Assembly (NCBI GenBank): GCA_964019425.1
Contig: OZ025805.1
Coordinates: forward strand, 434,001 to 498,000
Length of the DNA: 64,000 nt
Direction of reading: 5' to 3'
From: Flectonema sp. DT1601
Taxonomy: Eukaryota
In this document: one piece after another, positions 1-64,000 of the stretch
Numbering within the stretch: the stretch's first letter is position 1
Layout of the letters: every line of letters begins with the position of its first letter
Translations under genes and position numbers: made by a program
Notes under the pieces: generated by a model
Told to the model about the DNA's origin: nothing
Databases searched by the model: none
What the model saw: only the letters and a program-made list of their open reading frames with translations

Positions 1-12970: not shown

Positions 12971-14949
12971 AAATGCAGATTTAGATTTTTTTTCTCTTTT
13001 TTTTTTCTTTTTTTTTTCTTCCTCCTCCTTCTTTCTATTCTTTTACTATAAGGGAGTGGGGAAAAAAAAAAAAACAACGAAAAAACAGTTTTTTTTTTTT
13101 TTTTTTTTTTTTAATTCTATTTATTAATTCATGTATGCCTCTCCCTTGAGCTCGACGTGTTCACGTGGCCTCCGCAGGTGTTTTTCAGCTTCAGTTTTTT
13201 TTTTTTTTTTTTTTTTTTTCCCTTAAAAAATACGACATCCCACTGCTTGTTAACAATTGCATGGGAGAAAAATTGGAAAGAGGAGTTATATTTAATATTT
13301 AAACCGAATCTCCCTTTTATTTCTTTTTTATTAACTTGATGTGTGTCTCGGAGAGGGAGAGGCATGTGAGTATATATATTTTTTTTTAAAAAAAGTTTCT
13401 CCAAAAATAATGTTTTTTTCTTGGGAATTAAAAGGGTTACTTTTTGGGTTATTGTTATTATTATTATTATTGTTGGTTGTTGTTGTTATTATTTTTTTTT
13501 TTTTTTTTATTCTTTTCTTTTATTTTTGTGCATGATGCATTCCACACTTTTTTCGTATGCCACAGTTTTGGTCATTATCGAGGGACTTTTTTTTTTGGTT
13601 GCGCACAAACAAAAACAAAGTGTGAGAATTATTTAGTGAGGTGCCGAATTCTTTTTTTTTTTATTTTTGTTTTTTCCTCGTCTCGTATAATGCTTCGACA
13701 TAAAGTCGTAGTATTGGACTCACAGGTGGTTAACCGTTCCACCCTGTTGTGTCTTATCTAGCCGGTACTCTAACTAAACGACAATTTTTTCGGCTAAACG
13801 CCGACTGGCAGATGATATTAAAAAAAGAGTAAAATCCCCCCGAATATGGATTCAATCTGTTGATTTTATAGCTCAACGAGAGGCTGTGATATATTATCCT
13901 CTTTTTTTACTAGTCAAAAAAAGTTGAGGAAAAAAAAAAAAAAAAAACCTCATCCTGAGGGCACAATTTGTTTTCAAAAATCTCAAAAAAAAAAAAAACT
14001 AGAAAACATCCACGGATGCCACCGAAGATTTTTAAAAAAAAAAAAAAAAAAAAAAACCAAAAGCTCAGAATCATTTTCTATGCTGCAAACGGTTGAATCG
14101 GTTACAAGAATAATATTATAAAAAGTGAGGAGGGACAGCACATGTATAGATGTCGGAAATGCACGTTTTTCTCTTTTTTTTTTTTTTTTTTTTTTAAAGA
14201 TTGTGGCCAAACTTCGTGTATGGAAGGAAATATAGTTGACCTGATGTATAGATTACGGTCCACAATGTTCAGTTTTAAGCTATGTCCTTCCTCCCCATTC
14301 CTTTTCTCTAGTTGCGTAGCTGAAACTATACCAAAAACCAACTTTACTTTTTTAGGGTAAATCGGTCCAGCGGCGAAAAAGCAAAAAAAAAAAAAAAAAA
14401 AAAAAAACGTTTTGTGTGAGAAGGTTTTCTAATTTCTGACTAGCAGCGTGTGAGGTTTAGTGCAACTGATTTTTTTAACCCCATTGTACTTCACCCCCCC
14501 TCAACAGGAGTTAACGAACAAGATACTCACATACGATAGCTTTAGAATATACCAACCAACAAGTTAGACTACATTAGCTTGGATTCTTTAGTAGGTGCCG
14601 AGGCCATGTAATGACCAATACAAACAATTCAAAATCATAATTAATTTAATTCTATGAAAATAAATCTAAACCAAAACGTTACGTAATAAAACACGCGACA
14701 CCCTTGCGTCGAGTACAAAACGCAGGTATATTAAAAGGACAATTAAAGACAACACCGAGTTATATTTATCCATTGGAGAACCTAACGTTAGAATTCAAAA
14801 CTCCCGTTAATATACCAAAAAATCTGAATGCGGTGTATGCGCCTTGCCAGCAGGATGATCTCCACCATGCATTCAACAAAAGGGGTAATGATAGCAGCTG
14901 GTCATTATGTATTTTATACCGTTAGTCTTAGGCAACATCTTCAATGTAA

Positions 14950-17325
14950 TTGGGGATTATTCTTAGACGCCCAACCAAAAGAAAGCCTCCGTGCAACACG
15001 GTTCGTTGTAACAAAACTCATACTAAAAATAATAACAAGGATTACGGCTCCCGCTCTTCCCTCCCTAATATGGACAACTCAAAGAAAGAATTAAATGAAA
15101 AGAAAAACCGTGCATGGCACAAAGACTGGATCAGTACAAAGAGTAACGATTATAGCTATGATTACAGCTATAAGTCGGATAGAGAAAGGAACAAGGATAG
15201 AATTCCGACATGGTTCACGCAGTGGCTCAAAACAATCCATACGGATTTCCGTGAAAATAATAACAAATATAAAAGCACAAAACATGTTGAGTCAAAAACA
15301 AGCATGAAAGTTGTACCGCATGGTAAGAAAAAACGTTATATTCCTCAGAAGAAGGTAACACACGTGATTCCCCAAAAGAAGGTGACACAGATAATTCCTC
15401 AGAAGAAGATGACACATTTCATCCCTCAGAAGAAGGTTACACCAAGAGTGGTCACGCACAAAAACAACCAACAAGGTTCAAAGAAACCCAATGGTAAGAA
15501 AGCGGATAGACAACCTCGATCGGATATGAAAAAGATAAAAAATATACAACAAAGTAAGGTATATTTGGGGACCAAGCAAAAAAGAGCAAACACGGTTTAC
15601 ATTACAAACCAAACTAAAAAAGTTAGTAATTCATCCAAACCGAAACATATACAGCATGTTAAAAAAGCTCAAAAGCAGAGTAAGAAAGGTAAGACAAATC
15701 AAAAACACTCAGCAAAGAAAGATAGCAACAAAACAGATGGCTATCAAACAGTCCCAGCGTCCAAAAAGAATAGAAAACCCGATACGGTTACGCACAGCGT
15801 TAATACGGGCTTTCACAGTGCGATTTTCAATCGTTATGAAGTTATCGCACGTGGCGCACAGCGATCGAAAAACCACGAAGAGGACAGAACAAAGGCGTTA
15901 AACATCTTTGAGATAACACATAAAAAAAGCCTAGAGATTGGCCGTAAACACAGAAGGATAAAAGATCCACTGAAGTTAAACTCAAACGAAACTGGAGTTA
16001 TTTACGCACTCGTGGATGAAAAGGGTTCGGCTAGATATGTCGGCCAAACTTCTAATACAGCTGCAAAAAGAGAATTAGGTCATTGGTATTCACGTCATTT
16101 GAAAAAAACGACCATTGCTAAATTAATCAAAAAGAGAGGTAGCCCTCTATTTGCAGCAGCATTAGAAAAAGTCAACATCGGTGACAGCCTAGTCAAAGAA
16201 GTGTTTCATACGGCAGCACACGCAGCTGAAGCATTTTGGATTAGACATTTAAATCCACAGGCGAATATGTTTCGCATGGCTAGTAAGGCTTATATCGGCA
16301 AACCGCTGTCGAAGAAAGACCAGGAAAAAGAACGCAGGGTTCATGAAACACGGGAACCTGCACTTCCGAGAAGATGGTACCACTTGGAAGGTGATTTAAT
16401 TATAATCGAGACCAGACAAGGGAAATACATTGGAATTCGAAAACAAATCCAAAGTATGATCTCGGATGGTAAAGTCAACGAAGACAAAATCGCCACTTGG
16501 ACAATCAACAGGACACGAAGGATTCTAACATGGATTTTTGATCACATTGATGCACCACATCAAGAAATTGAAATTGTCAAAAAAATAATTCTGGCACTTC
16601 GAGATAGACTTTCTGATAAAAAGAAAGACAAAGAAGCGGTGAGAATTTCCAAACTGGGATCCACCTGGTTGAAGATACGGTACGTTCATCCGATAATTGA
16701 ATAACTGGATCTCAAAAGGATATTCACATGTAGGCAAGCGCTCCTCCTCGCAAAAAACTACGCGGATACACTTCCTACAATGAAAGTGTCAAAGAATTTA
16801 ACGACAAAGTTAGAAGATTTACTTTGCGACAGAGCCACCGATAGCTCTACTATTGAACCAGAACCGAAATTATGCGACTCCTCAACTTGTAAATGTCACA
16901 ATTTCATCAAAAAGGAATTCAGGGAACGTGAGAAACATGTCATCACACATTCTTCAAAATTGGATATATCAACAAGACTGAAGACCCTGTTATCAAGGGG
17001 AGCGAAGTATCGGTTATGTGAAGATCCAAAGACAATCACAGAGGAAGTAATGAATGCTATTGACGAATACATCGGTCACTACTTCCCAGACAAAAAGTTT
17101 ATTCCACTGTGTAACTTTTTAAAGAACGCCACAAAAAAACAAATTGGGAAATTACCCCAAGTAGATGTCATAGACGAATTTCAACAAGTGAGAAAGGAGG
17201 TCACAGAATTACGTAAACATCTTGTCTTTACTAACATTGATAAGACAACACACGATCTGGCAGTATGCTGTAAGGCCTACTACACCTTCAAATTGAGTGA
17301 ACAAGTCAATAATAATGTTGTATAG
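14950..17325 (+). mobile_element. Decayed Penelope-like retroelement, GIY-YIG endonuclease N-terminal to a truncated RT
   Basis: GVIYALVD...RYVGQT...KRELGH...AEAFWI is a GIY-YIG domain (~15994-16260). ORFs 14950-16704 and 16780-17325 are in the same frame, separated only by TAA 16702-16704. The downstream part has PLE RT N-terminal motifs LSRGAKYR and VFTNIDKTTHDLAVCCKAYY, then stops before the RT catalytic core. Confidence 0.75.
15340..15444 (+). repeat. 27-bp coding tandem repeat x4 (IPQKKVTxx)
   Basis: attcctcagaagaaggtaacacacgtg-type units, visible in the DNA and in the translation. Confidence 0.9.
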
Positions 17326-17351
17326 CTGAGAATCAGAAAAATATCCTGAAA

Positions 17352-17501
17352 TTGAGGGAAGAGGAGATACAGATCTTGTTCGGAAAAGGTGAATATTTTG
17401 GTATCACTGCAGAAGAGAGGGGTTTCTACCTGCGTAGGCTGCAAACTGCAAGGGCCGATGCTAAAGCTGAGAAAACACGACTCGCACTCGTTGGATCACA
17501 A
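17352..17501 (+). pseudogene. Possible orphan first exon of a Crinkler-type paralog
   Basis: Helical reading frame ending at a GTATGCTTTT donor like that of exon 1 of the 19753 gene. No matching downstream exon found. Confidence 0.3.
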
Positions 17502-18023
17502 GTATGCTTTTTTCTTTTTTGCATTGGGGAAAAGGGGTAGGGGGCTCGGAAAGGTGGTGTGACAAAGTGAACCGCGATTGTTTTATATGTCAGGTTTATG
17601 ACTCTAACAACATTAATAAGATACCGAAAAGGTGTTTTATTAAAGATGGCTCCAAAATCATGGAAAAAACCATAGACTTTGAGCACAAGACCAATGGAAA
17701 CAAGGCATGCTTCAACGCCTCTCAAAAGATCAAACATTATCAGATTGATCCAAAAAAAGAACATGGACCCCTTCAAGAAAGCTCAAGTTTTAACCCGAGT
17801 ATTTCATGGAGGGGGGATAAATTTTTCAAGAATGGGAATAAAAAGGTTACGATGGATAATTCGAATATTTCAAAGAATGTCACCAATAAACCCAGCCAGG
17901 TTACGAACTAGTAACAGCATGAAGAATGTTTTTTTTATTTTCATGCATGATAACAAAGTAACTGCATCCTAGTCTTGCAAACTAAGATGTTTAAGTCACA
18001 ATGGCAGACTTTCTTCTACTATA

Positions 18024-18200
18024 CTGATGATGAGAGAATAGAGGTAAGGAGGTACTCTCGAAAACCTGAATAGTTACTTTAAAAGGTTAAGTTAAGCATC
18101 ACACCTAGTCACTGTATCTAAAAACTAATGTTAAATTATCGTTATGTTGTTTATGATACAATACATTTGTATTTTACAAAAATCAAACAGTTAAGCCCCC
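18024..18200 (+). repeat. Dispersed ~0.2-kb repeat with hammerhead-like core
   Basis: CTGATGA-T-GAGAG...CTCTC-GAAA followed by ...tagtcactgtatctaaaaactaatgttaaattatcg. Full or partial copies near 4950, 6412, 22637, 29125, 32238, 36685, 39798 and 60915. Confidence 0.75.
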
Positions 18201-18362
18201 TGCACATGTAATGTACTTCTCTGAGGGGCCTGTACAACAGTTTCATTATTTTTTTGATTATTTTTACAAAGATCAGTTTTTCATTCTCAAACTTTCCTTT
18301 AATTTTTATTTTTATTTTTGATGTGTGTAAAGCAATTCTTGTTTTAATCTGTAACGGACTAC

Positions 18363-18692
18363 ATGGTAAATCGCTTTCAATCACAAAATGCACCTGAGAA
18401 AGAACTCCAGGAACGCGCTGGAGATGTGAAAACCCTCTCCGAAGACGAGCTTAGAAAGAACACATCTGCATCAGTTTCTCCACGTGATGTCCACCTGGTC
18501 TTCACAAACAAGACTCTTCCACAAGATTGGAAAGGAATTCTGAGAGAATGCAACCCCGAGGCAACATTTGGTGCGGTGCATGGTGGAAACTTCAAAAGTT
18601 ATTTCGGTCCATTTGCTCCATTTTGGACTGGAGCACATTGCTCAGGCATCGGGCTTTCATGCCTCGTAGATTGTGTAGGTTTTTGTAGGTAA
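18363..18692 (+). pseudogene. C-terminal fragment of a Crinkler-type nuclease paralog
   Basis: DVHLVFTN...FGAVHGGNFKSYFGPFAPFW aligns by eye to DVFVLMTN...FGVVSYENMDDYFGPFAPFW of the 19753-22203 gene. Confidence 0.7.
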
Positions 18693-19752
18693 ATGGCTTA
18701 TTTACCTCCTCTTGATTACCTCCTCTTATTTTTACAAAATCGAACATACGTCCCCCCTTATCCCATTTGTTTTAAATGAGGAATCTTTCAGTTCCCTTGC
18801 CTTTCCTCAAATGAAAACAACAACAGGGTAAAAAAAAAAAAAGTGCATGGGCCCTCTCTTCCTTTCGTTGCTGAAAAAAAAAAAAAAAAAAACTCTTCCA
18901 CCTTCTCGAATAAGACTCCCTCCCCACGACTAAATCCCAACAGCATTCCACATTTCTACCTTACAACTTTTTGTTTTATTTGCCACATTCAAAAACAACT
19001 TCCACCTTCTGAACTACAGAGTTCACAAACAACACCTCCAGCTTCCTCTTACTCTTTCCAAATGAAAAAAGGGAGCATGAAAATGATTGGATAACCGAGA
19101 AAGAGAATGGGCAAATATAACCCAGCAAAGCGACCTTCTCCTGTTTTAAATTTGAAAGAAAAAAGTGGTCACATTAAAAGAAATGCATCGGATATTAATC
19201 CTTGATTGATTGGTCGTTTTGTGAAGTTTGCTAACTTATACTTTCTTTCGTTTACAGAATTACGGTTATCAGTACCATAGGTTGTGTGAACTGCAGGGTA
19301 TGTCGGCATCGGTTAGCATGCTGTTCGTCATCGGAACAGTCGCATTCCCTGAGGCTCGGACTTTGTTGTTGTGGAGAGATTTATAATATTGGGATCTTGT
19401 CTTCTTTAGTCCAACTACCATCTCTGTAGATATTGTAATGCAACAACAAATGCCAGAGGAGAACAATTTTCTTGAGTGACTGGAGTTTGAGGTGCCATGA
19501 AAACCGATGTCCTGACAAGCAAGACGAAGATGAAGAAGAATAGAAAGCCTACCCAGGTGGCCCAACATTTATAGAAGAACTTCCCAATAGGTTTTAAAGT
19601 CCTTTAGTAGAGAACAAGACCCTGGAGAGCGGGGACCCTATCTAGGTTTCACATTTCAAACTCGAAAGAAGTATACACCGATTCGTCAATTTTTAATACG
19701 GTTTTGGTAATTTATTTCCCCACAGGCAACACCCCACCCCCCAAAAAAACCA

Positions 19753-22203
19753 ATGACAACTACGCCAAATGAAGTCGCAGTTGCTTCAGAGAATGACGAA
19801 ATCAGAATGTCCTTGAGGGAGACGAGAACGCGGATTGAAACGATCGATACAGAATTAGAGAAACTCATCGACATTGTTATGAAACCAGCAGGAACCCTCA
19901 CGGGTGATGAAAAAAGCTTCTTGGACGAGTGCTGCATCAGTTCAGGCGATCCCCAAGGTCACAGGCAGAAACTTAAGCAGGAATTGAAGGAACTGAAAGA
20001 AACGGAGAACAAACTGCTTGGCAAGTTGCCGAATACTTCTGAGGTATGCTTTTGCTTTTTTCTTTAACCCATTTCGGGGGAAACCTGTCTGATCGGGTCC
20101 GACGTTTTTTTGTATTGGTCACGGTACAGCCCCTCGGACAGATTGTTCTTTTGCAGTTTAGTGAAACCATATTCGAAACACATTTGAACACCAACCACCA
20201 AACAGAAAACACACAACGAAAGCGAACGCGAGGATGGTATTAAGCGACTGCAATATGATGTCCCTCAGTTGATAATGGACTGTGCTCGCGGAAGATTGGA
20301 GAGGGATGGTGCCAAAAAGCTTTTGGGGACAAAAGGAATGACCTGGGACTTCGATGGAATTCAGAAAGTGTTGGATGAAGTTTGGGAGGTCATCGACACA
20401 AACTATGTCTGTTGGTCAACAACCACTGACAAAAAAGAGTTTCAGATGATGTTTTATGCTCAGGGGCAAGGAACAGGGAAGAGCAGGACACTGACAGAAA
20501 TCAATAAGATGGAATCACTGATTACTAATGTTATCAATTTGGGGTTCGAACACACAATGCACATCAACATAACTTTCGACAACGGAACTAGTTCTGAAGG
20601 AGAGTTTCATGACAACAAACTTGACTATCTGAAATATAGAATATTATTTCATTTGATTGGTGATTCAGTAACTAAAGCAAAATCAAACAGTAAAGGCTTT
20701 CCTGAGTTCTGCAACAAGTGTACCACTGGATTAACATTACATGAGGTAATTGAGTTGGCAGCAGGTAGATTCACCAACGACATGAAGAAAGTGGCAGTCT
20801 TCCTCATGATCGACAGCATTCAAAAGCTGGGTGATGGTTCTAGTACGAATGATCCACTGCGTGAACTAATTCGTGGTCTGTCGGGGTTGTGTCTGTCGTC
20901 ATCGGTTTTTATAATTCCGGTCATTTCCGCTACACAGCACATCCCGCTTGCCGATGCTGTGCAAGAGAGCCGGACTAACTACAGGTTCATGGAAACACCA
21001 TCACTGTCAGGCATCCCTAAAAGGGATGGAAATTACATCTTCACTGATACCCCTGCAAACTGTGCATTGTACAACCTGACTCACCGACACCCGCGGACAG
21101 TTGAGAGTTTAGAGAAAGTCCTGAATGATGGTGAGACAACGAATCTTAAAGATACTGCTGAGAAGGTGCTTTCACATGTGGAAAACAACTACAACGCAAT
21201 CAAACAACTTTCACTAGATGCACAGAACAAACTGATATACCTTGCTATCACAAAGGTTTTAGTAAGCCATTCAACAATTGTAGTGGACCAGAATCTTGAC
21301 TTCTTCCTGAAAATGGGACTGATGGATCTTCAGAATAATATCCTGAGGCTTTCACCGATTTGGCTTTGTATTGTCGCAAACCCCATGCTTGAGGGTTCAC
21401 TACTAAAAGGCTGGGACTGGCATGCTGCGATCTATGGGGAGTCATGGGAACTGTTCACATCGTGGTACAGATGCCTATTGTCTAAGGTCCATCCTCAAGG
21501 ATCTATCAAGCTGAAAGACCTGCACCACGGGATGCAATTCGCTGGTCGAAGTGGGGATATCGAAATTAACAACCAGCCACTGATTCTCGGTGAATCAAAG
21601 GAACAACTTGGAACGAAATATAGTCAGAATAGAAGAGCTAATAAGCTGATCAAGAATGGAAAGGGTGCAGCTTGTGGAGACTTCTTTTGTACACTCAGTC
21701 AGGTTGACCCACAGAGAGAAATAAATGAGGTGACTCAATGCCACACGCAGGAATTTGTGGAGCCTGATGAAAAACCGGTTTTTGCAGGGGAAAAGCTTAG
21801 CAAACTGGAAACAGACCGTTCGCGTTCCTGTGATGACAACGATGTCTTTGTGTTGATGACCAATAAACGAACAACGAACTTGAATACAGGGAGACAGTCC
21901 TGGAAAAACGATATGGATGGAAAGCTGTTTGGTGTTGTTTCTTATGAAAACATGGATGATTACTTTGGACCATTCGCCCCTTTCTGGAGACCTATTGTGA
22001 AGAAAGAATACCCACTAGCAGAGAGTTTAGAACGAGTGGAAAGTAGTCCAACAGCAACCTCCTCATCTGTGTCTGGGACCTTAGCCTGTAGATATTGTAA
22101 TGCAACAACAAATGTCAGAGGAGAGGAATTTTCGAGTGACTGGAGTTTGAGGTGCCATGAAAACCGATGTCCTGACAAGCAAGACGAAGATGAAGAAGAA
22201 TAG
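19753..22203 (+). CDS. Crinkler/RHS-type effector: coiled-coil header + P-loop NTPase + restriction-endonuclease-like domain + C2HC zinc finger; join(19753..20043,20206..22203)
   Basis: Walker A QGQGTGKS, Walker B FLMIDSIQ, CR-REase-like NGKGAACGD...EVTQCH and YFGPFA motifs, terminal CRYC...HENRC. The GTATG donor at 20044 and AACAG acceptor at 20205 join in phase 0. Confidence 0.75.
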
Positions 22204-22326
22204 AAAGCCTACCCAGGTGGCCCAACATTTATAGAAGAACTTCCCAATAGGTTTTAAAGTCCTTTAGTAGAGAACAAGACCCTGGAGAGCGGGGACCCTA
22301 TCTAGGTTTCACATTTCAAACTCTTT

Positions 22327-24237
22327 AACGCCTCTCAAAAGGTCAAACATTATCAGATTGATCCAAAAAAAGAACATGGACCCCTTCAAGAAAGCTCAAG
22401 TTTTAACCCGAGTATTTCATGGAGGGGGGATAAATTTTTCAAGAATGGGAATAAAAAGGTTACGATGGATAATTCGAATATTTCAAAGAATGTCACCAAT
22501 AAACCCAGCCAGGTTACGAACTAGTAACAGCATGAAGAATGTTTTTTTTATATACATGCATGATAACAAAGTAACTGCATCCTAGTCTTGCAAAGTAAGA
22601 TGTTTAAGTCACAATGGCAGACTTTCTTCTACTATACTGATGATGAGAGAATAGAGGTAAGGAGGTACTCTCGAAAACCTGAATAGTTACTTTAAAAGGT
22701 TAAGTTAAGCATCACACCTAGTCACTGTATCTAAAAACTAATGTTAAATTATCGTTATGTTGTTTATGATACAATACATTTGTATTTTACAAAAATCAAA
22801 CAGTTAAGCCCCCTGCACATGTAATGTACTTCTCTGAGGGGCCTGTACAACAGTTTCATTATTTTTTTGATTATTTTTACAAAGATCAGTTTTTCATTCT
22901 CAAACTTTCCTTTAATTTTTATTTTTATTTTTGATGTGTGTAAAGCAATTCTTGTTTTAATCTGTAACGGACTACATGGTAAATCGCTTTCAATCACAAA
23001 ATGCACCTGAGAAAGAACTCCAGGAACGCGCTGGAGATGTGAAAACCCTCTCCGAAGACGAGCTTAGAAAGAACACATCTGCATCAGTTTCTCCACGTGA
23101 TGTCCACCTGGTCTTCACAAACAAGACTCTTCCACAAGATTGGAAAGGAATTCTGAGAGAATGCAACCCCGAGGCAACATTTGGTGCGGTGCATGGTGGA
23201 AACTTCAAAAGTTATTTCGGTCCATTTGCTCCATTTTGGACTGCGCATACCAACTTCCCAACGAGCACATTGCTCAGGCATCGGGCTTTCATGCCTCGTA
23301 GATTGTGTAGGTTTTTGTAGGTAAATGGCTTATTTACCTCCTCTTGATTACCTCCTCTTATTTTTACAAAATCGAACATACGTCCCCCCTTATCCCATTT
23401 GTTTTAAATGAGGAATCTTTCAGTTCCCTTGCCTTTCCTCAAATGAAAACAACAACAGGGTAAAAAAAAAAAAGTGCATGGGCCCTCTCTTCCTTTCGTT
23501 GCTGAAAAAAAAAAAAAAAAAAACTCTTCTACCTTCTCGAATAAGACTCCCTCCCCACGACTAAATCCCAACAGCATTCCACATTTCTACCTTACAACTT
23601 TTTGTTTTATTTGCCACATTCAAAAACAACTTCCACCTTCTGAACTACAGAGTTCACAAACAACACCTCCAGCTTCCTCTTACTCTTTCCAAATGAAAAA
23701 AGGGAGCATGAAAATGATTGGATAACCGAGAAAGAGAATGGGCAAATATAACCCAGCAAAGCGACCTTCTCCTGTTTTAAATTTGAAAGAAAAAAGTGGT
23801 CACATTAAAAGAAATGCATCGGATATTAATCCTTGATTGATTGGTCGTTTTGTGAAGTTTGCTAACTTATACTTTCTTTCCTTTACAGAATTACGGTTAT
23901 CAGTACCATAGGTTGTGTGAACTGCAGGGTATGTCGGCATCGGTTAGCATGCTGTTCGTCATCGGAACAGTCGCATTCCCTGAGGCTCGGACTTTGTTGT
24001 TGTGGAGAGATTTATAATATTGGGATCTTGTCTTCTTTAGTCCAACTACCATCTCTGTAGATATTGTAATGCAACAACAAATGCCAGAGGAGAACAATTT
24101 TCTTGAGTGACTGGAGTTTGAGGTGCCATGAAAACCGATGTCCTGACAAGCAAGACGAAGATGAAGAAGAATAGAAAGCCTACCCAGGTGGCCCAACATT
24201 TATAGAAGAACTTCCCAATAGATTTTAAAGTCCTTTA
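22327..24237. repeat. ~1.9-kb direct repeat, copy 2
   Basis: Matches 17714-19606. Confidence 0.95.
22976..23320 (+). pseudogene. C-terminal fragment of a Crinkler-type nuclease paralog (duplicate)
   Basis: Duplicate of 18363-18692 with an 18-bp longer 3' part. Confidence 0.7.
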
Positions 24238-24418
24238 AGATAGTGATGAAATGATGATTTAAAAAAAGAAGCTGCAACTGCGTGTTCGAAATACTAAAAA
24301 AGGTGAACGACTAAAGTAAAAGTATTTTCAGGTTTAAAACTGCGACTAAAAGAAACCATTTATTCATTCCACTCACTAACCCAAAGAAGTTGAGCTGTAG
24401 TTGTCAAAGTCTCTTATG

Positions 24419-25795
24419 TGGGGAGTGGGATGTGGATCCGGAGGAAGTTGAACATTTGTTTGCTGGTGATACCCTTTGCGAAACTGATCGGCTGGCAGAT
24501 CATGGAGTGGTTGCAAACAGCGAGTTTGAAATGGCGAAGAAGCAGTTTAGGATATTCGGTAAATGCTGGTTTGTTGATGATGCAAAACGGGAGAATCTGC
24601 TTCTTTGGATGAGAGACCACATTACGGAGTATTTATGTCTGGACACTGCCACATTCACAGAAGATGGTTGCCTCACTGTTGAAGGTGACATACTTCCTTC
24701 AGATGCCGAACAGATTGTTTTCCGCAATTCAAATTCCAACAGCACAGCCATGTCATCAGTTACCACTATCGGAGATGAGTTCTTGTTCCGTTGTTCACAA
24801 ATCACTTCTCTTGACCTATCATGTCTAAGTAGTGTCACTACTATTGGAGAAAGATTCTTATATTTCTGTTCAGAAATCACTTCTGTAAACCTTCCAGATC
24901 TCAGTAGTGTCACCACTATTGGAGATAAATTCTTATTTTATTGTTCAAGGATCACTTCTGCTGACCTTTCGGGTCTAAGTAGTGTTACTGTTATTGGACA
25001 TTTGTTCTTGTGTTCCTGTTCACAAATTAGCGCGCCTCCTCGTGGTGTTACCTGGAGAGTGCTGACGTATTGTTGTTGTTGCTGTGTATTCTTTTACCCC
25101 CGTTTTATTTTCCGGTAGCCTAACCTTTAAAAAAAAAAAAGGACAACATAGCAGAAGGTCAGGTGATCCGATCGCCTGAAATGTATTAACAGTATCAGCC
25201 CCGCGAGTTACTCGGGGAGCTCCCATGCAATGTGTGGAGAAAGAGGCCATCCCTCCCCCTACCTCTCTGCTTTACTACGTCGTTTTTTGTGTGTGGCATT
25301 TCTTTTCTTATATTCTTTTCTTTTCAATCTTGTTCCTTCACACGCAGTTGTTCGAGCGGTTGTGAACCACCTTGGGTCTCTTACGGTCTCCAAGCTACTG
25401 TTGTGCGAAGAAACAAATCTGTTGGTGCGGTGGCCTTCCGACGCCACCTGGACCGCAACTCGTTCACAGTGCCCTACCCGGTTCTCCACCGGACCGCCTG
25501 AGCGACGGGATCCATGGGATTCAAACCCCTAAACACTGGTTAATTTTTTTTTCATTGTTCAAGGATCACTTCTGTTGACCTTTCGAGTTTAAGTAGTGTT
25601 ACTGTTATTGGAGATGAGTTTTTGTTTTCCTGTAAAGAAATCACTTCTCTTGACCTTTCAGATCTAAGTAGTGTCACCACTATTGGTGATCGCTTTATCA
25701 GTAAATGCGACTCTCTTGAATCTGTCCAGCTTCCTGAAAGTAATAGCGCTCTCTTTGAGAAGTCTGTGAAAGCAGCGATTGATCATTCAGGATAA
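24419..25795 (+). pseudogene. Ubl-LRR pseudogene, 5'-truncated and interrupted by a short retroelement
   Basis: Starts mid-domain at EWDVDPEE, has LRR units on both sides of the 25028-25551 insertion, and ends AAIDHSG*. Confidence 0.85.
25028..25551 (+). mobile_element. Non-autonomous LRR-targeting retroelement, internally deleted copy
   Basis: Homologous to 34166-34859. Lacks the first 17 nt, the ribozyme P4 segment and a central block. Ends ...aaacactggttaa-T(n). Flanks do not match each other. Confidence 0.9.
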
Positions 25796-26185
25796 AGTGG
25801 TGAATTGATTCTTAAAGTTTTGTTTTTTTTGTAATTTTTGTTTTATTAATTACTTGACCTTCGTGTACATTCCGACTGAAATATGAAAACTTCTTATCAA
25901 AGATTACGGAATAAGAACAATCATCGATTTGAGAACTACTTTAAAAGGTATTCCGGTCACATAAAAGAAAGGAAGGAAAAGAAAGAAAAGGAAAAAAGAC
26001 CGCATGGCATTTGCTCCAGATCGAAGTTATTATTATTTTTAAAACAGCTACCCGGATGTACATTATTTTAGACAGAGGCTATCCGAAATTTTCAACTTTT
26101 TCATTATAGTTTTTTATAAACAATATTTTTTTTTAATCTAAACTTCCATCACAGGATACTTTTTCTCACCACAAGAACTCTTGCG

Positions 26186-26340
26186 ATGCAGGTTTCTGTA
26201 GTGTTTCCCGACTCAGGATTTGGAGATGCAGTTTTGACATCAACATCAGAGTCTGTCGTACGTGATGTTATAGAAACAGTTAACTGAGGAATGGGATGTT
26301 GACTCAGAATTTATTGAGATGATCGTATTGCGGTGATGTT
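26186..26340 (+). pseudogene. Divergent frameshifted Ubl-domain fragment
   Basis: Translates MQVSVVFPDSGFGDAVLTSTSESVVRDVIETV / EEWDVDSEFIEM, similar to the family N-terminus. Confidence 0.7.
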
Positions 26341-26757
26341 TTTTAGAAAGGAATGGTTTTACTGATTTGAATAAGATAAATAAACTGCTAACACCGAGTA
26401 ATGACATTTATTTTGAACAATAAAATTAGATTAGACTTGTGAGACATTTAGCCCTGATCAGTAGTATCGAATCAGAGTTTATATTTGGTTGGGAATATTT
26501 GAAAAAAATAAGCAGGGAAATTCTCCATTGATATCGGAAATGAGTACCTAGGCATGGGTCACATCCTTGTAGTGTTCACTTTTATTCATTCAGGTCACTG
26601 AAACAGATGAATCCTTTAGTAAAACAGTATTCATACCCCTTTGAGGGAATGTAATTACATGTCGCATCCTCGTAGTATTCGATACCCAGATGTCACTTGT
26701 ACAAGTTCTTTCTAACAGAACCCTTCCCACCTCACAGCAAATTATTTAAAAAAGACA

Positions 26758-28068
26758 ATGCAAGTTTTTGTGACGTGTCCTGATTGGGGACTCCCCGCAG
26801 TGACAGTGACGGCTGGTGCTGATTCGGTTGTGATCGACGTGTTGACGGAGGCTGCTGAGGAGTGGGATGTGGATCCGGAGGAAGTTGAACTCTCGTTTGC
26901 TGGTGATACCCTTTGCGAAACTGATCGGCTGGCAGATCATGGAGTGGTTGCAAACAGCGAGTTTGAAATGTGGACGAAGCAGTTTAGGATATTCGGTAAA
27001 TGCTGGTTTGTTGATGATGCAAAACGGGAGAAGCTGCTTCTTTGGATGAGAGACCACATTACGGAGTATTTATGTCTGGACACTGCCACATTCACAGAAG
27101 ATGGTTGCCTCACTGTTGACGGTAAGCTGCTTCCTTCAGATGCCGAACAGATTGCTTTCCGCAATTCAAATTCCAACAGCACAGCCATGTCATCAGTTAC
27201 CACTATCGGAGATGAGTTCTTGTCTTCCTGTTCGCAAATCACTTCTCTTGACATTTCAGGTCTTAGTAGTGTCACCACTATAGGAAAATTATTCTTGTCT
27301 TCCTGTTCACAAATCACTTCTGTAAACCTTTCAGGTCTTAGTAGTGTCACGGCTATTGGATATAAGTTCTTGTCTTCCTGTTCACAAATATCTTCTCTTG
27401 ACTTATCAGGTCTTAGTAGTGTCACCATAGTAGGAGTCGGATTCCTGTTTTCCTGTTCACGAGTCGTTTCTATTGATCTTTCTGGTCTTAGTAGTGTCAC
27501 CATAGTAGGAGGCGGATTCCTGTTTTCCTGTTCACGAGTCGTTTCTCTTGATCTTTCTGGTCTTAGTAGTGTCACTACTATTGGTGATCTTTTCTTGTCT
27601 CACTGTTCACAAATCACTTTTCTCGACCTTTCAGGTCTCAATAGTGTCACCTCTATTGGTGATGATTTCTTGTGTTCTTGTGAACGGATAGCAACAGTTG
27701 ACCTTTCAGGTCTTTGCTGTGTTACTTCTATTGGAGATAGGTTCCTTTCTTTTTGTACACAAATCACTTCTGTGAACCTTTCGGGTCTTGATAGTGTCAC
27801 CGCTATAGCAAATTACTTCTTGCGTTGTTGTTTATGTATTATTTCTCTTGATCTTTCAAGTCTTATTAGTGTCACCACAATAGGAAGTAATTTCTTGCGT
27901 AGTTGTTCAGGAATCACTTCTCTTGACCTTTCAAGTCTTGGTAGTGTCACCACTATTGGTGATTGCTTTCTCAGTAAATGCTACTCTCTCACATCTGTCC
28001 AGCTTCCTGAAAGTAATAGCGCTCTCTTTGAGAAGTCTGTGAAAGCAGCGATTGATCATTCAGGATAA
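26758..28068 (+). CDS. Ubiquitin-like domain + BspA/TpLRR-type leucine-rich-repeat protein (11 repeats)
   Basis: N-terminal MQVFV...LSFAGDTL...LADHGV resembles a ubiquitin fold. 25-aa repeats CSQITSLDLSGLSSVTTIGxxFL. No signal peptide or TM segment. Confidence 0.9.
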   Translation: MQVFVTCPDWGLPAVTVTAGADSVVIDVLTEAAEEWDVDPEEVELSFAGDTLCETDRLADHGVVANSEFEMWTKQFRIFGKCWFVDDAKREKLLLWMRDHITEYLCLDTATFTEDGCLTVDGKLLPSDAEQIAFRNSNSNSTAMSSVTTIGDEFLSSCSQITSLDISGLSSVTTIGKLFLSSCSQITSVNLSGLSSVTAIGYKFLSSCSQISSLDLSGLSSVTIVGVGFLFSCSRVVSIDLSGLSSVTIVGGGFLFSCSRVVSLDLSGLSSVTTIGDLFLSHCSQITFLDLSGLNSVTSIGDDFLCSCERIATVDLSGLCCVTSIGDRFLSFCTQITSVNLSGLDSVTAIANYFLRCCLCIISLDLSSLISVTTIGSNFLRSCSGITSLDLSSLGSVTTIGDCFLSKCYSLTSVQLPESNSALFEKSVKAAIDHSG

Positions 28069-29277
28069 AGTAGAGAATTGATTCTTAAGGTTTTTCTTTT
28101 TTTGTTATTTTTGTTTTATTAATTACTTGACCTTCGTGTACATTCTGACTGAAATATGAAAACTTCTTATCAAAGATTACGGAATAAGAACAATCATCGA
28201 TTTGAGAACTACTTTAAAAGGTATTACGGTCACATAAAAGAAGGGAAATAAAAGTAAGAAAAGAAAATAATAATTAAGAATATTTAAAAAAGTAAATAAG
28301 TCTGAAGGAAGAGAAGCTCAAGGAGCAGATTGGACAAGAACAACTCCAACAACAACAACAACAACTGTGTGTTCGTCATCGGAACAGTCGCATTCCCTGA
28401 TCTCACCCCCACTTCCCAGAACTGTACAGATACTTCTTTGTTGTGGATTTCTGACTTGTTTAATCTGAACTCTTAATTATAAACCATATTTCTTTATCAG
28501 GTGCATCCAGTAATGAAAAGTGACTTACCCGACGACGGAAGAGAAATGTATTGTGGATTTTAGTTTTATTAGAAGCACTGCTTTTAGTGTAGAGATTTTG
28601 ATGCTCCCAATTAACTTTTTTATGAGAAGTGTTACAGCAACCTGAAAATAAAATATGAAATTAGATTAGAAGAGGGAAGCTGTGAAACACATTTGTGAAC
28701 TACTTTTGATTGGCAGCCAATCAATAATTATATCCAAACATTATTTACAGAAATGTAATAACATGTCGCATCCTCGTAGTATTCGATGATTCAATGTAGG
28801 GATCGTATTTATATTTATTGTTGCTGCCTGGCGTTTTGAAAATATGAAATACACCAATAGAGGTACTCATATTATAAAAACAGAACCGGCATGGAACTTT
28901 GAAATTGAAAAGTTAGATACGAACGTACTAATGCTATCCCCGGTTAGAGATGCACGAGCGTTATCTCCGGAAAAATAATTTTGAAACTAAGTATGATTCC
29001 AACTGTGCCAAACATGACAAAGTGTCATATCCCACTATAAGAATCACCTGCTGAAATTACATACCAAACCATGACAATCTCACCACTGGATTTCAGTACC
29101 CCGAGTATCGTTATGCATTTATGGATATACCTACCTCTCGAAACCTAAATAGTTATTTAGAAGGCTAATTTAAGGATCACCTTAGTTCGCTGTATTCCTT
29201 AACAGATTGTTAAATTATCGTTCATTCCCCCTACAGGATATTATCCGTACAGTAATAAATATTTATATCATCGTGAA

Positions 29278-31572
29278 ATGCTGTTGTCAGTAATCGCACT
29301 GCTTGCAGTGTCACAATGTGAATTGAACGGAACTATTATAAATCCGTTCTATGTTTACAAAGCTAGTGACATTATTGATTGTTACAACACTGTTCCAGTT
29401 GATCAGGATGTGATTACCGAAGCGTTGAAGGCAGCATCAGAAATGATTGAGTTCTATCACGGTACTGATGTTGCTATGTCTACAGATCCGAATATCGTCG
29501 GGAAAGTTGATTTGAGATTGGCTCTTGCGGAATTTCGTATCAGAAATTGGGATTCCGACTTCCAGTTTCACAGTTCAATGGGACGGCTTTTCTCTAAGCT
29601 TCATGATGGTCATACTGCATACATCATCCCTTCAGGGTACCATTCAGCTTATGCGTTACCCATTGTCTTGGGATCGAAATTAGTTAACAATCAACAAGTT
29701 ATATATGTCAGTGATTTCCATTCGACATTCTCTACTTTCTCACCTGGACAATCATGGAGCTCTATTGCAGTAAACGATACAATTTCAGAGATTAACGGGT
29801 TTCCAGCATTGTCTTATTTGGCTGACTTCTTCGATGAAAATGGAGCATCAAAGACGAGGGGAGCTGATCTAAATCGGTTCTTACGAGAAGTGCGAACCTT
29901 CTCAAATACAGTAACTGGTCTTCAACTGCTTTCCATGGATATCACAATTCTAGGTGGAGCTACGCACACGATTCCATTATATGCAGGAAGAGCTGATCGC
30001 GAACTAACAACTGCCTTGATTATTTCTCAAAACGTTCCACAACAACAAACTGTTAGAAAAGTTGAGACTCAGAGCACTCTCTCAGAAATTGATCAACTTC
30101 ACTCCATTTCACGTGAGCTCAGGGATGCGAGGGTAACAGATTTCGAGCATCGTATTAAGCCGATTAGCACTCCAGAAAGGAGAAATGTTGAAGCTTTATC
30201 TCCGTCTGAATTGTGGACTCAGGGAAATGTGGTTGCTCAGTTCCCGAAGAATACCAGCGACCCAAATATTGTGTGCACGTCTTTTGAGCATTTAGATGAT
30301 CCAGTCATGTATCTCTACATCGATACGTTCCACCCAGAAATAGGTGGGGGGTCTTCTTGTGGTGATATAAGAGTGTTGGCGGATTTCGTGAAAGTAGTTG
30401 AAGCTTGCAACGATCGTTCATCTCAAACTACTGAACTCATATTGGATGTTCGTGGAAACGGAGGTGGAGTGATTTTGCTGTATTGGCAAATCTTAAATTA
30501 CTTCTCTCCTAAGTTGTGGTTGCCAACTGAGTTGAGAGAAGCCTCAAAAACAACTTCTTCATTCCACGTTGAACCAGCTGTGACAGCGTCAGTTAAAGGA
30601 GCTTGGGAATACTCTTTGACTAACATGACTAGAAAGTACCTCGACCTCTACTACGCTGTAGTATTTAGCGACTCTACTTACAATGTGATCTTATCAACAA
30701 CAGGTGAGAGTCTTATTGATGAACCACTCAGTGCCACAGATAGAAGCAATTCTTACAATAAATTAAAGGATCTTTTCACTAATAAATTAGTAGAGAAGAG
30801 TCGTGCAACTGGATCCCCAAAGGTCTGGGTCGCACCAAAACTTGAAAGAATGTACAAGCCGTTCGTTGACTTTAAGAACGTTGATAAGTGTCGTTTCCGT
30901 GATGATTTCTTTCCAAAGCAACCAACGAAAGGTTTTGCAACAATTAAAGTAATGTCGCTTGGATTATGTGGCAGCTCGTGTTCACACACTGTGAAGCTTC
31001 TTAATAACGTAAACGCAGCGACTGTGTTCACTGCTGGAGGTGTTAGTGGAGAACGTCACAGGATAAGCTCAACTACCAATGCTCCTGTTTATCAATGGAA
31101 TGCTTGGACTGATATTGCTAATAGCAGAGGTATGGGAGATGGTCTTACCCCAATCACTATGACTAATGCTGCACTGTCGTTTAGTTTAGCTGCTTTTTAT
31201 CCAGATCTTACTGACCCTTATTCTGGTGAATTCGAACCAGTTTACGCGAAGGAAACACTGCCTTACTGGCCTCCATTCTCACCAGCAACAGAACTCGATA
31301 TGCTGAAACAGATTGCAAGTAAAAGTATTTCAACGACAACTGGTTGGGTAGAATATGAGAACGGTACTTTTAAGGTTCCGGGTACGGTGGTTGCTGAATC
31401 AGTACCAGCAACACCATCACCACCTTCTAGTGGTCTGGAGTTGGGTGTCTTATTGCTTGTGATTATTTTACCTACAGTTACTGTTATTGCCGTCATCATA
31501 ATTGTGTTTTGCTTTCATAAGAAACGTTCAACCGAACAGACCAGGGAAATTAGTCATGAAATGCATGAGTAA
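29278..31572 (+). CDS. Membrane-anchored S41-family (tail-specific-like) serine peptidase, copy 1
   Basis: Signal peptide, LHDGHT, ILDVRGNGGG, CGSSCS (putative nucleophile), C-terminal TM and short basic tail. Confidence 0.85.
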   Translation: MLLSVIALLAVSQCELNGTIINPFYVYKASDIIDCYNTVPVDQDVITEALKAASEMIEFYHGTDVAMSTDPNIVGKVDLRLALAEFRIRNWDSDFQFHSSMGRLFSKLHDGHTAYIIPSGYHSAYALPIVLGSKLVNNQQVIYVSDFHSTFSTFSPGQSWSSIAVNDTISEINGFPALSYLADFFDENGASKTRGADLNRFLREVRTFSNTVTGLQLLSMDITILGGATHTIPLYAGRADRELTTALIISQNVPQQQTVRKVETQSTLSEIDQLHSISRELRDARVTDFEHRIKPISTPERRNVEALSPSELWTQGNVVAQFPKNTSDPNIVCTSFEHLDDPVMYLYIDTFHPEIGGGSSCGDIRVLADFVKVVEACNDRSSQTTELILDVRGNGGGVILLYWQILNYFSPKLWLPTELREASKTTSSFHVEPAVTASVKGAWEYSLTNMTRKYLDLYYAVVFSDSTYNVILSTTGESLIDEPLSATDRSNSYNKLKDLFTNKLVEKSRATGSPKVWVAPKLERMYKPFVDFKNVDKCRFRDDFFPKQPTKGFATIKVMSLGLCGSSCSHTVKLLNNVNAATVFTAGGVSGERHRISSTTNAPVYQWNAWTDIANSRGMGDGLTPITMTNAALSFSLAAFYPDLTDPYSGEFEPVYAKETLPYWPPFSPATELDMLKQIASKSISTTTGWVEYENGTFKVPGTVVAESVPATPSPPSSGLELGVLLLVIILPTVTVIAVIIIVFCFHKKRSTEQTREISHEMHE

Positions 31573-34165
31573 GTCAAAAATATACCTCACCGATTTTTTT
31601 ATAATATGAAACGTGCCTGTCGGTTCAAAACCCTCCCTCTCATCGTCAAAATGGAGTAGTTGTCGTTAACAGTTGTGATACATTATTATGTTGGTTTATT
31701 GAAAAATAAAACAATTATCCCTCCCTTCAATGAAATTCGTAACTGTTTTTTTTTTTTAAATCAATAAATCCCTCTTCATGAAGTTCCCCTTATTTCATCA
31801 CCTGTTGTGAATAATAACTGTAACGGAAAGGCATATGTTTGCCGTGGTTGCAATTTATGGTTTTCGATACCTCTTTTTCTTTTTTTAATTTTCAAAAAAA
31901 ACAATAGCATGGATACTGCCGTACAAGGTTATTCATTTTCGTTGTTGTCGTGTATGTAAAGTAGAACCGATAAAGCAGAAAAGTTTTTAAAAATATTTTT
32001 TTTTAATATTTTCCCTGCAATGATAAACATTTCAGGTGTAAACATCTCACATCGCCATAACTTACATTCCGACATTTGTATTTTTAACGTCATCAAACTA
32101 CTGTGTAATTGTTGTGTTTATTCCTCTCTTATTCTTTTTTTTAAACTAAAAAAAACAAACGTAACCCTTATAACTAAATGTAAGCTCGTGGGCAGTGCCT
32201 GTGAGATCTTAATCCCTTCAAACCCCCCGTGTCTATACTGATGATGAGAGAATAGAGGTTAAAGAGGTATATATGGATTACTCTCGAAACCTAAATAGTT
32301 ACTTTAAAAGACTAAGATAAGCCTCTATTGTAGTATAAGTGTGACACGAGGTTAACTGAGCGACTCTTGCTGACTGTGAAGCTAGACTAGATGGCTGCTC
32401 AGGTGTACGGGACTCTCACCCAAGAGACTGTGTTGTTGAGTGTCTCTTGTAGTGTATAAATTAAGGTTATAAAGCAGAAAGTTAAAGATAACTTTGGCAT
32501 TTGTTTTTAACATAATCTGCTTATCGCTCTCTCCTGTTCTGTTTTTTTTTTTTTTTTTTTTTTTTAAATGTAGTATCTGACAGCGGGAATCCCCATATTC
32601 GCCAGTTTTTCAAAGTTGCTCTCCATTTAATATTAGTATCAAGTCCCCCCCGCTCTGGGGCTTTCACTTAAGCAACCAGATTTCACGAGAGTACCATAAA
32701 AAGGTGTTGGATAAACCATAATTTTAAATTTCCTTTTTTTTTAGCTCTCTCGGTTTATGTTGATTGACTGTTTCGTACATCAAATATTCCCATCTATTCA
32801 CAAGTATTTGTTTATATTAATTTATAACATTCTCTTAATATCTCTTTTGATTCTGTTCCTTACAAATTGGAATTGCTACTCGTGTTGCCTGTTTTCTTCT
32901 TGTCGAGGCTTTCAGTAAGCCCCCCCTTGTAATATAAATTCTTTTGGGACAATAGGAGAATTCATGTCGCACGCATGTGATTATTTCATGAAGGTTTTAA
33001 TATGTAATGGAACAGTATTTTTTCTTTTTTGTTATTCCTTTCTCATTACCCATTCTTTTTTTTTGCTCGCAATCTGTTATTCTTCTGGACAAGGTGAACA
33101 GTTGGCAATCGATCCTTGCATCCGAAAGCTATAAAAACCATCACCGCGATTATGTCCTCTAAAATAGAATTAACTTTTGCTTCTTCGTCTCATCTCCGCA
33201 GGTGGTTTGTGAAAGCCTCTGCTAGGAAATCCTAATACTAACTCTTACTGATAAAACATCGAATTTCAGTTAAAAACAATCATTGTTTGTTTACTTATTC
33301 GTGACAACTCATAAGCCATCATTTATTCCCCCCACAGAGGATAATATCCATACAGTGAAGGCAGTGATTAGCTGAACCATATCTATTGTTCTCTTTATGA
33401 GTTCCTGATCTCACCCACCCTTCCCCACTTCCCAGAACTGTACAGATACTTCTTTGTTGTGGATTTCTGACTTGTTTAATCTGAACTCTTAATTATAAAC
33501 CATATTTCTTTATCAGGTGTGCCCAGTAATGGAAAGTGAATTTCTAATTTAGAAAGTTTCGAATGACAGAAATCATACGAACGTTATCAAGGTGCTAATC
33601 GCTGATTGTTTTTCATAGAAAAGGTAAAGATTATTTATATCCCTTTCTCAGTCCCTGCACACTAACTCAAGAAAAACAATGCAAGTTTTTGTGACTTGTC
33701 CTGATTGGGGACTCCCCGCAGTGACAGTGACGGCTGGTGCTGATTCGGTTGTGAACGACGTGTTGACAGAGGCTGCTGAGGAATGGGATGTGGATCCGGA
33801 GGAAGTTGAACTCTCGTTTGCTGGTGATACCCTTTGCGAAACTGATCGACTGGCAGATCATGGAGTGGTTGCAGACAGCGAGTTTGAAATGTGGACGAAG
33901 CAGTTTAGGATATTCGGTAAATGCTGGTTTGTTGATGATGCAAAACGGGAGAAGCTGCTTCTTTGGATGAGAGACCACATTACGGAGTACTTATGTCTGG
34001 ACACTGCCACATTCACAGAAGATGGTTGCCTCACTGTTGACGGTAACCTGCTTCCTTCAGATGCCGAACAGATTGCTTTCCGCAATTCAAATTCCAACAG
34101 CACAGCCATGTCATCAGTTACCACTATCGGAGATGAGTTCTTGTCTTCCTGTTCGCAAATCACTT

Positions 34166-34238
34166 GGGTAACGAAACTCGGATAGCGCGCCTCCTCGTGG
34201 TGTTGCCTGGATGCACCTTGTGTGTAACTAGAGTGCTG
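34166..34238 (+). ncRNA. HDV-like self-cleaving ribozyme (predicted)
   Basis: P1 GGGTAAC/GTTGCCT, P2 TAGCGC/GTGCTG, P3 GCC/GGT, L3 TCCTCGT, P1.1 CC/GG, P4 TGCAC/GTGTA, J4/2 with C. Confidence 0.82.
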
Positions 34239-34859
34239 ACGTATTGTTGTTGTTGCTGTGTATTCTTTTACCCCCGTTTTATTTTCCGGTAGCCTAACCT
34301 TTAAAAAAAAAGGACAACATAGCAGAAGGTCAGGTGATCCGGCCCGGGATACTCAGGCACCCAGAGCTCACAGGGGCCACCGGGTTTTTATTTTTTCCTT
34401 AGTGGCATGATTTCCCTTTACCCCCATTTCCTTCAAACTTCCCCCGTTTAGTCTTTTCACGCATGGGGGGATTATAAGTTCAGGTCGCCTGAAATGTATT
34501 AACAGTATCAGCCCCGCGAGTTACTCGGGGAGCTCCCATGCAATGTGTGGAGAAAGAGGCCATCCCTCCCCCTACCTCTCTGCTTTACTACGTCGTTTTT
34601 TGTGTGTGGCATTTCTTTTCTTATATTCTTTTCTTTTCAATCTTGTTCCTTCACACGCAGTTGTTCGAGCAGTTGTGAACCACCTTGGGTCTCTTACGGT
34701 CTCCAAGCTACTGTTGTGCGAAGAAACAAATCTGTTGGTGCGGTGGCCTTCCGACGCCACCTGGACCGCAACTCGTTCACAGTGCCCTACCCGGTTCTCC
34801 ACCGGACCGCCTGAGCGACGGGATCCATGGGATTCAAACCCCTAAACACTGGTTAATTT
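34166..34859 (+). mobile_element. Non-autonomous LRR-targeting retroelement (SINE/SIDE-like), full length
   Basis: Perfect 20-bp TSD ttcctgttcgcaaatcactt (34146-34165 and 34860-34879). Starts GGGTAAC and ends ggttaa-T(n). Confidence 0.92.
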
Positions 34860-36837
34860 TTCCTGTTCGCAAATCACTTCTCTTGACCTTTCAGGTCTTA
34901 GTAGTGTCACCACTATAGGAAAGTTATTCTTGTCTTCCTGTTCACAAATCACTTCTGTAAACCTTTCAGGTCTTAGTAGTGTCACGGCTATTGGATATAA
35001 GTTCTTGTCTTGCTGTTCACAAATATCTTCTCTTGACTTATCAGGTCTTAGTAGTGTCACCATAGTAGGAGGCGGATTCCTGTTTTCCTGTTCACGAGTC
35101 GTTTCTATTGATCTTTCTGGTCTTAGTAGTGTCACTACTATTGGTGATCTTTTCTTGTCTCACTGTTCACAAATCACTTTTCTCGACCTTTCAGGTCTCA
35201 ATAGTGTCACCTCTATTGGTGATGATTTCTTGTGTTCTTGTGAACGGATAGCAACAGTTGACCTTTCAGGTCTTTGCTGTGTTACTTCTATTGGAGATAG
35301 GTTCCTTTCTTTTTGTACACAAATCACTTCTGTGAACCTTTCGGGTCTTGATAGTGTCACCGCTATAGCAAATGACTTCTTGCGTGATTGTTTATGTATT
35401 ATTTCTCTTGATCTTTCAAGTCTTATTAGTGTCACCACAATAGGAAGTAATTTCTTGCGTAGTTGTTCAGGAATCACTTCTCTTGACCTTTCAAGTCTTG
35501 GTAGTGTCACCACTATTGGTGATTGCTTTCTCAGTAAATGCTACTCTCTCACATCTGTGCAGCTGCCTGAAAGTAATAGCGCTCTCTTTGAGAAGTCTGT
35601 GAAAGCAGCGATTGATCATTCAGGATAAAGTGGTGAATTGATTCTTAAGGTTTTTCTTTTTTTGTTATTTTTGTTTTATTAATTACTTGACCTTCGTGTA
35701 CATTCCGACTGAAATATGAAAACTTCTTATCAAAGATTACGGAATAAGAACAATCATCGATTTGAGAACTACTTTAAAAGGTATTCCGGTCACATAAAAG
35801 AAGGGAAATAAAAGTAAGAAAAGAAAATAATAATTAAGAATATTTAAAAAAGTAAATAAGTCTGAAGGAAGAGAAGCTCAAGGAGCAGATTGGACAAGAA
35901 CAACTCCAACAACAACAACAACAACTGTGTGTTCGTCATCGGAACAGTCGCATTCCCTGATCTCACCCCCACTTCCCAGAACTGTACAGATACTTCTTTG
36001 TTGTGGATTTCTGACTTGTTTAATCTGAACTCTTAATTATAAACCATATTTCTTTATCAGGTGCATCCAGTAATGAAAAGTGACTTACCCGACGACGGAA
36101 GAGAAATGTATTGTGGATTTTAGTTTTATTAGAAGCACTGCTTTTAGTGTAGAGATTTTGATGCTCCCAATTAACTTTTTTATGAGAAGTGTTACAGCAA
36201 CCTGAAAATAAAATATGAAATTAGATTAGAAGAGGGAAGCTGTGAAACACATTTGTGAACTACTTTTGATTGGCAGCCAATCAATAATTATATCCAAACA
36301 TTATTTACAGAAATGTAATAACATGTCGCATCCTCGTAGTATTCGATGATTCAATGTAGGGATCGTATTTATATTTATTGTTGCTGCCTGGCGTTTTGAA
36401 AATATGAAATACACCAATAGAGGTACTCATATTATAAAAACAGAACCGGCATGGAACTTTGAAATTGAAAAGTTAGATACGAACGTACTAATGCTATCCC
36501 CGGTTAGAGATGCACGAGCGTTATCTCCGGAAAAATAATTTTGAAACTAAGTATGATTCCAACTGTGCCAAACATGACAAAGTGTCATATCCCACTATAA
36601 GAATCACCTGCTGAAATTACATACCAAACCATGACAATCTCACCACTGGATTTCAGTACCCCGAGTATCGTTATGCATTTATGGATATACCTACCTCTCG
36701 AAACCTAAATAGTTATTTAGAAGGCTAATTTAAGGATCACCTTAGTTCGCTGTATTCCTTAACAGATTGTTAAATTATCGTTCATTCCCCCTACAGGATA
36801 TTATCCGTACAGTAATAAATATTTATATCATCGTGAA

Positions 36838-39132
36838 ATGCTGTTGTCAGTAATCGCACTGCTTGCAGTGTCACAATGTGAATTGAACGGAACTATTATA
36901 AATCCGTTCTATGTTTACAAAGCTAGTGACATTATTGATTGTTACAACACTGTTCCAGTTGATCAGGATGTGATTACCGAAGCGTTGAAGGCAGCATCAG
37001 AAATGATTGAGTTCTATCACGGTACTGATGTTGCTATGTCTACAGATCCGAATATCGTCGGGAAAGTTGATTTGAGATTGGCTCTTGCGGAATTTCGTAT
37101 CAGAAATTGGGATTCCGACTTCCAGTTTCACAGTTCAATGGGACGGCTTTTCTCTAAGCTTCATGATGGTCATACTGCATACATCATCCCTTCAGGGTAC
37201 CATTCAGCTTATGCGTTACCCATTGTCTTGGGATCGAAATTAGTTAACAATCAACAAGTTATATATGTCAGTGATTTCCATTCGACATTCTCTACTTTCT
37301 CACCTGGACAATCATGGAGCTCTATTGCAGTAAACGATACAATTTCAGAGATTAACGGGTTTCCAGCATTGTCTTATTTGGCTGACTTCTTCGATGAAAA
37401 TGGAGCATCAAAGACGAGGGGAGCTGATCTAAATCGGTTCTTACGAGAAGTGCGAACCTTCTCAAATACAGTAACTGGTCTTCAACTGCTTTCCATGGAT
37501 ATCACAATTCTAGGTGGAGCTACGCACACGATTCCATTATATGCAGGAAGAGCTGATCGCGAACTAACAACTGCCTTGATTATTTCTCAAAACGTTCCAC
37601 AACAACAAACTGTTAGAAAAGTTGAGACTCAGAGCACTCTCTCAGAAATTGATCAACTTCACTCCATTTCACGTGAGCTCAGGGATGCGAGGGTAACAGA
37701 TTTCGAGCATCGTATTAAGCCGATTAGCACTCCAGAAAGGAGAAATGTTGAAGCTTTATCTCCGTCTGAATTGTGGACTCAGGGAAATGTGGTTGCTCAG
37801 TTCCCGAAGAATACCAGCGACCCAAATATTGTGTGCACGTCTTTTGAGCATTTAGATGATCCAGTCATGTATCTCTACATCGATACGTTCCACCCAGAAA
37901 TAGGTGGGGGGTCTTCTTGTGGTGATATAAGAGTGTTGGCGGATTTCGTGAAAGTAGTTGAAGCTTGCAACGATCGTTCATCTCAAACTACTGAACTCAT
38001 ATTGGATGTTCGTGGAAACGGAGGTGGAGTGATTTTGCTGTATTGGCAAATCTTAAATTACTTCTCTCCTAAGTTGTGGTTGCCAACTGAGTTGAGAGAA
38101 GCCTCAAAAACAACTTCTTCATTCCACGTTGAACCAGCTGTGACAGCGTCAGTTAAAGGAGCTTGGGAATACTCTTTGACTAACATGACTAGAAAGTACC
38201 TCGACCTCTACTACGCTGTAGTATTTAGCGACTCTACTTACAATGTGATCTTATCAACAACAGGTGAGAGTCTTATTGATGAACCACTCAGTGCCACAGA
38301 TAGAAGCAATTCTTACAATAAATTAAAGGATCTTTTCACTAATAAATTAGTAGAGAAGAGTCGTGCAACTGGATCCCCAAAGGTCTGGGTCGCACCAAAA
38401 CTTGAAAGAATGTACAAGCCGTTCGTTGACTTTAAGAACGTTGATAAGTGTCGTTTCCGTGATGATTTCTTTCCAAAGCAACCAACGAAAGGTTTTGCAA
38501 CAATTAAAGTAATGTCGCTTGGATTATGTGGCAGCTCGTGTTCACACACTGTGAAGCTTCTTAATAACGTAAACGCAGCGACTGTGTTCACTGCTGGAGG
38601 TGTTAGTGGAGAACGTCACAGGATAAGCTCAACTACCAATGCTCCTGTTTATCAATGGAATGCTTGGACTGATATTGCTAATAGCAGAGGTATGGGAGAT
38701 GGTCTTACCCCAATCACTATGACTAATGCTGCACTGTCGTTTAGTTTAGCTGCTTTTTATCCAGATCTTACTGACCCTTATTCTGGTGAATTCGAACCAG
38801 TTTACGCGAAGGAAACACTGCCTTACTGGCCTCCATTCTCACCAGCAACAGAACTCGATATGCTGAAACAGATTGCAAGTAAAAGTATTTCAACGACAAC
38901 TGGTTGGGTAGAATATGAGAACGGTACTTTTAAGGTTCCGGGTACGGTGGTTGCTGAATCAGTACCAGCAACACCATCACCACCTTCTAGTGGTCTGGAG
39001 TTGGGTGTCTTATTGCTTGTGATTATTTTACCTACAGTTACTGTTATTGCCGTCATCATAATTGTGTTTTGCTTTCATAAGAAACGTTCAACCGAACAGA
39101 CCAGGGAAATTAGTCATGAAATGCATGAGTAA
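36838..39132 (+). CDS. Membrane-anchored S41-family serine peptidase, copy 2
   Basis: Translation identical to 29278-31572. Confidence 0.85.
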   Translation: MLLSVIALLAVSQCELNGTIINPFYVYKASDIIDCYNTVPVDQDVITEALKAASEMIEFYHGTDVAMSTDPNIVGKVDLRLALAEFRIRNWDSDFQFHSSMGRLFSKLHDGHTAYIIPSGYHSAYALPIVLGSKLVNNQQVIYVSDFHSTFSTFSPGQSWSSIAVNDTISEINGFPALSYLADFFDENGASKTRGADLNRFLREVRTFSNTVTGLQLLSMDITILGGATHTIPLYAGRADRELTTALIISQNVPQQQTVRKVETQSTLSEIDQLHSISRELRDARVTDFEHRIKPISTPERRNVEALSPSELWTQGNVVAQFPKNTSDPNIVCTSFEHLDDPVMYLYIDTFHPEIGGGSSCGDIRVLADFVKVVEACNDRSSQTTELILDVRGNGGGVILLYWQILNYFSPKLWLPTELREASKTTSSFHVEPAVTASVKGAWEYSLTNMTRKYLDLYYAVVFSDSTYNVILSTTGESLIDEPLSATDRSNSYNKLKDLFTNKLVEKSRATGSPKVWVAPKLERMYKPFVDFKNVDKCRFRDDFFPKQPTKGFATIKVMSLGLCGSSCSHTVKLLNNVNAATVFTAGGVSGERHRISSTTNAPVYQWNAWTDIANSRGMGDGLTPITMTNAALSFSLAAFYPDLTDPYSGEFEPVYAKETLPYWPPFSPATELDMLKQIASKSISTTTGWVEYENGTFKVPGTVVAESVPATPSPPSSGLELGVLLLVIILPTVTVIAVIIIVFCFHKKRSTEQTREISHEMHE

Positions 39133-41295
39133 GTCAAAAATATACCTCACCGATTTTTTTATAATATGAAACGTGCCTGTCGGTTCAAAACCCTCCCTCT
39201 CATCGTCAAAATGGAGTAGTTGTCGTTAACAGTTGTGATACATTATTATGTTGGTTTATTGAAAAATAAAACAATTATCCCTCCCTTCAATGAAATTCGT
39301 AACTGTTTTTTTTTTTTAAATCAATAAATCCCTCTTCATGAAGTTCCCCTTATTTCATCACCTGTTGTGAATAATAACTGTAACGGAAAGGCATATGTTT
39401 GCCGTGGTTGCAATTTATGGTTTTCGATACCTCTTTTTCTTTTTTTAATTTTCAAAAAAAACAATAGCATGGATACTGCCGTACAAGGTTATTCATTTTC
39501 GTTGTTGTCGTGTATGTAAAGTAGAACCGATAAAGCAGAAAAGTTTTTAAAAATATTTTTTTTTAATATTTTTCCTGCAATGATAAACATTTCAGGTGTA
39601 AACATCTCACATCGCCATAACTTACATTCCGACATTTGTATTTTTAACGTCATCAAACTACTGTGTAATTGTTGTGTTTATTCCTCTCTTATTCTTTTTT
39701 TTAAACTAAAAAAAACAAACGTAACCCTTATAACTAAATGTAAGCTCGTGGGCAGTGCCTGTGAGATCTTAATCCCTTCAAACCTCCCGTGTCTATACTG
39801 ATGATGAGAGAATAGAGGTTAAAGAGGTATATATGGATTACTCTCGAAACCTAAATAGTTACTTTAAAAGACTAAGATAAGCCTCTATTGTAGTATAAGT
39901 GTGACACGAGGTTAACTGAGCGACTCTTGCTGACTGTGAAGCTAGACTAGATGGCTGCTCAGGTGTACGGGACTCTCACCCAAGAGACTGTGTTGTTGAG
40001 TGTCTCTTGTAGTGTATAAATTAAGGTTATAAAGCAGAAAGTTAAAGATAACTTTGGCATTTGTTTTTAACATAATCTGCTTATCGCTCTCTCCTGTTCT
40101 GTTTTTTTTTTTTTTTTTTTTTTTTAAATGTAGTATCTGACAGCGGGAATCCCCATATTCGACAGCACTGATGGGATTTTATGATTCCTACCCTTTTTTT
40201 TTTTTTGAATGAATTTAACAGTTTTTCAAAGTTGCTCTCCATTTAATATTAGTATCAAGTCCCCCTCGCTCTGGGGCTTTCACTTAAGCAACCAGATTTC
40301 ACGAGAGTACCATAAAAAGGTGTTGGATAAACCATAATTTTAAATTTCCTTTTTTTTTAGCTCTCTCGGTTTATGTTGATTGACTGTTTCGTACATCAAA
40401 TATTCCCATCTATTCACAAGTATTTGTTTATATTAATTTATAACATTCTCTTAATATCTCTTTTGATTCTGTTCCTTACAAATTGGAATTGCTACTCGTG
40501 TTGCCTGTTTTCTTCTTGTCGAGGCTTTCAGTAAGCCCCCCCTTGTAATATAAATTCTTTTGGGACAATAGGAGAATTCATGTCGCACGCATGTGATTAT
40601 TTCATGAAGGTTTTAATATGTAATGGAACAGTATTTTTTCTTTTTTGTTATTCCTTTCTCATTACCCATTCTTTTTTTTTGCTCGCAATCTGTTATTCTT
40701 CTGGACAAGGTGAACAGTTGGCAATCGATCCTTGCATCCGAAAGCTATAAAAACCATCACCGCGATTATGTCCTCTAAAATAGAATTAACTTTTGCTTCT
40801 TCGTCTCATCTCCGCAGGTGGTTTGTGAAAGCCTCTGCTAGGAAATCCTAATACTAACTCTTACTGATAAAACATCGAATTTCAGTTAAAAACAATCATT
40901 GTTTGTTTACTTATTCGTGACAACTCATAAGCCATCATTTATTCCCCCCCACAGAGGATAATATCCATACAGTGAAGGCAGTGATTAGCTGAACCATATC
41001 TATTGTTCTCTTTATGAGTTCCTGATCTCACCCACCCTTCCCCACTTCCCAGAACTGTACAGATACTTCTTTGTTGTGGATTTCTGACTTGTTTAATCTG
41101 AACTCTTAATTATAAACCATATTTCTTTATCAGGTGTGCCCAGTAATGGAAAGTGAATTTCTAATTTAGAAAGTTTCGAATGACAGAAATCATACGAACG
41201 TTATCAAGGTGCTAATCGCTGATTGTTTTTCATAGAAAAGGTAAAGATTATTTATATCCCTTTCTCAGTCCCTGCACACTAACTCAAGAAAAACA

Positions 41296-42255
41296 ATGCA
41301 AGTTTTTGTGACTTGTCCTGATTGGGGACTCCCCGCAGTGACAGTGACGGCTGGTGCTGATTCGGTTGTGAGCTACGTGTTGACGGCGGCTGCTGAGGAG
41401 TGGGATATGGATCCGGAGGAAGTTGAACTTTTGTTTGCTGGTGATACCCTTTGCGAAACTGATCGGCTGGCAGATCATGGAGTGGTTGCAAACAGCGAGT
41501 TGGAAATGGCGAAGAAGCAGTTTAGGATATTCGGTAAATGCTGGTTTGTTGATGATGCAAAACGGGAGAAGCTGCTTCTTTGGATGAGAGACCACATTAC
41601 GGAGTATTTATGTCTGGACACTCCCACATTCACAGAAGATGGTTGCCTCACAATTCGTGGTGACTTCCTTCTCTCAGATGCCAAACAAGTTGCTTTCCGC
41701 AATTCAAATTCCAAGAGCACAGCCATGCCATCAGTTACCACTATCGGGGATAGGTTCTTGTATTGTTCAAACATCACTTCTCTTGACCTTTCAAGTCTTA
41801 GTAGTGTCACAGCAATTGGAAATGAGTGCTTGTCTTGCTGTTCACGAATCACTTCTCTTGACCTTTCAGGTTTCAGTAGTGTCACCACTATTGGAAGCGA
41901 ATTCTTGTGTTACAGTACACGAATCACTGAGCTTGACCTTTCATGTCTTAGTAATACCACCGCAATTGGAAATTATTTCTTGTTTTCCTGTTCACACATC
42001 ACTTCTCTTGACCTTTCAGGTCTTAGTGGTGTCACCAGAATAGGGAGTCATTTCTTGTCTAACTGTCCCCAAATCACTTCTCTTGACCTTTCAAGTCTTC
42101 GTAATGTTACGAGTATTGAGGAGTCTTTCTTAGGTCAATGCAAAGCTCTTGAATCTGTCCAGTTGCCTGAAAGTAATAGCGCTCTCTTTGAGAAGTCTGT
42201 GAAAGAAGCGATTGATTATTCAGCAGCGATTGGAAGAATAACTCTTCTTTTGTGA
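41296..42255 (+). CDS. Ubl-LRR protein (6 repeats)
   Basis: Intact ORF with the same N-terminus and LRR consensus. Confidence 0.9.
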   Translation: MQVFVTCPDWGLPAVTVTAGADSVVSYVLTAAAEEWDMDPEEVELLFAGDTLCETDRLADHGVVANSELEMAKKQFRIFGKCWFVDDAKREKLLLWMRDHITEYLCLDTPTFTEDGCLTIRGDFLLSDAKQVAFRNSNSKSTAMPSVTTIGDRFLYCSNITSLDLSSLSSVTAIGNECLSCCSRITSLDLSGFSSVTTIGSEFLCYSTRITELDLSCLSNTTAIGNYFLFSCSHITSLDLSGLSGVTRIGSHFLSNCPQITSLDLSSLRNVTSIEESFLGQCKALESVQLPESNSALFEKSVKEAIDYSAAIGRITLLL

Positions 42256-42294
42256 AATTAGTCAGATTTTGACTAAAAAACGTAAACGGGTATT

Positions 42295-43329
42295 GTGTTG
42301 TTTTGTGAGGTCAATAGGACTGTAACTTTGTACAAAAAGAAACAACAGCATAGAATAAAAAAAAAGTAATGATAAGAACCAACTCTATCAAATCACATCA
42401 CCCCCGCTTACTTATGTTGTTTCCCGCGGTATTGTTGCTTGAATGTATAAATTTGTTTGGACTGATATTTATCGCCGTCAAATTTTCTTTTTTTATTTCA
42501 ACACTTGTTTAACAATATCAATTCCTCTCTTTATTAGTCCCTTCTTCCTTTCTAATTATTTATTACAAAAATCCTACCTTCTCAGAACAGTACGGATACA
42601 TTGTTTTGGTCAGGTGTGGTTATGATGATAAACTGATTGTCATTTTTCATTTTCTTGCTGAATGATATGGTTGTGTGCTGCCCCCAATTTTTTTATCGTA
42701 TTTGTAAAAAACCTGAGTAATGTGTTGTGCGCGTGGTTTGAGTGTTGTTTTGTGAGGACAATAAGACTGTAACTTTGTACAAAAAGAAACAACAGCATAG
42801 AATAAAAAAAAAGTAATGATAAGAACCAACTCTATCAAATCACATCACCCCCGCTTACTTATGTTGTTTCCCGCGGTATTGTTGCTTGAATGTATAAATT
42901 TGTTTGGACTGATATTTATCGCCGTCAAATTTTCTTTTTTTATTTCAACGCTTGTTTAACAATATCAATTCCTCTCTTTATTAGTCCCTTCTTCCTTTCT
43001 AATTATTTATTACAAAAATCCTACCTTCTCAGAACAGTACGGATACATTGTTTTGGTCAGGTGTGGTTATGATGATAAACTGATTGTCATTTTTCATTTT
43101 CTTGCTGAATGATATGGTTGTGTGCTGCCCCCAAATTTTTTTGTCGTATTTGTAAAAAACCTGAGTAATGTGTTGTGCGCGTGGTTTAAGTGTTGTTTTG
43201 TGAGGACAATAAGACTGTAACTTTGTACAAAAAGAAACAACAGCATAGAATAAAAAAAAGTAATCATAAGAACCAACTCTATCAAATCACATCACCCCCG
43301 CTTACTTATGTTGTTTCCCGTGGTATTGG
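42295..43329. repeat. 447-bp tandem repeat, ~2.3 copies
   Basis: Sequence and small ORFs recur at offset 447 (42443 vs 42890). Confidence 0.92.
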
Positions 43330-43559
43330 TATTTCTGACTTGTTTAATCTGAACTCTTAATTATCCACCATATATCCTTTATCAGATAACGACGGGAAAA
43401 AGAGAAAATGTATAGTAGTTTATTATTCGATGATTCAATGTAGGGATCGTATTTATATTTATTGCCTGGCGTTTGGAACACAACATCCACACATTCTTTA
43501 CACAGCAGCCATATATTAACACCCCACAGCTAATTGAAATTCAAAAAACTAAAAAAGCA

Positions 43560-44867
43560 ATGCAAGTTTTTGTGACGTGTCCTGATTGGGGACTCCCCGC
43601 AGTGACAGTGACGGCTGCTGCTGATTCAGTTGTGAACGACGTGCTGACGGCGGCGGCTGGGGAGTGGGATGTGGATCCGGAGGAAGTTGAACTCTCGTTT
43701 GCTGGTGATACCCTTTGCGAAACTGATCGACTGGCAGATCATGGAGTGGTTGCAGACAGCGAGTTTGAAATGTGGACGAAGCAGTTTAGGATATTCGGTA
43801 AATGCTGGTTTGTTGATGATGCAAAACGGGAGAAGCTGCTTCTTTGGATGAGAGACCACATTACGGAGTATTTATGTCTGGACACTGCCACATTCACAGA
43901 AGATGGTTGCCTCACTGTTGACCGTAAGCTGCTTCCTTCAGATGCCAAACAGGTTGCTTTCCGCAATTCAAATTCCAACAGCACAGCCATGTCATCAGTT
44001 ACCACTATCGGAGATGGGTTCTTGTCTTCCTGTTACCACATCACTGCGCTTGACCTTTCCAGTCTTCATAGTGTCACAACTATTGGATACGAATTCTTGT
44101 ATTTCTCACGACTCACTTCTCTTGACCTTTCAGGTCTTAGTAGTGTCACAAGTATTGGTGATGATTTCGTGTCTTTCTGTTCACAAATCACTTCTCTGGA
44201 CCTTTCAGGTCTTAGTAGTGTCACTACTATTGGTGATGAATTCTTGTGTCACTGTTTACAAATCACTTCTCTTGACCTTTCAGGTCTTAGTAGTGTCACC
44301 ACTATTGGAGAGAGTTTCTTGAATTACTGTTCAGGAATCACTTCTGTGAACTTCTCAGGTCTTAGTAATGTCACCACTTTTGGCAACTGGTTCATGTATT
44401 CCTGTTCAGGAATCACTACCCTTGACCTTGCAGGTCTTAGTAGTGTCACCAGTATTGGATTTTTCTTCTTGAAATCCTGTTTGCGTATCACTTCTCTTAA
44501 CCTTTCAGGTCTTAGCAGCATCACCACTATTGGGAGTTGTTTCTTGTCTTCCTGTTCGCGACTCACTTCTGTGAACTTCTCAGCTCTTAGTAATGTCACC
44601 ACTATTGGCTGCGGTTTCATGTCTTCCTGTTCAGGAATCACTACTCTTGACCTTTCAGGTCTTAGTAGTGTCACCACTATTGGCAACTGGTTCATGCCTT
44701 CCTGTTCAGGAATCACTACTCTTGACCTTTCAGATCTAAGTAGTGTCACCAGTATTGGTGATGACTTTCTCGATGAATGTGACTCTCTTGAATCTGTCCA
44801 GCTTCCTGAAAGTAATAACGCTCTCTTTGAGAAGTCTGTGAAAGCAGCGATTGATCATTCAGGATAA
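43560..44867 (+). CDS. Ubl-LRR protein (11 repeats)
   Basis: Family start MQVFVTCPDWG at 43560. Intact to AAIDHSG*. Confidence 0.9.
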   Translation: MQVFVTCPDWGLPAVTVTAAADSVVNDVLTAAAGEWDVDPEEVELSFAGDTLCETDRLADHGVVADSEFEMWTKQFRIFGKCWFVDDAKREKLLLWMRDHITEYLCLDTATFTEDGCLTVDRKLLPSDAKQVAFRNSNSNSTAMSSVTTIGDGFLSSCYHITALDLSSLHSVTTIGYEFLYFSRLTSLDLSGLSSVTSIGDDFVSFCSQITSLDLSGLSSVTTIGDEFLCHCLQITSLDLSGLSSVTTIGESFLNYCSGITSVNFSGLSNVTTFGNWFMYSCSGITTLDLAGLSSVTSIGFFFLKSCLRITSLNLSGLSSITTIGSCFLSSCSRLTSVNFSALSNVTTIGCGFMSSCSGITTLDLSGLSSVTTIGNWFMPSCSGITTLDLSDLSSVTSIGDDFLDECDSLESVQLPESNNALFEKSVKAAIDHSG

Positions 44868-45073
44868 AGTGGTGAATTGATTCTTATTGTTTTGTTTTTT
44901 GTTTAACTCATTACCATCGTGTACCTTCTGACTAAAATATGAAAACTTCTTTTCCCTTTGAGGGAATGTAATTACATGTCGCATCCTCGTAGTATTCGAT
45001 ACCCAGATATCACTTGTATAAGTTCTTTCTAACAGCAAGTTTAGCGTTTCGAAGAAATAATTCAAAAGAAGCA

Positions 45074-45114
45074 ACGCAAGTTTTAGTGACGTGTCCTGAT
45101 TGGGGACTCCCCGC
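45074..45114 (+). pseudogene. Tiny Ubl-LRR 5' remnant with ATG>ACG
   Basis: acgcaagttttagtgacgtgtcctgattggggactccccgc, preceded by the family's upstream sequence. Confidence 0.75.
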
Positions 45115-46208
45115 GGCACTCGCTATGATGATGATGATATCACTTCATGTGGCTCAGATAGCTCATAATTCATCATAAGTTGTGACTTCATATAAAGAAA
45201 GTGTTGTACAAGTGTTTTCATTAAGTATCAAAGTAGCACACGTAAACCTCCTTTAACTTTATCAGTTTCGGTTCACAGTTAGTGACACAAACAAAACATC
45301 ACAGTAGTTGTTATATTATTATTTTCTGTATAGTTCAAGATAAAGCCAATTCTGTTTTTGTAAATATAAACCCATTGTTGTTTGGTAGAGCGTAACTAAC
45401 CTATTCCTTTATTTATTAAAGATTTTTTGCTGGTTGCGCCAAAACAAAAAGAAAGTGAAGTGCAATTTGCCGATTCCTTTTTACCCAGGTAGTACTTTTA
45501 CAAAGAATGTAGAACCGAATTGGTTAAACATTTCATTACAGGAATCTAACAACATGTCGCATTCTTCGTAGTATTCGATACCCAGACATGATTCAATGTA
45601 GGGATCGTATTTATATAATTGTTGCAGCCTGGCGTTTGGAACACAACATCCACACATTCTTTACACAGCAGCCATATATTAACACCCCACAGCAAATAGT
45701 AATTCAAAAAACTAACAAACAATGCAAGTTTTTGTGACGTGTCCTGATTGGGGACTCCCCGCAGTGACAGTGACGGCTGGTGCTGATTCGGTTGTGATCG
45801 ACGTGTTGACGGAGGCTGCTGAGGAGTGGGATGTGGATCCGGAGGAAGTTGAACTCTCGTTTGCTGGTGATACCCTTTGCGAAACTGATCGGCTGGCAGA
45901 TCATGGAGTGGTTGCAGACAGCGAGTTTGAAATGGCGAAGAAGCAGTTTAGGATATTCGGTAAAAGCTGGTTTGTTGATGATGCAAAACGGGAAAAGCTG
46001 CTTCTTTGGATGAGAGACCACATTACGGAGTATTTATGTCTGGACACTCGGACATTCACAGAAGATGGTTGCCTCACTGTTGACAGTAGGCTGCTTCCTT
46101 CAAATGCCAAACAGATTGCTTTCCGCAATTCAAATTCCAACAGCACAGACATGTCATCAGTTACCACTATCGGAAATAAGTTCTTATATGGCTGTTCCCA
46201 AATCACTT

Positions 46209-46281
46209 GGGTAACGAAACTCGGATAGCGCGCCTCCTCGTGGTGTTACCTGGATGCACCTTGTGTGTAACTAGAGTGCTG
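46209..46281 (+). ncRNA. HDV-like self-cleaving ribozyme (predicted)
   Basis: P1 46209-15/46245-51 with G1.U wobble, P2 46226-31/46276-81, P3 46232-34/46242-44, L3 TCCTCGT, P1.1 GG 46252-53, P4 46255-59/46265-69, putative catalytic C 46271. Confidence 0.85.
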
Positions 46282-46904
46282 ACGTATTGTTGTTGTTGCT
46301 GTGTATTCTTTTACCCCCGTTTTATATTCCGGTAGCCTAACCTTTAAAAAAAAAGGACAACATAGCAGAAGGTCAGGTGATCCGGCCCGGGATACTCAGG
46401 CACCCAGAGCTCACAGGGGCCACCGGGTTTTTATTTTTTCCTTAGTGGCATGATTTCCCTTTACCCCCATTTCCTTCAAACTTCCCCCGTTTAGTCTTTT
46501 CACGCATGGGGGGATTATAAGTTCAGGTCGCCTGAAATGTATTAACAGTATCAGCCCCGCGAGTTACTCGGGGAGCTCCCATGCAATGTGTGGAGAAAGA
46601 GGCCATCCCTCCCCCTACCTCTCTGCTTTACTACGTCGTTTTTTGTGTGTGGCATTTCTTTTCCTATATTCTTTTCTTTTCAATCTTGTTCCTTCACACG
46701 CGGTTGTTCGAGCGGTTGTGAACCACCTTGGGTCTCTTACGGTCTCCAAGCTACTGTTGTGCGAAGAAACAAATCTGTTGGTGCGGTGGCCTTCCGACGC
46801 CACCTGGACCGCAACTCGTTCACAGTGCCCTACCCGGTTCTCCACCGGACCGCCTGAGCGACGGGATCCATGGGATTCAAACCCCTAAACACTGGTTAAT
46901 TTTT
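46209..46904 (+). mobile_element. Non-autonomous LRR-targeting retroelement, full length
   Basis: Perfect 20-bp TSD tggctgttcccaaatcactt (46189-46208 and 46905-46924). Confidence 0.92.
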
Positions 46905-47074
46905 TGGCTGTTCCCAAATCACTTCTCTTGACCTTTCAAGTCTTAGTAGTGTCACCACTATTGGCGATTGTTTGTTGTCTTTCTGTTCACAAGTCACTGC
47001 TCTTGATCTTTCAGGTCTTAGTAGTGTCACTACTATAGGAAATGATTACTTGTATTCCTATTCAGGAGTCACTT

Positions 47075-47769
47075 GGGTAAGGAAACTCGGATAGCGCGCC
47101 TCCTCGCGGTGTTACCTGGAGAGTGCTGACGTATTGTTGTTGCTGTGTATTCTTTTACCCCCGTTTTATTTTCCAGTCGCCTAACCTTTAAAAAAAAAAA
47201 AAAGGACTACATAGCAGAAGGTCAGGTGATCCGGCCCGGGATACTCAGGCACCCAGAGCTCACAGGGGCCACCGGGTTTTTATTTTTTCCTTAGTGGCAT
47301 GATTTCCCTTTACCCCCATTTCCTTCAAACTTCCCCCGTTTAGTCTTTTCACGCATGGGGGGATTATAAGTTCAGGTCGCCTGAAATGTATTAACAGTAT
47401 CAGCCCCGCGAGTTACTCGGGGAGCTCCCATGCAATGTGTGGAGAAAGAGGCCATCCCTCCCCCTACCTCTCTGCTTTACTACGTCGTTTTTTGTGTGTG
47501 GCATTTCTTTTCTTATATTCTTTTCTTTTCAATCTTGTTCCTTCACACGCGGTTGTTCGAGCAGTTGTGAACCACCTTGGGTCTCTTACGGTCTCCAAGC
47601 TACTGTTGTGCGAAGAAACAAATCTGTTGGTGCGGTGGCCTTCCGACGCCACCTGGACCGCAACTCGTTCACAGTGCCCTACCCGGTTCTCCATCGGACC
47701 GCCTGAGCGACGGGATCCATGGGATTCAAACCCCTAAACACTAGTTAATTTTTTTTTTTTTTTTTTTTT
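47075..47769 (+). mobile_element. Non-autonomous LRR-targeting retroelement, ribozyme-defective copy
   Basis: Starts after GTCACTT^. P4 and the catalytic C are deleted. T tail exceeds 20 nt. Left and right 20-mers differ at 6 positions. Confidence 0.9.
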
Positions 47770-48035
47770 TTCCTGTGAACAAATCACTTCTCTTGACCTT
47801 TCAGGTCTTACTAGTGTCACCGCTATTGGTGATTGCTTTCTCAGTAAATGCGACTCTCTTGAATATATCCAGCTTCCTGTGCAGCTGCCTGAAAGTAATA
47901 GCGCTCTCTTTGAGGAGTCTATGAAAGCAGCGATTGATCATTTAGGATAAAGTGGTGAATTGATTCTTAAAGTTTTGTTTTTTGTTATTTTTGTTTTATT
48001 AATTACTTGACCTTCGTGTACATTCCGACTGAAAT

Positions 48036-48410
48036 ATGAAAACACTGGTTAATTTTTCTAGTGTCAACGCTATTAGAAATGCTTTTTTGTGGGACTGTTC
48101 ACAAATTACTTCTCTTGACCTTTCAGGTCTTTCTAATGTCACCGATATTGGAGGTAAATTCTTATATCATTGTTCAAGGATCACTTCTGTTGACTTTTCG
48201 AGTTTAAGTAGTGTTACTGTTATTGGAGATGAGTTTTTGTTTTCCTGTAAACAAATCACTTCTCTCGACCTTTCAAATCTTAGTAGTGTCACCACTATTG
48301 GTGATCGCTTTATCAGTAAATGCGACTCTCTTGAATCTGTCCAGCTTCCTGAAAGTAATAGCGCTCTCTTTGAGGAGTCTGTTAAAGCAGCGATTGATCA
48401 TTCAGGATAA
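48036..48410 (+). pseudogene. Chimeric LRR C-terminal fragment ORF (124 aa)
   Basis: ATG from a family 3' flank, fused through the element's 3' tail (aaacactggttaattttt) in frame to LRRs and the AAIDHSG* cap. Confidence 0.7.
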
Positions 48411-48435
48411 ACCCCTAAACACTGGTTAATTTTTT
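48409..48435 (+). mobile_element. 3'-terminal remnant of the short retroelement
   Basis: aaacccctaaacactggttaatttttt followed by an in-register 20-mer tgattgttcagaaatcactt. Confidence 0.85.
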
Positions 48436-51400
48436 TGATTGTTCAGAAATCACTTCTCTTGACCTTTCAGGTGTCATTAGTGTAACTACTGTTGGAAGTG
48501 GCTTCTTGTCTTTCTGTTCCCAAATCACTTGGGCAATACGGCTACCGGAAGGGGAGATCTACGCTCGACCTCAGCTGGAAGATAGCACTAGACGTGGAAC
48601 ACGCAACTCTCTACGGAGAAGAGGTTGCAGGAGTGACCACGGACTTCAGGAAGTGTTTCGACCTGATCCCGCACGACATCCTCCTGAAATTAGTGAAGGA
48701 ATTGGGCCTCGGTGATAAGATCCTGAGAACTGTGACGGATGTCTACCGGCGACTCAGAAGGAGATTCAAGTTCCCGAGCGGCGTCGGAGAAGAATTTGCC
48801 ACCACCAACGGAATACTGCAAGGATGCCCGCTCAGCGTGGTGCTCTTCAATGCGCTGAGCTCGATACTCAGCAAAGCAATCGAGAGGGAAGCCGATGTGA
48901 CGCCCGGATCATATGCGGACGACCTGACGTTGTTTGGATCACGAACGAAGCTACAAGAAGGCGTAGAAGTCGTTGCGGAGTTCTGCACCCTGACCGGACA
49001 AGAACTCGCACCTCAGAAGTGCAAGTGGTTCTCGAACAGAGACCAGGGCCAGACCAACATCACAATGGGACTGGACTTCGATGACAGTGTCGATATCGTG
49101 GGATGCCACCTCAGTATGAAAGGAACCACCAAGCAGATGGGGAGGATCACGGAAGAAGTGCTCGATAGAGCGAGGCGAATCCGGTTACTTCCGCTCAGAT
49201 ACCAAGCGAAGGAACAGATAGCTGCAGCTAGTGTCATGCCCAAGGCGCTCTTCGGAACGGCACTGTACGATCCCGATGCGACGCGACTCGGACTGCTGAG
49301 AAGAGCAATGGCAACGGGGATTTTCCGCAAACTTGGAGGGAAAAGAACTAAGATGTCGCACACCATGGGCCTAACGCTACTCTGCAAGGGACATTGTGTG
49401 GATCCCGCGACGTACATTAGGTACAACAGACTCCTTGCACTCACCAGAATGCTACCGAAGCTAACTGAGAAGATACGCAGGGTATGGGAACACCTGCAAG
49501 AGCACACTGAAGCGACGAGAGGACCAGTCGGCCTCGCCCTGAGTACTCTGAAGGAACTTGGATGGGAATGGTCAACTTTCTCGGTCTTCGAAGGTCCGGG
49601 AGGGACGACCGAACACGGAAGGCTGGATGCGGGGCGCTGGCGGCACGATGTCAGAGAGGCGTGCAGGCGTTTCACCTGGAACAAAACAATTGCGGAAACG
49701 AGACGGGTAAACCTGAGAGGTATTGAAGCGGGCATCGACCGGAAAGAGACCCTGAAGGTCCTGAAGGAAGGAAAGGGCGACCCCTACCTGCGCGGAGTAG
49801 TGAAGCACTGCCTCCTGGACAACGTGTACACTGGCTCGATGAAGGCGGGAAACAAGAACTGCGCGCACTGCGAGGAGGTTGACGACGTAGAGAGGACGGA
49901 GACCCTCGAGCACGTGAACTGGGATTGCAGAGCTTATGACACAATCCGACAGGAATATCCGCAAGTGATGCTACAAGTTCGATGCGATTGGCCCAATTGC
50001 CTGAGGCTACTCGGCATCAAGCCCGACAATGTGGAACTGCCGGCGGGGCTCACCGGAGACCTACAACGAATGTTCGCACGGATCAGGCTCCGCAGGGACG
50101 ACTACCAACAACTGGAGGAGAGACGGCTGACGGTTGTGGAATACGCTGGGAACAAGGAACCGGAAGTAGTTATGCGATACAACAACAAACTGGAAAAGTA
50201 CATGCCAGTATACACCCAATGGCCCGAAGCCCTTGGATTGACCTTGTACTTGGCGCTTGCGAGCTACCTGAGGGAATTGAAGTGGCCTCGACAGCCAGAC
50301 GGGGTCGGAGTCACCTTCCTGGAATTAGCGATCGACTTCGAAGCGTATGCGGGGGTTGACATACCGACCACAGTCCACGAAGGCCACGTAGCGAAGTGCA
50401 CCAAAGACAGAGCCGCCGGGAAGAAAGCTGACGTCATGTGTGGACTGATGCTAAGATTGAACTTGGTTCACAAGCATTTAGAAGGCGAGGAACAAAGAAC
50501 CTTTCCCGACTACTGCGTAGGAAGCAACAAAGCCTTACGTCCACTAGGAGCCCCGGTACTGAAAGGTTTGAAGAAACGACCAGCTTTTCTGATGGGAGAC
50601 GAAACAGTAGACACAATTCGGAGGACGGTCCAGGAGGCGAACGACGGAAAAGCTGACAAAATCAGATTCGGCTTCGAGACTGAGTGCAGGCACTCGAACG
50701 AGAGGGAAGGGAGAGCGGAGAAATGGATAACCGCGGCACGACTTTTCCCATCAAAGGAAAAAGACGTACAGCTGAGGAGGGAGCTCTGCGAGCGAGGACC
50801 GACACGCCCGCCACCCGAGGTCGTCAAGAGACCGGGCATCGCGGAGGGACGAGGAACGATGAACTCGACGTGCTACGGACACTTCAAGAAGAAATGCAAT
50901 AGTTGTCGACGGGCCGGAAACACCATCTACCAGTGCTGCCACAACCATCACACTCTGGGGGATGAAGATGGACAAATACCGATATGGGACTTTTGCAGCA
51001 AACACAAGCTTACTCCATGTGCAGTCTGCATAGTGATCGGCAGAGGATCTGAGCAATGTTGCAGAAACAGCCACCACCGATGCCGTCACCACGAGATGGC
51101 TCCCTGCAACGACTGCAAGCGGAATCCGGATCCGGAACAACGGACTGCCACGAAATGCTGCAACAAAAAACATCACGGGCCAATTATAAGGACGTTGACG
51201 AGGAGGGCGAAGCAGCCGACGAAGCATGATATGCAAACCAGCACATCGCTTCTAAAATTAGGTTTCACCAAACAAATGAAACCGAAAGCAGAGGAAACCC
51301 CGGAAAGGGAACCACAGGACAAGGGGTTAACTTAGGTTGGCCGAACCAGTGCCTCGTCATCTCACCGTGCTAGCAAGCCTGAATGACAGCACTCAAAATG

Positions 51401-51644
51401 GTACATATATTTCTGTTCCCAAATCACTTCTCTTGACCTTTCAGGTTTAAGTAGTGTCACTATTATTGGTGATTATTTTTTACTTTCCTGTTCAGGAGTC
51501 ACTTCTCTGGACCTTTCAAGTTTAAGTAGTGTTACGAGAATAGGGAATAATTTCCTCAGTAAATGCGATTCTCTTGAATCTGTCCAGCTTCCTGAAAGTA
51601 ATGGCGCTGTTTTTGAGAAGCCTTTGAAGGCAGTGATTAGCTGA
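48436..51644 (+). pseudogene. LRR gene fragment interrupted by a non-LTR retrotransposon
   Basis: LRR-coding sequence at 48436-48530 and 51410-51644, ending ...KAVIS*. Confidence 0.8.
48531..51409 (+). mobile_element. 5'-truncated non-LTR retrotransposon (RT, CCHC finger, Cys/His repeats); ORF open to 51335
   Basis: RT motifs QYGYRKGRST, DFRKCFD, GILQGCPLS, YADD, then CAHC...ETLEHVNWDC. Perfect 20-bp TSD tttctgttcccaaatcactt (48511-48530 and 51410-51429). Visibly more GC-rich than the host DNA. Confidence 0.93.
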
Positions 51645-52007
51645 ACCATATCTATTGTTCTCTTTATGAGTTCCTGATCTCACCCACCCTTCCCCACTTC
51701 CCAGAACTGTACAGATACTTCTTTGTTGTGGATTTCTGACTTGTTTAATCTGAACTCTTAATTATAAACCATATTTCTTTATCAGGTGTACCCAGTAATG
51801 GAAATGCTTTTAGTGTAGAGATTTTGATGCTCCTAATTAACTTTTTTATGAGAAGTGTTACAGCAACCTGAAAATAAAATATGAAATTAGATTAGAAGAG
51901 GGAAGCTGTGAAACACATTTGTGAACTACTTTTGTACACATTCTTTACACAGCAGCCATAAATTAACATCCCACAGCAAATAATAACTCAACAAACTAAA
52001 AAAAACA

Positions 52008-52934
52008 ATGCAAGTTTTTGTGACGTGTCCTGATTGGGGACTCCCCGCAGTGACAGTGACGGCTGGTGCTGATTCCGTTGTGAGCGACGTGTTGACGGCG
52101 GCGGCTGGGGAGTGGGATGTCGATCCGGTGGAAGTTGAACTCTCATTTGCTGGTGATACCCTTTGCGAAACTGATCGGCTGGCAGATCATGGAGTGGTTG
52201 CAAACAGCGAGTTTGAAATGGCGAAGAAGCAGTTTAGGATATTCGGTAAATGCTGGTTTGTTGATGATGCAAAACGGGAGAAGCTGCTTCTTTGGATGAG
52301 AGACCACATTACGGAGTACTTATGTCTGGACACTCGGACATTCACAGAAGATGGTTGCCTCACTGTTAACATTGACCTGCTTCCTTCATATGCCAAACAG
52401 GTTGCTTTCCGCAATTCAAATTCCAACAGCACAGCCATGTCATCAGTTACCACTATCGGAGATAAGTTTTTGTCTTACTCTTCAGAAATCACTTCTCTTG
52501 ACCTTTCAGGTCTTAGTAGTGTCACTACTGTTGGAAGTGATTTCTTGCATTCCTGTTCACAAATCGCTTCCCTTGACCTTTCAGGTCTCAGTGGTGTCAC
52601 TACTATCGGAGATAAGTTCTTGTATCGCTGTTTACAAATCACTTCTCTTGACCTTTCAGGTCTTAGTAGTGTCACCACTATTGGGAAAGGTTTTTTGTCT
52701 TACTGTTCAGGAATCACTGCTCTTGACGTTTCAGGTTTCAGTAGTGTCACTACTATTGGAAGTGACTTCTTGTGTTATTGTTCTGGGATCACTTCTCTTG
52801 ACCTTTCAGGTCTTAGTAGTGTCACTACTATTGGGAAATATTTGTTGTATTGTTCAGGTGTCCCTCCAGAATCTGTCCAGCTGCCCATGAAAAATTACGC
52901 TCTCTTTGAAGAATTGGTTAAAGCTCAAGTATAG
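52008..52934 (+). CDS. Ubl-LRR protein (6 repeats, variant C-terminus)
   Basis: Intact ORF with the family N-terminus. Confidence 0.9.
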   Translation: MQVFVTCPDWGLPAVTVTAGADSVVSDVLTAAAGEWDVDPVEVELSFAGDTLCETDRLADHGVVANSEFEMAKKQFRIFGKCWFVDDAKREKLLLWMRDHITEYLCLDTRTFTEDGCLTVNIDLLPSYAKQVAFRNSNSNSTAMSSVTTIGDKFLSYSSEITSLDLSGLSSVTTVGSDFLHSCSQIASLDLSGLSGVTTIGDKFLYRCLQITSLDLSGLSSVTTIGKGFLSYCSGITALDVSGFSSVTTIGSDFLCYCSGITSLDLSGLSSVTTIGKYLLYCSGVPPESVQLPMKNYALFEELVKAQV

Positions 52935-53487
52935 TGGGTGAATGTGATGCTCTTGAATGCGAGAATTGGAAGTTGTTTCCTCAGTCTGTGAAAGCAGTGA
53001 TTGATCATAAAGGATAAAAGTGTACTAAACAATTGATTGAAGATAGCTGAACTGAAATGAATGGTCTTTAAGGATACAGTAGTTTATGGCCTGTTCGATT
53101 CGCTGACTTCATGTACTTATACAATATTTATAAAAAAAACGTACCAGTCACATAAAAAAAAGAAACAAACAAATCAAAATAAGATTAAACAGTATTTAAA
53201 GGAATCAATGCGAAAACACTTCGATAGCCTGGACTTAGTTAGAATTAGTTTTAGCCAGTTTCCAAGTTACATTTATTTATTTTCTTTTTTTAAATAGCAG
53301 TTCAAATTTACAGCCTTAAAAAAAACTGTGACGGCATCATGTCTACCGAATATGTGATGTTTTTTTTTTAGCGAATTTTTCAAATTTTTGCTTTATATTT
53401 AATTATGATTTTATGTTTCCACTCCCCTTTCCCAAACAGGTATTCAGTTTCTCAATAAAAAAACAATGTGAGTTGTGGAAGTATTTG

Positions 53488-54477
53488 ATGACAATTATAT
53501 CTGAACGTGGACTTCCTGCTGCTCGATCTGCAGCGAGGGAAGCCATAGAATTCGATAAGAAAGGATTTATGGGTAAGGCTATGAATAAGTACATTGAAAC
53601 TGTTGACATGCTGTTTATTCTTAGAGGTGAAGAAGAGACCAAACAAGACGCTTCCGATATTGTAGAGATGATTGGAATTTATCTGGCGAGGGTTGATGAA
53701 ATATTACGAAACGCACCTCTAAAACAATCGATCTCCACACCAACCACAATTGTAACTTCTGCAACGTTATCTCCGACAGTCTTGTCGGTCACTCCGTTGC
53801 TTTCTTGCAATCCAGTTCAATCCCTGGTCAAGCCGTTAATTTCACCATTAATCTCTCCGTTATTAGTTAGTACTCCTCAGACTACTCCGAGAAGCTGTCT
53901 CAGATTTGTTCAATCACATGAAGTAGATCCACTTGCAGTAGCAGTTCATCCTCTCTTTGCACTCGGACAACCAGAAATCTTGTGGGTGTCTCCAGTTAGA
54001 AAGAGAGGTAGAAATATGAAACGTCTACTGGGGAGATCTCGAATTGAAAAGAGATGTACTGCTCTTACGCCAACAGCTATTTTTACAGGAAAAGACAAAC
54101 GTCTAACTCGCTGTGTACCTCTCAGTGAAATATCCGAAGTAATCATCGGTGGTGATATGTGGATTGGTGTACGAGTTCCATCGCAGTATGATTTTCTATT
54201 TATGCCGACAAACGGAGATGTTCCGACAAAGATCTCTTCCCTCGCGTCTATCCTAACAGAGCTTTGCTCTGCTCACGGATATTCATTAAAAATTATTCAT
54301 TGTGATCAACTCAATCTGAATGAGTTGAAGATGAACAGACCGAGAGGATGGGAACAACCTCCATTTTTAAAAATTCCTGTTGGAAAAATTTCCACCACGC
54401 CATCATCAGGAAGGAGAAACGCTGTGGCCGTACCGTATGAAGATGAGGATGAATGTGATGCTGAAGACCTGTTGTGA
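53488..54477 (+). CDS. MIT-domain-containing protein with a C-terminal PH-like region
   Basis: AREAIEFDKKG...AMNKYIETVDML...YLARVDEI fits a MIT three-helix pattern. ATG 53488 follows cccaaacag. Confidence 0.65.
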   Translation: MTIISERGLPAARSAAREAIEFDKKGFMGKAMNKYIETVDMLFILRGEEETKQDASDIVEMIGIYLARVDEILRNAPLKQSISTPTTIVTSATLSPTVLSVTPLLSCNPVQSLVKPLISPLISPLLVSTPQTTPRSCLRFVQSHEVDPLAVAVHPLFALGQPEILWVSPVRKRGRNMKRLLGRSRIEKRCTALTPTAIFTGKDKRLTRCVPLSEISEVIIGGDMWIGVRVPSQYDFLFMPTNGDVPTKISSLASILTELCSAHGYSLKIIHCDQLNLNELKMNRPRGWEQPPFLKIPVGKISTTPSSGRRNAVAVPYEDEDECDAEDLL

Positions 54478-56331
54478 TTTTTTTTTTTTTTTTTGTTTGT
54501 TTCCAACTTGTTCTCTCGAATGCCTAGCTGTTTAATACAGCGTGGGGGTTCCAAAGTGTTTGACTTTTTTTTTGTTGTTGTTTTATTTTTTTAGACAAAA
54601 TGAGTGTGATTATGTTTTTCTAAGTTGTTTGGGGTTGTTTCCCTTCGATTCAAGTGTGCAAGGTCCTTAAAGATTATTGCAAAAGAACTTATGAGATGTG
54701 GTCCTCTACGAACCAGAAATATTTCATTTTTGCAAAAAAAAAAAAAAGTAGTAGTTTTTCATTTCCTTTTTAATATTTTAAGTTTTGTAAAGAAAATACA
54801 AATTTTAAGCAGTAACGGGGCTACAGGGGCATGAGGGGCTCTCCGAACCCTATATTCGTTTTTAGCCTTCTTATCAAAGTTATTCCCGTCCCTGTTATTC
54901 TTTTTGTAACTACTTCCTCCTCTTTCAAGGGGAGCGACCCTGTTCTTGTTAGCGCTGTCTTCTTGTATAGCGTTAGGCTCATAAAAGTTATATTTCTTCT
55001 TCTTGTTTGTTTGTTTGTTTTTTTCATACTTTCTTATTGACATTTTGATACAAAGAGAATGGTATGTTAATAAATTTCAGGATTTGGAACTTCAGCCCTC
55101 CTTCCTCCTGTTGTTCTTTCGTATGTCTACCTATGTCGGTATATCTTTCGTTTTGGTATGATCCTTTTTTTTTTTTTTTTTTGGGAAATCTGAATGTCCC
55201 TCTTTGTTGGCAACGAGAACCTCGTACCAAGGCCCTGTTTGAATTTAAAAAAAAAAAAAAAAAAAGGTTGAGAATCATTTTTTTTGTCTTGTCAACCGTT
55301 TTTGTTGGGGTTCTTAGTAGTTAGAATCTATTCATTTCTTTTGTTATTTTTTTTTTTTTTAAAGACTTTTCCTCCTCCTCTTCTCTCTCTAATTCTTTTT
55401 AAAAAACTTGCGAGAAAAAAAAAAAAAAAAGGAAAAAAAATCCGAAAAAACCCAAACAAAAATCATACTTTCAACCAGCCTCCAAACCATCGATAAACTG
55501 CCAGCCCCACACAAGTTATTCTGTACTAAAAAACAGATGGAGAGTTGTGCTTCGGTTCCTAATATTCAAAGTTTTGCGGACTAACTTGATTTCGTGTGTC
55601 TTGTTGGATCACTTACGATGATGGTGATGGTGATGAGCTCCTCTTTCTCTTTGTGCTTGCCTGCTGAAAGCTTTTTTGCATCGCAAAGGTCGGTTTTTTT
55701 GGTTTGGATCGCTGGTAGAAAGTTTTTTTGAAATCTTACTTTGTGCGGGAATTAGGAATTTTTTTTTTTTTTTTTTTTTGGAAAAAAAATATAATAAAAA
55801 TGAAGATCAAAAAAAAAATAAAACCCGATTGCGCCCATTTTATTGCCCCTCCCAAAAAAAAAAAAAAATCGATCTTTGTGATTGCCTTTGTTCTTCATCT
55901 CCAGGTTTGCGGGTTTGGCGTTATTTTGTTGACTTTATGCCTCGTCCAATTTTTCTTTTCTTTTTAAACCATATCAGAAACGATTGATCAACAGAGTTTT
56001 TCGCCAGGTTTGCCATGCCTAATCACGTTCCTGACGCTTGTATTTTTTTTTTTTTTTTTTTTTTTTGCGAGTTTTTTTTTTCCCTTTTGTTTTCGTTGTT
56101 GTGACACACACTTTTGTCACGACATATATTTGCCAAAACCTCTCTTTTGCTTTAAAAGCAATAATAAAAGGACCGTAAACGACGTCCATTCATCAGTCGC
56201 AAGCCACCATCAGCTTTGCAACTTTTGAATTTCTCTTACGCCAGTTTTTAAAAAAAAAAAAAAAAAAAAAGAACTAACCTTTCAAATTAACTATTATTCT
56301 TCGGATCCTACTCGACCAATGTATAGCTATA

Positions 56332-56366
<35 letters not shown>

Positions 56367-56720
56367 CTTCTTAGTGTGTGTTGCCACCCAGAGTCTCTCC
56401 TTTTACAACAACGTGTTACTAAGTTTTTTTACAAAAGAGATAGCTTGTTGGATTATAATTTAGGATTTTTGAATAGCAAAAAAGACAAGGATTTCTTTTT
56501 TTTTTTTTTTTTTGAAAGAAATTAGAATGAAAAGATAAAAGGAGGAAAGTTTTAAAAAAAAAAAAAAAGGGGGGGGAAGTACGCGTGTAAGCCTTTTGTT
56601 TCTAAGCTCACGTCTGACTTGGTATCGGTAGAGGTTTGCACCGGTATTAATGAAAAGCTGAATAGGGATACATTTTTATTATTATTATTATTATTTATAA
56701 AACTACTACAGAATTCATTT

Positions 56721-57338
56721 ATGACGTTCATGGTGAAGGAAGGATCATGGAGAGAGTTTTTAATCCAAACAATATTGGGAGTTGTTATACTGGTGATGCT
56801 CGTGTTGGTGTTTGTCGTTCCTTTTGGAGAATGTGATGTCAGAACACAGCCGTTGAATGAAATTGAATCCGCCACCACTATTGACGTAACAGTCATCGAT
56901 TTAGAAAATAGTAAATGCAACAACAATGATACAGATAGTTTCCGAGCTGCGAAAGTATCAAATATGATGATGATAATAACTTGTGGAACTGTAGTACTTT
57001 CTAATGTTGTTTATTTCTTTTGGAATGTTAAGCCTGTTCGTTGGGTTGTTCGTTGTTCTCCATTTGCGTTCATTCCATTCTCTGGTCTTGAAATCGGATC
57101 GTTTATTTGGGCGAGAAATAACTACCAACGAATATCTGACAAGCCACTCGGGTCATCAATCTATATAGCTATAGTTGTTTCCTGTTTGTCATTCTTGTTG
57201 TCAATTTACACGGCGGTGTTGTTGGCTTTTTGTTTGCGTCCTAAATCTGTCGTTACAACTGCCACTGTTAACTTTAAGAGTGAATACTTGGCAAGGAAGT
57301 TCAGTGAACCGCTTGTCTCAGTTCCGTTGGCTAGTTAG
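56721..57338 (+). CDS. Four-TM membrane protein, possibly amastin/claudin-like
   Basis: Four hydrophobic segments with a two-Cys first loop. The amastin signature itself is not matched. Confidence 0.55.
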   Translation: MTFMVKEGSWREFLIQTILGVVILVMLVLVFVVPFGECDVRTQPLNEIESATTIDVTVIDLENSKCNNNDTDSFRAAKVSNMMMIITCGTVVLSNVVYFFWNVKPVRWVVRCSPFAFIPFSGLEIGSFIWARNNYQRISDKPLGSSIYIAIVVSCLSFLLSIYTAVLLAFCLRPKSVVTTATVNFKSEYLARKFSEPLVSVPLAS

Positions 57339-57810
57339 GTTAACCGTCTTTGCTTTGGTTCTTTTAAATGAATTGTTTTATTTTATTTCTCCAGATATTT
57401 TTTGTTTTATTTTTTTTGTATATCGATAATCTCCCTCTTTTCGAACCCTTTTAAATATTTACACCCCCTCATGTGGCTCAGTAATTTGATGTTAATTTGT
57501 GTATTCTAACTTTTGTTGCTGTTTTTTTTACATTGTCAAAATTCCCCCGTTGTCATTTACTACGCTGACACTGACAGTCAAGATTGTCGGAGAATGCGGT
57601 ATCAAATTACTCCGTCGGCTTCAGTTTTAACATTTATTACTTATCTTTTTTTTTTGTTTTTGTAAGTTTTTCTGTGGTGTGAAGCTTTGCTTTTTTATGC
57701 TCACTAATCCGGAATGCAAATCCAAGTATGTAAAGGGGGAAAAAAAAGTATAAAATACGAATTTTTTAATAATATTTTCAATTCTTTACAGTAGGGGGAG
57801 GAGGAGGAGG

Positions 57811-59286
57811 ATGTACTCGAGGTACAAAATGGAACGAAATAACCGGCAGTTGGAAGAAGATGTTAACCACTTCGAGCAGCTCATGGATGATCTCAACAAT
57901 ACTATTGACAAGGCTCTATCTTGGCCTAAAATGACTGTTTCTGTGAGAGTATGCGTTTTCTTTTTTTTTTTTTTTTTGAACTATCAGAGAGTATCAAGTT
58001 AGCCAGTGCGACAGGATTCTGTCTGTGTTGGGAGTCAACCCAAATACTGGTATAACCATCAGCAGTTTGTACCTCCTTGTGGGTGTCGCACAAACAAACA
58101 AACAAACAAACAGACTTCCTGGAGAGACTACATTCCATTACATCCGAAGAAGACAAAGAGCAGGACAGCATTGTTCCCACGCAGTGTTTCCGTAGAGTAT
58201 CTTGACCCAATTGCGACGACCGTATGTTCTTTTTTGATGTTCATTCAAGTTTTTTTTAATTTAATGTTTATTATTTATTAACAATATAAACAGCTTGCTC
58301 ATCCCGAACAGATTTCTGATTTCACAGAAGTCACGCTTTCGAGTGAAAGGCTCTCAGAAGATGATAGATTGGGAAGCTCTGTGGAATCTACGACTAATAA
58401 ATTAAAAAATTCATCTCAGAATAGTGAGAGAGAGGATTATAAATCATTCAGTAGAAAGTCAAGTTTTGAAGGTTTTCAAGCAGTCATACCAGAGAGGAAA
58501 TCGAGTATGAGTAGACCAGTCGTTGTACCAAAGTATGGATCAAGAGTACCTTCAAGGTACGCAGATAACAGTAGGTCTGGTAATGTTTACACGAATAAGG
58601 TTAGTGGAGTCCCATCTACTAACGTTACTCGTCCATCTACGACAGCCTCAGGTAGATCAAAGACGACGTATAACTATCAGTCACGTTATACTTCAGTGGT
58701 TCCTGTTAGGCACACGGCAAAGTCAGCTGCTGCGGGTAGAATGAAAAACAACAATCAATCAGAAGCTTTTACAACTAAAAAATCAACTCCTCCCTCCCGA
58801 AACGGAAACGTCACGAAAATCAGAAACTCCGACAACACAATCCCGAAAGCGAACCTTCTCTCTGTTGATGACTTTGGAAACAGGGAGCGTTCTGCGTCAG
58901 CCTCGAGTAGTAAAACAGTTACTAAGTTAGCTGTGGGTAAGTCTTTAGTACCATCCAAGTCACCAATCAGATCTAAGTCGCCCATACGATCAAAGTCACC
59001 TCTCTGTAAATCACCAACTCGGTCGAAATCTCCCGTTTCTCCTGCAGTTCGCCAACGATGGCGCACACTTGACGAAGCGCGTAAGAAACGTCGACTCCAG
59101 AGAGAAGGTGTGTCTACCCAGGCAGGGTTGAGTAAGCTAGCTAATATTGAAAACTTAAAATATTGGGTTTCGGGTGCTGGGGAGGGAAGGAGGGTTCCGA
59201 GACAGACTGGCGACTTTCAGGGATCTCGTGCGGCAAGATTCAATAGTAGTCCCATCCCACCCTCTCTCAGGAAAGAACGACATTAA
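57811..59286 (+). CDS. Hypothetical Ser/Arg/Lys-rich protein, 3 exons: join(57811..57948,58114..58221,58294..59286)
   Basis: Two GTATG...AACAG introns (57949-58113, 58222-58293), both phase 0, link three open frames. Contains KSPIRS repeats. Confidence 0.75.
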
Positions 59287-59374
59287 GTTTAACCTCTTGT
59301 AAGTAACTACGATTTTGCTACGATTGATTTTTTGAAATAAGGAGGGGGATTATATTTCCTTCTATTCAAAAAAG

Positions 59375-59425
<51 letters not shown>

Positions 59426-60617
59426 AATTTTTTGTTTATATTATTATGTACCCTTCAAAAAGTGGGGGGTCAGCTCGTTACGTATTTTAACAATTTTTTG
59501 ACTCATCTTTTTGTCAGCTTTCTTTTTTTTTTTTTTTTTTTTTTTAGTTTGTACCTAGTAGTGGTCCTACAAAAAAAAAAAAATCTATTTGTTTCGGTAG
59601 TAAGAGAAAGAGTGAATTTTTTTTTTTTTGTCATCGGTTTTTGCGAATAAAATGATGCAAAAAAAAAAAAAAAAAAAGAAATACTAATAATAAGGGTATA
59701 GCTATTAAGTAAAAAAAATAAAAAATAAAAAAAAATTATTACTTTTCACGTTTCTTCTTGTTTTATCTTTGTGAGTTCTAATTTTTTTTATATATATTTT
59801 TTTTAATTACTATTATTTGCCTATCTCATCCTATATACGATACGGAATGGTGTGCGATTTCGGCGTCGATTGCAATTTTTTTTTTTTTGGAAATTTTTTT
59901 TTGGAATTTTTTTTTGGAATGCATCGACGAAGTCGGAAGAAGAAAAAAAAAAAAAACTATTTCAGGTTAAGAACCATTTTATTTATTTATGGTCAAAAAA
60001 AATGCCCCTGTGGCCATCAATGGTCCTCCGATCACAAAATATAAGGCTTCATTTGAATAGTTTTTTTTTTTTTTTTTTTTTTTTTTTGTGCCCGAACGGT
60101 AAAGTTCTGTATTGGTGCACAATTGTGAAAGTCTTCGATCCTACGGGAAAGTTGCTATCCGAATGTTGTATTAATGCAGCGCTCCTCCTCCGCAATGCGC
60201 AACGAAACAGACAACAAAGTCTTAGTAAGGGAACACACTTTTTTTTTTTAAGTCTCTCTCTCTCTACTCCGCTGCATGATTGTACAATGAGACACTTAGA
60301 AAGAAGAAAAAGTTAGCGATTCTGTTCTTCTAGTTAAATCGAGAGTGCTAAACGTTAAAAAAAAAATTTAATTGTTTATTAATGCCCTTATTTTTCTTTG
60401 AGGATTGAATTTTTTTTTTTTTTTTTTTTTTATGCAACTACAGACTGCTATCGATGTATAGCTTTTTACTTTTTTTTTTTTTTTTTTTTGATCACAAAAA
60501 AAAAAAATGTGTGTGTTTTTTATGATTTCGCACACGACCCTCTCTCTTTTTCCTTTTTTTTTGAGTAGTTTCTTTTTTTTAAGGTATTTTCGGTACTGAT
60601 TACTTCGTTACTTTTTG

Positions 60618-60648
<31 letters not shown>

Positions 60649-61469
60649 TAATTCTGACATGAGTTAAAGGGTTTGTTTTGATTGACTGCAAGTTATCTTA
60701 TTTTTGTGTAACTTCACTCTCCCTTAACAGAGATTATTTTAAAAAGGCTGAGTTAAGCATCACCATGTATTTCTTAACAGATTGTTAATATGATACAAAA
60801 CAGTTGTGTTTTATAAATTCAAGCATTCAAACCCCCAACAGAACATATAATTTAAAGTAACTACATTTCAGTCCTGCTAACTGGAATGACTCAGTCTCAA
60901 CATTTGACTGACTTAGAGGTAAGGAGGCGTATATGGATTACTCTCGAAACCTAAATAGTTACTTTAAAAGGTTAAGTTAAGCATCACACCTAGTCACTGT
61001 ATCTAAAAACTAATGTTAAATTATCGTTATGTTGTTTATGATACAACACAGTTGTAATTTTTACAAAAATCGAACATACATCCCCACATATGGGATTTTT
61101 TATCGATACCAAGTATTGATATTCTTATATTGCAACCAGGTTTGGCCGAACCCTATTCTCGTTTTAGTCAGTTTTAGCAAGTTGCTTTATATTTAATAAT
61201 AGTATCAAGTTACCCCCCAACAGGTTTTCGTATGGATGGCTTCTATGGAATGGCAACACAGATTAGTTGATTACGAACATTACCTTTTAGTCAAATTATT
61301 TTATAAATCGCTTCTCATATTCTGAATAGTTTCATTTTTTTTGTTAATTTAAGTCCCTTTTTCTCAACCCACCAGCCAAAAAAAAAAAAAAAAAAAAAAA
61401 AACACCGAGAAGACAAACAAAAAAAACAACCCAAGAGGTGAAAAAAAAAAAAGAAATAATAATAATAAA

Positions 61470-61811
61470 ATGGGAAACTGTAGTGGGAAGAAAGCTCAAA
61501 AACCAAAGGCGGAGAAACCAACAAAGCAAGAAAAAGTCCAACCGACACCAGTGACAGTCGAGGCTAAGAAAGTCTCTGAGAAACAAGCTGCAGCTGCAGC
61601 AGCAGCAGCAGATCAAAAAGAAGAAGCGTTACGGAGTACTCCAGTTGTGAAGGAGGAACCAAAGGAAGAAGAAAAACCTGCAACTGAAAAGCAAAATCAA
61701 CCAGAGCTTCATGAACTTCTAGCAATGGCAACTAATGCCGTGGTCAATATGGACAATCAGCATGAGTTAGAAAAAGCAGAGAGAGACACATACTACACAG
61801 AAAGAACATAG
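61470..61811 (+). CDS. Small putatively myristoylated/palmitoylated protein
   Basis: MGNCSG N-terminus and normal coding composition within low-complexity DNA. Confidence 0.7.
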   Translation: MGNCSGKKAQKPKAEKPTKQEKVQPTPVTVEAKKVSEKQAAAAAAAADQKEEALRSTPVVKEEPKEEEKPATEKQNQPELHELLAMATNAVVNMDNQHELEKAERDTYYTERT

Positions 61812-63665
61812 TTTTGCTGACAGTGTAGTCACAAACGAAAATTAGAGACTTTTTTATATTTTATTTTTTTATTTTTTTATATGCACCCAGAACATATATG
61901 GCCTGGAAGGCCGCCTACGAAGGTTGGGGGCAGCAGTTGTTCTTTATTGGTTTTTCACAGTTTTTTTTTTCTTTTTTTTTTTTTTTTTTTTCCGTACATT
62001 GTTCAATCACTTGTGCGAAAATAAAAAAATAAAAATAAAAGGTGAGGAAAGCGGAAAGGAAAAAGCGGTTCTACTTTTTCCTTTGTTTGTTTTTTTTTAA
62101 TTAGTTTCTTCTCCCTCAAGAACTCTAATTTAAAAAATTTAATTATACTTTTCCTTCTCAACAAGTTGTTTGTTCGCAACCAGGGGTACAAAATCCTAAT
62201 AAAGGAAAATAGGTTTGGTTACGCTGCACAACTTCTCCTCATCCCAATAATTTGTTTCTTGGGTGTACAAAAAAAAAAAAAAAGAGAACATCATCTCGCC
62301 TGTGAAAGCCTCACGGTTGTGGTAATGAATGAGCTTCTCCAGAGGCTTGATTCCAAAATGAATAAACTACTGCGCATTATATGTTTTTTTTTTTTTTTTT
62401 TTTATTTATTATTATTATTGAGCCTCGTCTTTTGAGTGTTTCTTTACTATCAATTGTGTAACAAAAAAAAAATATAAAAAAAAAAAAAATGTTTTTCTGC
62501 ACAATATGAAAAAAAAAAAAAAAAAAAAAGAAAAAAGGAAAACAAAAAAAATCGAAGAGGCATGCAGCGGTGATGATAGTTTTTTTTTTTTCTTTTCTAT
62601 TTTTTTCGGCTATGCCGAATGCTTTCTTCTTAGCTGAAGGCAAGAGGTGACAAAGTCTGTTCTGCATTTCATTTTATTTCTTTGTAAGATTGCGAAGGAG
62701 ATTTGGGAGGGGGGGGGGATGGGAAAAGGAGGTGGGGAGGGAGGGGGAAATTCAACTATTCACTAAATAATAATACAACTTAATGTAGGGATGTCATCAT
62801 ATTGTTTTTGTGTTACAGTAAAAAAAAAAAAGGGAAGACGATGTTGAAAATGAGAATAAACAAAGTACTCTGCCGCAGACTAAAGACAGACTTCTTGGGA
62901 GAGTTACGTGTCTTTTGAGGATCTCGTTTATTCTGAACGCATTTTCTTTTTTCCACGTCATTCATCGTTGTTTCGATTCAAAAAAAAATTGTATTAAAAA
63001 AAAAAAATAAATAAATAATAAAAAAAAAACAATACTTCGATTCCTGTTTTTTGTTTTTTTTTTTTTTTTGTCCCCCTGTTTTTCCCAGCACCACCTCCCG
63101 AGGTTTGCGATTTTATTTTCGGTCTTCTACTACCTTTTTTTTTTTTTTTGTTTTTTCCAACTTTTTCTCAAAACCCACCTCTTCTCCCCAACTACCCCTT
63201 TTTTTTGGGTACTATGCTTTCAAAGCACTCTCTACCCACTGAACACCCTTCACTTTTTTGTGTGACAATTGCTGTCAAAAGTATTGTGGTTATTTTGTGA
63301 TTCGTTACTTTTTACATTTCATGCAGGTATCAGATGTTGATTAAAAAGTGTTTTGAAAGGAAGAGTCGTTATATTACCCTTAAGCAACAGAATGTATCGA
63401 TGACTGGTGCTCTTTGGAAGGTATTGTGACGTCGGTTTTGGAAACAAGTAATTCATTGTAAAACAGTATTCATCTCCCTTTACAGGAATCTAACAACATG
63501 TCGCATTCTTCGTAGTATTCGATACCCAGACATGATTCAATGTAGGGATCGTATTTATATAATTGTTGCCGCCTGGCGTTTGGAACACAACATCCACACA
63601 TTCTTTACACAGCAGCCATATATTAACACCCCACAGCAAATAGTATTTCAAAAAACTAACAAACA

Positions 63666-64000
63666 ATGCAAATTTTTGTGACGTGTCCTGATTGGGGACT
63701 CCCCGCAGTGACAGTGACGGCTGGTGCTGATTCAGTTGTGAGCGACGTGTTGACGGCGGCGGCTGGGGAGTGGGATGTGGATCCGGAGGAAGTTGAACTC
63801 TCGTTTGCTGGTGATACCCTTTGCGAAACTGATCGGCTGGCAGATCATGGAGTGGTTGCAAACAGCGAGTTTGAAATGTGGAAGAAGCAGTTTAGGATAT
63901 TCGGTAAATGCTGGTTTGTTGATGATGCAAAACGGGAGAAGCTGCTTCTTTGGATGAGAGACCATATTACGGAGTACTTATGTCTGGACACTCCGACATT
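63666..64000 (+). CDS. Ubl-LRR family gene, 5' part (runs off the window)
   Basis: MQIFVTCPDWGLPAV... with the same upstream sequence as 45722. Confidence 0.88.
   Translation, partial: MQIFVTCPDWGLPAVTVTAGADSVVSDVLTAAAGEWDVDPEEVELSFAGDTLCETDRLADHGVVANSEFEMWKKQFRIFGKCWFVDDAKREKLLLWMRDHITEYLCLDTPT

What the first reader, a model, noticed from the sequence alone, without database searches (positions are those of the whole stretch)
24419..51644. Sequence-specific retroelement pair that targets the coding repeat of an LRR multigene family
Seen: a non-LTR retrotransposon (48531) and a ~0.7-kb non-coding element (34166, 46209, 47075; damaged copy 25028; remnant 48409) sit at the same register of the 75-bp LRR unit, in the Q-I-T^S codons ((A/G)TCACTT^). 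All are in sense orientation. Three have perfect TSDs of exactly 20 bp. No copy occurs outside LRR sequence in this window. Known: site-specific non-LTR elements usually target rDNA, snRNA/tRNA genes, SL-RNA arrays (CRE/SLACS), telomeres or microsatellites. Inference: this is an autonomous/non-autonomous pair whose niche is a protein-coding tandem repeat, which I do not recognise as a described target. The two elements share little 3' sequence, so the true mobiliser may be a related family.
Basis: partly seen in the sequence, partly recalled or inferred. Interest (0 to 1): 0.92.

Follow-up and report, generated by a model that had tools for sequence, protein, structure and literature searches.

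The report
Retroelements aimed at LRR coding repeats
A jumping gene (LINE) and a short non-coding element in a marine-type protist, likely a diplonemid, have landed again and again at one exact base of the 75-letter coding repeat of a leucine-rich-repeat gene family, a likely site-specific habit whose nearest published parallel is the trypanosome ingi/RIME hot spot in RHS genes.

Summary
Confirmed and extended. In the window, three insertions (two 691-bp short elements, one 5'-truncated LINE) have exact 20-bp target duplications ending TCACTT; one has an empty twin gene in a 99%-identical duplication. Six of seven 3' junctions and four of five 5' junctions share one register of the LRR unit, all sense. 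Beyond the window, 18 of 68 LRR-family proteins from what appears to be the same assembly (13 contigs, 16 different flanks) end in the element's first codons at that register; a second truncated LINE does too. Full-length copies of the LINE (99% identical, 1542 aa) encode APE endonuclease plus RT, no RNase H; 9 of 10 LINE-bearing contigs carry LRR genes (sister family 1 of 6). The short element begins exactly with a predicted HDV-like ribozyme and ends in a T run. Not shown: absence from non-LRR sites genome-wide, that this LINE mobilises the short element (3' ends unrelated), and the clade. A protein-coding multigene target is not unprecedented (ingi/RIME in RHS, TcTREZO in MASP); a coding tandem repeat hit at one register was not found in my searches. 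New variant of a known kind.

The parts
48531..51409 (+). 5'-truncated APE-type LINE; ORF 48531-51335 (934 aa: RT from its second motif, CCHC knuckle, three C-x2-H-x4-C-x2-C...CC..HH repeats), 74-nt 3' UTR, no poly(A)
   Evidence: Pfam RVT_1; 99% identical to full-length P0011 with APE + RT; a 6,325-nt contig of run X1 matches from exactly 48531 and has 3,907 more letters upstream; motifs
48511..48530 (+). left copy of the LINE's 20-bp target duplication
51410..51429 (+). right copy of the LINE's 20-bp target duplication
34166..34856 (+). short non-coding element, full copy, followed by a T run; TSD 34146-34165 / 34860-34879; interrupts LRR gene 33679 in its first repeat
   Evidence: empty twin site 27225-27244 in gene 26758
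34166..34238 (+). predicted HDV-like ribozyme (P1 7 bp opening with G-U, P3 3 bp, 7-nt L3, P1.1, P4, P2 6 bp); predicted cut site = first base of the element
   Evidence: descriptor scan; same at 46209-46281; activity untested; no Rfam match
46209..46899 (+). short element, full copy; TSD 46189-46208 / 46905-46924; interrupts LRR gene 45722 in its first repeat
47075..47748 (+). short element with 19-nt deletion in the predicted ribozyme and a 23-T tail; both junctions on register but flanks do not match (likely recombinant)
25028..25543 (+). damaged short element (5' junction deleted, same 19-nt deletion, internal deletion of about 145 nt); 3' junction on register
   Evidence: the matching empty unit is at 48167-48186
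48409..48429 (+). 3' remnant of the short element plus T run, on register
26758..28068 (+). intact host gene: ubiquitin-like N-terminus plus BspA-type LRRs (25 aa, 75 bp); empty-site twin of gene 33679
   Evidence: Pfam LRR_5 E 4.7e-25, weak Rad60-SLD; 17 differences in 1,238 aligned bases to gene 33679 without its element
33679..35628 (+). LRR gene interrupted at 34165; predicted product stops six codons into the element
45722..48410 (+). LRR gene(s) interrupted and rearranged by short elements
41296..44867 (+). two further intact LRR genes (41296-42255, 43560-44867), unoccupied targets
52008..52934 (+). intact LRR gene, unoccupied targets

Best explanation
A recently active LINE family encoding an APE endonuclease and reverse transcriptase, and a 691-bp non-coding element that it likely mobilises, have inserted repeatedly in sense orientation at one base of the 75-bp LRR coding unit, likely because the LINE protein recognises that sequence. 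Shown: common register, strand, 19-20-bp duplication, many distinct flanks, APE + RT in full-length copies. Inferred mechanism (target-primed reverse transcription, by analogy with R1/Tx1/L1): the endonuclease nicks the bottom strand 19-20 bp left of the final junction, leaving a primer that ends in A; the element RNA's 3' U run pairs with it (top-strand T tails of 3 to 23); the top strand is cut after TCACT(T/G). The short element's RNA would be released from the host gene's own sense transcript by the predicted HDV-like ribozyme at its first base, which explains its exact, untruncated 5' ends. Each insertion puts a stop codon six codons (or, in a variant, 18 codons) after the junction, so it likely inactivates or truncates that LRR gene; a family with dozens of genes and up to ten sites per gene tolerates this. 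Copies at the same register then likely recombine (47075, 25028), reshuffling repeats.
For: Three exact TSDs, differing from each other by 2-3 of 20 bases while left and right copies agree. Empty twin in a 99.0% duplication. Short-element copies differ at 3-10 of 513-691 bases but their right flanks at 3-8 of 20. 18 of 68 LRR-family proteins end in ..[ILN]T^[WG]VTKLG, 16 of them outside the window, on 13 contigs, after 0 to 8 full repeats, with 16 distinct 7-residue flanks; none shows the head in the other readable phase or antisense. One more has the head at the same base in a shifted frame (P0146), one reads out of the element's 3' end on register and repeats the flank of P0145 on the same contig (P0150), one runs into a differently truncated LINE within about one base of the site (P0121). 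Run X1 holds a junction with a flank absent from the window, on register. 9 of 10 contig lengths carrying the LINE also carry LRR genes, against 1 of 6 for sister family P0012 (Fisher p = 0.008). HDV-like descriptor hits exactly base 1 of both intact copies; 2 cores in 20 shuffled 64-kb controls.
Against: The 18 junctions were found by starting from LRR genes, so they cannot show absence from other sites; only two LINE junctions were read. Co-location is on contigs of 78 kb to 1 Mb, matched by length, for 15 of 22 listed members, and one LINE contig had no LRR hit. Occupied flanks are more alike than random LRR units (0.58 vs 0.46 +/- 0.04 over 7 residues, p = 0.002): site preference or some common descent. 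One 3' remnant is off register. LINE and short element share no significant sequence. The X1 contig extends about 2,090 letters upstream of the APE start with no listed LRR or element-head piece at 80%: long 5' region, non-LRR flank, or a cut table. The ribozyme descriptor was written after seeing the sequence, its J4/2 is one base longer than I recall as usual, and Rfam gives no hit.
Confidence: 0.72

Rival explanations
1. Relative, not strict, specificity as for ingi/RIME and L1Tc/NARTc: the elements are spread over the genome at a loose consensus that the LRR unit happens to match once per repeat, so LRR genes are a hot spot rather than the niche.
For: This is what is reported for the trypanosome elements (PMC5814959, passages; PMC3185411, passage). 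Variable bases are tolerated inside the TSD. My junction sample is LRR-anchored. One LINE contig lacks an LRR hit; X1 contig shows no LRR piece upstream.
Against: No copy in the 93% of the window that is not LRR; 9 of 10 LINE contigs carry LRR genes versus 1 of 6 for the sister family.
Confidence: 0.2
2. Targeting is real but the short element is moved by another LINE (for example the sister family P0012 or an unseen one); the window's LINE merely shares the site.
For: No shared 3' sequence; most SINE/LINE pairs share a 3' tail (PMC4494074, passage). P0147 carries a third, unidentified sequence starting at the same base and two proteins stop exactly there.
Against: Same strand, register and TSD length; P0012 contigs mostly lack LRR genes. 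Compatible with the site-specific part of the best explanation.
Confidence: 0.25
3. One or a few old insertions were spread through the LRR family by duplication and gene conversion.
For: The family duplicates and recombines (5.3-kb duplication, chimeric copies 47075 and 25028 sharing a 19-nt deletion); two pairs of identical flanks among 18; flanks more alike than background.
Against: Left and right TSD copies agree at locus-specific variable bases; empty twin gene; 16 distinct flanks of 18; two different elements and two different LINE truncation points at the same base.
Confidence: 0.04

Closest known systems
ingi/RIME (Trypanosoma brucei) and L1Tc/NARTc (T. cruzi) in RHS genes
   Same: APE-type LINE plus short non-autonomous element inserting at a fixed site inside the coding region of a protein-coding multigene family, predicted to disrupt many members (PMC7563717, passages); HDV-like ribozyme at the first base of the elements, proposed to release them from polycistronic RNA (PMC3185411, passages); euglenozoan host; 2A-like motif in a close relative (P0002).
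   Different: Target is a tandem coding repeat with up to ten sites per gene, not one site per gene; TSD 19-20 bp; T tail rather than poly(A); no RNase H and no CX2CX12HX3-5H fingers; short element shares no sequence with the readable part of the LINE; ingi/L1Tc are described as only relatively site-specific.
TcTREZO in MASP pseudogenes (T. cruzi)
   Same: Non-autonomous repeated element reported as site-specific and mostly inserted in a protein-coding multigene family (one sentence and the reference title in PMC5814959; the original paper was not held).
   Different: No autonomous partner described in the passage seen; target is not described as a coding tandem repeat.
Tx1-clade and R1-clade sequence-specific APE LINEs (Tx1L, Keno, Kibi, Koshi, R1, TRAS/SART)
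   Same: APE endonuclease, fixed site and orientation, multicopy target (PMC4640811 Introduction; PMC4494074 passages).
   Different: [quoted passage not shown] Clade membership of this LINE was not tested.
CRE/SLACS/CZAR and R2
   Same: Strict site specificity in euglenozoans (CRE group); 5' HDV-like ribozyme and co-transcription with the target gene (R2; abstract start of PMC3414825).
   Different: They use a C-terminal restriction-like endonuclease and RNA-gene targets; this family has an N-terminal APE.

Membership tests
Non-LTR retrotransposon, APE type | APE domain N-terminal to a non-LTR RT | tested here: met
   P0011: PF03372 at 14-203, PF00078 at 570-778; best solved relative human L1 ORF2p, E 6e-17
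Non-LTR retrotransposon, APE type | 5' truncation and target-site duplication | tested here: met
Ingi clade (ingi/L1Tc) | RNase H after RT | tested here: not met
   No RNase H family at E <= 1 in 4 of 4 full-length proteins
Ingi clade (ingi/L1Tc) | C-terminal CX2CX12HX3-5H fingers | tested here: not met
   0 matches in 4 of 4 proteins; a CCHC knuckle and three different Cys/His repeats instead
Ingi clade (ingi/L1Tc) | 3' poly(A) tail | tested here: not met
   T runs of 3-23 after 7 of 7 3' ends
Ingi clade (ingi/L1Tc) | 5' HDV-like ribozyme shared by autonomous and short elements | tested here: inconclusive
   Predicted at base 1 of the short element; 5' end of the full-length LINE not readable
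Ingi clade (ingi/L1Tc) | 2A-like peptide before APE | tested here: inconclusive
   DxExNPGP in relative P0002, partial in P0001, absent from the called ORF of P0011
Ingi, Vingi, Tx1, R1, RTE or L1 clade | RT phylogeny with labelled clade references | not testable with these tools
   No labelled clade sequence came from any search; the quick tree of 64 hits shows only a 4-member clade (P0011, P0012, P0001, P0002; SH-aLRT 100) among diplonemid and unnamed LINEs
R2/CRE/SLACS group | restriction-like endonuclease instead of APE | tested here: not met
   APE present
Strictly sequence-specific element | fixed base and orientation within the target | tested here: met
   18 of 18 intact in-frame head junctions, 6 of 7 window 3' junctions
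Strictly sequence-specific element | nearly all genomic copies lie in the target | tested here: inconclusive
SINE/LINE pair | shared 3' tail | tested here: not met
   local alignment of the last 80 nt, p = 0.33 against 2,000 shuffles
Pol III SINE | tRNA, 5S or 7SL head | tested here: not met
   Rfam scan of 33900-35000: five chance-level hits, none such
HDV-like ribozyme | nested double pseudoknot with cut site at the 5' G of P1 | tested here: inconclusive
   All helices can be drawn and the site equals the element's first base; one P1 and one P2 variant keep pairing (the P2 change inferred from protein); post hoc descriptor, no Rfam hit
HDV-like ribozyme | Mg-dependent self-cleavage | not testable with these tools
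   bench test needed

The most novel reading that the evidence does not exclude
A lineage of APE LINEs outside the Tx1 and R1 clades has evolved strict specificity for a host protein-coding tandem repeat; with its ribozyme-headed short partner it occupies about a third of the LRR gene family and, by planting identical islands at one register, acts as the family's truncation and repeat-shuffling engine.
Probability: 0.35. Interest if true: 0.87.

Novelty: new variant of a known kind. Interest (0 to 1): 0.72.

Why it matters
Reviews list RNA genes, spliced-leader exons, other transposons, microsatellites and telomeres as the targets of sequence-specific non-LTR elements and place the APE-type ones in the Tx1 and R1 clades (PMC4640811). 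A strict target inside a host coding repeat would add a new class of safe haven and possibly a further independent origin of APE specificity. It gives a compact system for asking how an APE (or the unclassified C-terminal Cys/His module) reads a degenerate 75-bp site, how a short element without a shared 3' tail is mobilised, and whether targeted retroelements drive diversification of an LRR family (22 to 26 of 68 sampled products are cut at or near the site).

Tried and rejected
No whole genome is held, so no direct census. The 24-nt head pattern found 0 matches in metagenome contigs; the LINE alignment found no relatives in viral or metagenome contigs. Sequencing runs: one holder at 0.36 of the words, two additions with next to none; no RNA holder listed. 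X1 does not cover the LINE's 3' end. Rfam: nothing for the short element. Short element as an internal-deletion product or C-terminal fragment of a LINE: no DNA match to the window LINE, no credible protein match to 64 LINE proteins. Element ORF look-ups: 2 of 3 not in the collection; the third is seen on 4 contigs, longest 515,557, an LRR-bearing length. C-terminal Cys/His module: 41 relatives among 1.84 billion representatives, model pLDDT 74.8, no fold match by Foldseek or VIA-align, Atlas leads under 0.9 only; its role in targeting is untested, and it also occurs in relatives not known to be site-specific. RT tree: quick method only, no labelled clades. Earlier findings of this scan: none for this genome or these sequences. 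The original RHS and TcTREZO papers were not held; they are cited through papers that describe them. I recall a report of a Tx1 family targeting histone genes; two searches found nothing, so it is unverified and would be a further coding-gene precedent if real. Minus-strand orientation of the short element was rejected: the ribozyme fold starts at the left end, and the T run sits at the right end as for the LINE.
Full report
Observation. The window holds a cluster of genes with a ubiquitin-like N-terminus and 25-residue BspA-type LRRs (Pfam LRR_5); a profile finds 53 intact 75-bp units, all on the + strand. A 691-bp non-coding element occurs at 34166, 46209 and 47075, damaged at 25028, and as 3' remnants at 48409 and 48040; a LINE runs 48531-51409. 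Exact 20-bp duplications flank 34166, 46209 and the LINE. Because each element ends in T and the duplication begins with T, the true length is 19 or 20. No 16-mer of the short element occurs elsewhere in the window. Three TSD-proven events on one strand and register have a chance of 2e-4 (uniform) to 2e-3 (T-primed sites only).

Independence. The three duplicated 20-mers differ from one another by 2-3 bases while left and right copies agree exactly. Gene 33679 lies in a 5.3-kb duplication at 99.0% identity whose twin gene 26758 carries the 20-mer once and no element (17 differences in 1,238 bases). Copies 47075 and 25028 share a 19-nt deletion and have mismatched flanks, so some copies are products of recombination.

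Beyond the window. An insertion at this base turns the LRR reading into ..IT-WVTKLG-stop. Of 68 LRR-family proteins from ENA records on 36 contig lengths (the window's own proteins sit on a contig of 492,556, the same length as several of them), 18 end this way, two of them the window's own, on 13 contigs, after 0 to 8 full repeats, with 16 distinct 7-residue flanks. None shows the head in the other readable phase or antisense. Of the other 50: 31 end normally, 1 has the head at the same base in a shifted frame, 1 reads out of the element's 3' end on register, 1 enters a LINE truncated at a different point within about a base of the site, 2 stop at the site, 1 continues into an unidentified sequence at the site, 2 join a head-deleted element off site, and 11 end in ways I could not assign. 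Against full independence, occupied flanks are more alike than random units (0.58 vs 0.46 +/- 0.04, p = 0.002), though far from identical. Run X1 holds one junction with a flank absent from the window, on register, and matching P0132. This sample starts from LRR genes and cannot show absence elsewhere. The one unanchored test is co-location: 15 of 22 members of the LINE's protein cluster were listed, on 10 contig lengths, 9 of which also carry LRR genes, against 1 of 6 for the sister family P0012 (Fisher p = 0.008; 0.04 if only the four large control contigs count).

The LINE. The window copy is cut inside RT; P0011 (1,542 aa, 99% identical; four intact copies among the 15 listed) supplies the rest: APE, RT, a CCHC knuckle and three C-x2-H-x4-C-x2-C..CC..HH repeats, with no RNase H and no L1Tc-type C2H2 finger. 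The nearest named relatives are from the diplonemid Flectonema neradi (59% and 56%), then Diplonema papillatum (about 31-33%), so the host is likely a diplonemid; that rests on the element's relatives only. P0002 has a weak Josephin-like domain and a DxExNPGP motif before APE. A quick RT tree groups P0011, P0012, P0001 and P0002 (SH-aLRT 100) but holds no labelled clade. A 6,325-nt contig of X1 matches from exactly 48531 and extends about 2,090 letters upstream of the APE start without a listed LRR or head piece; whether that is a long 5' region or a non-LRR flank is open.

The short element. Rfam finds nothing. Its first 73 bases can be drawn as an HDV-like nested pseudoknot whose cut site is the element's first base; a descriptor hits only base 1 of the two intact copies and one A/T-rich minus-strand stretch in the window, and 2 cores in 20 shuffled windows. 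The descriptor is post hoc and partly recalled. Variants at one P1 and one P2 position keep pairing, while copy 47075 breaks P1 and loses P4 and the putative catalytic C. Its 3' end is unrelated to the LINE's (p = 0.33).

Mechanism. Most likely target-primed reverse transcription from an APE nick on the bottom strand 19-20 bp left of the junction, primed on a U-tailed RNA, with the top strand cut after TCACT(T/G); the short element is released from the sense host transcript by self-cleavage. Register, strand, TSD and domains are shown; endonuclease recognition, U-tail priming, ribozyme activity and the partnership are inferred.

Known systems. ingi/RIME insert at a fixed site in the coding region of trypanosome RHS genes, predicted to disrupt over half of the family (PMC7563717, passages); L1Tc/NARTc begin with an active HDV-like ribozyme (PMC3185411, passages) and show relative site specificity (PMC5814959, passages), which also notes TcTREZO in MASP pseudogenes. 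So it works like ingi/RIME in RHS, but fails the Ingi tests for RNase H, C2H2 fingers and poly(A) (features from PMC12278014, passages, and PMC5814959). Known strict APE elements are placed in Tx1 and R1 with non-coding or transposon targets (PMC4640811, Introduction; PMC4494074, passages). The D. papillatum genome paper lists LINEs without characterising them (PMC10161547, passages; supplements not read, and they may bear on this). Searches for an LRR-targeting or diplonemid site-specific element found none (most subscription papers and Repbase are not searched). PMC4035085, PMC3747384 and PMC5035012 (passages) added only background.

Verdict. Real, repeated and largely independent insertion at one base of a coding tandem repeat; new variant of a known kind; interest 0.72. 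Strict genome-wide specificity and the LINE-short element partnership remain to be shown.

Noticed in passing
window 14950-17911 (+): Long broken ORF with a GIY-YIG-like motif upstream of an RT-like part (stop at 16704): candidate Penelope-like element with the endonuclease in front; Pfam gave no hit, the label is by eye.
   Followed up: partly
window 20188-22203 (+): 671-aa ORF with a P-loop and a C-terminal zinc-finger-like end, resembling RHS/Crinkler-type NTPases from recall, between two 1.9-kb direct repeats 17710-19606 and 22323-24237 at 98.5%.
   Followed up: no
window 29203-31572 and 36763-39132 (+): Two identical S41/CPAF-like peptidase ORFs inside the 5.3-kb duplication that alternates with LRR genes.
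   Followed up: partly
P0147 (contig length 300,098), P0135, P0140: A third, unidentified sequence begins at the same LRR base in P0147, and two proteins stop exactly there; candidates for the unseen 5' end of the full-length LINE.
   Followed up: partly
window 50853-51203: Three-fold Cys/His module at the LINE C-terminus with no Pfam, fold or Atlas match; 41 relatives found.
   Followed up: yes
window 46655-46690: Polypyrimidine tracts inside the short element, of the kind that could direct trans-splicing or polyadenylation of the split LRR gene (function is a guess).
   Followed up: no
P0096, P0141, P0145, P0148, P0157: A second subfamily of the element head (5 of 18) lacks the early stop and reads 12 residues further; the change falls in the predicted P2 helix.
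   Followed up: partly

What the first reader, a model, noticed from the sequence alone, without database searches (positions are those of the whole stretch)
46209..46281. HDV-like ribozyme whose cleavage site is the exact 5' end of the short element
Seen: the first 73 nt fold by hand into the full nested double pseudoknot: 7-bp P1 with a G1.U wobble, P2, P3, L3 UCCUCG(U/C), P1.1, P4 and a J4/2 cytosine. G1 is the first base after the TSD. Copy 34166 has an A>G change in P1' that keeps a U.G pair. Known: R2, R2 SIDEs and L1Tc/ingi/SIDER elements use 5' HDV-like ribozymes to cut themselves out of host co-transcripts. Inference: the element needs no promoter, is released from the LRR pre-mRNA by self-cleavage, and would also sever the host mRNA.
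Basis: partly seen in the sequence, partly recalled or inferred. Interest (0 to 1): 0.88.

Follow-up and report, generated by a model that had tools for sequence, protein, structure and literature searches.

The report
Variant self-cutting head on LRR-targeting retroelement
The flagged 73 bases fold like a hepatitis-delta-type self-cutting RNA and form the exact front end of a 696-base jumping element that repeatedly sits at one fixed spot inside a family of repeat-protein genes; the fold likely cuts the element out of the host transcript, although its catalytic strand has an unusual sequence, which a second element family appears to share.

Summary
Observation confirmed; interpretation partly supported. 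46209-46281 forms every HDV-like helix, starts on the first base after a 20-bp target duplication, and is far beyond chance. It heads a 696-bp non-coding, T-tailed element inserted at one register of a 75-bp leucine-rich-repeat (LRR) coding unit; a truncated APE-RT LINE sits at the same register. The host is probably a diplonemid. That form was absent from 235 phage and prokaryote look-alike loci. Cleavage, 'no promoter needed' and cutting of host mRNA are untested; an in-frame stop 18 bases into the element already ends the LRR frame. Verdict: new variant of a known kind.

The parts
46209..46281 (+). HDV-like fold heading the element; predicted cut 5' of G46209; predicted catalytic C46271; non-canonical J4/2 46271-46275 (CUAGA); A.A pair 46254/46270 on top of P4
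46209..46904 (+). Full-length 696-bp non-coding element ending in a T run; no match to any LINE protein held, no tRNA
46189..46208 (+). Left target-site duplication (20 bp); last base is U at -1
46905..46924 (+). Right target-site duplication
45722..46228 (+). Host ubiquitin-like/LRR gene, ended by a stop 18-20 bases inside the element
34166..34859 (+). Second full copy (99.3% identical) with its own, different 20-bp duplication (34146-34165 / 34860-34879): an independent insertion
27225..27244 (+). Empty site: the same 20-mer, single, in the intact paralogous gene 26716-28068
47075..47771 (+). Copy starting at G1 but lacking 19 nt (P4 and the catalytic C), with a mismatch at the 7th P1 pair, 23-T tail, flanks not duplicated
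25028..25552 (+). 5'-truncated copy with the same 19-nt deletion and a 142-nt internal deletion
48409..48436 (+). 27-nt 3'-end stub of the element, T tail at the standard register
48039..48057 (+). Shorter 3'-end stub at a different register (the one exception of six T-tail junctions)
48531..51409 (+). 5'-truncated LINE (RT, CCHC knuckle, Cys/His-rich C-terminus) at the same register with a 20-bp duplication (48511-48530 / 51410-51429); 99% identical to the 1542-aa APE-RT protein P0011

Best explanation
The 73 bases are an HDV-type fold with a variant catalytic strand (C-N-A-G-A) at the exact 5' end of a short non-coding element, and they likely cut the element's RNA out of the host LRR co-transcript, after which a LINE enzyme likely copies it into the same position of another LRR repeat. 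Shown: fold, junctions, duplications, empty site, shared register with the LINE. Deduced from database proteins: further insertions at the same base and a second head with compensatory stems. Inferred: host read-through transcription, cleavage 5' of G1 leaving a 5'-OH end, target-primed reverse transcription in trans by an APE-RT LINE that makes staggered cuts 18-20 bp apart, priming helped by the 3' U run pairing with the A's exposed opposite the T's that begin the duplication.
For: All helices pair and chance is excluded. U at -1, the best base for HDV cleavage (PMC1874588, abstract), and an A.A pair above P4, the commonest pair in selected HDV variants (PMC2175327, passages). 3 of 4 window copies with a 5' end start at G1. 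Of 36 non-window LRR-family proteins (38, 2 are the window's own) 5 end in the element's read-through peptide WVTKLG and 1 in the matching end of another frame; P0134 is a seventh and implies a U>C change that turns the P2 end pair from wobble into C-G. P0085 and P0101 are compatible as two frames of one insert for 74 nt (shuffled control: at most 18 in 1000); the deduced head folds from base 1 (0 of 300,000 shuffles), with 10 of 22 compared pairs changed on both sides, 3-4 on one side, 7 unchanged, 1-2 broken, and J4/2 CAAGA. 5 of 6 T-tail junctions and the LINE share the register. All eight LRR gene starts and both elements lie on the + strand; Diplonema genes are likely co-transcribed (PMC10161547, passages).
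Against: No cleavage or RNA data. J4/2 fails C-N-R-A: the fourth-position A was perfectly conserved in 119 selected HDV variants, and one extra base after the C slowed cleavage from 0.85 to 0.009 per min (PMC2175327). 2 of 4 window copies lack P4 and the C, one of them still starting at G1. The 5'-truncated LINE also begins with GGG at this junction, so a G start may be partly a feature of insertion. The flank of 46209 is predicted to pair with G1-G3 (p 0.95-0.99; 0.06-0.34 in copy 34166) and nested-fold programs do not favour P1 (z 0.22; they cannot score pseudoknots). The element shares neither end with the window's LINE (32% of shuffles align as well), so the mobilising enzyme is inferred from the target site only. 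The second family is deduced from predicted proteins, not read from DNA. LINE and LRR records share contig lengths in 7 of 10 cases against 1 of 6 for a sister LINE, but this is not significant (Fisher p 0.12).
Confidence: 0.68

Rival explanations
1. The head is a ribozyme-derived internal promoter (as Pr77 of L1Tc): transcription starts at G1, and the fold is slow or vestigial, kept for promoter or protein-binding reasons.
For: Precedent of dual function (PMC3185411); non-canonical J4/2; copy 47075 begins at G1 without the C and shares its deletion with 25028, as if a C-less source had been copied.
Against: Two families keep pairing while changing stem sequence (10 double changes) and keep the C and the A.A pair, which is selection on RNA structure rather than on DNA sequence; 47075 has no duplication, so it may be a recombinant, and the deletion removes exactly one hairpin, as reverse-transcriptase skipping would.
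Confidence: 0.17
2. The true catalytic strand is the canonical CUGA at 46279-46282 (C46279) with a weaker alternative P2, so that the P4-less copies are active minimal ribozymes.
For: Matches C-N-R-A; survives in both deleted copies; Rfam's weak alignment places its consensus there.
Against: The alternative P2 is 3.5-4.9 kcal/mol weaker and the stronger P2 sequesters that C; the second family's C-A-A-G-A lies at the position equivalent to C46271 and it has no such second motif before the end of P2; the change implied by P0134 fits the first register.
Confidence: 0.05
3. The ribozyme was active in an ancestor but the present family is a decayed relic spreading by gene conversion and unequal crossover among LRR genes.
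For: The window is full of tandem duplication; copies share variants in mosaic fashion; 2 of 4 copies have non-matching flanks.
Against: 46209 and 34166 each duplicate their own different target, with an empty paralogous site; database insertions lie in different repeat units and diverged subfamilies; intact 1542-aa LINE frames exist (4 among 15 listed of 22 cluster members).
Confidence: 0.1

Closest known systems
NARTc/L1Tc and RIME/ingi of trypanosomes (Pr77, L1TcRz; PMC3185411 passages, PMC4035085 parts 1-2 of 7)
   Same: Euglenozoan host (likely), short non-coding element with an HDV-like fold whose cut site is base +1, target duplications, APE-RT partner.
   Different: No shared ends with the LINE beside it; T tail instead of poly(A); the LINE shows no RNase H in Pfam; C-N-A-G-A strand. 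Sequence homology to Pr77 was not tested.
R2 SIDEs and R2/R1 hybrid SIDEs of Drosophila (PMC3414825, passages)
   Same: Ribozyme-headed non-autonomous element at a fixed site in a multicopy transcribed gene; hybrid SIDEs use an APE-type partner and make duplications.
   Different: Target is a protein-coding repeat, not 28S rDNA; no parent found for either end.
RHS genes as ingi/RIME hot spot (PMC7563717, passages)
   Same: A protein-coding multigene family repeatedly broken at one site by a LINE and its short partner.
   Different: Here the site recurs every 75 bp within each gene and at least three unlike heads use it.
HDV antigenomic and genomic ribozymes, phage theta ribozymes (PMC2175327, PMC10879173, passages)
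   Same: Nested double pseudoknot, L3, P1.1, purine.purine pair, C at the start of J4/2.
   Different: Fourth J4/2 base is G (or one extra base follows the C); 0 of 125 viral and 0 of 110 prokaryote loci picked for C-N-A-G-A fold that way, while 21 of 120 viral loci picked for C-N-R-A fold canonically.

Membership tests
HDV-like ribozyme | P1 of 6-7 bp starting G1.Y, P3 of 3 bp, P2 of 5 bp or more | tested here: met
HDV-like ribozyme | L3 with conserved U, C, G and a P1.1 pseudoknot | tested here: met
   same in the second family
HDV-like ribozyme | Cytosine at the start of J4/2, after a purine.purine pair | tested here: met
   C46271; same place in the second family
HDV-like ribozyme | J4/2 consensus C-N-R-A with invariant A | tested here: not met
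   CUAGA; 0 hits with canonical descriptors; consensus from PMC2175327. Filed as a variant that works like the family, not as a canonical member
HDV-like ribozyme | Rfam gathering score for an HDV-type family | tested here: not met
   15.5 bits against 44
HDV-like ribozyme | Mg2+-dependent self-cleavage lost in C-to-U | not testable with these tools
   needs in vitro assay
Non-autonomous non-LTR retroelement | Target-site duplication, empty site, 5'-truncated copies keeping the 3' end, variable tail, no coding capacity | tested here: met
SIDE / NARTc / RIME (internal-deletion derivative of its LINE) | 5' and 3' ends shared with the partner LINE | tested here: not met
   3' ends unlike; the LINE's head reads as a different peptide (P0096, P0115). 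Another, unseen LINE could be the parent
SIDE / NARTc / RIME | Poly(A) tail | tested here: not met
   T runs of 5-23 at the 3' end
tRNA-derived SINE | tRNA-like head | tested here: not met
   ARAGORN 0 genes; no tRNA family in Rfam matches
L1Tc/ingi clade (for the LINE) | Single ORF with APE and RT, 2A-like motif before APE | tested here: inconclusive
   APE and RT present; a 2A-like motif is seen by eye in relative P0002 only (motif per PMC3708506)
L1Tc/ingi clade (for the LINE) | RNase H domain | tested here: not met
   no Pfam RNase H in P0001, P0002, P0011, P0012, P0004
L1Tc/ingi clade (for the LINE) | RT phylogeny | not tested
   no reference RT of named clades among 61 hits

The most novel reading that the evidence does not exclude
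Diplonemids carry an active, undescribed C-N-A-G-A subtype of the HDV ribozyme at the heads of a guild of unrelated LINEs and short elements that all home to one base of a protein-coding LRR repeat, using T-tailed RNAs, so that the LRR family serves them as rDNA serves R2 and is broken and reshuffled by them.
Probability: 0.35. Interest if true: 0.76.

Novelty: new variant of a known kind. Interest (0 to 1): 0.6.

Why it matters
Ribozyme-headed non-autonomous retroelements are known, so the basic finding is not new. Three things would be. (1) A natural, conserved departure at the HDV ribozyme's supposedly invariant J4/2 adenosine: if these heads cleave, standard C-N-R-A searches miss a class, and the pair of natural sequences gives a direct test of how the catalytic C is positioned. 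[quoted passage not shown] (3) Extension of such ribozymes to diplonemids: searches (1 paper, unrelated by title and abstract; 2 papers, on R2) found no report, within an open-access library only; Webb 2009, Ruminski 2011 and the R2 structure supplement were not seen and could list J4/2 variants.

Tried and rejected
No genome is held and no read data were obtained, so copy number, expression and RNA ends are open. Metagenome scans found nothing: element head pattern 0; LINE alignment 151 pattern matches, 0 confirmed. Viral scan for the core plus CTAGA: 10 loci, none folds. Spliceosomal intron reading (GT near the start, T tract at the end): by inspection the nearby AGs do not restore the LRR frame; not tested with reads. 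Minus-strand poly(A) element: rejected because truncated copies keep the T end and the fold and LINE are on +. Alternative catalytic C46279: disfavoured. The LINE's own head (one frame, P0096): core, P1.1 and a 6-bp P1 from base 1 are codon-compatible (17 of 2000 shuffles), but no full fold was feasible (13 of 2000 shuffles gave one); the positive control P0134 also gave no full fold since its frame stops before the C: inconclusive. Whole-element folding is unremarkable (z 0.74). Poly(T)-tail literature search gave nothing relevant by title and abstract (the usual spelling with brackets cannot be searched). Mutational-scan paper PMC9901934: passages and supplement list only, no per-base value found. 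PMC4908430, PMC6326823, PMC6765202, PMC3774820: passages (one section of the last), background only. Earlier findings by place and sequence: none.

Full report
Observation. G46209 and G34166 are each the first base after a 20-bp duplication, and the A>G change in 34166 keeps a wobble pair. A loose descriptor finds only these two copies in the window and 4 hits in 2047 shuffled windows, both strands; 0 of 300,000 shuffles of the head fold from base 1. The descriptors were written with the sequence in view. Rfam's only HDV-type match is far below threshold but starts at exactly 46209.

The element. It is 696 bp, matches none of the proteins then held and no tRNA, and ends in a T run of 5-23. The window has two full copies, one copy that starts at G1 but lacks P4 and the C, one truncated copy with the same deletion, and two 3' stubs. 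The two full copies duplicate different target sequences and an empty paralogous site exists, so they are separate insertions. Five of six T-tail junctions fall at one register of the 75-bp LRR coding unit. A 5'-truncated LINE at 48531-51409 has the same register and a 20-bp duplication; it is 99% identical to a 1542-aa APE-RT protein whose closest named relatives are from Flectonema neradi (58 and 55%) and Diplonema papillatum, so the host is probably a diplonemid. The element and this LINE share neither 3' end nor head.

J4/2 reads CUAGA. Canonical C-N-R-A descriptors fail. In HDV the fourth-position A was invariant among 119 selected variants and an extra base after the C cost about 100-fold (PMC2175327, passages). 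A canonical CUGA lies 8 bases downstream and survives in the deleted copies, but needs a P2 that is 3.5-4.9 kcal/mol weaker.

Outside evidence. With no genome or reads, I used predicted proteins of the LRR family that read through into insertions. Of 36 non-window proteins among 38 hits (only lengths 239-762 were searched, so early truncations are missed), 5 end in the element's peptide at the same base and 1 in the matching end of another frame; P0134, among 101 representatives, is a seventh and implies changes that keep P1 and P2 paired. Two more, on different contigs, are one other insert read in two frames: they stay compatible for 74 nt against at most 18 in 1000 shuffles and leave 4 solutions differing at two positions. 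This second head begins at the same register, folds from base 1, has L3 UCCUCGC, the A.A pair and J4/2 CAAGA; against the window's head 10 of 22 pairs are changed on both sides, 3-4 on one side, 7 unchanged and 1-2 broken. It fixes C46271 as the conserved C and makes C-N-A-G-A a family trait rather than decay of one copy. A ninth protein, P0096, reads into a peptide that also begins P0115, a member of the LINE cluster, so the LINE's own 5' end sits in an LRR gene too; its codons allow the core and P1 but a full fold was not shown. That these records come from the window's assembly is inferred from shared contig lengths.

How unusual is the strand? With the same L3, none of 125 viral loci (56 of 64 parts scanned) and none of 110 prokaryote loci picked for C-N-A-G-A folds with it, whereas 21 of 120 viral loci picked for C-N-R-A (6 of 64 parts scanned) fold canonically; 12 and 2 loci of the first two sets fold with C-N-R-A instead. 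Eukaryote genomes could not be scanned.

Mechanism. Most likely (0.68) the element is transcribed within the LRR unit (Diplonema genes are likely co-transcribed; PMC10161547), cuts itself 5' of G1 (U at -1 favours this; PMC1874588, abstract), and is copied in trans by an APE-RT LINE into another LRR repeat. Cleavage, transcription and the identity of the enzyme are inferred. Rivals are an internal promoter as in L1Tc Pr77 (PMC3185411), a relic spreading by recombination, and the alternative C. Results against: two copies lack the C; the truncated LINE also starts with GGG; the flank of 46209 is predicted to sequester G1-G3; the LINE-LRR contig overlap (7 of 10 against 1 of 6) is not significant. 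Cutting the host mRNA is secondary, since a stop at 46226-46228 already ends the frame.

Comparison and verdict. It works like NARTc/RIME and R2 SIDEs (PMC4035085; PMC3414825), and the target recalls RHS genes (PMC7563717), but it fails membership of the SIDE type (no shared ends, no poly(A)) and the canonical J4/2 test. Searches found no report of such a ribozyme in diplonemids or of LRR targeting, in an open-access library; the R2 supplement could not be read and Webb 2009 and Ruminski 2011 were seen only as references. New variant of a known kind; interest 0.6.

Noticed in passing
window 14950-17325 (+): ORF with a GIY-YIG-like motif followed, after one stop, by an ORF ending in what looks like the start of a Penelope-type RT: probably a broken Penelope-like element with an N-terminal endonuclease. 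Labels are recalled; Pfam found nothing.
   Followed up: partly
P0001, P0002 (LINE relatives): N-terminal Josephin-like stretch (weak Pfam hit in P0002, E 0.012) and a 2A-like motif ahead of APE-RT, without RNase H: an architecture that fits no clade I could confirm.
   Followed up: partly
P0085: The second insert family stays open for 426 codons past the junction with a glutamine-rich, coiled-coil-like stretch, so it is a long element (at least 1.3 kb), possibly another LINE's first ORF; no match among stored proteins or in the window.
   Followed up: partly
window 29203-31572 and 36763-39132: Two identical 789-aa S41-peptidase-like genes 7560 bp apart, part of a recent tandem duplication that includes the LRR genes.
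   Followed up: no
window 46905-48530: Between copy 46209 and the LINE lie two more insertions and two stubs among LRR fragments with non-matching flanks, suggesting repeat shuffling at these sites.
   Followed up: partly
window 20188-22203 (+): 671-aa ORF with a P-loop-like motif, no significant Pfam family.
   Followed up: no
L284 or L351; L014-L255: Pattern scans turned up complete canonical HDV-like folds in phage contigs and one convincing short one in a prokaryote genome record.
   Followed up: no
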